Positions 1 through 64,000 of a stretch of 64,000 nucleotides of DNA are shown here, in pieces. Under the pieces are notes generated by a model. It ran no database searches and was not told the DNA's origin. It was given only the letters and a program-made list of their open reading frames with translations. The position numbers and the translations under genes are program-made. Source of the stretch: Pseudomonadota bacterium (GTDB taxonomy: Bacteria; Pseudomonadota; Alphaproteobacteria; Rhodobacterales; Rhodobacteraceae); the NCBI GenBank assembly GCA_038525395.1, contig JBCBHS010000002.1, positions 158,863-222,862 on the forward strand, read 5' to 3'. Every line of letters begins with the position of its first letter. The stretch's first letter is position 1.

Positions 1-830
1 ACGTGGTCCATCAACTGCGCGTCGGTGCCCTTGTCCACCTGATCAAAGCCTTGCATGGAAAAGATATCGCCCACCTTGCCCACACCATAAACAGTGCGGC
101 CCGCGTCCTGCACCCAGTTGCTGAGGAGGGGCGCGGGCGGCGTGATGGCATAATCGCGCCGGTTGGGCGTGCGGGCAAAGGCGCCAGGGGTGCCCACGAA
201 AGGCCGCGCGATCACGCGGCCCACGCGCATCTCGTGCAGCACGGGCGCCACGGCGGCACATAGGTCGAGCAGGCGTTGAAGGCCAAAGGTCTCCTCATGC
301 GCTGCGATCTGAAACACGCTGTCGGCAGAGGTATAGCAGATGGGCCGCCCGCTGCGCATATGCGCGGCGCCGTCTTCAGCGATGATCGTGGTGCCCGAGG
401 CGTGGCGGTTGCCCAGGATACCGTCGACCCAAGCCGCGGCACAGACGGCGTCGACCACCTCAGGGGGGAATGTGGGCGTCGCGTCAGGGAAATAGTGCCA
501 GTCCCAAGGCACAGGCACGCCGGCAAGCTCCCAGTGGCCCGAGGGCGTGTCCTTGCCGCGCGACACCTCCGTCGCGGCACCAAAGGCCCCCGGTGCCGCC
601 GCTTCGCCCATGGCCAGCGCCATGGCCCCGCGCAGCCCCAGCGCATCCAGATGCGGCACATGCAGGGGGCCGCGCCGCCCGTCATCCGCGTCGCCCGCCG
701 CACAGGCCGCGATGATATGGCCCAGCGTGTTGGCGCCGGCGTCGGGCACCGTCCCGTTGAAATAGTCGCCCGCGTCGGGCGCCCCGCCAATGCCGACGGA
801 GTCCATGACCACAAGAAACGCACGCGCCAT
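1..830 (-). CDS. deoB: Phosphopentomutase, N-terminal part only (C-terminus lies beyond the left window edge)
   Basis: Not in the supplied ORF track (no stop inside the window). Hand translation of the minus strand from ATG at 830-828 gives [37 protein letters not shown]. Spot checks in the same frame give [20 protein letters not shown] (about 420-479), [20 protein letters not shown] (about 300-359) and [19 protein letters not shown] at the edge. The ATG shares one base with the deoA stop (TGATG). Track ORF 212..823(-) is the same DNA in a wrong frame. Confidence 0.85.
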
Positions 831-2137
831 CAGCCCACCCGGTCCAGGATCAAATCCGGCGTCGCGCCGGGTTTCGGACGCAGGGAAATCGCCGCGCGCA
901 GTGCAGCCTCCGCCCGGTCGGCATCCGCCGCGCGGGCGGCGTGCAGGACGGCCAGCGGCTGGCCCTTGGACAGCTTGTCGCCCAGGCGCACCACATCCGA
1001 CAGCCCAACGCTGGGGTTGATCTTGTCACTTTCCACCGCGCGCCCGCCGCCCAGGGCGACGACAGCCTGGCCCAAGGCCTCGCCGTCGATCGCGCTCACA
1101 TGGCCCGCGATGCGCGCGGGCACCTCGCGGATCACCGTCGCCTCGGGCAAGAACCGGGCCCAACTGCCCACAAACTGCATCGGCCCACCCATCGCGGCGA
1201 TCATCGTGCCGAACCGCTCTGCCGCCTGGCCGCTGGCGATGGCCCGGGCAATGGCGTCGGCGCCCGCCTGCACGTCCTTGGCCACGCCGCCATTGGCCAG
1301 CAGCACACCGCCCAGGGCCGCACAAATCTCGACCAGCGGCCCGGTGGTCCTGCCCGTCAGCACGCGCATCACCTCGGCCACTTCCAGCGCGTTGCCCAGG
1401 GACGGCGCCAGCGGCTGGTTCATGTCGGTGATCAACGCCGTGGTCTTGCAGCCCGCCGCATTGGCGGTCTTGACCAGCGCGTCGGCCAGGCCGCGGGCGG
1501 CCTCCATGTTCTTCATGAACGCGCCCGCGCCTACCTTGACGTCCAGCACCAGCCCATCCAGACCCGCCGCCAACTTTTTCGACAGGATCGAGGCGGTAAT
1601 CAGATCAAGGCTTTCCACCGTGGCGGTCACGTCACGCACCGCATAGAGGCGCTTGTCCGCAGGCGCGATGTCGGCGGTGGCGCCGACAATGGCACAGCCC
1701 GCCTTGCCCACCACATCGCGCAGGCGCTCCGCGCTCAGCTGGGTCGACACGCCCGGGATCGCCTCCAGCTTGTCCAGCGTGCCGCCCGTATGGCCCAGCC
1801 CACGGCCCGAGATCATCGGCACATAGGCCCCACAAGCCGCCAGGGCAGGGGCCAGCACGAGGCTGACGCAATCTCCCACGCCGCCGGTAGAGTGTTTGTC
1901 AAGCACCGGCCCGCCCAAATCCCACGCCAACACCCGCCCACTGTCGCGCATCGCCATCGTCAGCGCCACGCGCCCCACATCGCCCAGCCCGTTCAGGCAG
2001 ACAGCCATGGCAAAGGCGCCCGCCTGCGCATCCGTGACGCTGCCATCGGCCAGGCCGGTGGCGAACCAGCGCAGCTCGTCCCGGCTGGGCGTTTGGCGCT
2101 GGCGCAGTTTTGCGATGATGGCGCGGGCCGTGGTCAT
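830..2137 (-). CDS. deoA: Thymidine (pyrimidine-nucleoside) phosphorylase
   Basis: 435-aa ORF with the family signature [11 protein letters not shown] and a full-length glycosyltransferase-3-type layout. There is a 4-nt ATGA overlap with cdd upstream and the stop overlaps the deoB start. Confidence 0.93.
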
Positions 2138-2532
2138 TCAGCGCCATCCAGATAGGCGGTGCTGAAGGCGCCGGGCAGCAATTGCGCCAGCGTCATGGTG
2201 GTTTCCACGCCGCCCGTGGTGGCCATGGTCACCACCACATCGCCCGCGCCAAATTCGGCCAGCTTTTGCCGGCAGCCGCCGCAGGGCGTCACGGGCATCG
2301 GGCTGCCCGCCACCACATAGACGGCGGCAATCTCACGCTCGCCCGCCGCGACCATGGCCGCGATGGCACCCGCCTCGGCACAGGTGCCTTCGGGATAGGC
2401 CACGTTTTCGACGTTGCAGCCGGTGTATACCGTGCCCGCGGTGGTCTCGATCGCCGCCCCCACCTGAAAGTTGGAATAGGGCGCATGGGCATTGGCGCGC
2501 ACGGCCAGCGCTGCGGTTTTAAGGTCAGTCAT
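2134..2532 (-). CDS. cdd: Cytidine deaminase
   Basis: 132 aa. Zinc-binding motifs CAEAGAI and PCGGCRQ are present. First gene of the cdd-deoA-deoB operon. Confidence 0.92.
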   Translation of the reverse strand: MTDLKTAALAVRANAHAPYSNFQVGAAIETTAGTVYTGCNVENVAYPEGTCAEAGAIAAMVAAGEREIAAVYVVAGSPMPVTPCGGCRQKLAEFGAGDVVVTMATTGGVETTMTLAQLLPGAFSTAYLDGAE

Positions 2533-2567
2533 CGTCGCGTCCTTCTTTCCTGCGCGCCGCGGGGCGA

Positions 2568-3656
2568 TCAGCCCATCACCCGCGTGGCAAAGACGCCGGG
2601 CAGGGACACCTCGAGCAGTTCTAGATCATCCGAAGGCTCTGCATAGCGCACCGCCATGCCTGGTGGAATAACAAAGGCGTCGCCCGGCTCAAGGGGGAAA
2701 GGATCGCGGCCTTCCCCCTCCAGCACCATCCGGCCCTCCATCACGAAGGTGAACAGGATGTCGCTGTCATGCACGCAGCGCTGGGTCGCGCCGTGGCTCC
2801 GCCGGGCCACCTGCACGCCTGCGACACCTTCGGTGCCATCGGCAATCCCGGTGTCCCGCGCGTCAAAGCCCGGCAGGCGAAACGGCCCCCACACCGCCGC
2901 GTCCACCCTGTGATGCACAAACCGCTGCCCCTGAAACCGGCGCAACGGGTTCGGCTGGCCGTTGGGCAGCGCCATCTCGTGGTCGATGGTGGTGATATGC
3001 TCGGCAGGCACGCCGATCTCGATCACCTCGATATTGTCGCTGGCAAACAGCACCCGGTGCCGGATCTCGGGCGGCTGGATCACGCAGCACCCTGTATGCA
3101 GCCGGAACGGATCGCCCTGATCCTCGTAAACCAGGTCGACCCAGCCGCGATAGCAATAGATCAGCTGAAACCCGACGGTGTGGTAATGCACCATGTCCGG
3201 CACCGGCCCGCCATCTGGGATGCGGATATGGCTGGCAATGATCGACCCGCCCAACCGGTCGGGGATCAGATCGCGGTAATGCATGCCCGCGCGCCCGATG
3301 ACCCATGGCGCCTGATCCGCCAGGCGGCGCACGACAAAGCTGTGCACCGTCTCGGGCATCACCAGGGGGGCATGCAGCGCCGCAATCTCGACCCGTGTGC
3401 CATTGGGCGCAGTCAGCAGCCGCGCACCATCCGCAAAGCTGTCGGGATCCTCGGTCAACACCCGCAAGGTGCCCGGCGGCTCCTCGGCCCCCGTCTCTAG
3501 CCGCACGCGCAGCCCATGGCCCGAAAATACGGCAACCGCAGGGTCATCGGCGGGATAGATCATATCCATCCGAAACCCCAAAACCTTGGTGAAAAACGGA
3601 ATATCGTCCTGCAGCGCCTGCGTGGGCAGCCGGATCTCGGCACGCGTCTCTACCAT
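2568..3656 (-). CDS. VOC (glyoxalase-like) N-terminal segment fused to two cupin-like barrels; function unknown
   Basis: 362-aa ORF with coding-like composition. N-terminus FFTKVLGFRMDMIYPADDP...GHGLRVRLE resembles VOC/glyoxalase. Two later segments (YHTVGFQLIYCYRGWVDLVYE...; ILFTFVMEGRMVLEGE...GDAFVIPPG) look like cupins. Family-level call only. Confidence 0.65.
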   Translation of the reverse strand: MVETRAEIRLPTQALQDDIPFFTKVLGFRMDMIYPADDPAVAVFSGHGLRVRLETGAEEPPGTLRVLTEDPDSFADGARLLTAPNGTRVEIAALHAPLVMPETVHSFVVRRLADQAPWVIGRAGMHYRDLIPDRLGGSIIASHIRIPDGGPVPDMVHYHTVGFQLIYCYRGWVDLVYEDQGDPFRLHTGCCVIQPPEIRHRVLFASDNIEVIEIGVPAEHITTIDHEMALPNGQPNPLRRFQGQRFVHHRVDAAVWGPFRLPGFDARDTGIADGTEGVAGVQVARRSHGATQRCVHDSDILFTFVMEGRMVLEGEGRDPFPLEPGDAFVIPPGMAVRYAEPSDDLELLEVSLPGVFATRVMG

Positions 3657-3671
3657 CTGCGCTCCCCTTCA

Positions 3672-3724
3672 CTTTGCCAAATAAACTCCGGGGGAATTGC
3701 GAATGCAATGGGGGCAGAGCCCCC
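3672..3724. repeat. Intergenic composite repeat, copy R1 (arm in reverse orientation plus GGGGG-cagag-CCCCC hairpin)
   Basis: CTTTGCCAAATAAACTCCGGGGG (3672-3694) is the reverse complement of the CCCCCGGAGTTTATTTGGCAAAG arm variant also seen at 22.9/23.07 kb. Hairpin GGGGGCAGAGCCCCC lies at 3710-3724. Confidence 0.55.
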
Positions 3725-3862
3725 TAAACAGATCGCGTGCGCGCAGCGCCCCTTTGGATCACATTCGCGGACACTGCCCGACAGACATCACCAAACATCA
3801 ATTGGCGCGCGCAGCAGTTTGGTTTAACGCTCAACCAAATGCGACGACCCCAGGGGGATCCC

Positions 3863-6136
3863 ATGTCCGACACACCCAATCTGCGCGAGGCGGCCCTCGC
3901 CTATCACGCCTTTCCCAAGCCCGGTAAGCTGGAAATCCGCGCGACCAAGCCGATGGCCAACGGGCGCGATCTGGCGCGGGCCTATTCGCCCGGGGTGGCC
4001 GAGGCCTGCCTCGAGATCAAGGCCGACCCGGCGGACGCCGCCCGCTATACCGCGCGGGGCAACCTGGTGGCGGTGGTGACCAACGGCACGGCGGTGCTGG
4101 GCCTGGGCAATATCGGCGCGCTCGCCTCCAAACCGGTGATGGAGGGCAAGGCGGTCCTGTTCAAAAAATTCGCCTCCATCGACTGCTTTGATATCGAGGT
4201 AAACGAGAGCGACCCGGAAAAGCTTGCGGATATCGTCTGCGCGCTCGAACCCACCTTCGGCGCCATCAACCTCGAAGACATCAAGGCGCCCGACTGTTTC
4301 ATCGTCGAAAAGCTGTGCCGCGAGCGGATGAACATCCCCGTCTTCCACGATGACCAGCACGGCACCGCCATCGTCGTGGGGGCGGCGGCCAAGAACGCGC
4401 TGCACGTGGCGGGCAAGGCGTTCGAGGACATCAAGATCGTCAGCACCGGGGGCGGGGCCGCGGGCATCGCCTGCCTCAACATGCTGCTCAAGCTGGGCGT
4501 CAAGCGCGAGAATGTGTGGCTGTGCGATATCCACGGGTTGGTCTACGAGGGCCGCGAGGTCGACATGAACCCGGCCAAGGCCGCCTTTGCCCAAGCCAGC
4601 GACAAGCGCACGCTGGACGAGGTCATGGACGGGGCGGACCTGTTTTTGGGCCTGTCCGGCCCAGGCGTGCTCAGCCCCGAAAACGTGGCCAAGATGGCGC
4701 CGCGCCCGATCATCTTTGCCCTGGCCAACCCCACGCCCGAAATCCTGCCGGACCTGTGCCGCGCCGTGGCACCCGATGCGATCATCGCCACCGGGCGCAG
4801 CGATTTTCCCAATCAGGTCAACAACGTCCTCTGCTTTCCCTTCATCTTTCGCGGGGCGTTGGATGTGGGGGCCACGACCATCAATGACGAGATGCAGCTG
4901 GCCTGCATCGACGGCATCGCCGCCCTGGCGCGCGCGACGACCAGCGCCGAGGCGGCGGCGGCCTATAAGGGCGAGCAGCTGACCTTTGGCCCGGATTACC
5001 TGATCCCCAAACCCTTCGACCCGCGCCTTGTGGGCATTGTCAGTTCGGCTGTGGCCAAGGCGGCGATGGACACCGGCGTTGCCACGCGGCCCATCGCTGA
5101 CATGGAGGCTTACAAGACCACGCTGGACGGGTCGGTGTTCAAATCCGCCTTGCTGATGCGCCCGGTCTTTGACGCCGCCCGCGCCACCGCGCGCCGCATC
5201 GTGTTCGCCGAGGGCGAGGACGAGCGGGTGCTGCGCGCAGCCCAGGCTATGGTCGAAGAAACGACAGAGCGGCCGATCCTCATCGGCCGGCCCGAGGTGA
5301 TCGAGGCGCGCATCGCACGCGCAGGGCTGACCATCCGCATCGGCGACACGGTCGACTTGGTGAACCCCGAAAACGACCCCCGCTACCGCGATTATTGGGA
5401 GACGTATCACGAGCTGATGTGCCGCCAGGGCGTCACGCCGGACCTCGCCCGCGCCATCATGCGCACCAACACCACGGCCATCGGTGCGGTCATGGTCCAC
5501 CGGGACGAGGCTGACAGCCTGATCTGCGGCACCTTTGGCGAGTTTCGCTGGCATCTGAACTACATCACCCAGGTGCTGGGCCGCGCGGGCCACCACCCCG
5601 TGGGCGCGCTCAGCATGATGATCCTTGAGGACGGGCCACTCTTTATCGCCGACACCCAGGTGCATCTGCACCCCGAGCCAGACAAGATCGCCGAGATCGC
5701 GGTAGGCGCTGCGCGCCATGTGCGCCGCTTTGGGATCGAACCGCAGATCGCCTTTTGCTCGCAAAGCCAGTTTGGCAACCAGGGCGACGGGTCGGGCTGG
5801 CGCCTGCGCGAGGCGATCCGCATGCTGGACGCGGCGGGCCATGACTTCTGCTATGAGGGCGAGATGAACATCGACACCGCCCTCGACCCCGAGCTGCGCG
5901 CGCGGCTGTTTCCCGGCAACCGGATGGCGGGGCCGGCGAATGTTCTGGTCTTCGCCCATGCCGATGCCGCCTCTGGCGTACGCAACATTCTCAAGATGAA
6001 GGGCGGCGGGCTCGAGGTCGGGCCGATCCTGATGGGCATGGGCAACCGCGCCCATATCGTGTCACCGTCGATCACGGCGCGCGGGCTGTTGAACATGTCC
6101 GCTGTGGCGGGCACGCCGGTGACGCATTACGGCTGA
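3863..6136 (+). CDS. maeB: NADP-dependent malic enzyme (malic enzyme domain plus C-terminal phosphotransacetylase-like domain)
   Basis: I prefer the ATG at 3863 (SD-like AGGGGGA 6 nt upstream) over the track start at 3737. 757 aa, starting [30 protein letters not shown]... Malic-enzyme N-terminal and NAD(P) domains are followed by a ~330-aa PTA-like tail, the typical MaeB architecture. Confidence 0.93.
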
Positions 6137-6235
6137 GCGGGCTGAATAAATCACCCACGGGTTTGTGTGGGCGATCCTCTGGTGCCGCGGCATGGGCGTC
6201 ATATCTTTGGGCTGCAACCGATAGGGGTGACTGCC

Positions 6236-6499
6236 ATGATCCGACCACTTGTCCTAAGCCTTGCCGCGACCCTGGGCCTGGCGGCCTGCGCCGAAGTGGT
6301 CAGCGAGCGTGAGGGCGTGTTTGTCTATCGCGGCGACACCTTGCGCGCGGTCACGCGCACGTTCTCGACCGGGGATGGGTCCTTTACCAAACGCTACATC
6401 TATTCCCGCCCGCGCACGGTCAGCTGTTCGGCCACAGATGACCTGGATTGCGTGGCCGCGATCCGCGAAAGCCGCATCGACAGCAACGACGGGCCGTAG
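6236..6499 (+). CDS. Small lipoprotein, paralogue 1 (unknown family)
   Basis: Internal ATG at 6236 gives MIRPLVLSLAATLGLAAC with a lipobox (LAAC). 87 aa. About 40 percent identical to the next ORF, including AVTRT and SCSATDD-DC-AA blocks. Confidence 0.6.
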   Translation: MIRPLVLSLAATLGLAACAEVVSEREGVFVYRGDTLRAVTRTFSTGDGSFTKRYIYSRPRTVSCSATDDLDCVAAIRESRIDSNDGP

Positions 6500-6592
6500 C
6501 CGGGGTCGGGTTTGCCGCACTTGACCGCACGGCCCGTTTCGTGCGCGATTGGCGCACGACAGCACATCCACGACCCGATCGGAGACGACCCC

Positions 6593-6853
6593 ATGCACCG
6601 CCTCGCCCTTTTGATGCTTCCCTTGATCTTGGCCGCCTGTTCCGAGGTGGTCGCCGAACGCGAGGGTACGTTCCGATTTGAGGGCGAGGATTATCGCGCG
6701 GTGACACGCACGCTAGAGGTCAACGGCCGGACCTTTGACCGGCGCGTGGTCTATTACGATTTCAACGCCATCAGCTGTTCCGCCACCGATGATGTCGATT
6801 GCGAGGCGGCGATGCGGGCAGGCCCCCTGAACCGCAACACCTGGGATCGCTAA
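6593..6853 (+). CDS. Small lipoprotein, paralogue 2 (unknown family)
   Basis: Internal ATG at 6593 gives MHRLALLMLPLILAAC (lipobox). 86 aa. Shares C-EVV-EREG-F, RAVTRT and SCSATDDVDCEAAMR with the upstream paralogue. Confidence 0.6.
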   Translation: MHRLALLMLPLILAACSEVVAEREGTFRFEGEDYRAVTRTLEVNGRTFDRRVVYYDFNAISCSATDDVDCEAAMRAGPLNRNTWDR

Positions 6854-6948
6854 CGGCGCAAATTGCGGGGTTGTTCGCGCTCACAGCCCCTTGCCCCCAC
6901 GCCCTGACCGCGCGTAACCCTTGTCCCCAGACCAAGAGGGAGGACGCC

Positions 6949-8838
6949 ATGGGGTATCGCGAGGAATATGAGCGCTGGCAGCAGGACCCGGAGGGGTGGT
7001 GGCTGCAGGCGGCGGATGCGATTGACTGGGTGACGCCTCCGACCCGGGCGCTGTTTGACCGGGGGGATCACCTCTATGAGTGGTTTGCCGAGGCCGAGGT
7101 GAACACCTGCTGGAACGCGGTGGACCGCCATGTCGCGGCGGGGCGCGGCGACCAGGTCGCCATCATCCACGACAGCCCCATTACCGGCACGCAGTGGACC
7201 CTGACCTATGCCGCGCTGCGCGATCAGGTGGCGCAGCTGGCGGGGGCGCTGGCGGCTAAGGGCGTGGGCCTGGGCGACCGCGTGATCATCTATATGCCGA
7301 TGGTGCCCGAGGCGCTGGTCGCGATGCTGGCCTGCGCGCGCCTGGGGGCTGTCCATTCGGTGGTGTTTGGTGGCTTTGCCGCGAACGAGCTGGCGGTGCG
7401 CATTGACGATTGCGCGCCCAAAGCGATCATCGCCGCCTCATGCGGGATCGAGCCGGGGCGCGTGGTGGCCTACAAGCCGCTGCTGGATGGCGCGATTGAC
7501 ATGGCCGATGCCGCGCCGGAGTTCTGCGTCATCCTGCAACGCGCGCAGGGCCCGTGTGACCTGGGCCCCCGCGACGTCGATTGGCATGCGTTTCAAGAGG
7601 GGGCAGCGCCTGCGGACTGCGTGCCCGTGCCGGGCAATCACCCGGCCTACATCCTTTACACCTCCGGCACCACCGGCGCGCCCAAGGGCGTTGTGCGCCC
7701 CACGGCGGGGCATTTGGTGGCGCTGAACTGGACGATGAGGAACATCTATCAGGTGGACCCGGGCGAGGTGTTTTGGGCGGCGTCCGATGTGGGCTGGGTC
7801 GTGGGCCACAGCTATATCTGCTATGCGCCGCTGATCCACGGCAACACGACCGTGGTGTTCGAGGGCAAGCCCGTGGGCACGCCCGATGCGGGCACGTTCT
7901 GGCGCGTGATCGAAGAGCATGGGGTAAAGTCGTTCTTTACCGCGCCAACGGCGATCCGCGCGGTCAAGCGGGAGGACCCCAAGGGCGCCGAGCGCGCCAA
8001 GTATGACCTCAGCGGGCTGCGTGCGCTGTATCTGGCGGGCGAGCGGGCCGATCCCGACACCATCGAATGGGCGCAGGACATCCTGGGCGTGCCGGTCTAC
8101 GATCACTGGTGGCAGACCGAGACGGGTTATACCATCGCGGGCAACCCCGCGGGTCTAGAGGCGCTGCCGGTCAAGATCGGCTCACCCACCGTGGCGATGC
8201 CGGGCTATGACGTGCAAATCCTGGACGATGCGGGCCATCCCGTTGCGGCGGGCGAACTGGGCGCCATCGCGATCAAGCTGCCCTTGCCGCCCGGCACTTT
8301 GCCAACACTGTGGAATGCCGAGGACCGGTTCAAGTCGTCCTACTTGAACGCGTTCCCCGGCTATTACGAGACGGGCGATGCGGGGATGATGGATGAGGAC
8401 GGGTATCTGTACATCATGGCGCGCACCGATGACGTGATCAACGTGGCAGGCCACCGGCTGTCCACCGGCGCGATGGAAGAAGTGCTGGCGGGACACCCGG
8501 ACGTGGCGGAATGCGCCGTGGTCGGTGTGTCGGATGCGCTGAAGGGGCAGGCGCCCCTGGGCCTGTTGTGCCTGACGACCGGCGTGAACCGCCCGCATCC
8601 CGAGATTGTGGCCGAGTGCGTCAAGCGCGTGCGCGATCAGATTGGCCCGGTGGCCGCGTTCAAACAGGCGGTGGTCGTGGACCGGCTGCCCAAGACGCGG
8701 TCGGGCAAAATTCTGCGCGCCACGGTGGTCAAGATAGCGGACAACGAGGCATACAAAATGCCCGCGACCATCGACGATCCGGCCATTTTGGATGAGATCA
8801 AAGAGGCGCTGCAAACCCTCGGCTATGCCCAAGGTTAA
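6949..8838 (+). CDS. prpE: Propionate--CoA ligase (ACS-family AMP-forming acyl-CoA synthetase)
   Basis: ATG at 6949 preceded by GAGGGAGGA. 629 aa. N-terminus MGYREEYERWQQDPEGWWLQAADAIDW fits the PrpE pattern. AMP-binding motif YTSGTTGAPKG and C-terminal PKTRSGKILR are present. Confidence 0.82.
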   Translation: MGYREEYERWQQDPEGWWLQAADAIDWVTPPTRALFDRGDHLYEWFAEAEVNTCWNAVDRHVAAGRGDQVAIIHDSPITGTQWTLTYAALRDQVAQLAGALAAKGVGLGDRVIIYMPMVPEALVAMLACARLGAVHSVVFGGFAANELAVRIDDCAPKAIIAASCGIEPGRVVAYKPLLDGAIDMADAAPEFCVILQRAQGPCDLGPRDVDWHAFQEGAAPADCVPVPGNHPAYILYTSGTTGAPKGVVRPTAGHLVALNWTMRNIYQVDPGEVFWAASDVGWVVGHSYICYAPLIHGNTTVVFEGKPVGTPDAGTFWRVIEEHGVKSFFTAPTAIRAVKREDPKGAERAKYDLSGLRALYLAGERADPDTIEWAQDILGVPVYDHWWQTETGYTIAGNPAGLEALPVKIGSPTVAMPGYDVQILDDAGHPVAAGELGAIAIKLPLPPGTLPTLWNAEDRFKSSYLNAFPGYYETGDAGMMDEDGYLYIMARTDDVINVAGHRLSTGAMEEVLAGHPDVAECAVVGVSDALKGQAPLGLLCLTTGVNRPHPEIVAECVKRVRDQIGPVAAFKQAVVVDRLPKTRSGKILRATVVKIADNEAYKMPATIDDPAILDEIKEALQTLGYAQG

Positions 8839-8894
8839 AACGCGGTAGGCACGCTAGGCGCGTAACAAAGCAGTGCGCGCGTCAGGCGCGCAAT

Positions 8895-8937
8895 AAAAAA
8901 GCGCCGCTGGGTCGGGGGGCGATCCTGCGGCGCTTTT
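8895..8937. terminator. Bidirectional intrinsic terminator between prpE and csbD
   Basis: AAAAAA-GCGCCGC-(19 nt)-GCGGCGC-TTTT. The stem arms are 8901-8907 and 8927-8933, flanked by an A-run and a T-run, between convergent genes. Confidence 0.7.
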
Positions 8938-8956
8938 CATGTGGATGCGAAAGGCT

Positions 8957-9166
8957 TTAGAACTTGGCCTTCTGCTCTGCCACAAATTCATCGATCTGGG
9001 ATTCGGCCTCATCCTTGGCGATGCCATAGCGTTCCTGGATCTTGCCTGCCAGGATCTCCCGGTCGCCTTCGGCCTCTTGCAGATCGTCGTCGGTCAGCTC
9101 GCCCCACTTGGCCTTGGCCGAGCCGGTGAGTTGCTTCCAGTTGCCTTTGATCATGTCCATATTCAT
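8957..9166 (-). CDS. CsbD-family stress-response protein
   Basis: 69 aa from ATG 9166 (SD GGAGAGA): MNMDMIKGNWKQLTGSAKAKWGELTDDDLQEAEGDREILAGKIQERYGI..., the classic CsbD signature. The longer track ORF (to 9418) has an implausible N-terminus. Confidence 0.85.
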   Translation of the reverse strand: MNMDMIKGNWKQLTGSAKAKWGELTDDDLQEAEGDREILAGKIQERYGIAKDEAESQIDEFVAEQKAKF

Positions 9167-9202
9167 GTCGTCTCTCCATCTGTGATGTGTCGTTGTCAGA
9201 GG

Positions 9203-9228
9203 AACGCGCGTGGGTCTGCTGGGGTTCC
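9203..9228 (-). promoter_or_regulatory. EcfG-type (general stress response sigma factor) promoter candidate for csbD
   Basis: The minus strand reads GGAAC-cccagcagacccacgcg-CGTT (N17). The CGTT lies about 37 nt upstream of the csbD ATG. GGAAC-N16/17-CGTT is the established alphaproteobacterial EcfG consensus. Confidence 0.5.
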
Positions 9229-9323
9229 ACAGAATGTTTGGCCCTTGCGACGATGGTCCCTGCCATGCCCCCGTTGACCGATTGGCGCAGGGCCGCCTTA
9301 CTGGCGGGCAGGGGGGCGCCACG

Positions 9324-10307
9324 ATGACACAGATGAAAAGCCGCAACAGGCGCGCACTGCGGGCGCTGTTGACCGTCAACATGGTGCCGTTGCTTGTCCG
9401 CCTGGGCTTTGTCGTCATCTTTGGCGGGCTGATCTTTGTGACCGGCAGCGTGACGCTGTCGGATGCGGCCTATCTTGCGCCAAACGGTGACTTTGTGATG
9501 CCCTTGTCCGATGTGATCCAGGTGCGGCTTGTCATTATGGCGCTGCTGGCGGGTGTGGCGCCGCTGTCCTTTGTCATCGGCATATTGGACATTTTTGCCG
9601 AACACCGACGGCGCGGCGATGTCACGATCCAATCGGTGCAACACTACCTTGACGCCAACCGGTTCAAGAAGCGGCGCGTGATCCTGGTGCTGCGCCCGTT
9701 CGATTATGACGGGTTCCTGTTTCTGGACGACCCGCGCGGGTTCTGGCGCACCATCCTTTTGCCCGCAGTGCGCACCTCGACGGTCGAGCAGATCTTTGCC
9801 CGGCAGGTACAACGCTTTGGCGACGTCGATGTGGTGTCCATCGCCGATCCCTACAAAGAGGAACTGGTCCCCGGCCCCATCTACCTGACCACCGGCGACG
9901 ACTGGCAACAGGATGTGCGCCGCCTGATGCACAGCGCGGATGGCATCGCCTTTGTCATCCCGCCGATGGCGCAGCTGACCCCGGGGTTGGAGTGGGAGAT
10001 CAACGCAGCCTTTGGCGCGGGCCTGGCCGAACGGGGCGTCGCGGTGTTTCCGCCCAAGCGGCGCAAGACGCCCGAGACGGCGCAGGTGCTACAGCATTTT
10101 CTGAACAGCACCGGCGCGCAAATCGTCGGAGACATACCGCTGGACCGCGTGTTCTTGGTCGAGCTGAAGGAGGAAGGCCAGCTGTGGTACGAACAGCCGC
10201 GCCGCCGTCTGCCGTGGGTGCGCGGCGTGTTCAGCGATGTCTATGCGCAGGCGGCGGGCGCGTGGCTGGACGACCGGCTGGACGTGCCGCAGCGCCGCAT
10301 GCACTAG
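9324..10307 (+). CDS. Orphan membrane protein: two N-terminal TM helices plus a ~230-aa cytoplasmic Rossmannoid (TIR/NDT/SLOG-like) domain; hypothetical
   Basis: ATG at 9324 (MTQMKSRNRR...). Hydrophobic helices are LLVRLGFVVIFGGLIFVTGSV and LVIMALLAGVAPLSFVIGILDIF. The C-terminal pattern is RRVILVLRPFDYDG ... VVSIADP ... GDDWQQDVRRLMHSADGIAFVIPP...TPGLEWEINAA. The fold assignment is inference only. Confidence 0.55.
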   Translation: MTQMKSRNRRALRALLTVNMVPLLVRLGFVVIFGGLIFVTGSVTLSDAAYLAPNGDFVMPLSDVIQVRLVIMALLAGVAPLSFVIGILDIFAEHRRRGDVTIQSVQHYLDANRFKKRRVILVLRPFDYDGFLFLDDPRGFWRTILLPAVRTSTVEQIFARQVQRFGDVDVVSIADPYKEELVPGPIYLTTGDDWQQDVRRLMHSADGIAFVIPPMAQLTPGLEWEINAAFGAGLAERGVAVFPPKRRKTPETAQVLQHFLNSTGAQIVGDIPLDRVFLVELKEEGQLWYEQPRRRLPWVRGVFSDVYAQAAGAWLDDRLDVPQRRMH

Positions 10308-11941
10308 GCGCTGTGATCGCCCCGGGCCAGCTTGCGCAACTCGAACTTCTGGATTTTGCCGGTCGAGGTTTTGGGCAGCTCTTGGAACACCACCTGCTTG
10401 GGCGCTTTGAACCCGGCGAGGGTTTCGCGGCTAAACGCGATAAGATCCGCCTCGGTCGGGGCCGCGCCGGGTTTCAGCTCGACAAAGGCGCACGGTACTT
10501 CACCCCATTTGTCATCCGGCTTGGCCACGACCGCGGCCAGGTTCACGTCCGGGTGGCCCATCAGCACGCCCTCGACCTCAACGCTCGATATGTTTTCACC
10601 GCCCGAGATGATGATATCCTTGGCCCTGTCGGCGATCTGGATATAACCGTCGGGATGCTGGATCGCGATGTCGCCGGAATGGAAATAGCCACCGGCAAAG
10701 GCTTCCTCGGTCGCCTCCGGGTTCTTCAGGTACCCCTTCATCACCGCATTCCCGCGCACCATGATCTCGCCCTGGGTGCTGGCATCCATGGGTACCTGGG
10801 CCATGCCCGCATCCATCACGGTGATATGTTCCATCATGGGAAAGGCCACGCCTTGGCGCGCCTTGATCGCGGCCTTGTCGTCCTGGGGCAGGTCGTCCCA
10901 CTCCTCTGCCCGCCAGACGCATTCGGTGACGTGGCCATAGGTTTCGGTCAGGCCATAGACTTGGGTCACGTTGAACCCCAGCGCCTCGATCTTGCCCAGC
11001 GTGGCGGGGGCAGGGGGCGCGCCTGCGGTGAACACCTCGACCACGTGATCAAACGGGCGGCGGTCGCCCTCGGGCGCGTTGACGATCATGTTCAGCACGA
11101 TGGGGGCACCGCCGAAATGGGTCACGCCCTCATCCGCGATGGCGTCATAGATCGGCTTTGCCGCGATGTCGCGGCAGCAGACCAGCGTGCCGCCCAGCAG
11201 CGGCATCATCCAGGTGTGGTTCCAGCCGTTGCAGTGAAACAGCGGCACGATGGCCATGAACACCGGGTGCAGCTGCATCCGCCAGCTGATCACCGTGCCC
11301 ATCGTCATCAGATACGCGCCGCGGTGGTGATAAACGACGCCCTTGGGCCGCCCGGTCGTGCCGGACGTATAGTTCAGCGCCAGGCTTTCCCACTCGTCCT
11401 CGGGCATCCGCCAGTCAAAGCTGGGATCGGCCTCGGCCAGCACGTCCTCATACACCGGATGACGGCCAGACGCGGCAAAGCCCGCTGCGGCATCGGGCAC
11501 TTCGATGATCTGCGGGGCGGGGCCGTCCATCGCGCCTATCGCAGCCTCCGCCAGGTCGAGGAATTGGGGGTCGACCAGCACGACCTTGGCGCCGCCATGG
11601 TCAAAGATATAGGCAACCGTGTCGACATCCAGCCGCGTGTTGATGGTGTTCAGCACGGCGCCGCAGGCGGGCACGCCGAAATGCGCCTCGGCCTGGGCGG
11701 GCAGGTTGGGGATCAGCGTGGCGACCACATCGCCCGGCGCCACACCCCGCGCCGCCAAGGCCGCGGCCAGCCGGGTGCACCGGTCGTAATACTGCGCATA
11801 GGTTACGCGGTGCGCGCCATAGACGACGGCCGTGCGCTGGGCGAACACATGGGCGGCGCGGCGCAGGTGCGACAGCGGCGTCAGCGGCACGTAATTCGCT
11901 GCGGTCTTGCCCAGACCGGTTTCATCTGCCATCCAACCCAT
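10304..11941 (-). CDS. AMP-forming acyl-CoA synthetase (short/medium-chain type, AAE/AcsM-like)
   Basis: 545 aa. ATG 11941 has GAGGGAGG upstream. N-terminal ANYVPLTPLSHLRRAA box, YTSGTTGRPKG AMP motif and C-terminal PKTSTGKIQK. The stop overlaps the convergent 2TM gene stop (shared CTAG). Confidence 0.88.
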   Translation of the reverse strand: MGWMADETGLGKTAANYVPLTPLSHLRRAAHVFAQRTAVVYGAHRVTYAQYYDRCTRLAAALAARGVAPGDVVATLIPNLPAQAEAHFGVPACGAVLNTINTRLDVDTVAYIFDHGGAKVVLVDPQFLDLAEAAIGAMDGPAPQIIEVPDAAAGFAASGRHPVYEDVLAEADPSFDWRMPEDEWESLALNYTSGTTGRPKGVVYHHRGAYLMTMGTVISWRMQLHPVFMAIVPLFHCNGWNHTWMMPLLGGTLVCCRDIAAKPIYDAIADEGVTHFGGAPIVLNMIVNAPEGDRRPFDHVVEVFTAGAPPAPATLGKIEALGFNVTQVYGLTETYGHVTECVWRAEEWDDLPQDDKAAIKARQGVAFPMMEHITVMDAGMAQVPMDASTQGEIMVRGNAVMKGYLKNPEATEEAFAGGYFHSGDIAIQHPDGYIQIADRAKDIIISGGENISSVEVEGVLMGHPDVNLAAVVAKPDDKWGEVPCAFVELKPGAAPTEADLIAFSRETLAGFKAPKQVVFQELPKTSTGKIQKFELRKLARGDHSA

Positions 11942-12014
11942 GACGCACCTCCCTCATGCAGCATTGCGATTGTTGCGCTGTTATGGCGGGCGCCGCACAT
12001 AATGGAAAGAGCCG

Positions 12015-12929
12015 ATGCACAGCCCCCCACAGACGCGCCCCGTGGCCGCGGCGGCCAGCATGGTGGGCGCAATGGCCATCATCGGCCTTATCGACATCTA
12101 CGTGGCTGTGGTGGCGCAGACTATATCCGTTTGGCAGTTCTTCCTTGTCCGCTTCCTGCTGGCACTGCCCCTGATCCTGGGGGCGTCCTGGCTGGGCTGG
12201 GGCCGGGTGTGGCCCCACCGCCCGCTGCGGGTGGCGGCGCGCAGTGGGCTGATCGCGCTCGGCATGTGCTGCTATTTCGGCGCGCTCGCCTTCATGCCCA
12301 TCGCGATGGCGCTGGCGGGGCTCTTTACCTCGCCCATCTTCGTGCTTCTGTTCACCGCCTATGGCCTGCGCCAGCGCATCGGGCCATGGCGCATCCTCGC
12401 CGTCGCACTGGGCTTTGTCGGCATCCTGATCGTGCTGGGCCCGTCAGGCGGCGCCCTGGGCTGGATCATCGTGCTGCCGGTCTGCGGCGGGGTCCTCTAT
12501 GCCGCGGGCGTCGTTGCGACCCGCGTGCTGTGCGAGGGGGAGAGCACGCTCAGCCTGCTCACCGGCATCTTCGCGGCCCAGTCCGTGCTCAGCCTCTGCG
12601 TCCTCGCCGCCCTCGCCATCCTGCAGCCCGAGGTGGGCGCGGGCGGCATGGCCTTTCTGACCCGCGGCTGGGTGTGGCCGATGACCGAGGCGCTGCCCTA
12701 TATCCTGTTGCAGGCGGTCGGGGCCTCGCTGGGCGTCGCCCTGCTAAACCGCGCCTACCAGATCGGCGAGGCCAGCCATGTGACCGTCTTCGAATATTCG
12801 GTGATGGCCTTTGGCCCCTTCTTTGGCTGGTGGCTGCTGGGCCAGCAGATCACCTGGGCGCAGGGCGCGGGCATCGTGCTGATCGCCGGTGCGGGCATAC
12901 TCATCGCTGTCCGGGGCAAAGCGGCCTGA
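12015..12929 (+). CDS. DMT-superfamily (EamA-like) transporter
   Basis: 304 aa, about 10 hydrophobic segments, two EamA-like halves. Divergent from the acyl-CoA synthetase. Confidence 0.82.
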   Translation: MHSPPQTRPVAAAASMVGAMAIIGLIDIYVAVVAQTISVWQFFLVRFLLALPLILGASWLGWGRVWPHRPLRVAARSGLIALGMCCYFGALAFMPIAMALAGLFTSPIFVLLFTAYGLRQRIGPWRILAVALGFVGILIVLGPSGGALGWIIVLPVCGGVLYAAGVVATRVLCEGESTLSLLTGIFAAQSVLSLCVLAALAILQPEVGAGGMAFLTRGWVWPMTEALPYILLQAVGASLGVALLNRAYQIGEASHVTVFEYSVMAFGPFFGWWLLGQQITWAQGAGIVLIAGAGILIAVRGKAA

Positions 12930-12996
12930 TCCTTCATTGTTCTTCAAATATGCATGCGCCCCTCGACCTTCGCGCGCGGCCGGGTATCCTGGCGCC

Positions 12997-13635
12997 ATGA
13001 TCCTCAGCCCCGGCCGCAGCTACGTCTTTGTCCACGCCCCCAAGACCGGCGGCACCGCCATGGCTCTGGCTTTGGAAGCCCGCGCGATGAAAGACGACCT
13101 GATGCTGGGCGACACGCCCAAGGCCGTCAAGCGGCGGCGCCGCCTGGCTGGGGTTCAGACCCGCGGGCGGTTGTGGAAGCATTCCACCCTGGCCGATATC
13201 GACGGGCTGGTGCCCAGCCTGGATGGCCTCTTTGCCTTTACCCTCGTGCGCAACCCGTGGGACCGGATGGTCAGCTATTACCACTGGCTGCGCCACCAGT
13301 CCTTTGACCATCCGGCGGTCGCGCTGGCGGGGCAGATGGGCTTTGCCGAATTTGCCGGCGCGGGCCAGGTCCGCGCCTCGATGCAGGCCAGCCCGGCGCG
13401 GTTCTACATGACAGATGCGGCGGGGGCCGAGCGGTGTGACCTCTATATCCGGCTCGAGGCGTTTGAAACCGATGCGCAGCCGCTGTGGGATCACCTGGGC
13501 TTTGCCCTGTCCTTGCCGCATGTGAACCGATCCGACCGGGCAGCGGACTATCGGGGCTACTACACCGATGCAGCCCGCGTGGCGGTGCAAGAGGCCTGTG
13601 CCGAGGATATCGCGCGGTTTGGCTACCGCTTTTAG
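12997..13635 (+). CDS. Sulfotransferase family protein (Sulfotransfer_2-like)
   Basis: ATG 12997. 212 aa. PAPS 5'-phosphosulfate loop FVHAPKTGGTA and 3'-phosphate motif VRNPWDRMVSYY are present. Confidence 0.72.
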   Translation: MILSPGRSYVFVHAPKTGGTAMALALEARAMKDDLMLGDTPKAVKRRRRLAGVQTRGRLWKHSTLADIDGLVPSLDGLFAFTLVRNPWDRMVSYYHWLRHQSFDHPAVALAGQMGFAEFAGAGQVRASMQASPARFYMTDAAGAERCDLYIRLEAFETDAQPLWDHLGFALSLPHVNRSDRAADYRGYYTDAARVAVQEACAEDIARFGYRF

Positions 13636-13802
13636 GCCGCCGCCGTTGCCCAAGGCGCAACAATCCCAGCTGCCGCCGCCCGATTGAGCCAACCCATTGA
13701 ACAGTGCCCGATTTCTGCCCTGATCCAGGCCCGTCTGCGCCCCGAGAATCACGCCAATTGGTTGCATCAAACGCAACCCACGCAGAACGCAGCGTGGTCA
13801 CC

Positions 13803-14453
13803 ATGGGGATGGATGACATGTTTGGATCGATGTGCGCCAGCGCGCCGCGCTATATGGCCGAAACCTCTGGCGCCTGTGACGGCGCGGTGATGCAGACCCG
13901 CGGCCTGCTGGCCGGGACCAAGGTGGCGACCGCCATGGGCTGGCGCGGGGTCGAGGCGCTGGCGCCGGGGGATCAGGTGCTGACCTTTGACCGGGGCCTG
14001 CAGCCGCTGGTCGAGGTGACGCGCCAGACCTTTTGGGTGGCGGATATGATGGCGCCTGCGGCCTATGCCTCCGTACACGTCCCTGCGGGCGCGCTGGGCA
14101 ACAGCGTCGATCTTGAACTGCTGCCGGATCAGGGCGTGCTGGTCGAAACCGATGCGGCCTGTGACGCCTATGGCGATCCCTTTGCGGTCATCGCGGCCTC
14201 GGCCCTGGTGGGCTATCGCGGCATCAGCCGCGTGCCGCCGCGCACGCAGATCGAGGTGATCACCCTCATCTTTGCGCGGGCCGAAGTGGTGTATGCGGCG
14301 GGCGGGGCACTGGCCCATTGCCCCCGCGCCCAGGTGCAGCTGTCCGAGTTGGGCCGGGACGTCGGGGGCTATGACGTTGTCCCGGCCCGAGATGCGGCGT
14401 TTCTGGTCGACTGCATGAAGTTGGAAGCGGCGACTTTCGGCGCCTGCGCATAA
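13803..14453 (+). CDS. Hint (Hedgehog/intein-like, Hint_2-type) domain protein
   Basis: GLLAGTKVATAMGWRGVEALAPGDQVLTFDRGLQPLVEV matches the Hint_2 opening motif common in Rhodobacteraceae. The start is uncertain (13704 or 13803). No recognisable N-terminal passenger domain. Confidence 0.62.
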   Translation: MGMDDMFGSMCASAPRYMAETSGACDGAVMQTRGLLAGTKVATAMGWRGVEALAPGDQVLTFDRGLQPLVEVTRQTFWVADMMAPAAYASVHVPAGALGNSVDLELLPDQGVLVETDAACDAYGDPFAVIAASALVGYRGISRVPPRTQIEVITLIFARAEVVYAAGGALAHCPRAQVQLSELGRDVGGYDVVPARDAAFLVDCMKLEAATFGACA

Positions 14454-14710
14454 GGCGCACACCGGTTTGGCGCGCGACCTGGAGGCGCGCGCCTGGCCCC
14501 CTCTGCACCCGGCCGTCGGGCAACCGGCTGCCCCGCCCCCAACATCGGGGCAGTGGTCGGGTGCAGGGGCTGTGGCCCTGGCCACGCCATGTGCTGCGTC
14601 CTTGGGCACTGCAGCGCATGACACGCGATTTATCCCTGTCATGTCATTGCATTGGCGGTGAAATCTGCCAAACGTCTGCGCGCGTTCCCTTTGGTCAGGA
14701 GCCCCGCGGC

Positions 14711-15370
14711 ATGTCGAGCCCCTCGCGTCTTTCCGATCACCCGGACTGGGTCTATGTGCTGCGCGACAGCTATGACATGTACCGCCGCTTGTCCGCGGGC
14801 GGCAGCCCCAAGATCCGCAGCCACCAACGCACGGTACGCGAGCGGATCAACCGCGTGCTCAAGGCCAATGCCGAGGTGCAGTTTCCCGAACCCTCGGAAA
14901 AGCCCGTCACGCAGCACCTGACCCGCGCGCTGGACAATGGGCGGATGGAACGGCACGCGCCGTTTATCCGGTCGATCGAGGCGATCCGCCACCGGTTCAC
15001 CTGGCAGTATGGCTATGAAAAGGTCCCGCGCGGGTTGGAACGCAAGTTCGCCTATGCCGAGATTGCCGGACCCAGCGGCCCGGTGCTGACCAACGAGGTG
15101 ATCCTGGGCCTGGTCCTCTTTGCCCCCGCCTGCACCTATCCCGCGCACGCCCATGACGGAATTTCAGAAAGCTATATCTGCCTGTCGGGTGCGGTGTCCG
15201 AGAACGATCAGGGCGTCTATGCCCCTGGCTCGCTGATCTTCAACCCGCCCGATCAATTGCACCGGATCACGGTGGCCGATCACACGCCTGCGCTGCTGTT
15301 TTACGCGTGGGAGGGGACAACGGAAAAGCTGGCGCATCAAAAGATGGTCTTTACCCGCAAGGGGCGGTGA
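14711..15370 (+). CDS. dddL: DMSP lyase DddL-like cupin (dimethylsulfoniopropionate lyase family)
   Basis: ATG 14711 (SD AGGAG). 219 aa. Cupin core GLVLFAPACTYPAHAHDGISESYICLSGAVSEN...PGSLIFNPPDQLHRI...PALLFYAW and upstream WQYGYEKVPRG fit my recollection of DddL-family proteins. Recognition is from memory, not a search. Confidence 0.6.
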   Translation: MSSPSRLSDHPDWVYVLRDSYDMYRRLSAGGSPKIRSHQRTVRERINRVLKANAEVQFPEPSEKPVTQHLTRALDNGRMERHAPFIRSIEAIRHRFTWQYGYEKVPRGLERKFAYAEIAGPSGPVLTNEVILGLVLFAPACTYPAHAHDGISESYICLSGAVSENDQGVYAPGSLIFNPPDQLHRITVADHTPALLFYAWEGTTEKLAHQKMVFTRKGR

Positions 15371-15595
15371 GACCGCGGGATTCGGGCGTGTTTCGGGGTC
15401 TGGTGGCAAGAAAGTGCCATAGGTCGCACCCCTATGCTGCGCCCGCAGAAAGCGGCAAAAAACCGTTTGGTTTCAGATGCGGCACCTGCACAATCGTAGG
15501 TTATGTATACCGTGGTATTCTATTAAGTCATTAATTTCGTTTGATTTTTTCGCGCCGCTCTGCATGCTTTAGCACAAGCGGGAGGCGTATGGATC

Positions 15596-16429
15596 ATGGA
15601 TAAACTGAATATCGAGGCGTGGGTCGGGCGCGAGACGGTAACGTATGGCGGCGTCTCTGCGCAACTGGCCGCACAGATGCATGCAACCGTTGGAACAGGC
15701 GCGGCACCCGGGTCCGGCGCGACCCTGCCGCCCTTGTGGCACTGGTGCGCATTTCCGAATGTCGCGGACAACGCGATGCTGGGCCGGGATGGCCATGCGC
15801 GCGGCGGTCGGCTGCTGCCGCCCGTTCATCTGCCACGGCGCATGTGGGCCGGGGGCGCGCTGACCTTTCATCGTCCCCTACATGTGGACGAACCGCTCGA
15901 ACGCCGGTCGCGTGTCCGCACGGTGACCGAAAAGATGGGCAAGGCCGGGCCGATGGTCCTGATGTGCGTTGATCATGCGATCTATGGCGCCGGTGGGCTG
16001 GCCGTCGAAGAACGCCAAGACATCGTGTACCTGGAAATCCCCGACAGCTATGCACCGCCGGAAAAGCGCGCCTTGCCCGCCACGCCGGTCGAGGCGGTTG
16101 AGACGCCCGAAACGCTGCTCTTCCGCTATTCCGCCGTCACCTTCAACGCCCACCGCATCCATTATGACGCCCGCTATGCGCAAGAGGTCGAACATTATCC
16201 GGGCCTCGTCGTGCACGGGCCGTTGCAGGCGACGCTGCTGATGCGCGCGGCGATGCGGGAAAAGGGCCGCGCGCCGCTCTTCTTTGATTTCCGCGGGGTG
16301 CATCCGATGTTTGCGGGCACGGCCTGCGACATCGCTCTGGCCGAGGATGCCGAGGGGATGCGGCTCTGGACCGGTCAGTCGGGCCATCAGTGCATGCAGG
16401 CCACCGCCACATGGGAGGGGACGCAATGA
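15596..16429 (+). CDS. MaoC-like double hot-dog (R)-specific enoyl-CoA hydratase/dehydratase family protein
   Basis: 277 aa. N-terminal MaoC_dehydrat_N-like half. The C-terminal half has LLFRYSAVTFNAHRIHYD...YPGLVVHGPL (hydratase motif). SD GGGAGG upstream. The stop overlaps the next start (ATGA). Confidence 0.75.
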   Translation: MDKLNIEAWVGRETVTYGGVSAQLAAQMHATVGTGAAPGSGATLPPLWHWCAFPNVADNAMLGRDGHARGGRLLPPVHLPRRMWAGGALTFHRPLHVDEPLERRSRVRTVTEKMGKAGPMVLMCVDHAIYGAGGLAVEERQDIVYLEIPDSYAPPEKRALPATPVEAVETPETLLFRYSAVTFNAHRIHYDARYAQEVEHYPGLVVHGPLQATLLMRAAMREKGRAPLFFDFRGVHPMFAGTACDIALAEDAEGMRLWTGQSGHQCMQATATWEGTQ

Positions 16430-17664
16430 GTGTGCTGTCAGGAATGCGCGTGGTCGAAGGATCGGCCTTTGTCGCGGTGCCCCTGGCCGGCATGACGCTG
16501 GCACAGATGGGGGCCGAGGTGATCCGCTTTGACCGCATCGGCGGTGGCCTCGATGCAGGTCGCTGGCCGCTGGCGCCCACGGGGCAGAGCCTGTTTTGGG
16601 CGGGCATGAACAAGGGCAAGAAATCCATTGCGGTGGACATGAAATCGCCCGAGGGGCGCGACCTGATCAGCCAGATCATCACGGCACCCGGCCCCGATGC
16701 GGGCCTATTCCTGACCAACCTGCGCGTGCGCGGTTGGATGGATTACGAGACGCTGTCGCAGCAGCGCGATGATCTGATCATGGTGACCCTGACCGGCGAC
16801 CGCCACGGGCGCCCGCAGGTGGATTACACCGTCAATCCCGCGCTGGGCGTGCCCTATATGACCGGCCCCGAGGGCGGCACTGACCCGGTTGCGCATGCCT
16901 TGCCTGCCTGGGATCTGATCGCGGGCAACATGTGCGTGTCGGCCCTGCTCGCGGCAGAGCGGCACCGCCTGCGTGGCTTTGGCGGGCAAGAGGTGGAACT
17001 GGCACTGAAAGACGTGGCGGCGGCGACGCTGGGCCATCTGGGCATGATCGGTGATGCGACGCTGAATGACAGTGACCGGGCCAAGGCGGGCAATGCGCTT
17101 TACGGCGCCTATGGCCAGGATTTCGTCTGCAAGGACGGGCGGCGCGTGATGGTCATCGGCCTGACCCACAGGCAGTGGCGCGGGCTGGTCGAGGCGACGG
17201 GCATGGGCGACGCGGTGGCGGCCCTGGCCCAGCGGCTGGGCGTGTCGCTGGATGACGAAGGCGCGCGCTGGACCCACCGGGCCGAGATCACCGCGCTGTT
17301 GGTGCCGTGGTTTGCGCACCGCGCTGTGTCGGACTTTGCCGAGGATTTCACCAAGCGCGGCCTGACCTGGTCTGAATTCCGAACCGTGCGCGAGGCGCTG
17401 CGCCACGACCCGGACCTAAGCGCTGAGAACCCGCTGTTCGCAGACGTCGCGCATCCCGGCGTGGGTCAGTTCCTGACGCCCGCGCATCCGGCCCGCTTTG
17501 ACGCTGCAGACACCCTGCCGCCCGCGCCCGCGCCCGTCTTGGGCGCGGATACGGAGGAGATCCTGGGCGATGTGGTGGGCTTGGGCGATTTGGCCATTGG
17601 TCGTCTGTTCGACACAGGCGTGGTCGACGGGCCAAGCCGCCAGGCGCGGCGCACCGCCGCGTAA
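16426..17664 (+). CDS. Family III CoA-transferase (CaiB/BaiF type)
   Basis: ATG 16426 overlaps the upstream stop. 412 aa. N-terminus LSGMRVVEGSAFVAVPLAGMTLAQMGAEVIRFD is typical of class III CoA-transferases. Confidence 0.88.
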   Translation: MSVLSGMRVVEGSAFVAVPLAGMTLAQMGAEVIRFDRIGGGLDAGRWPLAPTGQSLFWAGMNKGKKSIAVDMKSPEGRDLISQIITAPGPDAGLFLTNLRVRGWMDYETLSQQRDDLIMVTLTGDRHGRPQVDYTVNPALGVPYMTGPEGGTDPVAHALPAWDLIAGNMCVSALLAAERHRLRGFGGQEVELALKDVAAATLGHLGMIGDATLNDSDRAKAGNALYGAYGQDFVCKDGRRVMVIGLTHRQWRGLVEATGMGDAVAALAQRLGVSLDDEGARWTHRAEITALLVPWFAHRAVSDFAEDFTKRGLTWSEFRTVREALRHDPDLSAENPLFADVAHPGVGQFLTPAHPARFDAADTLPPAPAPVLGADTEEILGDVVGLGDLAIGRLFDTGVVDGPSRQARRTAA

Positions 17665-17696
17665 AGCAAAGGCCCCGGCACTGCGGGGCCTTTGCT
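17665..17696. terminator. Bidirectional hairpin terminator between the CoA-transferase and fadB
   Basis: AGCAAAGGCCCCG-gcactg-CGGGGCCTTTGCT, a perfect 13-bp stem between convergent genes. Confidence 0.75.
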
Positions 17697-17703
17697 TGTG
17701 TCC

Positions 17704-19902
17704 TTACGCAGCGGCGGCGGCGTCGGGGTTGAACCGTCCGTAGAACGATTGCCCTTTCTCTGCCATCTCGCGCAGCAGCGGCGGGCACTTGAACCGTTCG
17801 CCATATTTGGCTTCCAGCTGGTCGCACCGTTCGGCGGCGTAGGGCGTGCCGATGATGTCCAGCCAGCTAAGCGGACCGCCCGACCAGGGGGCAAAGCCCC
17901 AGCCCAGGATCGCGCCCACGTCGCCCTCGCGAATGTCCATCAGCACGCCTTCCTCCAGCGCGCGGACCGCTTCGAGCACTTGAGAGAACAGCAGGCGGTG
18001 CTGCACCTCGGTCACCTCGGGTTGGTCATCGGCCAGGGGGTATTTCTCGTTCAACCCCGCCCACAGACCGGTGCGCTTGCCCTTGTCGTCATAGCTGAAA
18101 AAGCCCGCATTCGCCTTGCGGCCCATCCGCCCCTCGGCCTCCAGCCAAAAGATCAGATCGTCGGACGGGCTGTCGGGATAGGCGTCGCCCATCGCGGCCT
18201 TTGTCGCCCGCGCGATCTTGGCGCCGAGGTCAATCGCGGTCTCATCGGTCAGCTGCAAGGGGCCCAGCGGCATGCCCACCAGCTTGGCCGCGTTTTCGAT
18301 CAGCGCGGGTGCCACACCTTCGGTGACCATGCGCGTCCCCTCGTTGATGTAGGGGATGATGCAGCGATTGGCGTAGAAAAAGCGCGCGTCGTTCACGACG
18401 ATGGGCGTCTTGCGGATCTGGCGGACGTAGTCGAGCGCCTTGGCCACCGCCCGGTCGCCGGTCTCCGCGCCCTTGATGATCTCGACAAGCAGCATCTTTT
18501 CCACCGGAGAGAAGAAGTGGATGCCGATGAAGCTGCCGGGGCGCGACGATGCCTTGGCCAGTTCAGAGATCGGCAAGGTCGAGGTGTTGGAGGCAAAGAT
18601 GCAATCCTCGGGGATCACCGCCTCGACCTTTTTGGTGATCTCGGCCTTGACGCTCGGGTCTTCGAACACCGCTTCGATGATCAGGTCACAGCCCGTCAGC
18701 GCGTCCAGGTCGGGCGTGGCGGTGATGCGGGCCAGCAGCGCCTCGGCTTTCTCGGGCGTGGTCTTGCCGCGCTTGATGCCGCCCTCGACATATTTCTGGC
18801 TATAGGCCTTGCCGCGGTCTGCGGCCTCTTGGTCGCGGTCGATCAGCACGACCTCGATCCCCGCCTGGGCCGAGACCAGCGCGATGCCCGCACCCATCAG
18901 GCCCGCGCCCAACACGCCCAGTTTCTGCACCCGTTGGTCAGGCACATCCGCAGGGCGCACAGCGCCTTTTTCAAGCGCTTCTTTGTTGACAAAGAGCGAG
19001 CGGATCATCGCGCCCGAGGACGGGTTCATCAGCACATTGGTGAACCAGCGCGCCTCGATCTTCAGCGCGGTGTCAAAGGGCACAAGCGCACCTTCGTAGA
19101 CCGCGCTCAGCAGGGCCTTGGCCGCCGGATAGACCCCTTGGGTCTTGCCGTTGATCATCGCGCTGGCCCCGACAAAGGTCATAAAGCCCGCCGGGTGGTA
19201 GGGCGCGCCGCCGGGCATCTTGTAACCCTTTTCGTCCCAGGGTTTGACCAGATCGGCGTCCTTGGCGTTCAGGACCCAGTCGCGCGCTGCGGCCACGGGG
19301 TCGGCCACAACCTCGTCCACCAGCGTGCCCTTGGCCTTGTCGGGGCTGACCATCTTGCCCTCCAGCAAGAAGGGCGAGGCGGCCATGGCCCCCAGCTTGC
19401 GTGCAAGCCGCGTCGTGCCGCCCGCGCCGGGAAAGATGCCGACCATGATCTCGGGCAGGCCAACCTTGGCCTTGGGGTTGTCGGCCAGAAAGATGCGGTG
19501 GGTGGCCAGCGGCAGTTCCAGCCCGATGCCAGCCGCGGTGCCGGGCAGGGCGGCCGCGATGGGCTTGCCGCCCTTGTTGGTCTTGGGGTCCATGTTCGCG
19601 CGTTCGATCTTGCGCAGCAGACCGTGCATTTTCATGGTGCCCTCGAACAGGCCGCGCGCCGGGTCGTCGCCTGCGTCTTCCTTCATCTTGGCCAGCAGGT
19701 TCAGGTCCATCCCCCCGGCAAAGCTGTCCTTGCCAGAGGTGATGACCACGCCCTTGACCGCGTCATCGGCCAGCACGTCGTCGATCATCTCGTCCAGCAG
19801 CGCAATGCCTTCAAAGGACATGACGTTCATCGACTTGCCGGGCACGTCCCAGGTGATGGTGGCAACGCCATCGGCGTCCTTGGTCAGTGTAAAGTCGGCC
19901 AT
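17704..19902 (-). CDS. fadB: Fatty-acid oxidation complex alpha subunit (enoyl-CoA hydratase / 3-hydroxyacyl-CoA dehydrogenase)
   Basis: 732 aa. N-terminal crotonase domain (GVVITSGKDSFAGGMDL), central NAD-binding VLGAGLMGAGIA and C-terminal 3HCDH domains. Confidence 0.92.
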   Translation of the reverse strand: MADFTLTKDADGVATITWDVPGKSMNVMSFEGIALLDEMIDDVLADDAVKGVVITSGKDSFAGGMDLNLLAKMKEDAGDDPARGLFEGTMKMHGLLRKIERANMDPKTNKGGKPIAAALPGTAAGIGLELPLATHRIFLADNPKAKVGLPEIMVGIFPGAGGTTRLARKLGAMAASPFLLEGKMVSPDKAKGTLVDEVVADPVAAARDWVLNAKDADLVKPWDEKGYKMPGGAPYHPAGFMTFVGASAMINGKTQGVYPAAKALLSAVYEGALVPFDTALKIEARWFTNVLMNPSSGAMIRSLFVNKEALEKGAVRPADVPDQRVQKLGVLGAGLMGAGIALVSAQAGIEVVLIDRDQEAADRGKAYSQKYVEGGIKRGKTTPEKAEALLARITATPDLDALTGCDLIIEAVFEDPSVKAEITKKVEAVIPEDCIFASNTSTLPISELAKASSRPGSFIGIHFFSPVEKMLLVEIIKGAETGDRAVAKALDYVRQIRKTPIVVNDARFFYANRCIIPYINEGTRMVTEGVAPALIENAAKLVGMPLGPLQLTDETAIDLGAKIARATKAAMGDAYPDSPSDDLIFWLEAEGRMGRKANAGFFSYDDKGKRTGLWAGLNEKYPLADDQPEVTEVQHRLLFSQVLEAVRALEEGVLMDIREGDVGAILGWGFAPWSGGPLSWLDIIGTPYAAERCDQLEAKYGERFKCPPLLREMAEKGQSFYGRFNPDAAAAA

Positions 19903-20843
19903 GATTTGGTCCTTTCTAAGATTTCTCGGTGCGTCGGCAGGGCCTCTGACGGCTCTGGCGCGCGGTAGGGGTAGGCGGCGTTGGACAGGGCGTTGGTCAC
20001 GCTTTTGAGTGCCCAGGTCACGCCGCGGCGTTTCAGGATCATCCGGGATTTGATGGGGGCCAGCGCCGCCGTCCCGTCTTTGATAAAGTGGCTGGTGTGG
20101 TAGCCGCAGATCAGGTCAGAGCCGAGGAATTCGGCCTGGCTCGCGCGCCGCTGAAAGTCGTCGGCCTTTCCGCTGGTGATCATGTCGACGGTCATGTCAA
20201 AGAACGGGCGCACGTCCTCGGGCGTGCGCAGCAGCGTGTCCTGCGCGTCGATGTGCGAGGTATAGGGCAAGCCGCAAAGCGCGATATAGGCGTCAAAATC
20301 CTTGCTCAGCGTGGCGTCGGTCAGCCGGTCCAGGAACGTCTGGTACAGCGCCAGCGGCTCTGCCGCACTGCGCCGGGCGTCTTGGGCGTGGGTGCCGGTG
20401 TCCACGGCGCCCGCTTCGGCCACGCGCAGCATGTCCACCGGCCAGTGCCGGGCGGTGGACAGGTTGCTGACCAGTTCCACCATGCGCCATTGCCCGTCCA
20501 TCAGCCGCAAGACCATGCGGTTGTCATAGCTTGGCACCATGGCGGTGGCGTTGCGCAGGGCGTGGGTCACGTAGTGGCCTTCGAGGTAGTGATCGTTCAG
20601 GTATTCGGCATCGGTGACCAGGCGGATAAAGTGGTTAACGCCCAGCCCCTGCAGTGAGGCGGTAAAGGCGGTGACGCCGCGCGCGGCGTCAGCCTCGGTC
20701 TCGATGATCAGGTCCAGGTCAGAGGTGACCCGGCGGTAGGGCAGGGCGACCGTGTCTCGCATGGCCTTGGCGTCCCCTGCGAGCAGTGCGGCGGACTGGA
20801 CATCCAGCACCTGCTGCATTTGTGTCATCGCGTCCATCCGCAT
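19884..20843 (-). CDS. Hypothetical protein made of two tandem NTF2-like repeats, inserted between fadA and fadB
   Basis: 319 aa. ATG 20843 has a strong SD (AGGGAGGG, ~8 nt). The two halves have parallel layouts (LLAGDAKAMRDTVALPY... / LSKDFDAYIALCGLPY...). The 3' end overlaps the fadB start by 19 nt. The fold call is inference. Confidence 0.6.
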   Translation of the reverse strand: MRMDAMTQMQQVLDVQSAALLAGDAKAMRDTVALPYRRVTSDLDLIIETEADAARGVTAFTASLQGLGVNHFIRLVTDAEYLNDHYLEGHYVTHALRNATAMVPSYDNRMVLRLMDGQWRMVELVSNLSTARHWPVDMLRVAEAGAVDTGTHAQDARRSAAEPLALYQTFLDRLTDATLSKDFDAYIALCGLPYTSHIDAQDTLLRTPEDVRPFFDMTVDMITSGKADDFQRRASQAEFLGSDLICGYHTSHFIKDGTAALAPIKSRMILKRRGVTWALKSVTNALSNAAYPYRAPEPSEALPTHREILERTKSWPTLH

Positions 20844-20879
20844 GGCGACCGCCCTCCCTATTGGCCCGGTGGGCCTGTG

Positions 20880-22091
20880 CTAGACCCTTTCGATAATCGT
20901 GGCCGCCCCCATCCCGGATGCAATGCACAAGGTGGCAAGGCCCACCTCTTTGTCGGCGCGCTCCAGCTCGTCCAGCAGGGTGCCGATGATCATCGCCCCC
21001 GTGGCGCCCAGCGGGTGGCCCATCGCAATCGAGCCCCCGTTCACGTTCACCTTATCGTGGTCCACGTCAAAGGCCTGCATAAAGCGCAGGACGACACTGG
21101 CAAAGGCTTCGTTCACCTCAAAAAGGTCGATGTCGCCGATGTCCATGCCGGTGTCGGCCAGGATCTTTTGGGTCACCGGCACGGGGCCGGTCAGCATGAT
21201 GGTCGGATCGGTCCCGATCTTGGCGGTGGCGCGGATGCGGGCGCGGGGCGTCAGGCCCCACTTTTCGCCAAATTCCTTGTTGCCGATCAGCACAGCCGCG
21301 GCCCCGTCCACGATCCCGCTGGAGTTGCCCGCGTGGTGGATGTGGTTGATCTTTTCCAGGTGCGGGTACTTCATCAGCGCGACCTTGTCGAAACCGGGCA
21401 TGACCTCGCCCATCGCCTGGAAGGCGGGGTTCAGGCCGCCCAGGCTTTGCATATCGGTCTGCGGGCGCATATATTCGTCGTGGTCCAGGATGGTCAGCCC
21501 GTTCTGGTCCTTGATCTCGATCACGGATTTGGCAAAACGGCCGTCGTCCCAGGCGGCCTTGGCGCGCTGCTGGCTGGCCATGGCCAGCGCGTCGGCGTCA
21601 TCGCGGCTGAACCCGTATTCGGTGGCGATGATGTCGGCGCTGATGCCCTGGGGCACGAAATAGCTCTCCATGGCCAGGCTGGGGTCCACGGCAATCGCCG
21701 CCCCGTCCGAGCCCATGGCGACCCGGCCCATCATCTCGACCCCGCCGGCGATATAGGCATCACCGGCCCCGCCGCGCACCTGGTTGGCGGCGAGGTTCAC
21801 CGCCTCCATCCCGCTGGCGCAAAAGCGGTTGATGGCCAGGCCCGGGATCGACTGGTCGAGGTCCGAGGCCAGCACCGCCGAGCGTGCCAGACAGCCGCCC
21901 TGCTCCATCACCTGGGTGACGTTGCCCCAGATCACGTCCTCGACCGCGTGGCCGTCCAGGTTGTTGCGCGCCTTGACCGCATTGAGCGTTTGCGCGCTGA
22001 GGCGCAGGGCGGTGACCTCGTGCAGGCTGCCGTCCTTGCGGCCCTTGCCGCGCGGGGTGCGCAGCGCGTCGTAGATATAGGCTTCGGTCAT
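20880..22091 (-). CDS. fadA: Acetyl-CoA C-acyltransferase (3-ketoacyl-CoA thiolase)
   Basis: 403 aa. Thiolase active-site contexts NRFCASGMEA (Cys) and the C-terminal GLATLCIASGMG are present. Confidence 0.93.
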   Translation of the reverse strand: MTEAYIYDALRTPRGKGRKDGSLHEVTALRLSAQTLNAVKARNNLDGHAVEDVIWGNVTQVMEQGGCLARSAVLASDLDQSIPGLAINRFCASGMEAVNLAANQVRGGAGDAYIAGGVEMMGRVAMGSDGAAIAVDPSLAMESYFVPQGISADIIATEYGFSRDDADALAMASQQRAKAAWDDGRFAKSVIEIKDQNGLTILDHDEYMRPQTDMQSLGGLNPAFQAMGEVMPGFDKVALMKYPHLEKINHIHHAGNSSGIVDGAAAVLIGNKEFGEKWGLTPRARIRATAKIGTDPTIMLTGPVPVTQKILADTGMDIGDIDLFEVNEAFASVVLRFMQAFDVDHDKVNVNGGSIAMGHPLGATGAMIIGTLLDELERADKEVGLATLCIASGMGAATIIERV

Positions 22092-22162
22092 GGATTTCGT
22101 CCTTTTGCCAGGGGCGTCGTGTTGGCTCTTAGGTGGGATAGACCGCTTGGTCCATTCAAGGG

Positions 22163-22180
22163 TGACGTTGCGGCGTGTCA
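22163..22180. promoter_or_regulatory. Weak candidate operator upstream of fadA (TGACG-N8-TGTCA)
   Basis: TGACGTTGCGGCGTGTCA lies 72-89 nt upstream of the fadA ATG. It shares ACGTTGCG with the TGACG/CGTCA array at 26.93-27.0 kb. Confidence 0.3.
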
Positions 22181-22187
22181 GGTAAAC

Positions 22188-22820
22188 TTATGCACGATCG
22201 GCGGGCGAGCCGGGCATGAGGTCATAGGGGGCCTTCCAGCCAGGGGTCTGCGCGATGTTGCCCAACCAGCGGTCGATATTGGGCCAATCGGCCCGGTCAA
22301 AGCCAAACGGCTCGGGGTAAAAGAGATATCCGCAACAACTGAGATCAGCATTGGTCAGCCCATCGCCCACGATCCAATCGCGCCCCGCAAGATGCGCGTC
22401 GAGCATGGTGTAGGCCCCTTTAAGCCGCCCCTGGTGAAAGGCGATCACCTCGGCGGGCCGCTTATCCTCGGGCAGAAAGTTCATCAAAAACCGCGTGACG
22501 CCGCACATCGACGACAGCTTGTGATTGTCCCACAGCACCCAGCGCAGCACCTCGTATCGGTCGTCGCCGGTGCCACCAAACTTGCCGGTCTTGTCGGTGA
22601 TGTATTGCTGGATCACCCCCGACTGGCTGATCCGTGTGTCCCCGTCGATCAGCAGCGGCGCCTCGCCCATCGGGTTCAGGGCGCGGTACTCGTCACTGCG
22701 CGCAGCCCCATTGAAGAAATCGACAAAGACGGGCGCCCAGTCCAGGCCCGACAGCTCCAGCGCGAGGGCCGCCTTGTAGGAATTTCCGCTTTCGCCAAAG
22801 CAGTGCAATTTGAGGGTCAT
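22188..22820 (-). CDS. Glutathione S-transferase
   Basis: ATG 22820 (MTLKLHCFGESGNSYKAALALE...). 210 aa. Thioredoxin-like N-domain and GST C-domain. Confidence 0.88.
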   Translation of the reverse strand: MTLKLHCFGESGNSYKAALALELSGLDWAPVFVDFFNGAARSDEYRALNPMGEAPLLIDGDTRISQSGVIQQYITDKTGKFGGTGDDRYEVLRWVLWDNHKLSSMCGVTRFLMNFLPEDKRPAEVIAFHQGRLKGAYTMLDAHLAGRDWIVGDGLTNADLSCCGYLFYPEPFGFDRADWPNIDRWLGNIAQTPGWKAPYDLMPGSPADRA

Positions 22821-22883
22821 GGGCGCGGGCCTTTCTGATTGTCCGTGTTGGATCGGCAGGACCGGGGGTTTCACACCCCCGGA

Positions 22884-23086
22884 CCCCCGTGGAGTTTACT
22901 CGGCAAGATGAGAAGAGCTTTGTTCACCAAGCATTAAGGTTAACGCGGCTACGCTCGGGGGGCATGGCAGGCTGGAGAGCTGAGCCATGTGCAAGGTGAC
23001 GCTCTGCTTCCTCAGCCTCGGCGGATGCCGCCTGTTGGAAGCAGGGCGGAGCTGCTCTTTCATCTTGCCAGATAAACTCCCCCCGG
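22884..23086. repeat. About 200-bp inverted-repeat (MITE-like or structured RNA) element, copy R2 of the intergenic repeat family
   Basis: Left arm CCCCCGTGGAGTTTACTCGGCAAGATGAGAAGAGC (22884-22918). Right arm GCTGCTCTTTCATCTTGCCAGATAAACTCCCCCCGG (23051-23086). The arms are imperfect reverse complements (about 5 differences). The ~130-nt core contains further stems (GCATGGC/GCCATG; GCTTCC/GGAAGC around GGCGG-atg-CCGCC). No plausible ORF. Confidence 0.6.
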
Positions 23087-23122
23087 AGGGCCGATCTGCC
23101 ATGCAGCCGTGCGCAGGACGCA

Positions 23123-24280
23123 TCAAAATGCCCTCGCAATCAGCTCTTTCATGATCTCATTGGTGCCGCCATAGATGCGTTGCACCCGCGCGTCGGTCCA
23201 CATGCCCCCGATGTCGTAGTCGTTGGTAAAGCCATAGCCGCCGTGCAGCTGCAGGCATTCGTCCAGCACCCAGGCTTGCGTGTCGGTGGTCCAGTATTTG
23301 CACATGGCCGCCTTGTCGACCGTCAGCGCGCCTTGGAGGTGTTCGGCCATGCATGCGTCAAAGAAGGCGCGGCTGACCATGGTTTTGGTCTTGGCCTCGG
23401 CCAGTTTGAAGCGTGTGTTCTGGAACTGCAGAAGGTTGCCGCCAAAGGCTTCGCGGTCTTTGCAGTAGGCCAGGGTGCGCGCGACCGCGCCTTCCATCGC
23501 GCCGACAGCGGCGCAGGCGATGACCAGGCGTTCTTGCGGCAATTGCTGCATGAGCTGGTAAAAGCCTTGGCCTTCGACGCCGCCCAGAATGTTCTCGGGC
23601 GCGATGTCGACAGTGTCGAAGAACAGCTCGGACGTGTCCGAGGCGTGCATGCCGATCTTGTCGAGGTTGCGGCCGCGGGCAAAGCCGTCAGCGCCATCGG
23701 TTTCGACGACAACCAGGGACACGCCTTTGGAGCCCAGCGCAGGATCGGTCTTGGCCGCCACGATGATGAGGTTGGCGTGCTGGCCGTTGGTGATAAAGGT
23801 TTTGGAGCCGGTCAGCTTGTAGGCGTTGCCGTCGCGGATCGCGCGGGTCTTGATCGCTTGCACATCCGATCCGGTCGAGGGTTCGGTCATCGCCAGCGCG
23901 CCCACCAGGTCCCCGGTACAGAGCTTGGGCAGCCAGCGCGCCTTTTGATCATCGGTGCCATAGGCCAGCACGTAATGCGCGACGATGCCCGAATGGATGC
24001 CGTGGCCCCAGCTGGCCAGGTTCGCGCGGGCGGCTTCGATCAGGATCGCGGCTTCGTGCCCAAAATCGCCGCCCGCGCCGCCGTATTCTTCGGGGATCGA
24101 AGGGCAAAGCAGACCCAGCGCACCGGCTTGGGTCCAGGTCGACCGGTCCATCTGGCCGTCTTTGCGCCACCGCTCGAAATGGGGCGCCCATTCATTGGTG
24201 ATGAACTGCGCCGTCATGTCGGCGATCATCTTATGCTCGTCCGTCATCCACATGGATGGCTCGGTGGCGATGTCCTTCAT
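23123..24280 (-). CDS. Acyl-CoA dehydrogenase (385 aa, short/medium-chain type)
   Basis: Full-length ACAD layout. C-terminal [14 protein letters not shown]-type motif ([17 protein letters not shown]). Confidence 0.92.
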
Positions 24281-24301
24281 CTCTCTCCTCCCCAGAAGAT
24301 A

Positions 24302-24514
24302 TCAGCGTTTGCGCGCCTCCAGCTCGGCGTTGAACAGGCGCAGGCGCGCGGTGAGGTTTTCCTCATGCGTCACGCTCTCGAAGTTTTCGAACAGAAAGGA
24401 CAGCGCCTCGCCCTCGTCCAACCCCGCCTCGGACGCAAACCGTTTGAGCCTGCGATAGCCGTCTTCGGTCATGGCCACGGGAAAGCGGCGGGTCAGGCGA
24501 AAGCGTTTGGGCAT
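24302..24514 (-). CDS. Small (70 aa) ribbon-helix-helix-like protein between two acyl-CoA dehydrogenase genes; hypothetical
   Basis: ATG 24514 with SD GGAGGGA. MPKRFRLTRRFPVAMTEDGYRRLKRFASEAGLDEGEALSFLFENFES... fits a beta-strand then two-helix RHH pattern. 21-nt gap to the downstream acd. The fold call is inference. Confidence 0.5.
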   Translation of the reverse strand: MPKRFRLTRRFPVAMTEDGYRRLKRFASEAGLDEGEALSFLFENFESVTHEENLTARLRLFNAELEARKR

Positions 24515-24596
24515 GATCCCTCCGGGTCGTAAGGTGCGCGGTCCCCGCGCACCGCCAGCTAAGACGTGGGTGCGCGGTTCCCCGCGCACCATCAGC

Positions 24597-26378
24597 TTAG
24601 AAGTTTGCAGCCTCCAGCGCCATCACCGTCTCTGCCCCGGACTGAATGCGTGTCAGGTGCAGGGCCGTGGCGGGCAGTTGCCGCGCCATGTAATAGCGGC
24701 CCGTCGCCAGCTTGGTCTCATAGAACTCTGCGTCGGACGTCCCGTTGGCCAGCGCGTCGCGCGACGCCTTGCCCATCTTGGCCCACATCAGGCCCAGGCA
24801 GACATGGCCGAACATGTGCATAAAGTCATAGCTGCCGCTCAGCGCGTTGTTCGGGTTCGTCATGCCGTTCTGCATAAAGTACATGCCCGCGGCTTGCAGG
24901 TCTTTCGAGGCGGCCTTGAGCGGGTCAAGGAACTCTTTGTCGAAGGCCGCGTCCTGACCGGCATTGTCCTTGATGAAGCTTTTGACCAGGTCAAAGAAGG
25001 CCATCACGTGCTTGCCACCGTCCTGCGCCAGCTTGCGGCCCACCAGGTCCAGCGCCTGCACGCCGTTGGCGCCTTCGTAGATCATCGCGATGCGGGCGTC
25101 GCGGGTGTATTGCGACATGCCCCATTCCTCGATGTAGCCGTGGCCGCCATAGACCTGCTGCGCCTTGATCGTGTTGTCATAGCCCACGTCGGTGAGGAAG
25201 CCCTTGATGATCGGGGTCAGCAGCGACACGAGGCCGTCGGCATCCTTGTCGCCCTTGCGGTGGGCGGCATCAATCAGGGTGGCGCCCCATAGGATGAACG
25301 CGCGCGCGCCTTCGGCAAAGCTTTTCTGGTCCATCAGCGAGCGGCGGATGTCAGGATGCACGATCAGCGGGTCGGCAGGCCCTTCGGGGTTCTTCACGCC
25401 GGTCACGTCGCGGCCTTGCAGCCGGTCCTTGGCGTAGTCCAGCGCGTTTTGATAGGCGACCTCGGCCTGGCTGAGGCCCTGCATGCCCACGCCCAGGCGC
25501 GCCTCGTTCATCATGGTGAACATGGCGCGCATGCCCTTGTGCTCTTCGCCCACCAGATAGCCCACGGCGTCGTCATAGTTCATCACGCAGGTCGAATTGC
25601 CGTGAATGCCCATCTTTTCTTCGATGCTGCCCACAGACACCCCATTGCGCGCGCCCAGGGAGCCATCGTCGTTTACGCATATTTTTGGAACAATGAAGAG
25701 CGAGACGCCCTTGATGCCCTCGGGGCCGCCTTCGATCTTGGCCAGCACCAGGTGGATGATGTTTTCGGCCATGTCGTGTTCACCGGCAGAGATAAAGATC
25801 TTTTGCCCGGTGATCCGGTAGGTGCCGTCAGCCTGCGGGGCCGCCTTGGTGCGCATCAGGCCCAGGTCGGTGCCGCAATGCGGTTCGGTCAGGTTCATGG
25901 TGCCGGTCCATTCGCAGGACACCATCTTGGGCAGGTAGGTTTCCTTCTGCGCCTGGCTGCCGTGCGCAAGGATCGCCGAGGCGGCGCCGTGGGTCAGGCC
26001 CTGGTACATGGTAAAGGCCATGTTGGCCGAGGAAAACATCTCGCCCACCGCTTGGCCGATGACGACGGGCATGTTCTGGCCGCCAAACTCTTCGGGCATG
26101 TCCAGACCGGGCCAGCCGCCCTCTTTCACCTGGGCAAAGGCGTCTTTGAAGCCTGTGGGCGTATAGACCACCCCGTTTTCCAGGCGGCAGCCTTCCTTGT
26201 CGCCCACGACGTTCAGCGGGGCCAGGACCTCGGTGGTCAGTTTGCCCGCCTCTTCGAGGATCGCGGATGTGAAATCCGCCTCAAGCTCGTCATAGCCGGG
26301 GATGTCGCTGGCGGTGACGTTCAGCATCTCGTGCAGGATGAACTGCATGTCCTTTGTGGGGGGGGTGTAGCTGGGCAT
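24597..26378 (-). CDS. Large acyl-CoA dehydrogenase (593 aa, ACAD core plus C-terminal extension domain)
   Basis: ATG 26378 (SD GGAGAGAGA). [19 protein letters not shown]..., [10 protein letters not shown] motif, extended C-terminal domain typical of the ~600-aa FadE-like ACADs. Confidence 0.9.
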
Positions 26379-26462
26379 AAGTCTCTCTCCCTTGGTCTGG
26401 TGCTGTCCCTTGGGGGGCAGCATGAGGCGTAAGACCGCGCGCGGCGATCCTGTCGGGGCCGC

Positions 26463-26864
26463 CTATTCAGCGGCCTTTTTGGTCGTGTTCATCGAGGCAA
26501 GCATCTTTTCGCCCCATTTCAGCTGGTTTTTCAGGTCGTCAATCGCTTCGGTCAGCTCGTCGCGCTGGCGCACCATCTCGGCCAGCCGGTCGCGGGCGAT
26601 GTCATAGGTGCGCGCCAACTGGGTCTGCTGCTGGTCGCCCATGTCGTAAAGGTCCAGAAGCTGGCGGATTTCTTCGAGGCTGAAGCCGAACCGTTTGCCG
26701 CGCAGGATCAGTTTCAGCCGCGCGCGGTCGCGCTTGGTGAACAGGCGCTTTTGGCCCTCGCGGACGGGGAACAACAGCTCTTTGGCTTCGTAAAATCGCA
26801 GGGTCCGCGGTGTGACGTCAAAGGCGTCGCACATTTCGCGGATGGTCATCGTTTTCTCACTCAT
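26463..26864 (-). CDS. MerR-family transcriptional regulator (paralogue 1), heads the acd operon
   Basis: HTH segment [26 protein letters not shown] and a coiled-coil C-terminus. The start could be 26864 or 26849. Confidence 0.88.
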   Translation of the reverse strand: MSEKTMTIREMCDAFDVTPRTLRFYEAKELLFPVREGQKRLFTKRDRARLKLILRGKRFGFSLEEIRQLLDLYDMGDQQQTQLARTYDIARDRLAEMVRQRDELTEAIDDLKNQLKWGEKMLASMNTTKKAAE

Positions 26865-26931
26865 CGAACTACTCACATATCCGGTTGCGACCAGCACATG
26901 GCAATCTGAGCGTGTGGATGCAACAGGCGCA

Positions 26932-26997
26932 TGACGTTGACGTAAGTTCTACGTTGCGTCACTTTGCAGGGTGACGTGCTTGTGATCTGCGTCACCC
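26932..26997. promoter_or_regulatory. Array of TGACG/CGTCA half-sites forming two adjacent inverted repeats (candidate MerR operator region)
   Basis: TGACG at 26932, 26938 and 26972; CGTCA at 26957 and 26990. This gives TGACG-N14-CGTCA (26938-26961) and GGGTGACG-N13-CGTCACCC (26969-26997) in the divergent MerR/usp intergenic region. Confidence 0.45.
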
Positions 26998-27085
26998 TAA
27001 TTCGCGCGGTCTTGATCGATGTCAAAGTACGCGCACAGCCAGCACGCTACCTTGCCCCACACCCAAAACCAAAGGAGGCAGACAG

Positions 27086-27532
27086 ATGTTTGAGAGGATC
27101 GTTGTGGGCGTGGATGGATCAGAGACGTCGGACCGCGCGGTGCGCATGGCCTGCGACCTGGCCAACAAATACAACAGCGCAATCTACCTGGTGCACACGC
27201 CACAGCCGCAATCGGTGGCCTTTGCGCTGGGTGCGATGTCGGGCTATCACGCAGTGACCACGATGCCGGACCCCGCAGCAGTGGCCAAGGCCGCGACCGT
27301 GATCCTGGACCGGGCGCGCAAGGTTGCCGCCGATTGCGGGCGCCAGATTGCAGCGACCCGGTCCGACCGGGGTGATCCGGCGGCCCAGATCATCGCCTGC
27401 GCGGCGGATGTGGGCGCCGACCTGATCGTGACCGGGCGGCGCGGCCTGGGCAGCATGGGCGCCCTGGTCCAGGGCAGCACATCCCAACAGATCGGGCACC
27501 TGGCCAACTGTGCCACGCTGTCGGTGCACTAG
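27086..27532 (+). CDS. Universal stress protein (UspA family)
   Basis: 148 aa. IVVGVDGSETSDRA and the ATP-binding motif GRRGLGSMGALVQGSTS are present. SD AAAGGAGG upstream. Confidence 0.9.
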   Translation: MFERIVVGVDGSETSDRAVRMACDLANKYNSAIYLVHTPQPQSVAFALGAMSGYHAVTTMPDPAAVAKAATVILDRARKVAADCGRQIAATRSDRGDPAAQIIACAADVGADLIVTGRRGLGSMGALVQGSTSQQIGHLANCATLSVH

Positions 27533-28743
27533 CTGGCGCAGCGCACCTCGACCCGGCGGTTCATCGCCCGGCCCGCGGCGTCCGCATTGCTGGCGATCGG
27601 TTCGGCCTCGCCCTTGCCCGCGGCGGCAATGCGGGCCGGGGGCACGCCCATCTCGACCAGGGCCGCCACGACCGATTGGGCGCGGCGTTGCGACAGGTCG
27701 AGGTTATAGGCCTCGGCCCCCTCGCTTGACGAATGGCCGATGATCTCGATCCGCTCCGCGCTGTCTGTGGACAACCCGGCAAAGAGGTCAGCAATGATCG
27801 TATGCGAGGCCGGTTGCAGCACCGCGCTGTCATAGTCAAAGCCGATGCCGTGCACGACCGACCCGCACCCCAGGTGCGGCGGTTCCGGCGCCAGGCACGT
27901 AGGGGCCGCATCAGACGGATCGCCGTCATAGGGTTTGAACGGCGCGCCGTTGGACGACCGCAGCCCGCGCACCGCGCCACCGGGGGCGGCGATCAGGATG
28001 AACTGCGATGCGATGCCCGCCGCATCCGTGCCCAACGCGCGCAGCACGTTGCCCTGCACCGTCCCGTCCAGTTTCGACAGCCCGTCATAGCAACCCGTGA
28101 CGGTCGCGCCATCCTGCGCCAGTTCCAGCTTGACCCCGCGCCCGCGCCAGACCCCGGCAAAGCGGTTGGACAGGGGCGGCGTGCGCTGTATGCCCTCGCC
28201 GATCAGTTCCGAAAACTCGAGAAAGCTCTTGTCGGTCTGCACGTCGATCCCGCCTTGCAGCACGATTCGCACCCACGCGACCTCGGGCGCGTCTGGCGCA
28301 AGCGTCAGCTCGGTCACCGCATCGGCGCTGTCGGGGGTGGCCAGCGTGCCCTCGGCCAGCAGGACATAGGGGCCGTCGACCGAATGGTCGGACCCCAGCA
28401 CGGTGACCTCGCGAAAGAAAGTCTGCGAGGGGCTGGGTGTTTCGCGGATACCCGGCACCGCCAGCCGGTCAAAGCGGGTGAGGGCGGGCAGGGCAAAGGT
28501 GATCTCGACCTGGTCGGCCGCGGTTGCAGGCTTGCGTGTCAGCACAAAGGCGCCGGGCGCCCCGTCGATCACAGCCACCGCTTGGCCCATGTCCACGCGC
28601 AACGCCTCTGCCGCGCCGCCCAAGCCCACGGGCAGCGCGCCTTGGGCAAAGGACAGAAGGTCAGGCTTTGGCGGCGCCTCTTGCGCCAGGGCGGGGGTGG
28701 TCAACAGACATGCGCAGGCCAAAATACGGGTCAGGGCGGTCAT
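27529..28743 (-). CDS. OmpA-family (peptidoglycan-associating C-terminal domain) secreted protein with a large N-terminal domain of unknown type
   Basis: ATG 28743 (SD AGGAGA). Signal peptide MTALTRILACACLLTTPALAQE. C-terminal OmpA_C motif IIGHSSSEGAEAYNLDLSQRRAQSV...NRRVEV. Confidence 0.85.
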   Translation of the reverse strand: MTALTRILACACLLTTPALAQEAPPKPDLLSFAQGALPVGLGGAAEALRVDMGQAVAVIDGAPGAFVLTRKPATAADQVEITFALPALTRFDRLAVPGIRETPSPSQTFFREVTVLGSDHSVDGPYVLLAEGTLATPDSADAVTELTLAPDAPEVAWVRIVLQGGIDVQTDKSFLEFSELIGEGIQRTPPLSNRFAGVWRGRGVKLELAQDGATVTGCYDGLSKLDGTVQGNVLRALGTDAAGIASQFILIAAPGGAVRGLRSSNGAPFKPYDGDPSDAAPTCLAPEPPHLGCGSVVHGIGFDYDSAVLQPASHTIIADLFAGLSTDSAERIEIIGHSSSEGAEAYNLDLSQRRAQSVVAALVEMGVPPARIAAAGKGEAEPIASNADAAGRAMNRRVEVRCAS

Positions 28744-29122
28744 CCGCGTCTCCTGTCGGTGCAAATATGGGTATAACGGCGCGCGTGCGGTGGCGCTGTC
28801 AATGGTGGAAAACCTTGCCTTGCGGGTCAGATTGCGGGTGTACCTTGCGTAAGCTGGGCATGTCGTTGGTCCAGACTTAGCCGGTGAAACCGCCAGGTGT
28901 GTCGATGCCATCGCTCCGGCCGCCTGCATACGCGCCTATCACGATCACCTGCGGGCCACGGCGTGCCAGCCGCTGGGCGCATCGGTGCGGCCAGCGCCAG
29001 AGGTCAGGCGCACGCCGCGATGGACCAGCAGATTGGGCGGAGCAGTGGTCTCAACAGACACAAAGGCCCCGGTCCTGTCCAGCTTGCGCGCTGCAACGGC
29101 AAGCAGCGCAACCCGCCAGCGC

Positions 29123-29497
29123 CTAGCGGTTGCCAAGGTCCTGGGCCACGCTGTCACGCAGGCCCTGCAACTCGGCCCGGGCCTCCTCCAACTGGCGGCG
29201 CTGCTCGTCCAGCTCGCTCAACTGCCCGTCCGCCAGGTCGATCCAGGCACGCATCTGCGCCTCGGTGCCTTCGTTTTCGTAGATCAGCAGCCATTGGCGG
29301 ATGTCTTCAAGCTGAAAGCCGAACTTGCGACCGCGCAGGATCAGCTTCATCCGCGCACGCTCGCGCGGGCCATAGAATCGCGACCGGCCCTCGCGGTCGG
29401 GTTGCAGCAACTCGATATACTCGTAATAGCGCAGCGTGCGTGGGGTTACGTCGAACTCCGCACACATCTGCTTAAAGCTCAAGCGGTCGTCTGCCAT
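29123..29497 (-). CDS. MerR-family transcriptional regulator (paralogue 2), divergent from the PaaI thioesterase pair
   Basis: 124 aa from ATG 29497 (SD GGGAGAGAGA). [26 protein letters not shown]...[18 protein letters not shown] is closely similar to the MerR at 26463-26864. Confidence 0.88.
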
Positions 29498-29632
29498 GGC
29501 CTCGTGTCTCTCTCCCTGCCCCAAAGCGTAAGGCGCGCAGGCAGCAAGAGCAACAGGCCGCTTGCCCGCGCGCGGGCCCGCCCCCATAAAGTGATCCATG
29601 CCCGCCCGTTCGCCAGCAAGGACCCCCCGTAC

Positions 29633-30055
29633 ATGAGCGACATTCTGAAACGCGCCAGCCAGTTCATCCAGGCGCTGCCGCATGCGCGCGACCTGGGGAT
29701 GCAGCTGGTGGATATCAGCCCAGGCGTGGCCGAGATCACGATGCCCTACGATCCGCGCCTGATCGGCGATCCGGCAACGGGCGTGATCAGCGGCGGGGCG
29801 GTGTCGGCGCTGATGGACACCTGCTGCGGTGCGGCGGTGCTCAGCCATCCCAAGAACACGGGCACCACAGCCACGCTTGACCTGCGCATCGACTATATGC
29901 GGACCGCCACGCCGGGCGAGGCGCTGCGCGCGCGCGCCGAATGCTATCACGTGACCCGGTCGGTCGCCTTTGTCCGCGCCACAGCCTGGGACGCGGATGC
30001 CGACCGGCCCGTCGCGGGCGCCACGGGCGCCTTTACCGCAGAGGGCCGCCCGTGA
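29633..30055 (+). CDS. PaaI-family hot-dog thioesterase
   Basis: 140 aa from ATG 29633. [20 protein letters not shown]...[10 protein letters not shown] is typical of PaaI/4HBT-type thioesterases. Confidence 0.85.
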
Positions 30056-30567
30056 CACAGCCCGACCCCGTGCAAGTGGTCAAGCAACGCCGCGATGCCG
30101 CGCTGCACGCGCTGGTGGGCCACGTGCCGTATATCCAATATCTGGGCGTCACCTTTGACCGCCGGGGGGACGAACTGACGGCGGTTCTGCCCTTTGATGG
30201 CAAGCTGATCGGCAATCCGCTGCTGCCTGCGTTGCATGGCGGGGTGACAGCCGCGTTTTTGGAGGTGACGGCAGTGATTACCCTCAGCTGGGCGCAGCTC
30301 TGGGACGAGATCGAGACTGGCGCACTGGCCGAGGCGGGCGCGCTGGCCGAGGCGGGCGCCGCAGCGCCCCTGCCCCCGCTGCCCAAAACGGTCGACTTCT
30401 CGGTGGATTACCTGCGCTCTGGCCTGCCGCGTGACGCCTATGCGCGGGCGCGGATCAACCGCGCCGGGCGGCGGTATGCCAGCGTGCATGTCGAGGCGTG
30501 GCAGGACAACCGCGACCGGCTTTTTGCCCAAGGTACGGGGCACTTCGTGATGCCCCGGCCCTGCTAG
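30052..30567 (+). CDS. PaaI-family thioesterase, second copy, with an internal (GALAEA)n insertion
   Basis: GTG 30052 overlaps the upstream stop (GTGA). [17 protein letters not shown]...[10 protein letters not shown]. Contains an 18-nt tandem repeat at 30319-30360. Confidence 0.75.
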
Positions 30568-31905
30568 ATGGAGGCCACGGCGCCCACAGGCGCGCCCCGG
30601 CCCCTGACCCACCGCCGGGTGCTCAAGATCGCGCTGCCCATCGTGCTGTCCAACGCCACCGTGCCCATCCTGGGCGCGGTCGATGTGGGCGTGGTGGGCC
30701 AGATGGGCGAGGCCGCGCCCATCGGGGCCGTCGCCATGGGCGCGATTATCCTCACGACGCTCTACTGGGCCTTTGGCTTTCTGCGCATGGGCACGGTCAG
30801 CCTGGTGGGACAGGCGGCGGGTGTCGGGGACGAGGACGAGGTGTCGGCCTGGCTGACCCGCGCGCTGCTGGTGGCGGTCGTGGGCGGTGCGGCGCTGATC
30901 GTGCTGCAAGTGCCGCTGTTCTGGGCGGCGTTTCAGCTGTCGCCCGCCAGTGCCGAGGTTGAAAGCCTTGCCCGCGATTACCTGTTCATCCGCATCTGGA
31001 CCGCGCCCGCCGCCATCGCCGTCTATGCGCTGACCGGCTGGCTGGTGGCGATGGAGCGGACGGGCGGCGTGTTCTGGGTGCAGCTGGTGATGAACGGCGT
31101 GAACATCGCGCTGAACTTTGTCTTTGTGCTGGGCCTGGGCTGGGGCGTGCCGGGCGTTGCGATTGCCACCGTGATCGCCGAGGTGATCGGCGCGGGCCTG
31201 GGCCTGTGGTTTTGCCGCGCGGCCTTTGCCCGGGCGGCCTGGCGCGACTGGCCCCGCGTGCTGCGCCGGGCGCAGCTGGTCAAGATGGCGCTGCTGAACA
31301 CCGACATCCTGCTGCGGTCGCTGATGCTGATGATCATCTTTTCCAGCTTTGTCTTTCTGGGCGCGCGGTTCGGCGATGTGACACTGGCCGCGAACGAGGT
31401 GCTGATCCAGTTCATGTATATCACCGCCCACGCGATGGACGGCTTTGCCTTTGCCGCCGAGACCCTGATCGCGCGGGCCTATGGCCGCCAAGACCCGGAC
31501 CGGGTGCGCCGGTCGGCCCTGATGACGGGGATGTGGGGGATGGTGGTCTGCGTGACGACGGCGCTGGCCTTTCTGCTGGCGGGGCCGTGGCTGATCGATG
31601 TGATGGCCAAGGATGTGGACGTGCAGCAGGACGCGCGCACCTACCTGTGGTGGATGGTCGCCGCACCGCTTGTGGGCTGTGCGGCCTGGATGTTCGACGG
31701 AATTTTTATTGGCGCGGGCCGGGGCCGGGACATGCGCAACATGATGGCCATATCCTTTGTCATCTACTGGGGGGCTGTGCTGGTGCTGTTGCCGCTGTTG
31801 GGCAATCACGGGTTGTGGGCGGCGCTGCTGATCTCGTTCATCGCGCGCGGCGTCACCCTGGGCGCGCGCTATCCGGCGTTGGAGCGTGCGGCGCGGGGCG
31901 ATTGA
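30568..31905 (+). CDS. MATE-family efflux transporter (DinF/NorM-like)
   Basis: 445 aa, 12 hydrophobic segments. The N-terminal motif HRRVLKIALPIVLSNATVPILGAVD is typical of MATE. The ATG directly abuts the upstream TAG. Confidence 0.9.
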   Translation: MEATAPTGAPRPLTHRRVLKIALPIVLSNATVPILGAVDVGVVGQMGEAAPIGAVAMGAIILTTLYWAFGFLRMGTVSLVGQAAGVGDEDEVSAWLTRALLVAVVGGAALIVLQVPLFWAAFQLSPASAEVESLARDYLFIRIWTAPAAIAVYALTGWLVAMERTGGVFWVQLVMNGVNIALNFVFVLGLGWGVPGVAIATVIAEVIGAGLGLWFCRAAFARAAWRDWPRVLRRAQLVKMALLNTDILLRSLMLMIIFSSFVFLGARFGDVTLAANEVLIQFMYITAHAMDGFAFAAETLIARAYGRQDPDRVRRSALMTGMWGMVVCVTTALAFLLAGPWLIDVMAKDVDVQQDARTYLWWMVAAPLVGCAAWMFDGIFIGAGRGRDMRNMMAISFVIYWGAVLVLLPLLGNHGLWAALLISFIARGVTLGARYPALERAARGD

Positions 31906-31940
31906 GGCGCTGATTGGCTGTGGGTGGCTGGTGTCGGACT

Positions 31941-31988
31941 GGGGGCGAGCCCCCAGACCCCCGGGATTTTTTTGGAACAGAGAAAGGG
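31941..31988. repeat. Intergenic composite repeat, copy R3 (hairpin plus forward arm)
   Basis: GGGGGCGAGCCCCC (31941-31954) followed by CCCCCGGGATTTTTTTGGAACAGAGAAAGGG (31958-31988), between convergent MATE and pyrD. Confidence 0.65.
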
Positions 31989-31993
31989 ACGGG

Positions 31994-33037
31994 TCAGAGC
32001 CAGTCTTTGCTGTTTGTGCCCACGGCTTCGGCGACGGATTGAAAGCCGTCTTGCTGCAGCTGCGTGTCGAGCCCGTGGGCAATGCGGGCGGCCAGGCTGA
32101 GCCCGCCATAGACAAGGCCGGTATAGAGCTGCACGGCAGAGGCGCCTGCGCGGATCTTGGCATAGGCATCGCGGGCAGAGGCCACGCCGCCGACGCCGAT
32201 CAGCGGGATTTTCGTGAGCAGGTGCAGTTTGGCCAGGACCTGCGTTGATTTCTCGAACAGGGGCGCGCCGGAGAGGCCGCCCTTTTCGACAGCCCGCGGG
32301 CTGCGCAGGCCGCTGCGGTCGAGCGTGGTGTTTGTTGCGATGATGGCCGCGACCCGCGCGTCCTCGGCCACCTTGGCAATGTCGGCGAGGTCTTGGTCCG
32401 TCAGGTCCGGCGCGATTTTGAGGAAGACGGGGACGGCCCCGCGCACCTGCATCACCCCGTCCAGAAGCGCCGCGAGGGCCATCGGCCCCTGCAGATCGCG
32501 CAGCTTTTCCGTGTTGGGGCTGGACACGTTGACGGTGGCAAAGTCGATATGCGGCGCGCAGTGTTGCAGGACGCGCGCGAAATCCTCTGCCCGGTTGGCG
32601 CTGTCCTTGTTGGCGCCCAGGTTCAGGCCCACGGGCACCCCTTTGGGCCGTTTGGCCAGCCGCGCGGCGATGGCCTGCATCCCGTCATTGTTAAAGCCGA
32701 AGCGGTTGATGGCCGCGGCATCCTCGGCCAGGCGGAACAGGCGCGGTTTGGGGTTGCCGGGCTGGGGCAGGGGGGTCGCGGCCCCCACCTCGATCCAGCC
32801 AAAGCCTGCGCGGCTGAGCGGGGCGATGGCGGTGGCGTTCTTGTCAAAACCCGCCGCAAGGCCCACCGGGTTGGGCAGGTCGAGGCCCGCCACCTCGGCG
32901 CGCAGCCGGTCGCTGGTCACCGGCCCCGGCAGCGCCGCCAGCGGCGTGTGCAGCGCCTTGAGGGCCAGGCCATGGGCCGTTTCCGGGTCGAGGCGGCGCA
33001 GCGCCTGGGTGCCGATGCGTTCGAGCGTGCGTTTCAT
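31994..33037 (-). CDS. pyrD: Dihydroorotate dehydrogenase (quinone), class 2
   Basis: 347 aa, full-length class-2 DHODH layout ([31 protein letters not shown]). Confidence 0.93.
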
Positions 33038-33462
33038 CCGAAGGCGGCGCCCCCGTCAGCCGGGCGGCAGCGGATCAGCCGCGATGTGCGCACCGCGGCC
33101 TGCCGGTGCACCACAGCCACGCGGTAGTCGGGGTCGGTGACCATGGCCAGAAAGGCGGCGGCGTCCGGGTAGCGGGCGATGAACATGGCATCCCACGGCT
33201 CCTCCGCCGGGCCGATCAGCGTCGCGTCAAACCCGCCGCGCCACAGGATGCTGCCGCCCACGCGCGCGAGCACCGGGGCCGACGCCTGGCCGTAGCGCGC
33301 ATAGGCCTGCGCGCCGGTCAGCCCGTCGCGGGCCAGGGCGTGATCGCCGGGGTAATTGGCCAGGTCGCGAAACGCCACGAGGTTCAGCATCTCAATCGGC
33401 GTGTCGCGCGGCAACGCCTTGAACGCATCGAACTGGGCGCGCGTGGGGTCGATATGGCTCAT
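33034..33462 (-). CDS. DUF1330-domain protein
   Basis: 142 aa. [11 protein letters not shown]... and [20 protein letters not shown] resemble DUF1330 (dimeric alpha-beta barrel). ATGA overlaps on both sides. Confidence 0.8.
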
Positions 33463-33806
33463 GCCTCAAAGCCCGCACCGGCGGGGAACTGGTGCACGCC
33501 GCCAACCAAAGGCAGGGGTTGCGCCCATTGCACATCCTCAAGCTGCATCTCGCGGTAAAGATGCGGAAACTCCGCGCCCCCCCGCGACACCTCCCATTTC
33601 AGCGCGTCGCCCAAGGCGTCGGCATCGACGGCGATCAGGAACAGATCGTCCTGCCCGGCAAAGTGCTTGGCCGCCGTTTCCGCGGCCTGCTGGGCGGTGG
33701 AAAAGTGGACATAGCCGTCAGCCACATCAATCGGCGCACCCGCCGTGCGGCGGTTTTGGCGCAGGTCGGCCCATTCCGGGGCGCGAAAAATTTTGTAGAT
33801 CAGCAT
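33459..33806 (-). CDS. DUF952-domain protein
   Basis: 115 aa from ATG 33806. MLIYKIFRAPEW...GYVHFSTAQQ...EFPHLY matches my recollection of DUF952. Confidence 0.78.
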   Translation of the reverse strand: MLIYKIFRAPEWADLRQNRRTAGAPIDVADGYVHFSTAQQAAETAAKHFAGQDDLFLIAVDADALGDALKWEVSRGGAEFPHLYREMQLEDVQWAQPLPLVGGVHQFPAGAGFEA

Positions 33807-33948
33807 GGGGGGCGTGATGCCCCGTGCCCAAGTGCTGGTCAAGGGCGCGATGTCACAGACCTGTTGCGTGCCTCGCCTAAGGAACCGCTTTGACTCGTGG
33901 CGCCGATTGCTGTCACGTAACTGTCATAATCAACATGGGAGACACCCA

Positions 33949-35508
33949 ATGACCCGACTTTTGATGGGCACGGCCGCCCTGGCGCTAAGCGCTGGCATGG
34001 CATCCGCCGACTATACGCTGCACATCCTGCACACCAACGACATGCACAGCCGCATTGAATCGATCAACCGCTTCGATTCGACCTGCAACGCCGAGGGCGA
34101 GGCCGAGGGCAAATGCTTTGGCGGCGTCGCGCGGGTCAAAACGGCGATCGACGACAAAAAGGCCAGCCTGGGCAGCCAGAACGTGATCGTGCTGGACGCG
34201 GGCGACCCGTTCCAGGGCTCGCTGTTCTACACCACCTACAAGGGCGCGGCCGAGGCCGAGTTCATGGACCAGATGGGCTATGACGCGATGGCCGTGGGCA
34301 ACCACGAGTTTGACGATGGCCCGCCCAAACTGGCCGAATTCATCGACGCGGTCAGCTTTCCGGTCATCTCGGGCAACCTGGACCTGTCCGCCTCGGACCT
34401 GCTGAAAGACCGCGTGCAGAACCATGTGGTGCTTGAGGTGGGCGGCATGAAGATCGGTGTGATCTCTGCCCTGGCCACCAACACGGTCGAAACGTCGTCG
34501 CCCGGGCCCAACGTCGTCTTTCAGGACGAGATCGAGGCGTTGCAAGCCGACGTCGCCACGCTGGAAGGCGAAGGCGTCGATATCATCATCGCGCTGAACC
34601 ACGTGGGCCTGAACAAGGACCTGGACATTTCCGCGGCCGTGCCGGGCATCGACGTGGTGATCGGCGGGCACAGCCATACGCTGATGACCAATGACGACGC
34701 CGAAACACCGGCCTATCCCATGATGGTGGGCGACACGGCTGTGGCGCAGGCCTATGCCTACACCAAATACCTGGGCCACCTGACAGTCACCTTTGACGAC
34801 GCGGGCGTGGTGACCGAAGCCTCGGGCGATCCGATGCTGCTGGATGCATCGGTCGAACCCAATGCCGCCTTTATCGCGCGCATCGCCGAGATGGGCGCGC
34901 CCATCGAAGAGATGAAGACGCGCGTTGTCGCCGAAGCCGCCGAAGCCATCGAAGGCGGGCGCGACGTGTGCCGGGCGATGGAATGCCCCATGGGCTCGCT
35001 GATCGCAGATGCGATGCTGGACCGGGTGGCCGACCAGGGGATCGAGATTGCGATCCAGAACGGCGGCGGCATCCGCGCGTCGATTGACGCGGGCGAGATC
35101 ACGATGGGCGAGGTGCTGACGGTGCTGCCGTTCCAGAACACGCTGTCCACCTTCCAGGTGCCGGGCTCGGCCATCCTGGCCGCGCTTGAAAACGGCGTGG
35201 GCCAGATCGAGGATGGGGCGGGCCGCTTCCCGCAAGTGGCGGGTATGAGCTTTGCCTTTGATGTGTCCAAGCCTTCGGGCGCGCGGGTCAGCGACGTCAT
35301 GGTGGGCGGTGCGCCCATCGAGATGGACAAGGTCTATGGCGTGGTCAGCAACAACTATGTGCGCAATGGCGGCGACGGCTATGCGATGTTTGTCGCGGCG
35401 GAAAACGCCTATGACTTCGGGCCGGACCTGGCGGATGTGACCGCGGAATACCTGGCAGAGCAGGGGCCCTTCACGCCCTATACCGACGGGCGCATCACGG
35501 CCAAGTAA
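33949..35508 (+). CDS. Periplasmic bifunctional 5'-nucleotidase / UDP-sugar hydrolase family metallophosphoesterase
   Basis: ATG 33949 (SD GGGAGA). Signal peptide MTRLLMGTAALALSAGMASA. Metallophosphatase motifs ILHTNDMHSR, DAGDPFQG, GNHEFD and the C-terminal 5_nucleotid_C domain are present. Confidence 0.9.
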   Translation: MTRLLMGTAALALSAGMASADYTLHILHTNDMHSRIESINRFDSTCNAEGEAEGKCFGGVARVKTAIDDKKASLGSQNVIVLDAGDPFQGSLFYTTYKGAAEAEFMDQMGYDAMAVGNHEFDDGPPKLAEFIDAVSFPVISGNLDLSASDLLKDRVQNHVVLEVGGMKIGVISALATNTVETSSPGPNVVFQDEIEALQADVATLEGEGVDIIIALNHVGLNKDLDISAAVPGIDVVIGGHSHTLMTNDDAETPAYPMMVGDTAVAQAYAYTKYLGHLTVTFDDAGVVTEASGDPMLLDASVEPNAAFIARIAEMGAPIEEMKTRVVAEAAEAIEGGRDVCRAMECPMGSLIADAMLDRVADQGIEIAIQNGGGIRASIDAGEITMGEVLTVLPFQNTLSTFQVPGSAILAALENGVGQIEDGAGRFPQVAGMSFAFDVSKPSGARVSDVMVGGAPIEMDKVYGVVSNNYVRNGGDGYAMFVAAENAYDFGPDLADVTAEYLAEQGPFTPYTDGRITAK

Positions 35509-35550
35509 CACGCATCGCGCAGCGCGCCTGCGCCATGCGTGACCGGACAA

Positions 35551-35577
35551 GGCGGGGCGGCGGCCCCGCCTTTTTCT
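35551..35577 (+). terminator. Intrinsic terminator after the 5'-nucleotidase gene
   Basis: GGCGGGGC-ggcg-GCCCCGCC followed by TTTTTCTT. Confidence 0.75.
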
Positions 35578-35638
35578 TGGCCAACGCGGATCAAGATCCG
35601 CCTTACATGGCGCCCGCGCATCCGATACGCTGCGGCCT

Positions 35639-36325
35639 ATGTGTGGACGTTTTGCCGTGACCCTGCCGCCGGATGCGATGGCGCAGCTGTTTGCTGCGAT
35701 CCCGGCCAATGATTTGCCGGATGTGCCCAACTACAACGTCTGCCCCACCAATGCGGTGCATGTCGTGACCGCGGATGCGGACGCGGGCGCGCGGCGGCTC
35801 AGCGCGATGCGCTGGGGGTTCATCCCGCATTGGTACAAGGCGCCCAATGACGGCCCGCTGCTGATCAACGCCCGGGCGGAAACCATCGCGGACAAGCCCG
35901 CCTTTCGCAGCGCGTGCCGCACCCGGCGGGCGGTGATCCTGGCCAGCGGCTTTTACGAATGGACGCGCGAGGGCGACGCGCGCCTGCCCTGGTACATCAC
36001 CCGCAGGGATGCCGCTCCCCTGGCCTTTGCCGCGATCTGGCAGGACTGGGCGCCCAAGGGCAGCGATGACACCCTGCGCACGGTCGCCATCGTGACGACA
36101 GCGGCCAACGCGCCGATGTTGGCCATCCACCACCGTATGCCCGTGATCCTGGCGCAAAAGGACGTGGCCCTGTGGCTGGGGGAAGAGGGCAAAGGCGCCG
36201 CCACGCTGATGCAGGCCGCGCCGGATGACGCGCTGCGCTGGCACCGGGTCGGCACCGAAGTCAACACAAACCGCGCGTCGGGCGCGCAGCTGGTGGACCC
36301 GCTTGAGGGGACGACGGGCGCTTAG
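35639..36325 (+). CDS. SOS-response-associated peptidase (SRAP/YedK, abasic-site processing protein)
   Basis: 228 aa beginning MCGRF (catalytic Cys2), with conserved WGFIPHW and FYEW motifs. Confidence 0.9.
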   Translation: MCGRFAVTLPPDAMAQLFAAIPANDLPDVPNYNVCPTNAVHVVTADADAGARRLSAMRWGFIPHWYKAPNDGPLLINARAETIADKPAFRSACRTRRAVILASGFYEWTREGDARLPWYITRRDAAPLAFAAIWQDWAPKGSDDTLRTVAIVTTAANAPMLAIHHRMPVILAQKDVALWLGEEGKGAATLMQAAPDDALRWHRVGTEVNTNRASGAQLVDPLEGTTGA

Positions 36326-36669
36326 TCGAGCGGGGCCGGGGAAAAGCTCATACGCCCCTCGACCAGAAAATTGCCATTCTCGTCCTGCAAATCCTTGGCA
36401 TAGAACGTGGTCTGCATACCGGCGGGCACGGTGATGGTGACCTGGCCGTCGTTGGGGATCGGACCCAACTCCCAGCTGTCATTCTTGGCAACGATGTTGT
36501 GCGACCCGCCAGAGGCGTTCTCGAAATGCACCGTGTCACCGGCCGTCAGATACGTGATCTGCGGGAAATAGGCATCGGGCAGGATCAGAATCGTGTGCTC
36601 TGCCGCGTGGGCCGCGGTGGCGGTTGTCAGGGTGGCAAGGGTTGCCACAAGGGAAATCGCGCGCTTCAT
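36322..36669 (-). CDS. Small secreted protein, beta-sandwich-like, unknown function
   Basis: 115 aa from ATG 36669 (SD AGGAG). Signal peptide MKRAISLVATLATLTTATAAHA. The mature part has no Cys. The stop overlaps the convergent SRAP stop. Confidence 0.6.
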   Translation of the reverse strand: MKRAISLVATLATLTTATAAHAAEHTILILPDAYFPQITYLTAGDTVHFENASGGSHNIVAKNDSWELGPIPNDGQVTITVPAGMQTTFYAKDLQDENGNFLVEGRMSFSPAPLD

Positions 36670-36778
36670 CTCGGCACTCCTGGATTGCGTTGGCACCCCG
36701 GGCGAAAATCGGGGCGCGTTCCATGTTGGATGCGCGAGGATTGGGGCGGTTTTGCGGCGTGCGATGGGCAATCTGCGG

Positions 36779-37681
36779 TCAATCGCCCGCGACTTGGCCC
36801 GACAGCCAGGCGCGAAAGCTGCGCAGGCTGGGCGGCGCGGGGCGGTCGGCGGGCCAGACCAGGTAATAGTCACCGATGCTCCGTTCCGTTCCTGGTGCGG
36901 CTGCGACCAACGCGCCGCTGTCCAGATGTGCGGCTGCCACGAAGGTGGGCAGCAGGGCCACGCCCAAGCCGTGAATGGCCGCCTGCGCCATGGTCGAAAA
37001 CTGGTCAAAGACCATGCCCGCCTCGCCCGGCGGCGGCAGATCATGCGCCGCAAACCAGCGCGCCCAGGCCCGGGGCCGCGTATCCAGGTGCAACAGCGGC
37101 ACGCCCTGCAAGGCGGCAGGTGCCGCGCCTGCAGGCACAAGGCTAGGGGCCGCCGCGGCGATCACCGTCTCCGGCATCAGCGGCAGGGCCTCTGTCCCCG
37201 GCCAGTCGCGGCGGCCAAAGTGGATCGCCGCGTCAAAGGCCGTGCTGCGAAAGTCAAAGGGCGCAAGCCGCGTTGACAGGTTCACCGTCACCTCCGGGTG
37301 CATCGCCGCGAAATCCGCCAGCCGCGGCGCCAGCCAATGCATGCCAAAGGCGGGCAAAATGGCCAGGTTCAGCGCCCCGCCCTCGGGGTTCGCCCCCGCC
37401 GCGACAGAGGCGGAGCCAAGCCGCGTCAGCACATCGCGCACCTGGATCACATAGGCCCGCCCCGCCGGCGTCAGCACCAGATGCCGCCCCTGCCGCACAA
37501 ACAGGGCCGCGCCAATCTGCTCTTCCAGTGTCTTCAGTTGGCGGCTGATCGCACTTTGGGTCAACGACAGCTCTTGCGCCGCCGCGCTGGCCGACCCCAG
37601 CCGCGCCGCCGCCTCAAAGGCCAGCAGCGCAGGGATCGACGGCAGATAGCGGCGCGGCGCCAACATATGCGTTTTTCTCAT
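36779..37681 (-). CDS. LysR-family transcriptional regulator (GcdR-like, divergent from gcdH)
   Basis: 300 aa. [39 protein letters not shown]. Divergent arrangement with the glutaryl-CoA dehydrogenase gene. Confidence 0.88.
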
Positions 37682-37765
37682 AGGTTGCAGAACAACCCTT
37701 CGTTAGATGTTTGGCCGCGCATCTGCAATACTGCGCCAAACGCACGCCCCGCGAGGAGACACGCC

Positions 37766-38989
37766 ATGAATGCAGAAACCAAAATCCTCAAAGCCAAAGA
37801 CGCCCCCGATCTGGGCAGCTTTGACTGGGCGGACCCCTTCCGCCTGTCCGAACAGCTGACCGAAGACGAACGGATGATCCAATCCTCCGCCGCCGCCTAC
37901 GCCCAGGAAAAGCTGGCGCCGCGCGTCGTCGACGCCTTTGTGTCCGAAACGTCGGAGCCCGAGATTTTCCGCGAGATGGGCGAGATGGGCCTCCTCGGTG
38001 TGACCCTGCCCGAAGCGTATGGCGGGCTTGGCGGCTCTTACGTGTCCTACGGCCTGGTCGCGCGCGAGGTCGAGCGGATCGATTCGGGGTACCGGTCGAT
38101 GATGTCGGTGCAGTCCAGCCTCGTGATGTACCCGATCTATGCTTACGGCTCAGAAGAGCAGCGGCGCAAATACCTGCCCAAACTGGCCTCGGGTGACTAT
38201 ATCGGCTGCTTTGGGCTGACCGAACCTGACGCAGGCTCGGACCCCGCGGGCATGAAAACCACCGCCAAAAAGACCGACGGCGGCTATGTGCTGAACGGCG
38301 CGAAAATGTGGATTTCGAACGCACCCATCGCCGATGTTTTTGTCATCTGGGCCAAGTCCGAGGCGCATGGCGGCAAGATCCGCGGCTTTGTCCTGGAAAA
38401 GGGCACGCCGGGCCTGTCCGCACCCAAGATCGAAAACAAACTCAGCCTGCGCGCCTCGATTACCGGTGAGATCGTGATGCAGAACGTCGAGGTCGGCGAG
38501 GACGCGCTGCTGCCCGATGTCCAAGGGCTCAAAGGCCCGTTCGGCTGCCTGAACCGCGCGCGCTATGGCATCAGCTGGGGCGCCATGGGCGCGGCCGAGT
38601 TCTGCTGGCACGCCGCGCGGCAATACGGGCTCGACCGCAAGCAATTCGGCAAACCGCTGGCGCAGACGCAGCTCTTCCAAAAGAAGCTCGCCGACATGCA
38701 GACCGAGATCGCGCTGGGCCTGCAAGGGGCTTTGCAAGTGGGCCGGCTGATGGACGCGGCCCAAGCGGCGCCTGAAATGATCTCGATCGTCAAGCGCAAC
38801 AACTGCGGCAAGGCGCTCGACATCGCCCGCCATGCGCGTGACATGCACGGCGGCAACGGCATCTCGGGCGACTTTCAGGTCATGCGGCACATGGTGAACC
38901 TAGAAACGGTGAACACCTACGAGGGCACCCATGACGTCCACGCGCTCATCCTTGGACGCGCGCAAACCGGCCTGCAGGCATTCTTCTAA
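37766..38989 (+). CDS. gcdH: Glutaryl-CoA dehydrogenase
   Basis: ATG 37766 (SD GAGGAGA). 407 aa. [20 protein letters not shown] opening and an ACAD core typical of GcdH. Confidence 0.9.
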
Positions 38990-38996
38990 CCGGGCA

Positions 38997-39100
38997 GGGG
39001 GGCTGTCTGCCCCCCGCGCTGCGCGCCCCCCCGAGGATTTTCTTGGAACAGAGAAACAAGGGCCCCCTCTTCTCTGTTCTAAAAAAATCCCCGCCGGAGG
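38997..39100. repeat. Intergenic composite repeat, copy R4: hairpin plus both arms as a compact palindrome
   Basis: GGGGGGC-tgtct-GCCCCCC (38997-39015). After it, CCCCCCCGAGGATTTTCTTGGAACAGAGAA (39026-39055) faces TTCTCTGTTCTAAAAAAATCCCCGCCGG (39070-39097): 21-nt arms, 2 mismatches, 14-nt spacer. It lies immediately after the gcdH stop. Confidence 0.7.
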
Positions 39101-39130
39101 CCTAAAATCTACATCCCGACCAGAGGCCGC

Positions 39131-41281
39131 ATGGACCGCGTTTCGATTGTTCACGAAAACCTGCTGCACAAGGTGGCGGCCAACGACCTCCCCTGCGTCA
39201 CCCCCGAAGGCCTCGACCCAGCAACCAGCCGTGCGCTTTTTGACCAGCAGTGCCTGACCCGCGCCCTCGATATCGTCAGCCGCGAGATGCAGAAGGCGGG
39301 CAGGGGGTTTTACACCATCGGGTCGTCCGGGCACGAGGGCATGGCGGCGGTGGCACATGCGCTGCGGCCCGACGACATCGCCTTTCTCCACTACCGCGAC
39401 GGCGCGTTTCAGGTGGCGCGGGCGGCGCAGCGCGGCCAGGATATGTGCCGCGACATGCTGCTCAGCTTTGCCTGCGCCGCCGCGGACCCGACCAGCGGCG
39501 GGCGTCACAAGGTGCTGGGCAGCCGCGCCTTGTTCATCCCGCCGCAGACCTCGACCATCGCCAGCCACCTGCCCAAGGCGGTCGGGGCGGCCTTTGGCAT
39601 TGGCCTGGCCCGCCGCGAACGCCCGGCGCAGGCGATCTTGCCCGCCGACGGCATTGCGATGGCAAGCTTTGGCGATGCGTCGCTGAACCACTCCACAGCC
39701 CAGGGCGCGATCAATGCCGCTGGCTGGACGGCCGTCCAGGGCGTGCCCTTGCCGCTTTTGCTGGTATGCGAGGACAACGGCATCGGCATCTCGACCAAGA
39801 CGCCCGCAGGCTGGGTCGCGGCCAGTCTGGCGCACCGCCCCGGCCTTACCTATTTCGCAGGCGACGGCTGTGACCTCTGGGATGCGCACCGGGCCGCGAC
39901 CCAGGCGGCCACGTTTGTGCGCACCCACCGCAAGCCTGCGGTCCTGCACCTGCGCACCGTGCGCCTATATGGCCACGCAGGCGCGGATGTGGCCACCAGC
40001 TATCTCGCCCAGGCCGAGGTTGAGGCGGACGAGGCCAACGATCCGCTTTTGCGCAGTGCGGCCGGGCTGATGGCTCTGGGGATGGATGCGGATGACGTCC
40101 TCGACATCTACCACAGCGCCCTGGCCCGCACGCGGGCCGAGGCTGCGCGCATCGCAGATGCGCCCGCACTCAGTGGCGCGCAAGAGGTCATGGCAGCCAT
40201 CGTTCCCCCGGCGCGGCCCGCGGCGGCATCCAACGGGCCCAGCCAGGCCGCACGCGCCGCCGCCTTTGGCGGGGATCTGGCGCAGATGGACCAGCCGCAG
40301 CCGATGTCCAAGCTGATCAATTGGGCCTTGACCGACCTCATGCTCGCCCACCCCGAAACGGTCGTGATGGGCCAGGACGTGGGGCGCAAGGGCGGTGTGT
40401 ATGGCGTGACGCAAAAGCTGCAGGCGCGGTTTGGCATGGGGCGGGTCATCGACACTCTGCTGGACGAACAGTCGATCCTCGGCCTCGCCATCGGCATGGC
40501 GCATAACGGTTTTGTCCCGATGCCCGAGATCCAATTCCTCGCCTACTTGCACAATGCCGAGGATCAGCTGCGGGGCGAGGCGGCGACCTTGCCCTTCTTC
40601 TCGAACGGGCAATGGGCGAACCCGATGGTGCTGCGCATTGCGGGCCTTGGATATCAGAAAGGGTTTGGCGGGCATTTTCACAACGACAACGCCCTGGCGG
40701 TGCTGCGCGACATCCCCGGGCTGATCCTGGCCTGCCCGTCGGACGGGGCCGATGCGGTGCAGATGCTGCGCGAATGCCATCGCCTTGCGCGCGCGGAAAA
40801 CCGTGTATGTGTGTTTGTCGAGCCGATTGCGCTCTACCCCATGCGCGACGTCACGCCGGGCGATGGGGCGTGGATGCGCCACTATCCTGCGCCGGATGCG
40901 ACGCTGCCGCTGGGCGAGGTTGGCGTGACGGGCGCGGGCGATCTGGCCATCGTGACCTTCGGCAATGGCCGCTACCTCGCCGCCCAGGCGCAGGTGCCCG
41001 GGGCGCGCATTGTCGATCTGCGCTGGCTGGCGCCCCTGCCGGTGGAAAGCCTGCTGCGTGCCTTGGACGGCTGCACCCATGTGCTGGTCGTGGATGAAAC
41101 CCGCCGGTCGGGCGGCGTGGCCGAGGGGGTGATGACCGCCCTGTGCGAGGCCGGGCACAACCGCATCGCGCGCTACACGGGCCAGGACAGCTTTATCGCG
41201 ACCGGCCCCGCCTATGCTGCGACGCTGCCCTCGGCGGATGGCATCCGCGACGCTGCCGCTGCCCTGCGGGCCAAAGGTTAA
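39131..41281 (+). CDS. Fused alpha/beta E1 component of a 2-oxoacid dehydrogenase (TPP-dependent), orphan
   Basis: 716 aa. The N-terminal half resembles E1-alpha (TPP binding). The C-terminal half resembles E1-beta/transketolase pyrimidine-binding (GQDVGRKGGVYGVTQKLQARFG..., FLAYLHNAEDQ). No E2 or E3 gene is nearby. Confidence 0.82.
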   Translation: MDRVSIVHENLLHKVAANDLPCVTPEGLDPATSRALFDQQCLTRALDIVSREMQKAGRGFYTIGSSGHEGMAAVAHALRPDDIAFLHYRDGAFQVARAAQRGQDMCRDMLLSFACAAADPTSGGRHKVLGSRALFIPPQTSTIASHLPKAVGAAFGIGLARRERPAQAILPADGIAMASFGDASLNHSTAQGAINAAGWTAVQGVPLPLLLVCEDNGIGISTKTPAGWVAASLAHRPGLTYFAGDGCDLWDAHRAATQAATFVRTHRKPAVLHLRTVRLYGHAGADVATSYLAQAEVEADEANDPLLRSAAGLMALGMDADDVLDIYHSALARTRAEAARIADAPALSGAQEVMAAIVPPARPAAASNGPSQAARAAAFGGDLAQMDQPQPMSKLINWALTDLMLAHPETVVMGQDVGRKGGVYGVTQKLQARFGMGRVIDTLLDEQSILGLAIGMAHNGFVPMPEIQFLAYLHNAEDQLRGEAATLPFFSNGQWANPMVLRIAGLGYQKGFGGHFHNDNALAVLRDIPGLILACPSDGADAVQMLRECHRLARAENRVCVFVEPIALYPMRDVTPGDGAWMRHYPAPDATLPLGEVGVTGAGDLAIVTFGNGRYLAAQAQVPGARIVDLRWLAPLPVESLLRALDGCTHVLVVDETRRSGGVAEGVMTALCEAGHNRIARYTGQDSFIATGPAYAATLPSADGIRDAAAALRAKG

Positions 41282-41308
41282 CCAAGAGTTATTGGGGCGG
41301 GGCAAACC

Positions 41309-41330
41309 TTAACACGCGCGCGAGTGTTAA
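41309..41330. other. Palindrome TTAACAC-N8-GTGTTAA just after the E1 gene
   Basis: Perfect 7-nt arms around GCGCGCGA, 28 nt after the stop. No T-run follows, so the function is unclear. Confidence 0.4.
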
Positions 41331-41357
41331 CAGGGGGTAAAGCGCCAAGGCGGCTGC

Positions 41358-41466
41358 AAACTGCGCGTTTTGGCGGCGAAACTGCGCAAAGGCGCCTGAA
41401 ACGGCCCAAACGGCCCGCTGCGCGGCGATGGAAACTGTGCGTTTCTACGCGCAATTTGCGCAGTTT
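41358..41466. repeat. Cluster of four AAACTG(C/T)GC 9-mers (three direct, one inverted) in a convergent intergenic region
   Basis: AAACTGCGC at 41358 and 41379, AAACTGTGC at 41432, GCGCAGTTT at 41458. Tandem AAACGGCCC x2 at 41399-41416. Confidence 0.5.
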
Positions 41467-41500
41467 GGCCCGCACGGCCCACCGTACGCCGCGTTTATGC

Positions 41501-42490
41501 TTATCCCCCGGCCATCGCGTTGGACCGCGCTACCAGATCGACGCCCATCTGCGCCATCAGGTCCATGTAGTCCAAGCAGACCCAATTCTCGGCAATCTGC
41601 CCGTCCGCGCAGCGGTAGAAATCCATCACCCGCAAGGTCAGTGATCTGCCCGTCCCGGGCACCCCAAGATAGGGGGCCGCGTGGGTCATCGTCATCGACG
41701 GCCAGCCCGAGATCGCGGCATAATTGCCCTGCCCGATCCGGGCATAGTGGTTGCCCCCCTTGCGGTCGGGAAAGGCGGCAAGGAAGGGGGCGCGGTGATC
41801 CTTGACGAACCCGTCCCAGCGGTAGTTCGACCCGACCCCGCCCGGCCCGTACCACAGCATGTCATCGGCCCAATACCCGTCTTTGCCGGTCTGCCCCTTC
41901 GAGGCGCCGGTTTGCGGGTCATAGACGTGCAGATCGCCCAACATCGCCTCGATCAGATCAAGGCTGGCGGCGCCGTCGCCAGGGGGCAAGATACCGTCAT
42001 GGGTGGCGGGGGCTGGAAACAGCATCTCGGTCCCCAGCAGGCCACCAAAGGGGTCGCGCCCCGCCTGGCGCATCAGGTCCGGCAGGTCGAGGATGATCCG
42101 CGCCTCGACGATCTGGTCACCCTCGACGCGGTAAAACTCGCCCGCGCGCAGAAAGGCCAGGCGATTCGACGGCGCAGCGCCCCAAAGCGGGGTTGCAAAG
42201 GTGCCGACATAGTGGGTGATCGCCGCAATCCAGGTGCCGCCGACGGCCCGCCGGTTGGGTCCGGTGATAAACAGATCATCGCGCCGCCGGGCATGCCGCA
42301 GCGCGGCGCGCATGGGGCCATAGGCCAGGTCCCACGCGGCATCACGCCCGGCCAGATCGTTCACAGGATGCGAGAAATAAAAGGCGCAGTCGGGCGCGAC
42401 CACAGCGTCAAAACTGTGCCGCGCTGCAGCAGGATCGTCTTGCCACATGGCGTTGAGATGGGCGCGGATGCGCAGGATTTGATCAGACAC
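41501..42490 (-). CDS. Two-domain SnoaL/NTF2-like (ester-cyclase-like) protein, paralogue P1
   Basis: I prefer GTG 42490 (SD GAGGGG 5 nt upstream), because the track TTG start at 42526 lies inside the operator palindrome. The C-domain carries WYGPGGVG, FPDR, DFYR, ENWV and MAQMGVDL, shared with P2 and P3. Confidence 0.7.
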   Translation of the reverse strand: MSDQILRIRAHLNAMWQDDPAAARHSFDAVVAPDCAFYFSHPVNDLAGRDAAWDLAYGPMRAALRHARRRDDLFITGPNRRAVGGTWIAAITHYVGTFATPLWGAAPSNRLAFLRAGEFYRVEGDQIVEARIILDLPDLMRQAGRDPFGGLLGTEMLFPAPATHDGILPPGDGAASLDLIEAMLGDLHVYDPQTGASKGQTGKDGYWADDMLWYGPGGVGSNYRWDGFVKDHRAPFLAAFPDRKGGNHYARIGQGNYAAISGWPSMTMTHAAPYLGVPGTGRSLTLRVMDFYRCADGQIAENWVCLDYMDLMAQMGVDLVARSNAMAGG

Positions 42491-42508
42491 AAGGCCCCTC
42501 ACTTTGGA

Positions 42509-42528
42509 TTTTGCACACGTGTGCAAAA
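42509..42528. promoter_or_regulatory. Perfect 20-bp palindromic operator, LacI-family type
   Basis: TTTTGCACAC|GTGTGCAAAA has a central CG and fits the TGnnnnCGnnnnCA LacI-type operator shape. It lies in the divergent P1 / ABC-operon promoter region. The only LacI-family gene in the window is at 53580-54599. Confidence 0.65.
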
Positions 42529-42592
42529 AACAGTTGCCAAGTCCAAGGGCCGATGTCTAGCCTTTATCAACCAGCCGCGACGGGGGTATCCG

Positions 42593-43639
42593 ATGGCCGA
42601 AATCCAATTGCGCAACATCAACAAGCGTTGGGGCAGTTTTGTGGGGGTCGATAACTTTGACCTGACCATTGCTGACCAGGAATTTCTGGTACTGCTGGGC
42701 CCGTCTGGCTGTGGCAAGACAACGACTATGCGCATGATTGCGGGGCTTGAGGACGCGACCGAAGGCGACATTATGATCGACGGCAAGCGGGTCAACGATC
42801 TGGACCCCAAGGACCGCGATGTGGCGATGGTGTTTCAGTCCTACGGGCTGTACCCGCACCTGAATGTCTATGAAAACATTCGCTTTCCCTTGAAAGTCCG
42901 CAAGGTGGACCCCGGCAGCCATGACGAACGTGTGCGCCGGGCCAGCGCCATGGTCGAACTGGATGACTTCCTGCATCGCAAGCCCGCGGAACTCTCCGGC
43001 GGCCAGCGCCAGCGTGTGGCCCTGGCCCGCGCGATCGTGCGGGAACCGAACGTTTTCCTGATGGACGAGCCGCTGTCGAACCTCGACGCCAAGCTGCGCG
43101 TGTCGACCCGCGCGCAGATCAAAAACCTCAGCCACGAATTGAAGGTCACCACCGTCTACGTGACCCACGACCAGATCGAGGCGATGACGCTGGCCGACCG
43201 TGTCGTGGTGATGAAGCAGGGCAAGGTCCAGCAGGTCGGCACGCCCACGGAAATCTACGACCGCCCCGCCAACACCTTTGTCGCCAGCTTTATCGGCTCG
43301 CCCGCCATGAACCTGATGGAGGGGACGATGGCCGCCGGCACGTTCACCGGTGACAACGTCACGATCAGCGGCCTGCCCGCGCCGGACGGTCCCGTCACCA
43401 TGGGTTTCCGGGCCGAAGATGCATCGCTGGCAGACGCAGGCGGGCAGATCACCGCGCCGATCTACACGATTGAATTGCTGGGCGACGCCACGATGCTGAC
43501 GGTGCGCGCAGGCGGGCAATTGGTGTCGGTCAAAGCGCACAAGGAATTCCGGGCCGAGATCGGGGATACGGTGTCTTTCGCCATTCCACCCGCGATCTGC
43601 CACGCCTTTTCAACGTCTTCCGGCGAGCGTCTCGCCTGA
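42593..43639 (+). CDS. ABC transporter ATP-binding protein (MalK/UgpC-type, CUT1 family)
   Basis: 348 aa. Walker A GPSGCGKTT, signature LSGGQRQRVA, Walker B FLMDEPLSNLD, and a C-terminal TOBE-like regulatory domain. Confidence 0.93.
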   Translation: MAEIQLRNINKRWGSFVGVDNFDLTIADQEFLVLLGPSGCGKTTTMRMIAGLEDATEGDIMIDGKRVNDLDPKDRDVAMVFQSYGLYPHLNVYENIRFPLKVRKVDPGSHDERVRRASAMVELDDFLHRKPAELSGGQRQRVALARAIVREPNVFLMDEPLSNLDAKLRVSTRAQIKNLSHELKVTTVYVTHDQIEAMTLADRVVVMKQGKVQQVGTPTEIYDRPANTFVASFIGSPAMNLMEGTMAAGTFTGDNVTISGLPAPDGPVTMGFRAEDASLADAGGQITAPIYTIELLGDATMLTVRAGGQLVSVKAHKEFRAEIGDTVSFAIPPAICHAFSTSSGERLA

Positions 43640-43733
43640 GGTCCTGCCTGGCCGGGGGCACCCGGACCGGGCCAACACCCGTCCGTGCAGGCTTGCAAGA
43701 TGCACGGGCATATTCGCAACAGGGAGTTTGCAT

Positions 43734-44954
43734 ATGTATCTGAAGAAACTGGCACTGGCGGGCGCTGTCTCGCTTTTGGGCACCACGGCCTTTGCCGCGT
43801 GTTCCTATGAAAACGAGGTGCCGCTGAAGTCGCTGAGCGCGGGCTTTGAAGCGTGGAAAGCCGTCACCGACGCGATGGCCGAGTGTGGCAACTTCCAGGC
43901 CGAGCTGGACCAGGAATTCCGCACCAAACAGCCCGCCGCGTTCGAGGCGAACCCGTCGCTCTATCACATCGGTGGGGTGTCGAACGGCACCATCACGCCG
44001 CTGCTGAACGCCGGCACAATCCGTCCGCTGGACGATCTGGTCGCCAAATACGGCGCCAGCCTGTCGCCCAACCAGCTGATCCGCGTGGACGGCAAGATCA
44101 TGGCCGTGGCCATGATGGTGAACACGCAGCACCTGATGTACCGCACGGATATCTTCAGCGATCTGGGCCTCGAAGTGCCGACATCCTGGGACGAGGTCTT
44201 TGCCGCGGCCGACGCCATCCAAGAGGCAGGCGTTGTCGACTATCCCATTGGTGCGACAATGAAATCCGGCTGGAACTTGGCCCAGGAATTCGTGAACATG
44301 TATCCCGGGTTCGGTGGCGCGTTCTTTAACGATGACAACACCACCGCCATCAACTCCGACGCGGGGATGAAGGCGCTGGAGGTCATGGCCAAGACGCTGG
44401 AATACACCGACCCCGAGGTTCTGGTCAGCGACAGCACCTATGTGCAGCAGCAGTTCCAGCAGGGCAAGATCGCCATGTCCAACCTCTGGGCCTCGCGCGG
44501 CGGTGCCATGGATGACGAGAACGAAAGCCAGGTTGTGGGCAAGGTCGCAATGGCCGCAGCCCCCGTTGCCATGGACGGCGGCGCGCCTGCGACCACCCTG
44601 TGGTGGGACGGCATCGTCATCGCCTCCAACATCACCGACGAAGAGGCCGACGCCGCCTTCCGCCTGGTGATGGAGGGCCTGGACGAAGAGATGGTCACCG
44701 CCAACAACGAAGCGGCGATCTGGCTGGTCGGCGGCTATGCGCCCGGCCCGCTGGCCGAGGGTGCCATTGCCACAGCGACGGCACAGCCCGCACCGCCGCC
44801 CTATCCGTCGACCACACAGATGGGTCTGCTGCACACCGCCCTGGGCAACGAGCTGCCGTCCTTCCTGACCGGTGACCGCGACGCTGCCGCGACCCTGGTC
44901 GCCATCGAAGAGGCCTACACCACGTCGGCCAAAGAGGCCGGTGTGCTGGAATAA
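43734..44954 (+). CDS. ABC transporter substrate-binding protein (extracellular solute-binding family 1)
   Basis: ATG 43734 (SD GGGAG). Signal peptide MYLKKLALAGAVSLLGTTAFAAC (possible lipobox). About 400-aa SBP_bac_1-like body. Confidence 0.86.
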   Translation: MYLKKLALAGAVSLLGTTAFAACSYENEVPLKSLSAGFEAWKAVTDAMAECGNFQAELDQEFRTKQPAAFEANPSLYHIGGVSNGTITPLLNAGTIRPLDDLVAKYGASLSPNQLIRVDGKIMAVAMMVNTQHLMYRTDIFSDLGLEVPTSWDEVFAAADAIQEAGVVDYPIGATMKSGWNLAQEFVNMYPGFGGAFFNDDNTTAINSDAGMKALEVMAKTLEYTDPEVLVSDSTYVQQQFQQGKIAMSNLWASRGGAMDDENESQVVGKVAMAAAPVAMDGGAPATTLWWDGIVIASNITDEEADAAFRLVMEGLDEEMVTANNEAAIWLVGGYAPGPLAEGAIATATAQPAPPPYPSTTQMGLLHTALGNELPSFLTGDRDAAATLVAIEEAYTTSAKEAGVLE

Positions 44955-45011
44955 GCCACCACTCGGCTGGCCAGAGCGTACTCTCTGGCCAGCCCACTTT
45001 CCGGGGGACTG

Positions 45012-46520
45012 ATGAAAACCGAGTATGATCATATCGTTGTGGGCGGTGGCTCTGCTGGATGCGCGGTGGCTGCGCGTCTTGCCGAACGACCGGGCGCACG
45101 CGTGCTGGTGATCGAGGCGGGGCCATCGGATACCGACATCCGCGTGCGGGTGCCCTTTGGCCTGGTGCCGCTGATGCGCTCGGACCGGCGCAACTGGAAA
45201 CGCCAGACGGTGCCCATGGCTGCCGCAGGCGGTCGCCGCGTGGCGGTACCGCGGGGCAAGATGCTGGGCGGGTCGGGTTCGATCAACTCGATGGTCTGGT
45301 TTCGCGGCTGTCGCGCGGATTTCGACGCCTGGGGCCTGCCCGGCTGGGACAGTGCCACCGTTTGGCAGGCGTTTGACGCGGTCGAGGCGCGGATGACGCC
45401 CCGCCGCCTGCCGCACCCCCATGCCTTGTCCGACGCCTTTGGAGCGGTCTTTCCCGCCAATGATCCGGGCGCGCCGCCCACGCCCGAACGGCAAAGCGCG
45501 GGCGTGTTTCACACCAACATGCGCAACGGCGCACGGTGGTCCGCGGCAGACGGGTTCCTGCGCCCCAGCGGCGCAGAGGTGCTGACCGGGACCGAGGTGG
45601 ACCAGGTTTGCTTTGACGGGCAACGCGCCACTGGCGTCCGCTTGCGCGACGGTCGGCAGATTTCGGCGCGTGCTGGCGTTGTCCTGTCGGCAGGCAGTAT
45701 CGAAAGCCCGATGATCCTCATGCGCTCTGGCATCGGACCGGGGGACGACCTGCGCGCCGCAGACATCGACGTGCGCATTGACCAGCCGGGCGTGGGGGCA
45801 AACCTGCACGATCACCCAGGCTTTGGCCTGCATTTTAAGGGCCGCGGATCGGGCTATGGCCTGACCCTCGCACAACTGCCCGCCTGGGGCATTGCGCCGC
45901 TGCAGTGGTGGCTGGCGCGGTCGGGGCGGCTGACCTCGAACACGGTCGAGGCGGGGGCGTTCTACAGCGTTTCAGACAGCGGTACACCTGACATCCAAAC
46001 CCATTTCCTGCCCTTCCTCACGGGTTGGCAGGGACGGGCGATCATCTGGGGCGCGGGCTATTTCGCCGATGTGTGCCTGTGCCAGCCCCGCTCGCGCGGG
46101 CGGCTGCGCATCGGGGCAGATCGCTATAGCCCGCAGATCGACCTGAACCTGTTCGGCGATCCTTGGGACCTCGACATGATGACCCGGGGCGTTGCCCGCC
46201 TGCGCCAGCTGCTGGACAGCGCCGATTTCGGCCCGCGCCGCGCACCCGAGGCGTTCCCCGGCCCGCAGGTCACCGGTGACGCCCTGCGCGCGGTGATCCG
46301 CACGCGCGCAGGCACGGCCTATCACCCGGTGGGCACCGTCGCCTTGGGCGGCCCGCTGGATGCGCAGGGCGCGGTCAAGGGCACGCAGAACCTGTGGGTC
46401 GCGGACGCCTCCGTCATGCCGCGCATCACCTCTGCCAACACCAACGCGCCGTCGATGATGATCGGCTGGCAGATCGGCGGCCACGTGGCCGCCACCGCCG
46501 CAGAAAGGACAGCAGCATGA
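45012..46520 (+). CDS. GMC-family FAD oxidoreductase (choline-dehydrogenase-like), embedded in the ABC operon
   Basis: 502 aa. N-terminal FAD motif YDHIVVGGGSAGCAVAARLAE, GMC signature region GGSGSINSMVW, C-terminal GTAYHPVGT. The stop overlaps the permease start (ATGA). Confidence 0.92.
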   Translation: MKTEYDHIVVGGGSAGCAVAARLAERPGARVLVIEAGPSDTDIRVRVPFGLVPLMRSDRRNWKRQTVPMAAAGGRRVAVPRGKMLGGSGSINSMVWFRGCRADFDAWGLPGWDSATVWQAFDAVEARMTPRRLPHPHALSDAFGAVFPANDPGAPPTPERQSAGVFHTNMRNGARWSAADGFLRPSGAEVLTGTEVDQVCFDGQRATGVRLRDGRQISARAGVVLSAGSIESPMILMRSGIGPGDDLRAADIDVRIDQPGVGANLHDHPGFGLHFKGRGSGYGLTLAQLPAWGIAPLQWWLARSGRLTSNTVEAGAFYSVSDSGTPDIQTHFLPFLTGWQGRAIIWGAGYFADVCLCQPRSRGRLRIGADRYSPQIDLNLFGDPWDLDMMTRGVARLRQLLDSADFGPRRAPEAFPGPQVTGDALRAVIRTRAGTAYHPVGTVALGGPLDAQGAVKGTQNLWVADASVMPRITSANTNAPSMMIGWQIGGHVAATAAERTAA

Positions 46521-47545
46521 AGTTCAAGACCTTCTTCTGGTTCGTAGGGCCGTCCGTCTTTATGATGCTCTTGTTCATCGCGGCACCGCTGATTTCGGTG
46601 TTCCTGCAGTCGTTCCAGATCACCCAGCCCGTCGTCGAACGGGTCGAGGTGGAAACCTGCACGCCAGGCTTCCTCACCCAGACTTGCACGACGGAAGTCA
46701 AGACGATCCCCGTGATCGACGAGACCACGGGCAAGACGATGACCACGACCGAATGGGTCGGCTTGCAAAGCTATCAAAACGTGCTGCAGATGGACAAATT
46801 CTGGTCCGCCCTCGGCTCGGGCAACTGGAGCGCCATCCTGCAAATCGACTTTTGGAAGGCCCTGCGCTTTACGCTGATGTTTACGCTGGTGACGCTGCCC
46901 CTGGTGATCGGGGTGGGCCTGGCCATCGCGCTTGCGGTCAACAACGCGGCCAAGTCATTGCGCGGGCCGGTGATCTTTATCTCGCTTCTGCCGTTCATCA
47001 TCACGCCTGTGATCGGATCGCTGTCGATCTATTGGCTGTTTGTGGGTGACGGTATCCTCACGACCACGCTCGAACGCTGGCTGGATCGCGACATCGCCAT
47101 GTTTGCGCAGGCCTGGACGATCGAGCTGTTGATGTATTTCTACCGTGTCTGGCACGTGGCGCCCTTTGCCTTCGTGATCTTCTACGCAGGTCTGCAGACT
47201 GTGAACATGGACACGCTGGAAAGCGCGATCATCGACGGTGCCAACCGGTTTGAACGCCTGCGCTATGTGATTGTGCCGCATCTGATGCCGCTAATCATCT
47301 TTATCGCGCTCATCCACCTGATGGACTGCTACCGCGTGTTCGAAGAGGTCATCGGCTTCCGCAGCCAGGCGCATGTGATCTCGCTCCAGTGGCTGACCTT
47401 TGACTTCCTCACGCCGGATGATGCGGGCAACCGGGCGATCAGCCGGGCCTCGGCCAGCGCAATGCTGACCATGATCGGGATCGTCATCCTGCTGATCCTG
47501 CCACTGCGCCGCACCTGGCGCGACCATAAGGGAGGGGCGCACTGA
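46517..47545 (+). CDS. ABC transporter permease (MalF-like, long first periplasmic loop)
   Basis: ATG 46517 overlaps the GMC stop. 342 aa. BPD_transp_1 EAA-type loop DTLESAIIDGANRFERLRYVIVP. Confidence 0.88.
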   Translation: MKFKTFFWFVGPSVFMMLLFIAAPLISVFLQSFQITQPVVERVEVETCTPGFLTQTCTTEVKTIPVIDETTGKTMTTTEWVGLQSYQNVLQMDKFWSALGSGNWSAILQIDFWKALRFTLMFTLVTLPLVIGVGLAIALAVNNAAKSLRGPVIFISLLPFIITPVIGSLSIYWLFVGDGILTTTLERWLDRDIAMFAQAWTIELLMYFYRVWHVAPFAFVIFYAGLQTVNMDTLESAIIDGANRFERLRYVIVPHLMPLIIFIALIHLMDCYRVFEEVIGFRSQAHVISLQWLTFDFLTPDDAGNRAISRASASAMLTMIGIVILLILPLRRTWRDHKGGAH

Positions 47546-48699
47546 TGGCCTCGAAAGCAACGGCACAGCCGCTCTCGCTCAAGATCGCATCCGGCACCTT
47601 CCTCGCCTTCTGGTGCGTGCTGGCGGCCTTCCCGATCTTCTGGATCGCGGTGATGAGCTTCAAGTCCCCCCGCGACGCCTTTGCCGCCTCCGCCTGGGAC
47701 GTGATCACCGGACCGGTCACGCGCGCGTCCGGCAACGGTCTGTCCGTCCTCGACATCGTGCTGGGGCTGGCCTTTCTGTTCTTTGCCATCCGCTGGGCGT
47801 TCACAGGTCTGCCTGGCCTCGTCGCGCGCTATACCCCACCTGCCTGGATTGTGCTGGGCTGGCTGGTGGGCGCCGCCGTCTATGCGCTGGTCTTCGTCCT
47901 TGTATTCTTTGGCGTGCTGCCGCTGGTCTTTGGCGCGCTCAACAGCATTGCAGGCCCGCTGGGCGTGCCGATCCTGGGGCTCACAACCGAACACTATGTG
48001 GCGGTGTGGGTCGAGAATGAGTTTTACCGCAACTTCATGAACTCGATGATCGTGACGGCGGGTGTGGTCACCGTGTCGCTGACCGTGGGCACCTTGGCAG
48101 GCTACGGCCTTGCGCGGTCCGGCTCGAACCTCGCCTTCTGGCTCCTGATCTTTGCCCTCATCTTTCGCGCCCTGCCGCACTCGGTGCTGGTCGCGGGCTA
48201 TCTGCCCTGGTTCATCAACTCGGCCGAGATCCTGCGCCCCATCTTCGGAGAGATTTCGCCCACGCTCTACGGGCAACCCTGGGCGGTGATCGCGGTGCTG
48301 GTGGCGATCAACCAGCCGTTCACCATCTGGATGCTCCGCTCCTTCTTCCAAAACATCCCGTCCGAACTGGACGAGGCCGCGCGCGTCGACGGCTGCAGCC
48401 ATTTCCAAGCCTTCCGCCGCGTGATCATGCCGGTCATGTGGCCAGGGGTGATCACCACAGGGCTCTTTTCCTTCCTGCTGGGCTATAACGACTTCCTGGT
48501 CACCGCCCTGCTACTCGATGCGCAAAACCAAACCATGGTGCCGTCCATCGTCGGCTACTTTAACCGCGAGACGACGACGACCGACCAGGTCGAGGCCGTG
48601 GCCGCCGCGGTGTCGATCACGGCCCCGCTCTTTCTGCTGGTGATGGTGTTCCAACGCCAGATCGTGTCGGGCCTGACGGCCGGGGCGGTGAAAGGCTAA
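47545..48699 (+). CDS. ABC transporter permease (MalG-like)
   Basis: 384 aa. The ATG overlaps the upstream TGA. EAA loop ELDEAARVDGCSHFQAFRRVIMP. Confidence 0.88.
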   Translation: MASKATAQPLSLKIASGTFLAFWCVLAAFPIFWIAVMSFKSPRDAFAASAWDVITGPVTRASGNGLSVLDIVLGLAFLFFAIRWAFTGLPGLVARYTPPAWIVLGWLVGAAVYALVFVLVFFGVLPLVFGALNSIAGPLGVPILGLTTEHYVAVWVENEFYRNFMNSMIVTAGVVTVSLTVGTLAGYGLARSGSNLAFWLLIFALIFRALPHSVLVAGYLPWFINSAEILRPIFGEISPTLYGQPWAVIAVLVAINQPFTIWMLRSFFQNIPSELDEAARVDGCSHFQAFRRVIMPVMWPGVITTGLFSFLLGYNDFLVTALLLDAQNQTMVPSIVGYFNRETTTTDQVEAVAAAVSITAPLFLLVMVFQRQIVSGLTAGAVKG

Positions 48700-48702
48700 G
48701 CG

Positions 48703-48747
48703 TTTCTTCTGACCAAAAATACCTCGGGGTCCGGGGCAGCGCCCCGG
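48703..48747. repeat. Intergenic composite repeat, copy R5 (reverse arm variant plus CCGGGGC-agc-GCCCCGG hairpin)
   Basis: TTTCTTCTGACCAAAAATACCTCGGGG is the reverse complement of CCCCGAGGTATTTTTGGTCAGAAGAAA. Hairpin at 48731-48747. Confidence 0.55.
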
Positions 48748-48780
48748 TCCTGCCGCCACCCCATAGAAAAGGCTGTACCA

Positions 48781-49326
48781 ATGAAGGGTTCCCGCCCCGA
48801 ACAAGCGACACTGACACGCGATACCGACCTCAGCAAAACCGACGCCACCCGCGCCGTGATCGAAGGCATGGTGGACGGCCTGAACGACCACCGCATCGAC
48901 GATATCGGCCAGTTCTTCGCCCAAAACTTTCGCTGGATGGGCAACACGGGCTGCGGCACCAAGACCGGGCTGCGAGAGTTTCAAGACAACTGGCAACGCC
49001 CGTTCCAGGCGGCGTTCAGCGACAAGGTCTGCGTGGATGAGGCGCGGCTTTACATGGGCGAATGGGCCGCGGCCTTTGGGCGGCAAGAGGCCACGCATTC
49101 AGGCACGTTCATGGGTATCGCGCCGACCGGCAAGCGGGTCGAGATCCGGTATATGGACTTCTGGAAGGTCGAAGAGGACCGCATCACCGACAATTACGTG
49201 ATGGTCGATTTTCCCCACGTGCTGGCCCAACTGGGCCGGGACGTTTTCGATGGCGAAGGTTGGGAGGCCTTCGATCGCGGCGAAAAGACCCCGCCGCGTC
49301 CTGTCCCAAAGAACACGGGCAACTGA
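48781..49326 (+). CDS. Single-domain SnoaL/NTF2-like (ester-cyclase-like) protein, P5
   Basis: 181 aa. MDFWKVEEDRITDNYVMVDFPHVLAQLGRDVF mirrors the C-domain signature of P1-P3. Confidence 0.7.
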   Translation: MKGSRPEQATLTRDTDLSKTDATRAVIEGMVDGLNDHRIDDIGQFFAQNFRWMGNTGCGTKTGLREFQDNWQRPFQAAFSDKVCVDEARLYMGEWAAAFGRQEATHSGTFMGIAPTGKRVEIRYMDFWKVEEDRITDNYVMVDFPHVLAQLGRDVFDGEGWEAFDRGEKTPPRPVPKNTGN

Positions 49327-49335
49327 GGTGACGAG

Positions 49336-50664
49336 ATGACGATTGAATATTTGAAACGCGGCAAGCCAGAGGCGGAGCGGGCCGAAGACGACGCCAAGAC
49401 GCGCACCATTGTGGAGGCGACGCTGGCGGATATCGAATCGCGCGGCGATGCCGCCGTGCGGGCGCTGTCCGAAAAGTTCGATGATTATAGCCCCGACAGC
49501 TTTCGCCTGAGCCAAGCCGAGATCGACGCGCTGATCGCCGAGCTGAGCCCGCGCGAGTTGGAGGATATCAAGTTCGCGCAACAACAGGTGCGCGATTTTG
49601 CCGAAGCACAGCGCGCCTCGATGCTGGACATCGAGGTCGAGACGATGCCGGGCGTGATCCTGGGCCACAAGAACATCCCCGTCCAATCGGTGGGGTGCTA
49701 TGTGCCGGGCGGCAAGTTTCCCATGGTCGCCTCGGCCCACATGTCCGTGGCCACCGCCAGCGTTGCGGGTGTGCCCCGCATTATCGCCTGCACGCCGCCC
49801 TGGCAGGGCAAACCCAACCCGGCGGTGATCGCGGCCATGCATCTGGGCGGCGCGCATGAGATTTACGTCATGGGTGGTATCCAGGCGGTGGGCGCCATGG
49901 CCATCGGGACCGAAACGATTGATCCGGTACATATGCTCGTGGGGCCCGGCAATGCCTTTGTGGCCGAAGCCAAGCGCCAGCTTTTTGGCCGCGTGGGCAT
50001 CGACCTCTTTGCAGGTCCGACCGAGACGATGGTGATCGCCGATGACACGGTCGACGCCGAGATGTGCGCGACGGACCTCTTGGGCCAGGCCGAGCATGGC
50101 TACAACTCCCCGGCTGTTCTGCTCACCAACTCGCGCAAATTGGCGGAGGCGACGATCGACGAAGTGGACAGAATTTTGAAAATTCTGCCCACAGCGGAGA
50201 CCGCAGCGACATCTTGGGCGGACTACGGCGAGATTATCCTTTGCGACACCTACGAAGAGATGCTGGCGGTTGCCGATGATGTGGCCTCGGAACACGTGCA
50301 GGTGATGACCGACCGCGACGATTGGTTTTTGGAGCATATGACGTGCTACGGCGCGCTGTTCCTTGGCCCCCGGACCAATGTCGCCAATGGGGACAAGGTC
50401 ATCGGCACCAACCACACCCTGCCCACCAAAAAGGCGGGGCGGTATACTGGCGGTCTGTGGGTCGGCAAGTACCTCAAGACCCACAGCTATCAGAAGGTGC
50501 TGACAGACGAAGCGGCGGCGGAGATTGGCGCGTATGGCTCGCGGCTGTGCATGCTTGAAGGGTTTGTCGGCCATGCCGAGCAGTGCAATCTGCGGGTGCG
50601 CCGCTATGGCGGGGTGAACGTGCCCTATGGGGAGGGCGCACCTGCCCGCGACGCGGCGGAGTAG
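49336..50664 (+). CDS. Histidinol-dehydrogenase-family (HisD-like) NAD-dependent dehydrogenase, non-histidine context
   Basis: 442 aa. HisD-type blocks [59 protein letters not shown] and NHTLPT are present. No his genes are nearby. Confidence 0.88.
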
Positions 50665-50701
50665 CGCAATACTCCAGCGGCGTGGTGCTTGAGGTGGAGT
50701 T

Positions 50702-50756
50702 GGGGGGCTTTGCCCCCCGGCTGCGCCTCCCCCCAGGATTTTTTGGAACAGAGAAG
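50702..50756. repeat. Intergenic composite repeat, copy R6 (hairpin plus forward arm)
   Basis: GGGGGGC-ttt-GCCCCCC (50702-50718) followed by CCTCCCCCCAGGATTTTTTGGAACAGAGAAG (50727-50756). Confidence 0.65.
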
Positions 50757-50765
50757 TAGACCCCC

Positions 50766-51776
50766 GTGGCCGAAAGCGACAACCAGCGGAACAAAGAGAC
50801 GGCCTTGGCCTTGTGGGCGGCATTGGACAGCGATCCTGCCACGGCGCTGGGCCATTTGGATCATGTTGGGCACTGGCAGGGGCCGGAGCCTGTCGGGGTT
50901 CAGACCACTGGATCTGGCATCGTGGAAAGCTTGTTTGCGCCGTTGCGGGCGGCGATCCCGAATTTGCGGCGTGAGACGCATATCTTTTTGGGGGGGCAAT
51001 CCTCCGCCCATGAGGATGGCGCGGGAGACGGTGCGTGGTGGGTGGCCGGGACCGGTTATTACACGGGGCGGGCTGTGCGGGACGTGTTTGGCATACCGGC
51101 GACGGATCACGATCTGCGTATTCGGTGGGGCGAGTTTTTGCGCTTTGACGCGGCGGGGCGGATCACCCATGCGCAGACCATTTGGGATTTTGTCGATTGG
51201 TGCGACCAGATCGGGCGCCCGGTGCTGCCGCCCCCGCGCGGGGCGCTGCACGTCTATCCTGCACCCACCGCATATGACGGTGTGCTGGCCGATCCGCAGG
51301 ATGTGGGCGAGACGGCGGAAACGCTGCGCTTTGGCCGCGACTTCATCTTTGGCGGGCTGAACAAGTTTGACGAAAGCGATCTGTCCAGCATGGGCATGGC
51401 GCGCTTTTTCCATCCGAATATCAAGTGGTATGGACCTGGCGGCATCGGTGCGTGCCTATCGCTGTCCGAGTTTGAGATGCGGCACCAGCAGCCCTGGCTG
51501 ACCGCCTTCCCTGACCGCAAGGTCATGCATCTCGAGAGCCTCTTTGCCGAGGATCGGATGCTGGCGGCCTCTGGCCCCATGGGCGTTGTGGGCAGCCATG
51601 GTGGTCCGTATTTGGGCCATGCCGCGACCGGTGCGCGGATCGAGGTGTCGGGCCTAGATTTCTGGCTGCGCACGGGCGGGCAATTTACCGAGAACTGGGT
51701 GTTTGTGGACATGGTACATCTATTTCAGCAGATGGGGATCGACCTGTTGGGCCGCGTGCAGGGGCAGGGCGGATGA
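50766..51776 (+). CDS. Two-domain SnoaL/NTF2-like protein, paralogue P2
   Basis: 336 aa (GTG start, weak SD). C-domain WYGPGGIG, FPDR, DFWL, ENWVFVD, QQMGIDL. The stop overlaps the P3 start (ATGA). Confidence 0.68.
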   Translation: MAESDNQRNKETALALWAALDSDPATALGHLDHVGHWQGPEPVGVQTTGSGIVESLFAPLRAAIPNLRRETHIFLGGQSSAHEDGAGDGAWWVAGTGYYTGRAVRDVFGIPATDHDLRIRWGEFLRFDAAGRITHAQTIWDFVDWCDQIGRPVLPPPRGALHVYPAPTAYDGVLADPQDVGETAETLRFGRDFIFGGLNKFDESDLSSMGMARFFHPNIKWYGPGGIGACLSLSEFEMRHQQPWLTAFPDRKVMHLESLFAEDRMLAASGPMGVVGSHGGPYLGHAATGARIEVSGLDFWLRTGGQFTENWVFVDMVHLFQQMGIDLLGRVQGQGG

Positions 51777-52822
51777 CCGATACGCATAGCGCCAACAAAG
51801 CCCTGATCGCGCCGTTGCGGGCGGCCATGTACGACTTTGACCTGGCCGCGTTGCGCCAGGTTTTGCACGACATCTGCGCATCCGACGTGGTCTTTCGCCT
51901 GGCCTTTCCGTTTGAAAGTATCGTGGGCGTGGATGCCTATGTCGACGCCGTCTATGCCCCCCTGCTGGCGGCCTGGCCGGACATGGAGCGGCGGGATCAC
52001 ATCGTGATGGCTGGCCCCACGCCTGAAGGGCACGATTGGGTTGGCTGTGGCGGATACTATACGGGCACGTTTGGCGCGCCCTGGCTGGACATCCCGCCCA
52101 CAGGCCACGTGGTGCACATGCGTCATCACGAATTTTACCGCATTGCCTCGGGCAGGATTGTCGAGATGCAGGCGCTGTGGGACATCCCCGAGGTGGTGAT
52201 GCAGGCGGGCGCCTGGCCGATGGTGCCGTCGCTGGGGCGCGAATGGCACGTGCCTGGCCCTGCGACCAGCGATGGGCTGGTGCCCGGCCCCTATGACGCG
52301 CAGGCGGGGCAGGCCACGTGCGCACAAATCATCGACATGCTCACCCATATGAAGAAACACCCCGGCCAAGGCGGGCCCGAAGTGATGGAGATGGCGCGGT
52401 TCTGGCATCCCAAGATGATGTGGTACGGGCCTGGCGGTATCGGCACGGGCCGCGGGATTGCGGGCTTTCGCAACTGGCACCAGATCCCGTTCCTGAACGC
52501 GATGCCGGACCGCGGGCAATATGTGGAGGACATCACCTATCACTTCTTTGGCGACCGGAACTATGCCGCCGTGACAGGCTGGCCAGACATGTACCAGACG
52601 GTCACGCATGGGGGCTGGCTAGGCCTGCCACCAACCCATAAGAAGATCGAGATGCGCAGCCTGGATTTTTGGCGCGTTGAAAACGGTCTGATACGGGAGA
52701 ATTGGGTGATGGTGGACATGTTGCAGATGTACGACCAACTGGGCGTCGACGTGTTTGCGCGGCTGCGCGAGTTCAACAAGGCACGCGCCGGGTTTGACCC
52801 AGACACTGGGTGCGCGCTGTGA
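51773..52822 (+). CDS. Two-domain SnoaL/NTF2-like protein, paralogue P3
   Basis: 349 aa. C-domain WYGPGGIG, MPDR, DFWR, ENWVMVD, DQLGVDV. The N-domain (YYTGTFGAPWLDIPPTGH...EFYRI) parallels P1 and P2. Confidence 0.72.
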   Translation: MTDTHSANKALIAPLRAAMYDFDLAALRQVLHDICASDVVFRLAFPFESIVGVDAYVDAVYAPLLAAWPDMERRDHIVMAGPTPEGHDWVGCGGYYTGTFGAPWLDIPPTGHVVHMRHHEFYRIASGRIVEMQALWDIPEVVMQAGAWPMVPSLGREWHVPGPATSDGLVPGPYDAQAGQATCAQIIDMLTHMKKHPGQGGPEVMEMARFWHPKMMWYGPGGIGTGRGIAGFRNWHQIPFLNAMPDRGQYVEDITYHFFGDRNYAAVTGWPDMYQTVTHGGWLGLPPTHKKIEMRSLDFWRVENGLIRENWVMVDMLQMYDQLGVDVFARLREFNKARAGFDPDTGCAL

Positions 52823-53580
52823 CCGCGCTGCCTCGCACCCCGTCGCTGGATCTGAGCGGCAAGCGCGCTTTGGTCACCGGCGCCTCGTCCGGCATCGGCC
52901 TGGGCTGCGCTGTGGCCTTGGCCGAGGCGGGCGCGCATGTGGTCTGTGCCGCACGCCGGGCGGAGGTATTGCAGGATGTCGTGTCGGCCATGACCGACCA
53001 AGGCTGGTCGGCTGAAGCGTTGCAGCTGGACCAGACCGACCTGGCCAGCCTGCGCACTGCGTTTTCGGATGCCTTCGACGTGGTTGTGAACTCGGCCGGC
53101 CTGGCGCGGCACGGGCCTGCGGTCGAGGCGACGCCTGAGGATTTTGACGCGGTGGTTAGCATCAACTTGCGCAGCGCATATTTCCTGTCGGCCTATGCGG
53201 CGCAGGCGCTGATGGCGGCGGACAAGCCGGGGTCAATCATCCACATCTCGTCCCAGATGGGCCATGTGGGCGGCATTGACCGCAGTGTCTATTGCGCAAC
53301 GAAACATGGGGTGGAGGGCATGGTCAAGGCCATGGCCATCGAGTGGGGCAAGGCGGGCATTCGCATCAACACGATCTGCCCGACCTTCATCCGTACCGCG
53401 CTGACGCAATCCACCTTTGAGAACCCAGCGCGGCTGGCTTGGATCATGGACAAGATCAAGCTGCCGCGCGTGGGCGAGGTCGAGGACATCATGGGCGCGG
53501 TCCAATTTCTGGCCTCGGACGCGTCAGGCATGGTCACGGGCACTTCGATGCTGATCGACGGAGGCTGGACAGCGGACTGA
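52810..53580 (+). CDS. SDR-family oxidoreductase
   Basis: TGASSGIGLG cofactor motif and catalytic YCATKHG (YxxxK). The start is GTG 52810 or GTG 52819; the latter makes a GTGA overlap with the P3 stop. Confidence 0.9.
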   Translation: MRAVTALPRTPSLDLSGKRALVTGASSGIGLGCAVALAEAGAHVVCAARRAEVLQDVVSAMTDQGWSAEALQLDQTDLASLRTAFSDAFDVVVNSAGLARHGPAVEATPEDFDAVVSINLRSAYFLSAYAAQALMAADKPGSIIHISSQMGHVGGIDRSVYCATKHGVEGMVKAMAIEWGKAGIRINTICPTFIRTALTQSTFENPARLAWIMDKIKLPRVGEVEDIMGAVQFLASDASGMVTGTSMLIDGGWTAD

Positions 53581-54599
53581 TGGGCGAGAAGGTGACAGCG
53601 CTGGATGTGGCGGAGCGGGCGGGCGTCTCGCGCTCGGCCGTCAGCCGCGTCTTTACGCCTGGGGCCTCGGTGTCGAAACATACGGCAGCGAAGGTGCGAC
53701 AGGCGGCGGATGCGTTGGGCTATCGCCCCAACGTGCTGGCGCGCAGCCTGATCACCGGGCGCAGCCGTATCATCGGCCTTGTCGTCGCCTATCTGGAAAA
53801 CCAGTTCTATCCCGAAGCGATCGAACGGCTGAGCCGCACCTTGCAAGAGCAAGGCTATCACGTGCTGGTCTTCATGGCTTCGAACTCGGTCGATGAGGCC
53901 GACGAGGTGATGGAAGAGCTGTTGGATTACCAGGTCGATGGGATCATCGCGGCCAGCGTGGGCATGTCGAACGACCTCACCCGGCGGTGCGAGGCGGCGG
54001 GCATCCCCATCGTGCTGTTCAACCGCGCGCAAGACGACGACCGGCTGTCGGCGGTCACGTCCGACAACTACCACGGCGGGCGCAAGCTGGCCGAGTTTCT
54101 GGTTGCCGGTGGCCACGCCCGCATCGCGCATATCGCGGGGTGGGAGGGCGCCTCGACCCAGCGGGACCGCGAGGCGGGGTTTGTCGCGGGGCTGCGCGCC
54201 TCGGGTCAGACGCTGGCGGCGCGGGGTGTGAGTGATTTTGACTTTGAGCGCGCGCAAGAGGTCGCGCGCGAGATGTTTGCAGGCCCCGACCGGCCTGATG
54301 CGGTGTTCTGCGCCAACGACCACATGGCCTTTGCCGTGATGGATGTGCTGCGGTTCGAGCTGGGGATATCGGTGCCGGGGGATGTGTCTGTCGTGGGCTA
54401 TGACGACGTGACGCTTGCGGCCTGGCCCAGCTATGACCTGACGACCGTACGCCAACCCGCGGGCCAGATGGCGCAGGCCTGCGTCGATATTCTGATGGAT
54501 CGCCTTGCTGATCCTGACACCAAACCCCGCCGTGTGGCGTTGGATGGCCCGCTCATCCTGCGCGGATCGGCCCGCAGACCCAAAGGATGGACGCCATGA
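53580..54599 (+). CDS. LacI-family transcriptional regulator, embedded mid-operon
   Basis: ATG 53580 shares one base with the SDR stop (TGATG). HTH VTALDVAERAGVSRSAVSRVF and a periplasmic-binding-protein-like sugar-binding core. The stop overlaps the P4 start (ATGA). Confidence 0.9.
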   Translation: MGEKVTALDVAERAGVSRSAVSRVFTPGASVSKHTAAKVRQAADALGYRPNVLARSLITGRSRIIGLVVAYLENQFYPEAIERLSRTLQEQGYHVLVFMASNSVDEADEVMEELLDYQVDGIIAASVGMSNDLTRRCEAAGIPIVLFNRAQDDDRLSAVTSDNYHGGRKLAEFLVAGGHARIAHIAGWEGASTQRDREAGFVAGLRASGQTLAARGVSDFDFERAQEVAREMFAGPDRPDAVFCANDHMAFAVMDVLRFELGISVPGDVSVVGYDDVTLAAWPSYDLTTVRQPAGQMAQACVDILMDRLADPDTKPRRVALDGPLILRGSARRPKGWTP

Positions 54600-55564
54600 A
54601 GGGCTTTTCGAACCGGTGGAAGGATTTCCCGGACTACATCATCGGCATCACCAAGGAGATCTGGGAAGACCGCGGCATCGCGACCCTGCACCACTATTAC
54701 AGCCCCGACATCGTCGTGCGGTCGCCAGCGAGCGTGGTGATCGGCAATGAAAAGGTGATCGGCGCCACCATGGCGACCCTGGCCGAGTTTCCCGACCGGA
54801 CGCTGCTGGGCGAGGACGTGATCTGGAGCGGGACGCCGGAGGAGGGCATGCTGTCCTCGCATCGCTTGCTGTCGACGGCGACGCATTTGGCGGACGGTGT
54901 CTATGGCAAGGCGTCGGGCAAAAGGCTGACCTATCGCATCATCGCGGACTGTCATGCGATCAACGACCAGATCAACGATGAATGGCTGATCCGCGACCAG
55001 ACGGCCATCGTGAACCAGATCGGCTGGGACGCCAAAGAGTACGCGGCGGACCTGATTGCACGCGAGGGCGGGCCAGAGCACGCGGTGCGCCCGCTGACCC
55101 CTGCGACGGACCAGCCAGGCCCCTACACAGGGCGCGGCAATGACAATGCGTGGGGCCAGCGGTACGCCGATATCCTGACCCGGATCATGGGCGCCGACAT
55201 GGCGGTGATCCCTGCGGAATACGACCGTGCCGTGCAGTCGGAATACCCCGGCGGGGCCACGGGCCACAGCCACGGGCCGGTGGACCGGTTCTGGATGGGC
55301 CTGCGCGCGTCCTTTCCCGACGCCACCTTTTCCATCGACCATCAGATCGGTCGGGATGACGACCTGATGCCGCCCCGCGCCGCGATCCGCTGGGCGCTTC
55401 ATGGCAAGCATGACGGCTGGGGCTATTTCGGGGCGCCCACAGGGGCCGAGGTCTATGTCTTGGGCATTTCGCATGCCGAGTTCGGGCCCTGGGGGCTGCG
55501 CCGGGAATATACGCTGTTTGATGAGACGGCGATTTGGAAGCAAATCCTGCTCCAGACCGGCTAG
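54596..55564 (+). CDS. Two-domain SnoaL/NTF2-like protein, divergent paralogue P4
   Basis: ATG 54596 (ATGA overlap, SD AAAGGA). N-domain FPDR...DEWLIRD. C-domain FPDATFSIDH...EYTLFDETAIWKQI. More distant from P1-P3. Confidence 0.62.
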   Translation: MKGFSNRWKDFPDYIIGITKEIWEDRGIATLHHYYSPDIVVRSPASVVIGNEKVIGATMATLAEFPDRTLLGEDVIWSGTPEEGMLSSHRLLSTATHLADGVYGKASGKRLTYRIIADCHAINDQINDEWLIRDQTAIVNQIGWDAKEYAADLIAREGGPEHAVRPLTPATDQPGPYTGRGNDNAWGQRYADILTRIMGADMAVIPAEYDRAVQSEYPGGATGHSHGPVDRFWMGLRASFPDATFSIDHQIGRDDDLMPPRAAIRWALHGKHDGWGYFGAPTGAEVYVLGISHAEFGPWGLRREYTLFDETAIWKQILLQTG

Positions 55565-55574
55565 GGTGGGATGT

Positions 55575-55600
55575 GCATATTTTTGGAACAATGAAGGGGT
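55575..55600. repeat. Degenerate arm of the intergenic repeat family, copy R7
   Basis: GCATATTTTTGGAACAATGAAGGGG. Compare ATTTTTTGGAACAGAGAAG in R6. It also matches 22 nt inside the acd CDS at 25677-25698. Confidence 0.45.
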
Positions 55601-55606
55601 GAGGCC

Positions 55607-56221
55607 GTGCAAAGATATGACACGCTTATGTTCACGCCCAAAGTCCGCGCCTTGCAGGAGGCCGAAGGCGCGGCAGAGATGTACGCCCGCAGCTACGGCG
55701 CGCGCACCCACGCGCTGACTGCGGATGAGGTGGCGTTTATCACCTCGCGCACATCGTTCTATATGGCGAGCGTGTCCGAGACCGGCTGGCCCTATATCCA
55801 GCATCGGGGCGGGCCTGCGGGGTTTCTGAAGGTGCTGGACGATCACAACCTGGCCTTTGCCGATTACCGGGGCAACAAGCAGCACATTTCCGAAGGGAAC
55901 CTGGCGGGCGACGACCGTGTGTCGCTGTTTTTGATGGACTACCCCCGCAAGGCGCGGATGAAGCTGCAGGGCCGCGCCGATTTTGCCGATGCCGCGGACG
56001 TGCCGGACCTGGCGGCGCAGGTGGCCACGCCGGGCGAAGGCCGGGTGGAGCGGGTGGTGACCATCGCGCTTGCGGCTTTTGACTGGAACTGCCCCCAGTT
56101 CATCACGCCCCGCTTTGACGCGGCCGAGGTTGCGCAGCTGGTGGCGCCCGAGATGGACAAGCTGCAGGCACGCATCGCCGCGCTGGAGGCCGAGAACGCC
56201 GCGTTGAAAGGCGAGGGATGA
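55607..56221 (+). CDS. Pyridoxamine-5'-phosphate-oxidase-like FMN-binding split-barrel protein with a C-terminal coiled coil
   Basis: 204 aa (GTG start, SD AAGGGG). SFYMASVSETGWPYIQHRGGPAGFLKVLD...YRGNKQHIS fits the PNPOx-like fold. The tail is LQARIAALEAENAALKGEG. Confidence 0.68.
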   Translation: MQRYDTLMFTPKVRALQEAEGAAEMYARSYGARTHALTADEVAFITSRTSFYMASVSETGWPYIQHRGGPAGFLKVLDDHNLAFADYRGNKQHISEGNLAGDDRVSLFLMDYPRKARMKLQGRADFADAADVPDLAAQVATPGEGRVERVVTIALAAFDWNCPQFITPRFDAAEVAQLVAPEMDKLQARIAALEAENAALKGEG

Positions 56222-56754
56222 CCGATATCTACCGCGCCGCTGAACGTCTGATGGGGATGCAGGATGCCGATTGGCGCCGACATGCCAATCCGGTCAGCGT
56301 GTGGACGCGGTTCAGCTGTCTGCCACTGATTGTGCTGGTCATCTATGCGCGCCAGTGGATCGGGTGGTGGGCGCTGCCCGCGCTGCTGATGGCGCTGGTC
56401 TGGACCTGGGCGAACCCGCGTGCCTTTCCGCCGCCGGATGATTTTGGCACCTGGGCGGCCCGCGGCACCTTGGGAGAGCGGGTGTTTCTCGCGCGCGATC
56501 GCTATGACATCGCCGCCCATCACATCCGCACTGCGCATGTTCTGACTGGCCTGTCGGCGCTGGGCCTCTTGCCCCTGATCTGGGGCCTTGTCATCCTCAA
56601 CCCCTGGGCCGTTGCCCTTGGGCTGGTTGCCGTCATCCTGCCAAAGGTGTGGTTCGTGGACCGCATGGTCTGGATCCACGCCGATATCACCCACACAACA
56701 CCGGGCACACCGTTGCCCGACCCCACCTTGCCACATGAAAGGACCCCCCTATGA
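56218..56754 (+). CDS. Integral membrane protein, unknown family (4 predicted TM segments)
   Basis: 178 aa. ATGA overlaps at both ends. Hydrophobic segments CLPLIVLVIYARQWIGWWALPALLMALVW and LSALGLLPLIWGLVILNPWAVALGLVAVIL. Confidence 0.6.
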   Translation: MTDIYRAAERLMGMQDADWRRHANPVSVWTRFSCLPLIVLVIYARQWIGWWALPALLMALVWTWANPRAFPPPDDFGTWAARGTLGERVFLARDRYDIAAHHIRTAHVLTGLSALGLLPLIWGLVILNPWAVALGLVAVILPKVWFVDRMVWIHADITHTTPGTPLPDPTLPHERTPL

Positions 56755-57716
56755 CCCCCGCCGAGATGGAGCCGCGCATCGTGCGTTACGGCGATCTGAT
56801 GCCCTGCAAGACCGCGTTCATCGACGCGCACACGCCGGGTTCGGACCAGAAGGAAAACTTTACCATCATCGGCGGTGGCGTGTCGGAAAGCCCGGACCAG
56901 CATGTGCATATCGCCATCCCCCACGGGTTCAACATCGGCGCCGCAGGCCAGCCGCCCAAGTGCCGCAATTCGCTGCATAGCCACCGCACGGCCGAGGTAT
57001 TCTTTGTCCTGTCGGGCCGCTGGCGGTTTTTCTGGGGCCGCTGGGGCACCGCGGGCGAGGTCGTGTTGGAAGAGGGCGATATCATCAACATCCCCACCGG
57101 CATCTTTCGCGGGTTCGAAAATATCGGGACCGACTATGGGATGATCATGGCCATCCTGGGCGGCGATGACGCCGGGGGTGGCGTGATCTGGGCGCCGCAG
57201 GTGATCGAGGATGCGCGGGATCATGGCCTGGTGCTGGGTGAGAACGGCAAGCTCTATGACAGTAAGAAGGGCGCAAGCCTGCCCGCGGGGGTCGACCCGA
57301 TGCCGGTTCTGAGTGACGCGGCGTTGAAGGACTATCCCGAGATGTCACCGATGCAGGTCGTGGGCATGGGCGTGCGCCGCTATTGGGACATGGTCTGCCT
57401 GGCCAAGGATGCGCCGTGCAAGGTGATCGGCGAGACGGGGATCATACGTGACAAGCCTGGGTTCGAGGTTGACTTGATCACCCGGACCAGTGCCAGCGCT
57501 GACATGCACCAGCACGCCCGCCCATCGGTTCTGATGCCCATGCGCGGCCATTGGCGTGTCACCTGGGATGGCGGGGCAACAACCCTCGCGCCCGGCGACA
57601 CGATGAGCGTGCCGGAAAATCTGCCCCATGCGGCCGTGCCCTCCATGACGGGCGAGGCGTCGCTTTATCACATCGTGGGCACCGATGATCCTGCGGGACC
57701 CACATGGCAGGGCTAG
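56751..57716 (+). CDS. Bicupin protein, unknown function
   Basis: 321 aa. The first cupin is SLHSHRTAEVFFVLSGRWRFFWG...GDIINIPTGIFRGFEN. The second barrel is around HQHARPSVLMPMRGHWRVTWDGG...GDTMSVPENLPH. Confidence 0.7.
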   Translation: MTPAEMEPRIVRYGDLMPCKTAFIDAHTPGSDQKENFTIIGGGVSESPDQHVHIAIPHGFNIGAAGQPPKCRNSLHSHRTAEVFFVLSGRWRFFWGRWGTAGEVVLEEGDIINIPTGIFRGFENIGTDYGMIMAILGGDDAGGGVIWAPQVIEDARDHGLVLGENGKLYDSKKGASLPAGVDPMPVLSDAALKDYPEMSPMQVVGMGVRRYWDMVCLAKDAPCKVIGETGIIRDKPGFEVDLITRTSASADMHQHARPSVLMPMRGHWRVTWDGGATTLAPGDTMSVPENLPHAAVPSMTGEASLYHIVGTDDPAGPTWQG

Positions 57717-58315
57717 ACGCGTCGCCGGATGCCACGCGTGCGGTCTATGAACGCCAGGCCGCCGCCTATGACGCCAGCCGGTCCCGCGCGCTGTTCGAGG
57801 CGCGCTGGCTGGCCCGCTTTACTGCGGCGCTGACGCCGGGGGCGCGGGTGCTTGACCTGGGCTGCGGCGCGGGCGAGCCGATTGCGCTGTGGTTCATCGC
57901 CGAGAGGTTCCAAGTGACCGGCGTGGACTTTGCCCAGCCGATGCTGGACATCGCGCGCGCCCGCTGGCCCGACGGCGACTGGCGGTTGGGCGACATGCGC
58001 CACCTCGACCTGCCCGACCGGTTTGGCGGCATCGTGGCCTGGCACAGCTTTTTCCACCTGCGCCCGGATGAACAACGCGCCTGCATCGCCCAAATGGCGC
58101 AGCACCTTGTCCCCGGCGGGTCACTGCTGCTAACCGTTGGGCCACGGGCGGGCGAAGCATCCGGTACCGTAGGGGGCGAGGCCGTGTATCACGCCTCGCT
58201 TTCGGCGGCCGACTATGCCACCTGCCTGGAGGCGCATGGCCTGCGCCTGACCGGGTTTCTGGCCGAAGACCCAGACACCGACAAAGCCAGCGTGCTGATG
58301 GCGCGCAAAGACTGA
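57704..58315 (+). CDS. Class I SAM-dependent methyltransferase
   Basis: 203 aa. Motif I VLDLGCGAGE, then GVDFAQPMLDIAR. It overlaps the bicupin 3' end by 13 nt. Confidence 0.85.
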   Translation: MAGLDASPDATRAVYERQAAAYDASRSRALFEARWLARFTAALTPGARVLDLGCGAGEPIALWFIAERFQVTGVDFAQPMLDIARARWPDGDWRLGDMRHLDLPDRFGGIVAWHSFFHLRPDEQRACIAQMAQHLVPGGSLLLTVGPRAGEASGTVGGEAVYHASLSAADYATCLEAHGLRLTGFLAEDPDTDKASVLMARKD

Positions 58316-58330
58316 ACCAGGAGACACCCA

Positions 58331-59455
58331 TTGCCCGTCCTAACCACCCATACCGGCAGCCTGCCACGGACCCAAGAGGTCGTTGATTTCATCTTTGCCC
58401 GCGAGCGGGGCGAGGCGTACGACCTAGCGGCCTTTGACGCTACGATGGCGCAGGCCGTGGATGCGACCGTGGCCAAGCAGGTGGCCGCCGGTGTGGATAT
58501 CGTCAGCGACGGCGAGACGTCCAAGATCAGCTATGCCACCTATGTCAAAGACCGCTATACCGGCTTTTCCGGCGACAGCCCGCGCAACGCGCCTGCCGAT
58601 CTCAAGCAATTCCCCAGCTTTCTCAAGCGCTTGGCCGACGATGGCGGCACCCCGAAATACGCGCGCCCCATGTGCACCGGTCCCGTGGCCAGCCGCGGGC
58701 AGGGCGAGTTGAAGAAGGACATCGCCAACCTCAAGGCGGGTATGGCCGCCCATGGGGCAACGCGCGGCTTTATGAACGCGGCCTCGCCGGGCGTGATCTC
58801 TTTGTTCCTGCAAAACGATCACTATCCCACGCGCGACGCGTACCTCGCAGCCCTCGCCGACGCGATGAAAGAGGAATACGAGACGATCGTTGCCGCCGGT
58901 CTTGATCTGCAGCTCGACTGCCCAGATCTCGCGCTCAGCCGCCACATGCTCTTTGCCGATCTGTCCGATGCCGAATTCGTCAAGATCGCGGCCAGCCATG
59001 TCGAGGCGATGAACCATGCGTTGGCGGATGTTCCGGCAGAGAAGGTGCGCGTACACATCTGTTGGGGCAATTACGAGGGGCCGCATACCTGCGACATCGA
59101 CATGGACACCGTCTTTGGCACCCTGATGTCGACCAAGGCGCGCTATGTGCTTTTTGAAACCTCGAACCCGCGCCATGCGCATGAATGGACCGTGTTCCGC
59201 GACCGCAAGTCTGAGATCCCCGACGACAAGGTGCTGGTGCCGGGCGTTGTGGACACGACCACCAACTTTGTTGAACACCCCGAGGTTGTGACCCAGCGGT
59301 TAGAGCGGTTTACCAACATCGTCGGAGCGGACCGGGTGATTGCGGGCAGCGATTGCGGCTTTGGAACCTTTGCGGGCTTTGGGTCGGTCGACCCCGATAT
59401 CGCCTATGCCAAGCTGGGCGCCCTCTGCACCGGTGCCGCCAAGGCGGGGGCCTAA
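58331..59455 (+). CDS. Cobalamin-independent methionine synthase C-terminal-domain-like protein (Meth_synt_2 only, MetE-II family)
   Basis: 374 aa (TTG start per the track). Candidate zinc-ligand contexts VHICWGNYEG and AGSDCGFG. It lacks the N-terminal MetE half. Confidence 0.82.
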   Translation: MPVLTTHTGSLPRTQEVVDFIFARERGEAYDLAAFDATMAQAVDATVAKQVAAGVDIVSDGETSKISYATYVKDRYTGFSGDSPRNAPADLKQFPSFLKRLADDGGTPKYARPMCTGPVASRGQGELKKDIANLKAGMAAHGATRGFMNAASPGVISLFLQNDHYPTRDAYLAALADAMKEEYETIVAAGLDLQLDCPDLALSRHMLFADLSDAEFVKIAASHVEAMNHALADVPAEKVRVHICWGNYEGPHTCDIDMDTVFGTLMSTKARYVLFETSNPRHAHEWTVFRDRKSEIPDDKVLVPGVVDTTTNFVEHPEVVTQRLERFTNIVGADRVIAGSDCGFGTFAGFGSVDPDIAYAKLGALCTGAAKAGA

Positions 59456-59461
59456 GGGGGG

Positions 59462-60154
59462 ATGGACGCCGCGCTGCATGGCCTGTTGAGGTCGGTCGAC
59501 ACCCCCACCGTTTGCAATGCCATCGAGGTTGCCCAGGGCAAGCGCGGCTTTAACGCGTTCACGCGCGGCACGATGCTGGCCTCGGACCCCGCTGGCGTGA
59601 TGGTCGGCTATGCCCGCACCGCCCGCATTCGCGCCCTGGCCCCGCCGACCGACGCCCCAGAGGTGATCAAGGCGCGGCGCATGGCCTACTACAAATACAT
59701 GTCCGAGGGCGCGCGCCCGGCGGTGTGTGTGGTGCAAGACCTGGATGTCCCGAACGCCATAGGCGCCTATTGGGGGGAGGTGAACACCAACATTCACAAG
59801 GCGTTCGGCCTGGCGGGCACCCTCACCGACGGCGTGATGCGCGATCTGGGCGATCTGGCCGAGGGCTATCCGGTGGTGGCGGGATCGGTCGGGCCCAGCC
59901 ACGGCTTTGTCCACGTGATCGACTATGACCAGCCGGTGCGCCTTCACGGCCTCGACATCCGCCCCGGTGATCTGGTTCATGCGGATCGGCACGGCGCAGT
60001 GGTGATCCCGCAGGACGTGGTCGCCGGGTTGGCCGACGCAATCGCGACACTCATGCGGTCCGAAAGCATCGTGTTCGACGCGGTGAAGGGCAAGCGGATC
60101 ACCTTTCAAGACTTCGAGGCCGCCTGGGCCGCTTTCGAAGCGGCGCGGACGTGA
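59462..60154 (+). CDS. RraA-family protein (aldolase / oxaloacetate-decarboxylase-like fold)
   Basis: 230 aa. TPTVCNAIE, GAYWGEVNTN, GTLTDGVMRD and the DLVHADRHGAVVIP blocks are typical of RraA/HMG-aldolase-like proteins. Confidence 0.82.
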   Translation: MDAALHGLLRSVDTPTVCNAIEVAQGKRGFNAFTRGTMLASDPAGVMVGYARTARIRALAPPTDAPEVIKARRMAYYKYMSEGARPAVCVVQDLDVPNAIGAYWGEVNTNIHKAFGLAGTLTDGVMRDLGDLAEGYPVVAGSVGPSHGFVHVIDYDQPVRLHGLDIRPGDLVHADRHGAVVIPQDVVAGLADAIATLMRSESIVFDAVKGKRITFQDFEAAWAAFEAART

Positions 60155-60675
60155 TCCGGTGGGTCTGCGCCTTTGCCCTTCTGTGCCAGGCCGCGATGGC
60201 GGATGAGATGGAATTGAACCCCACCTGGGCCTACGTGGCCGACACCGTCATGGGCGGCGTGTCGCAAGGGCAGGCCGCGCAAGTCGTGATCGACGGGCGT
60301 GCGGCCACGCAATTGACGGGCCGCGTGTCCCTCGACAACAACGGCGGGTTTATCCAGATCGCCTTTGACCTGGCAGAGGGGGCCGCGGTGGATGCCAGCA
60401 CCTATACGGGGGTCGAGATCGAGGTGATCGGCAACGGTCACGCCTATGATCTGCGCCTGCGCACCGAAGCCCTGACCCGGCCCTGGCAGTCCTTCCGCAC
60501 CCAGTTTACCGCGCCGCCCACCTGGACCACGCTGCGCCTGCCCTTCGCAAGTTTCGAGGCGCACCGCACCCAGGCGACCTTTGACCCCGCGCAGATCAAG
60601 CGCATCGGCATCCTTGCCATCGGGCGCGAGATGCAGGCCGACGTCGCGGTCGCGGCGGTCCGCTTCTACCGCTAA
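60151..60675 (+). CDS. CIA30-domain (complex I intermediate-associated protein 30-like) protein with signal peptide
   Basis: GTG 60151 overlaps the RraA stop (GTGA). MIRWVCAFALLCQAAMA signal. VADTVMGGVS...GGFIQIA...FASFEAH pattern of CIA30/NmrA-associated domains. Confidence 0.72.
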   Translation: MIRWVCAFALLCQAAMADEMELNPTWAYVADTVMGGVSQGQAAQVVIDGRAATQLTGRVSLDNNGGFIQIAFDLAEGAAVDASTYTGVEIEVIGNGHAYDLRLRTEALTRPWQSFRTQFTAPPTWTTLRLPFASFEAHRTQATFDPAQIKRIGILAIGREMQADVAVAAVRFYR

Positions 60676-61904
60676 TCCCGCGGCGCGGGCGCCCCTCCTT
60701 CGAAAGTGTTGCCTTGCGCGTAATCGCACGGCGCCTCCTGCATCTGCAGATGCAAGCCATCACCGGTATAGGGATGCGCCCGCGCAAGAGCCTCATCCAC
60801 GTCAATCCCAAGACCGGGCGCGTCGGGCGGCGTCACAAACCCGTCTTCCACCCGAATACTGCCCTTGATCAGCTGATCATGAAACGGCGTCTCGATGGTC
60901 TCGCACATCAGGAGGTTGGGGATCGAGGCGGCCAGTTGGATATTTGCCGCCCACTCCACCGGCCCTGCATATAAATGCGGCGCCATCTGCGCGTTATAGA
61001 CCTCGGCTATCGCAGCCACCTTCTTCATCTCCCAAATGCCGCCCGCCCGGCCCAGGGCGGGTTGCAAGATCGTCGCCGCCCCACTGCGCAGCACCGGCGC
61101 AAACTCCGCCTTGGTGGTCAGCCGCTCGCCCGTGGCCACAGGGATACGCACCGCGCGCGCCACCTTGGCCATTTCTTCGATTGCATCCGGGGGAATGGGC
61201 TCTTCGAACCACAAGGGGCTGTAAGGCTCCAGCGCCTGGCCCAACCGAATGGCACCCGCGGTGGTAAACTGCCCATGGGTGCCAAAAAGCAAGTCAGCCC
61301 GGTCGCCTACCGCGGCGCGGATCGCCTTGCAAAAGGCCACCGACATCGCGATATCGCGCATCCCCGGCATATGCCCACCCCGCATCGTGTAAGGCCCTGC
61401 CGGGTCGAACTTGACCGCGGTATAGCCGCGCTCGACACAGTCCACCGCCGCTTCCGCTGCCATCTCGGGCGACGTCCAAAATGCGGCCAGCGGGTGATGC
61501 GGCAGCGGGTAAAGGTAGGTATAGGCCCGGATACGGTCATTCATCCGCCCGCCCAGCAGCGCATGGACAGGCCGGTCGCGGGCCTTGCCCAGGATATCCC
61601 AGCACGCAATCTCAAGCCCCGAAAACGCGCCCATCACTGTCAGATCGGGGCGCTGGGTAAAGCCCGAAGAATAGGCGCGGCGGAACATCAGCTCGATGTT
61701 TTCGGGGTTCTCTTCCGCCATGTGGCGGGCAAAGACATCCTCGATCACCGCCCGCATCGCATCGGGCCCCACGGACGCGGCATAGCATTCGCCCCAGCCC
61801 ACGATCCCGTCATCGGTGGTCAGCTTAACCAATATCCAATACCGCCCGCCCCAACCCGGTGCCGGGGGCGCGGTCACAATCACATCAAGGTCCATCAGCT
61901 TCAT
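60672..61904 (-). CDS. Enolase-superfamily enzyme (mandelate racemase / muconate lactonizing family, acid-sugar-dehydratase-like)
   Basis: ATG 61904. 410 aa. MKLMDLDVIVTAPPAPGWGGRYWILVKLTTDDGIVGWGECY, the KFDP metal/acid-base region, and EEP then ATGE. The stop overlaps the convergent CIA30 stop. Confidence 0.88.
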   Translation of the reverse strand: MKLMDLDVIVTAPPAPGWGGRYWILVKLTTDDGIVGWGECYAASVGPDAMRAVIEDVFARHMAEENPENIELMFRRAYSSGFTQRPDLTVMGAFSGLEIACWDILGKARDRPVHALLGGRMNDRIRAYTYLYPLPHHPLAAFWTSPEMAAEAAVDCVERGYTAVKFDPAGPYTMRGGHMPGMRDIAMSVAFCKAIRAAVGDRADLLFGTHGQFTTAGAIRLGQALEPYSPLWFEEPIPPDAIEEMAKVARAVRIPVATGERLTTKAEFAPVLRSGAATILQPALGRAGGIWEMKKVAAIAEVYNAQMAPHLYAGPVEWAANIQLAASIPNLLMCETIETPFHDQLIKGSIRVEDGFVTPPDAPGLGIDVDEALARAHPYTGDGLHLQMQEAPCDYAQGNTFEGGAPAPRD

Positions 61905-61917
61905 CGCAACAGGTCCT

Positions 61918-61975
61918 CTTCTCTGTTCCAAAAAAATCCCGGGGGTGAGGCCGCAGGCCGAGGGGGCTGGCCCCC
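61918..61975. repeat. Intergenic composite repeat, copy R8 (reverse arm plus hairpin)
   Basis: CTTCTCTGTTCCAAAAAAATCCCGGGGG (61918-61945), then GGGGGCTGGCCCCC (61962-61975). It fills the gap between the ADH stop and the dehydratase start. Confidence 0.65.
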
Positions 61976-63070
61976 TTACCCCCTCTCAAACAGGATGACG
62001 TTCCGCCGTGCAGCACCACCCTTGGTGTCGGCGATGGCCTCGTTGATCTGATCCAAGGACCAGCGGCCCGAGATCAGGCTATCGAGCTGCAGCCGCCCCT
62101 GCTGGTACAAATCCACCATCCACGGAATGTCCCGCTGGATCACCACGTCACCCATTTTCGACCCAACCATACCCTGGCCAATAGCGGCCAGGATGGCAGG
62201 CTCATAGCCCGCTTTGACGCCAGAGGGCGGCATGCCCACCATCACAACCTTGCCAGCCCGACCCATATAGCGGGGGGCTTGATCATAGGCACGGCCCGCG
62301 CCGACGGTGACAATTACGGCCTCGGCCCCCTTGCCGCCAAGCGCTTTGTAGGACGCGCGCCAGGGTGCATCCAACGTGGCCAGCACGCCGTCTGTCGCGC
62401 CAAAGGCCTTTGCGTCCTCCAGCTTTTCCTCGGTCATGTCCACCGCCACGATCCGGCGCGCGCCCGCGATCCGGGCGCCTTGGATTGCGTTCAGGCCCAC
62501 GCCGCCCGCGCCGATGACAACCACGTCCTGGCCCGCGCGCAGGCCCGCCGCATTGACCACGGCGCCGACGCCGGTGATCACACCGCAGGCGATCAGCGAT
62601 GCTGCATCCTTGGCGATGTCGCTGGGGATTTTGACCAACTGGCGCTGGTCCACCACGACCTTTTCGGCAAAGGCGCCGCAGGCCATGGCCTGGTGCAACC
62701 GGCCCTCGTCGGCAGTGCGGATCGGGCCTGCATCCCCGTCATAGGGGGTCTCGCACACGGTGGGCTTGCCGGTTGCGCAAGACGGGCAGGTGCCGCAGGA
62801 CCGGATCAACGTAACGACCACGCTGTCACCTTCGGCCAGCCCCTGCACGCCAGGCCCAACCGCGCTGACAATGCCAGCGGCCTCGTGCCCATAGACCGCT
62901 GGCAAACTGCCGCCCCAGGCACCTTCGGCAAAGGAAATATCCGAATGGCAGATCGCCACCGCATCCAGGGTGACTTCCACCTCACCGCCCTCGGGTGCGC
63001 GCAGCAAGATGTCCTCGATCACAAGCGGCGTACCGAACGCGTGGCACACCGCGGCCTTGATTGTTTGCAT
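61976..63070 (-). CDS. Zinc-dependent alcohol dehydrogenase (MDR superfamily)
   Basis: 364 aa. Catalytic-zinc context ICHSDISF and GHEAAG, structural-zinc CGTCPSCATGKPTVC, NAD motif VIGAGGVG. Confidence 0.9.
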   Translation of the reverse strand: MQTIKAAVCHAFGTPLVIEDILLRAPEGGEVEVTLDAVAICHSDISFAEGAWGGSLPAVYGHEAAGIVSAVGPGVQGLAEGDSVVVTLIRSCGTCPSCATGKPTVCETPYDGDAGPIRTADEGRLHQAMACGAFAEKVVVDQRQLVKIPSDIAKDAASLIACGVITGVGAVVNAAGLRAGQDVVVIGAGGVGLNAIQGARIAGARRIVAVDMTEEKLEDAKAFGATDGVLATLDAPWRASYKALGGKGAEAVIVTVGAGRAYDQAPRYMGRAGKVVMVGMPPSGVKAGYEPAILAAIGQGMVGSKMGDVVIQRDIPWMVDLYQQGRLQLDSLISGRWSLDQINEAIADTKGGAARRNVILFERG

Positions 63071-63173
63071 ATCTGTCCCTTACTCCGTCCTCGCCGGGCT
63101 GGCGCGATGTGTTGCTGAGTTTGATTTGACGGTGGCGCAGGCGGCCTGCGCTCGCAAGACCGATTGCGACGTA

Positions 63174-64000
63174 TTATGGCGTCGGGTGATCTTTGGTGTC
63201 GCGTGACGCCAAGTTTTTTCCCGCCCGCAGAAACACGGCAAGGCCCGCCACCATCAGCACGCCCGACAGAAAGAACGGCGCGCCCGGCACATAGGCAGGC
63301 GCCGCTGGCCCGGTGAAGGCGTAAAACACATAAGTCATCACCATCGGTGACACGATCATCGCAAGGGCCGAGACGGAGGTGAGCGCGCCTTGCAACTCGC
63401 CCTGTTGATCGTCGCCCACGGCCTTGGACATGATGCCTTGCAGCGCGGGCGTGATCACCCCGCCCACCGCCGCAAGCGGGGTCAGGATCAACAGCCAGGT
63501 GCCGGAACTCACCAGCCCGATCAGCACAAACACAACCACATCCGCGCCATGGCCATAGATCACCGATCCGCGTTCGCCCAACACCCGCAGCACCGGCCGG
63601 ATCAGCCCGGCCTGGACCACGGCCAGCGAGATGCCGAACAGACCCAGCGACAGCCCGACCACTCCGGGCGACCAGGCAAACCGCTCTGCCGTGTAGAACG
63701 CCCAAACCGCTGGATAGACGGTAAAGGCGACCTGGTAGATAAAGAACACCACAAATAGCGGCGTCAGGCCCGGCAGCCTGGCAAAGTGGCGAAAGACGCC
63801 AAAGGGGTTCGCGCGGCGCCATTCGAACGGGCGGCGGATGCGGTCGTCGACCGTCTCTTTCAGCACGATATAGCCAAAGATCGCATTGCCCGCAGCAAGG
63901 GCGGCGGCGGCGTAGAACGGCGCGCGGGTGCCATATTCGGCCAGCACCCCGCCGATGATTGGCCCAAAGACAAAGCCCATGCCAAATGCCGCGCCGATCA
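63174..64000 (-). CDS. MFS transporter (TetA/TCR-like efflux pump), N-terminus beyond the right window edge
   Basis: The minus-strand frame stays open upstream of the track start (…IGAAFGMGFVFGPIIGG, MFS motif region) to position 64000. Multiple TM segments. Confidence 0.85.
   Translation of the reverse strand, partial: IGAAFGMGFVFGPIIGGVLAEYGTRAPFYAAAALAAGNAIFGYIVLKETVDDRIRRPFEWRRANPFGVFRHFARLPGLTPLFVVFFIYQVAFTVYPAVWAFYTAERFAWSPGVVGLSLGLFGISLAVVQAGLIRPVLRVLGERGSVIYGHGADVVVFVLIGLVSSGTWLLILTPLAAVGGVITPALQGIMSKAVGDDQQGELQGALTSVSALAMIVSPMVMTYVFYAFTGPAAPAYVPGAPFFLSGVLMVAGLAVFLRAGKNLASRDTKDHPTP

Follow-up and report, generated by a model that had tools for sequence, protein, structure and literature searches.

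The closest solved relatives of the HisD-like dehydrogenase described here are the HpsN enzymes of the DHPS-type sulfonate pathway (best PDB matches 8v35 and 8wwe; E 1e-114, about 50% identity), whose genes follow the order hpsKLM-N-OP. HpsN enzymes are defined by the motif G-R-Y-A/S-H, which includes the sulfonate-binding His126 (PMC11382572). The homologue in the window, by which we mean the whole 64-kb stretch of DNA analysed (64,000 nucleotides), is a HisD-family NAD/Zn dehydrogenase of an HpsN-like clade (49336–50664, plus strand; Histidinol_dh, 9e-134). It retains the catalytic SEH (Glu-His) and GDK (Asp-Lys) residues, in agreement with the four-electron, alcohol-to-acid oxidation proposed in the first-pass annotation of this DNA. 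However, its motif is GGKFPM, in which Met replaces His126, and all cluster-linked HisD homologues share G-G-(K/R)-(F/Y)-P-(M/L/I). The first-pass annotation had matched the locus to no known pathway, and we likewise found no characterised pathway of matching composition in the literature searched.

The dehydrogenase belongs to an array of 19 co-directional, mostly overlapping genes on the plus strand (42593–60675), plus one divergent gene, P1; gaps within the array range from −13 to +101 nt, and 4-nt overlaps are frequent. The boundary originally drawn (41501–55564) is thus too short, as the genes beyond it include the bicupin, MetE-like and RraA-like genes, which are kept alongside the core in relatives. 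A LacI-family regulator (53580–54599, start chosen from the translation) carries the LacI HTH and Peripla_BP_1/3/4 domains, which confirms its first-pass assignment. A perfect 20-bp palindrome, TTTTGCACACGTGTGCAAAA, occurs once in the window, at 42509–42528 in the divergent promoter region between P1 and the ATPase gene, and the GTG start of P1 at 42490 keeps it intergenic. Its core, TGCACnCGnGTGCA, is present in exactly one copy in 55 of 90 loci, 59–83 bp upstream of the ATPase start, with TTGCA-N6-TGCAA variants in Paracoccus, Ruegeria and Phaeobacter. We propose this conserved candidate operator as the site that the LacI protein would bind.

Five genes encode SnoaL/NTF2 proteins, all at the positions reported for them: P1 (41501–42490, minus strand; 329 aa, two domains; Pfam SnoaL 5.7e-23), P2 (50766–51776, two domains; 7e-16), P3 (51773–52822, two domains; 5.8e-24), P4 (54596–55564, two domains, divergent; 6.6e-13) and the single-domain P5 (48781–49326; 4.3e-18). 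Each passes the Pfam gathering cut-off for both SnoaL (PF07366) and SnoaL_2 (PF12680), and P1, P3 and P4 each show two matched Pfam stretches. Pairwise BLASTP gives 37% identity for P1 and P3 (E 1e-58), 36% for P2 and P3 (E 1e-46) and 30% for P1 and P2 (E 5e-38), and P5 matches the C-domains of all three at 31–34% identity (E 1e-15 to 1e-19). P4 matches its paralogues weakly by BLASTP (E 1e-4 to 0.06), while profile–profile comparison of its family with that of P1–P3 by hhalign aligns 295 collinear columns at 97% probability (E 9e-11), which bears out its earlier description as a divergent two-domain member. The translations also contain the C-domain motifs noted in the first pass, WYGPGG(I/V)G, (F/M)PDR, DF(W/Y), ENWV and Q(M/L)G(V/I)D, and, in P5, DNYVMVD...QLGRDVF. 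AlphaFold2 models of P3 (pLDDT 85.6, pTM 0.88) and P4 (pLDDT 97.3, pTM 0.94) each form two alpha+beta (NTF2) cones; Foldseek matched individual domains to SnoaL2, AclR, IdmH and 3kkg (TM 0.7–0.87) and also returned the two-domain Lsd19 and the MonBI-MonBII complex. Together, these analyses establish that the five proteins share the NTF2 fold and are mutually homologous, as claimed. Their clustering is not background, since tblastn with P1–P5 across the 64-kb window returns these five ORFs only.

The importer comprises a MalK/UgpC-type ATPase (42593–43639; ABC_tran, OB_MalK, TOBE_2), a CUT1-type solute-binding protein (SBP) with an N-terminal signal-like sequence (43734–44954; SBP_bac_1, 2.6e-23) and two BPD_transp_1 permeases (46517–47545 and 47545–48699, the second at 7e-21). 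The parts named in the first-pass annotation are all there, and only the ATPase had to be re-placed, to the plus strand between P1 and the binding-protein gene. The binding protein has no close solved relative (best 5iai, E 3e-16). A GMC flavin oxidoreductase (45012–46520; GMC_oxred_N/C), whose stop overlaps the ATG of the first permease by 4 nt, sits between the binding-protein and permease genes in 14 of 58 full-length relatives; it was not found in the Paracoccus, Ruegeria and Phaeobacter clusters and scores under the choline dehydrogenase cut-offs. Its Pfam family is as first assigned, as are those of the ABC importer, the HisD-family enzyme and the SDR (52810–53580; adh_short_C2, 8.6e-55; best NCBIfam match KduD-like, under cut-off), but this distribution places it outside the conserved pathway.

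Downstream of P4 lie a PNPOx-like FMN protein (55607–56221; PNPOx_N, 1e-10; 35 of 58 loci), a DUF6653 protein (56218–56754; 6e-48; 24 of 58), a bicupin (56751–57716; Cupin_2, 1e-14; all 58), a class I SAM methyltransferase (57704–58315; Methyltransf_25, 1e-17; 24 of 58), a MetE-like protein with a cobalamin-independent methionine synthase catalytic domain (58331–59455; Meth_synt_2, 8e-13; 54 of 58; 83% identical to that of R. conchae), an RraA-like putative class II pyruvate aldolase/decarboxylase (59462–60154; 1.2e-17; at least 45 of 58) and, last in the array, a CIA30-domain protein (60151–60675; 1e-24; at least 22 of 58, a flank-limited lower bound). Another CIA30 gene is found close to the Deinococcus cluster. 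The bicupin, for which no solved or named relative was found, keeps HSHRTAE (HxHxxxE) in its N-domain in all aligned orthologues, including the single-domain Deinococcus form; its C-domain is degenerate, and Arg stands in place of His in the second cupin motif. The RraA-like protein has an R-D pair within VMRDLGD and weak similarity to LigK (27 against an NCBIfam cut-off of 304 bits). In Deinococcus and Vibrio its slot is taken by an HpcH/HpaI aldolase, and the filling of one slot by two unrelated pyruvate-aldolase families argues for a retro-aldol end step. An a/b-hydrolase present in relatives is most similar to PcaD enol-lactonase, under cut-off, and was not found in the window by tblastn.

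This locus is conserved, neither a compositional island nor a one-off: the earlier "island" label does not fit its ordinary GC content or its flanking genes, which are syntenic in many relatives. The database holds 6351 relatives of P3, and in GTDB P3 has relatives in at least 507 species. Of the 58 full-length loci, 53 are collinear over a core that comprises the ATPase, SBP, permeases, P5, HisD, P3, SDR, LacI, P4 and bicupin. P5 orthologues (80–97% identical) lie immediately 5′ of HisD in all 58. P4 orthologues in Ruegeria, Paracoccus, Ensifer and Vibrio are 65–82% identical, and P4 occurs in every NTF2-containing version of the locus examined. The GMC, P2 (25 of 58 full-length loci), PNPOx-like, DUF6653, methyltransferase and CIA30 genes are lineage-specific additions. 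In other genera the cluster is carried by plasmids or chromids.

In other taxa the genes recombine as modules. V. alginolyticus and V. coralliilyticus carry a lower set of a/b-hydrolase, bicupin, SDR and HisD with an HpcH aldolase, LacI and TRAP DctPQM; beside these genes stand a P4 orthologue (69%) and a P3-like protein, together with an SSF symporter and another LacI. On a Roseibium aggregatum plasmid, a TRAP importer, HisD (85%), SDR, LacI, bicupin, hydrolase and RraA adjoin a HisD2, an amidase, a P4-like protein, an ABC importer and LacI. Vibrio pelagius has only an ABC importer with four two-domain NTF2 proteins, while Antarctobacter has LacI, TAXI-TRAP, HisD, SDR, RraA and HpcH with no NTF2 protein, and lacks the bicupin and hydrolase that Vibrio and Roseibium both have. 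In Deinococcus, hisD, HpcH aldolase, hydrolase and cupin genes adjoin an SBP, permeases, four NTF2 proteins, all P4-like, a hisD2 and a C-N hydrolase; S. medicae and Ensifer show further variants. The lower module is not uniform, because Deinococcus has no SDR and the SDR of Vibrio shares just 25% identity with that of the window. In Vibrio, Roseibium and Antarctobacter the HisD/SDR/aldolase set stands as a module equipped with a TRAP anion importer of its own, and NTF2 proteins accompany an ABC or SSF importer. Among solved structures, the TRAP binding protein is closest to DctP-type receptors (E 5e-51 to 5e-46), several of which were solved with small hydroxy-acids.

The first-pass annotation had an imported alcohol, polyol or glycoside oxidised first, by the GMC, HisD-like and SDR enzymes, with NTF2 isomerase, dehydratase or cyclase steps late. 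All the enzymes share one operon, so the window alone cannot give an order, and sugars or polyols, the usual CUT1 cargo, as well as the position of P5 directly 5′ of HisD, would suit this account. We nevertheless consider it unlikely, given that the GMC is missing from most versions, that Pfam analysis turned up neither a kinase nor a glycoside hydrolase or sugar isomerase in the locus, and that each module occurs elsewhere with an importer and without the other: HisD/SDR/aldolase sets without NTF2 proteins, and NTF2 proteins without oxidoreductases. Because the two sets keep separate importers, that order is probably inverted.

We doubt a further reading, in which the locus degrades a hydroxymethyl-bearing ring compound, phenolic or otherwise, such as an aromatic alcohol free of glycoside, a pyrone resembling kojic acid, or ascorbate or a related reductone. 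In that case the cupin would cleave the ring as a dioxygenase, an ester/lactone hydrolase and a LigK-like aldolase would act next, and the NTF2 proteins would be tautomerases or dehydratases. Together, the cupin, the PcaD-like hydrolase and the RraA/HpcH aldolase do recall ring-cleavage lower pathways, the HxHxxxE metal motif is kept, and an anionic core fits a TRAP importer. However, no named dioxygenase, PcaD or LigK model matched above cut-off, and the cupin lacks the third His of the usual cupin dioxygenase ligand set. Nor would this reading explain why a second importer is linked to between two and five NTF2 paralogues, or why some versions include the amidase and C-N hydrolase.

A DHPS-type pathway, with the HisD homologue acting as HpsN to make sulfolactate and the SDR in the HpsO/HpsP role, draws on the HpsN structural relatives and on the Roseibium and Vibrio TRAP-hisD-SDR order, which resembles that of the hps genes; it is very improbable given the replaced His126 motif, and Pfam revealed no SuyAB, Xsc, CuyA or sulfite exporter family within the locus. 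A biosynthetic polyketide-type cluster, although all five proteins are publicly annotated as ester or polyketide cyclases and anthracycline and polyether tailoring enzymes are the nearest folds, is already contradicted by gene content and extremely improbable, as Pfam found no PKS, NRPS, ACP or exporter in a locus whose importer depends on a binding protein and which also encodes a LacI repressor and aldolases, and versions in other taxa add TRAP and SSF importers.

Our results support the catabolic, importer-linked, LacI-regulated setting first proposed, and on balance we favour a LacI-repressed, two-module locus that would take up and catabolise a hydrophilic, non-phosphorylated metabolite; for this locus we infer each chemical step and the substrate. 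In the upper module, the CUT1 importer would take up a neutral or zwitterionic conjugate, to be processed by cofactor-free NTF2 proteins through acid/base chemistry such as C-N or C-O bond hydrolysis, isomerisation or dehydration; P4 and P3 would be the minimal pair, with P1, P2 and P5 as additional paralogues that serve variant substrates or steps. These reactions would yield an anionic core bearing a -C(OH)-CH2OH group. In the lower module, the HisD-like Zn/NAD enzyme would convert the hydroxymethyl group to a carboxylate and the SDR a secondary alcohol to a ketone. The skeleton would be opened or de-esterified by the metal-binding bicupin N-domain, together with the PcaD-like a/b-hydrolase in most relatives, and the RraA-like enzyme would cleave a 4-hydroxy-2-oxo-dicarboxylate of the HMG/CHA type to pyruvate and a second 2-oxo acid. 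Gene neighbourhoods suggest that upper NTF2 steps probably precede lower oxidations; the modules, adjacent in Roseibium and V. alginolyticus, could also work side by side, each on one of two related compounds taken up by the cell, instead of one after the other. A chemically coherent candidate substrate is the mycosporine-like amino acids, the sunscreens of algae, which this two-module locus may possibly degrade via 4-deoxygadusol to pyruvate and oxaloacetate.

All five proteins that the first-pass annotation had assigned to the SnoaL/NTF2 fold (P1 to P5) score above the Pfam gathering thresholds for SnoaL (PF07366) and SnoaL_2 (PF12680). Against a SnoaL cut-off of 28.4 bits, P1 (41501-42490, minus strand) scores 81.5, P2 (50766-51776) 58.6, P3 (51773-52822) 84.8, P4 (54596-55564) 49.0, and P5 (48781-49326) 65.8 bits, and P1, P3, and P4 each contain two matched stretches. 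The proteins had also been proposed to be homologous to one another, and BLASTP agrees: P1, P2, and P3 are full-length paralogues (30–37% identity, E 1e-34 to 1e-58), the single-domain P5 is closest to the C-domains of these three (31–34%), and P4 shows faint similarity to the other four. In a profile–profile comparison, the alignment of a 42-member P4 family matched that of P1–P3 with 97% probability (E 9e-11) over 295 collinear columns; given this collinearity, the two-domain architecture is itself ancestral. No further copies of P1–P5 were found by tblastn elsewhere in the window, and the NCBIfam model of the SnoaL functional family (NF033407) matches P5 alone, at 35.6 bits against a cut-off of 200.

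The proposed NTF2 fold held up in AlphaFold2 models of P3 (pLDDT 85.6, pTM 0.88) and P4 (pLDDT 97.3, pTM 0.94), both of which form paired alpha+beta cones and match SnoaL2, AclR, IdmH, and 3kkg with a Foldseek probability of 1.00. Searched domain by domain against the PDB, they match SnoaL2, AclR, IdmH, ChaU, and the Jannaschia protein 3kkg (TM 0.7–0.87). The only solved proteins to match both domains at once, and the top Foldseek hits, are the polyether epoxide hydrolases Lsd19 and the MonBI-MonBII complex; however, these differ in their biosynthetic context, identity (8–16%), and rmsd (~16–18 Å), and the whole-chain TM of 0.30–0.39 indicates that the domains of the modeled proteins are packed differently. 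Invariant positions are R90, D134, and D309 in P4, where D118, R265, and H272 come close to invariance, and R73, R117, R123, D137, H236, D246, R247, D298, and E309 in P3.

P1 is divergent to an array of 19 co-directional genes (42593-60675) with gaps of -13 to +101 nt and frequent 4-nt start/stop overlaps. The array opens with an ABC ATPase gene (42593-43639, plus strand), located between P1 and the gene for the solute-binding protein (SBP, 43734-44954), and continues with genes for a GMC oxidase (45012-46520), two permeases, P5, a HisD-like dehydrogenase (49336-50664), P2, P3, an SDR (52810-53580), a LacI regulator (53580-54599), and P4, followed by a PNPOx-like protein, DUF6653, a bicupin (56751-57716), a SAM methyltransferase, a MetE-like protein (58331-59455), an RraA-like protein (59462-60154), and a CIA30-domain protein (60151-60675). 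As first proposed, the importer is of CUT1 type, with an SBP_bac_1 receptor, two BPD_transp_1 permeases, and a MalK-like ATPase carrying a C-terminal OB/TOBE domain, and Pfam matches the regulator to an N-terminal LacI HTH and a periplasmic-binding-protein-like effector domain. Reading the P1/ATPase intergenic region revealed a perfect 20-bp palindrome, TTTTGCACACGTGTGCAAAA (42509-42528), that is unique in the window. Its core is present in exactly one copy in 55 related loci, always 59–83 bp 5′ of the ATPase start, and TTGCA-N6-TGCAA variants occur in Paracoccus, Ruegeria, and Phaeobacter; the palindrome is a likely LacI operator. A promoter and terminator consensus scan of 41.3–61 kb returned counts at the level of shuffled sequence. 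The earlier description of the locus as an island does not stand, since the composition profile carries no island signature and the GC content of the locus (0.63–0.66) is that of the remainder of the window.

Among clusters at 90% identity, P3 and P4 have over 6000 relatives each, every one of them annotated 'ester cyclase' or 'NTF2 family'. At the 50% level, 1124 of 1.84 billion representatives are related to P4, and P3 relatives were found in at least 507 species in a scan of one genome per GTDB species. We compared the window proteins by tblastn with the best 80 P3-relative loci, from Tateyamaria, Roseobacter, Sulfitobacter, and Roseibium, and counted genes in the 58 full-length loci. The gene neighborhood is conserved, with 53 of the 58 loci collinear. 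The ATPase, SBP, and permeases are present in 55–58 of them, and P5, HisD, P3, SDR, LacI, P4, and the bicupin in 57–58; the MetE-like gene is found in 54 and RraA in at least 45, a count limited by flank length. Variable genes comprise PNPOx (35), P2 (25), DUF6653 (24), the methyltransferase (24), CIA30 (at least 22, again limited by the flanks), and GMC (14). Of the gene set first described, the importer, HisD-like enzyme, SDR, and LacI are conserved, whereas the GMC oxidase is confined to a subset of Tateyamaria-like genomes. In some clusters (L002, L062, L065, and L076), the enzymes are orthologous at 62–87% identity to those of the window, but the SBP reaches only 39–47% and permease 1 only 41–44%; importers may thus have been exchanged, or their ligand specificity changed, inside a single pathway.

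The cluster is carried on plasmids or chromids in Paracoccus alcaliphilus, Ruegeria conchae, Tritonibacter mobilis, and Ensifer adhaerens, and P4 orthologues on Marinovum and Octadecabacter plasmids; in Phaeobacter piscinae the cluster is chromosomal. On a plasmid of Phaeobacter inhibens DOK1-1 (L085), a cluster remnant is flanked by IS3 and IS481 transposases, and its annotated genes are an ABC ATPase and a P4 orthologue (69%) alone, which suggests that the locus is decaying or being mobilized on plasmids. An MMETSP transcriptome of eukaryotic plankton contains a P4 homologue of 92% identity (P0169), which presumably comes from a Tateyamaria-like bacterium in the algal culture; the gene would therefore be expressed in algal co-culture.

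Within the array, the GMC gene is wedged between the SBP and permease genes, its stop codon overlapping the permease ATG (ATGA), and its product scores below the cut-offs for choline dehydrogenase BetA (TIGR01810, 283 vs. 732 bits; PRK02106, 345 vs. 605). A loop-less 15+15 nt inverted repeat, GGCTGGCCAGAGCGT/ACTCTCTGGCCAGCC (44965-44994, 93% complementary), lies within the 57 nt that separate the SBP stop codon from the GMC start codon and could be an mRNA-stabilizing hairpin 3′ of the SBP gene or a scar of GMC insertion. The CIA30-domain gene closes the array; this family is associated with mitochondrial complex I assembly, and a second, 31% identical CIA30 gene (L086:17938-18465) lies ~3.5 kb from the analogous Deinococcus cluster, so that the association recurs. 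Convergent to the array, on the minus strand (60672-63980), are genes for an enolase-superfamily dehydratase, a Zn-dependent alcohol dehydrogenase, and an MFS transporter. The first of these resembles galactonate/gluconate dehydratases, below cut-off, and keeps its synteny with the locus in 42 or more of the 58 relatives; the set may be a separate sugar-acid operon or a functional neighbor. Just upstream of P1, 39131-41281 encodes a fused E1 alpha+beta 2-oxoacid dehydrogenase/transketolase-like protein of 716 aa, with orthologues (68–83% identity) in 20 of the 58 full-length relatives.

The nearest solved relatives of the HisD-like protein are the HpsN DHPS-3-dehydrogenases 8v35 and 8wwe (E 1e-114), and alignment with these places SEH and GDK at the catalytic Glu318, His319, and Asp352, in agreement with the first assignment to the HisD family. 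In HpsN, the last His (His126) of the motif G-R-Y-A/S-H binds the sulfonate, and the HisD counterpart is G-S-A-P-L (PMC11382572). The window protein carries G-K-F-P-M, and all cluster-linked homologues carry G-(K/R)-(F/Y)-P-(M/L/I). It passes TIGR00069 (429 bits, cut-off 243.8), which explains why public records name it hisD; as a biosynthetic HisD it fails, with no G-S-A-P-L, 233 bits against a PRK13770 cut-off of 647, and a catabolic operon as its context. With its GKFPM motif and the catalytic Glu-His and Asp-Lys kept, the protein is neither an HpsN nor a biosynthetic HisD but of a third type, which adds one more predicted specificity class to the HisD-fold dehydrogenases.

All bicupin orthologues retain the HxHxxxE motif (HSHRTAE) in the N-domain, Arg takes the place of His in the second cupin motif, and the C-domain motif is unconserved; no solved relative of the bicupin was found by PDB sequence search and no named one in NCBIfam, where the α/β-hydrolase, RraA-like protein, and bicupin received no equivalog-level name. 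PDB sequence searches returned distant, uncharacterized matches alone for the RraA-like and MetE-like proteins, and no close liganded relative for the SBP. The α/β-hydrolase of relatives is most like the PcaD enol-lactonase, below cut-off, and neither it nor the relatives' amidohydrolase has a counterpart anywhere in the window. The RraA-like protein belongs to PF03737 (65 bits, cut-off 24.5), and five orthologues conserve an R-D pair (VMRDLGD), which may correspond to the pyruvate- and metal-binding pair Arg123/Asp124 of the P. putida structure.

More distant relatives show the gene set recombining in parts. Vibrio alginolyticus and V. coralliilyticus carry a block encoding an α/β-hydrolase, bicupin, SDR, HisD (69% identical to that of the window), HpcH/HpaI aldolase, LacI, and TRAP DctPQM. 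Immediately next to this block are genes for a P4 orthologue (69%) and a P3-like protein of two domains (40%), together with an SSF symporter and another LacI. On a Roseibium aggregatum plasmid, a TRAP importer is found with HisD (85%), SDR, LacI, bicupin, α/β-hydrolase, and RraA, adjoining a second HisD (48%), an amidase, a P4-like protein, an ABC importer, and LacI; the nearest solved relatives of the Roseibium TRAP receptor are the DctP-type 4p47, 4p9k/4pak, 4pdh, and 4nq8, several of which were reportedly solved with erythronate or pantoate. Antarctobacter heliothermus encodes LacI, TAXI-TRAP, HisD (GGKFPM kept), SDR, RraA, and HpcH, and no NTF2 gene was found near this HisD/SDR set. Deinococcus sp. 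QL22 has hisD (61%), an HpcH aldolase, an α/β-hydrolase, and a cupin whose single domain is homologous to the N-domain of the bicupin; opposite them are genes for an SBP and permeases, another hisD, a C-N hydrolase gene, and four NTF2 genes, each of them P4-like. Vibrio pelagius has the ABC importer and four two-domain NTF2 proteins and nothing else of the cluster, and Sinorhizobium medicae and Ensifer offer further variants, some with an amidase. From these recombined versions, we conclude that the NTF2 proteins are linked to an importer of neutral solutes (ABC or SSF) and the HisD/SDR/cupin/hydrolase/aldolase set to an anion importer (TRAP), and that the unrelated pyruvate-aldolase families RraA-like and HpcH fill one slot. 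In Ensifer adhaerens p-2 (L083, ~18.4–27.3 kb), a second paralogous cluster lies a few kb from the main one and comprises a P4-like protein, SBP (37%), permeases, a two-domain NTF2 protein, a Zn-ADH-like protein, and LacI; the duplicated loci may handle related substrates. In the Vibrio pelagius plasmid (L084:465-5707), heterotetrameric sarcosine oxidase genes and purU adjoin the NTF2+ABC module, which could reflect N-methyl or glycine-type products or be a coincidence.

Known systems resemble the locus in part. LacI-regulated CUT1 sugar/polyol operons share the SBP_bac_1 receptor, two permeases, MalK-type ATPase, LacI repressor, and a palindromic operator (here a candidate), but the locus has no kinase, glycosidase, or isomerase, the importer is exchanged for an SSF symporter in Vibrio, and the SBP is 39–47% identical in some otherwise orthologous clusters. 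The lower pathway of protocatechuate 4,5-cleavage and gallate degradation (LigK/GalC HMG-CHA aldolase) is matched by an RraA-family protein at the operon end, interchangeable with an HpcH/HpaI pyruvate aldolase and preceded by a hydrolase and a metal cupin. However, LigAB, LigC, LigI, and LigJ are absent from the locus and the RraA-like protein scores 27.2 bits against the LigK cut-off of 304.5 (TIGR02798), and these failed equivalog scores place the locus outside the lig/gal lower pathway. In its overall logic, the locus resembles a LacI-controlled ABC utilization operon that feeds a pyruvate-aldolase end step.

The hps systems of roseobacters and Cupriavidus (PMC11382572) also have a Zn/NAD enzyme of HisD fold, whose catalytic Glu-His and Asp-Lys agree with those of the locus, and the HisD-like enzyme is paired with a TRAP importer and an SDR in several taxa. 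The locus enzyme nevertheless lacks the sulfonate-recognizing His126 and GRY(A/S)H motif and is coupled to cupin, hydrolase, aldolase, and NTF2 proteins, and the Pfam-annotated ORFs from 39 to 64 kb include no genes for desulfonation of sulfolactate, sulfoacetaldehyde, or cysteate; we rejected a DHPS/sulfonate reading on the missing motif, which places the locus outside the hps system. Polyketide biosynthesis was rejected on gene content: although P1–P5 share Pfam family and fold with SnoaL, AknH, SnoaL2, AclR, and IdmH, these are single-domain polyketide tailoring enzymes, whereas the locus proteins are two-domain fusions of ~330 aa with 12–24% identity to them in an importer-linked catabolic operon, and the lack of equivalogs and of KS, CLF, or ACP genes of a type II cluster among the locus ORFs sets the locus apart from SnoaL-type cyclase pathways. 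The first-pass annotation had recognized no matching pathway, and we likewise found no description of this gene set in open-access and bioRxiv full text, an absence that is not proof. We therefore regard the locus as an uncharacterized, widespread catabolic pathway with fused double-NTF2 proteins as its distinctive enzymes.

On balance, we favor a two-module catabolic architecture, whose chemical steps we infer throughout. In the upper module, cofactor-free NTF2 enzymes, minimally P4 and a P3-type protein, would process an imported conjugate; P1, P2, P5, the separate P4-type expansion in Deinococcus, and the alternative SBPs (39–47% identical) suggest a family of related substrates. This module would release an anionic core, which some bacteria would also import directly by TRAP. 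The HisD-like enzyme would then oxidize a -C(OH)-CH2OH group of the core and the SDR would oxidize it next, after which cupin and hydrolase would open or de-esterify it and the aldolase would split the product into pyruvate and a 2-oxo acid. By family chemistry, an HMG/CHA-type aldolase substrate would gain its 4-carboxylate from HisD and its 2-oxo group from the SDR.

Mycosporines and mycosporine-like amino acids (MAAs) are the abundant UV sunscreens of algae, cyanobacteria, corals, and fungi. As candidate substrates they could fit every conserved gene, although we consider it rather unlikely that the locus is a bacterial catabolic pathway for mycosporines and MAAs, each step of which we infer. 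The fit lies in two hydrolyzable vinylogous C-N bonds for two core NTF2 enzymes; in variable amino-acid or amino-alcohol substituents for the paralogues, alternative SBPs, amidase, and C-N hydrolase; and in an anionic 4-deoxygadusol or gadusol (TRAP) with a tertiary carbinol bearing a hydroxymethyl (HisD) and an enolized 2-methoxy-1,3-dione (cupin). After uptake by the ABC (or SSF) importer, P4 and P3 would hydrolyze the two C-N bonds, converting an imino-MAA to mycosporine-glycine and then to 4-deoxygadusol and amino acids. Additional NTF2 paralogues and alternative SBPs would cover different MAA substituents, the amidase and C-N hydrolase of some versions would act on glutaminol/glutamine side chains, and anionic 4-deoxygadusol or gadusol would also enter directly via TRAP. 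The HisD-like enzyme would convert the C7 hydroxymethyl group of the tertiary carbinol into a carboxylate by oxidation, and the cupin, with O2, would cleave the enolized 2-methoxy-1,3-dione in the manner of Dke1, acireductone dioxygenase, or quercetinase, giving a methyl ester of 4-carboxy-4-hydroxy-2-oxoadipate. The α/β-hydrolase would remove the methyl, a role in which the MetE-like protein may substitute in the hydrolase-free lineage of the window, and the RraA or HpcH (CHA-type) aldolase would yield pyruvate and oxaloacetate.

Published support for this route is a single physiological note in a review (PMC3083659): bacteria are reported to convert shinorine and porphyra-334 to mycosporine-glycine and 4-deoxygadusol, and Vibrio harveyi to hydrolyze the hydroxyamino-acid substituents of both, with no genes named. 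P4 orthologues are common in marine Vibrio and Photobacterium, and P3 orthologues accompany them in marine species of Vibrio such as V. alginolyticus, a relative of V. harveyi. Open-access and bioRxiv full text yielded no genes for bacterial MAA or gadusol breakdown. Parts of the lower module are equally compatible with other cores of the reductone or deoxy-sugar-acid type; on chemical logic alone, we also considered ascorbate, kojic acid, 3-deoxy-aldonic/isosaccharinic acids, and pantoate/erythronate.

Carriers of this gene set include many marine Roseobacteraceae (Tateyamaria, Roseobacter, Sulfitobacter, Phaeobacter, Ruegeria) as well as Roseibium, Vibrio and Photobacterium from the sea, rhizobia from soil, and Deinococcus, and the key enzymes are 65–95% identical across classes. 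This pathway, conserved across classes and phyla at unusually high identity, is directly testable, and its being both widespread and constrained points to a common environmental substrate, one that models of marine dissolved organic matter turnover assign to no genes. Its characterization would give a first physiological role to the large fused double-NTF2 family now annotated 'ester cyclase', and, should MAAs or gadusol prove to be the substrate, what becomes of a major class of UV-screening metabolites could be tested genetically.
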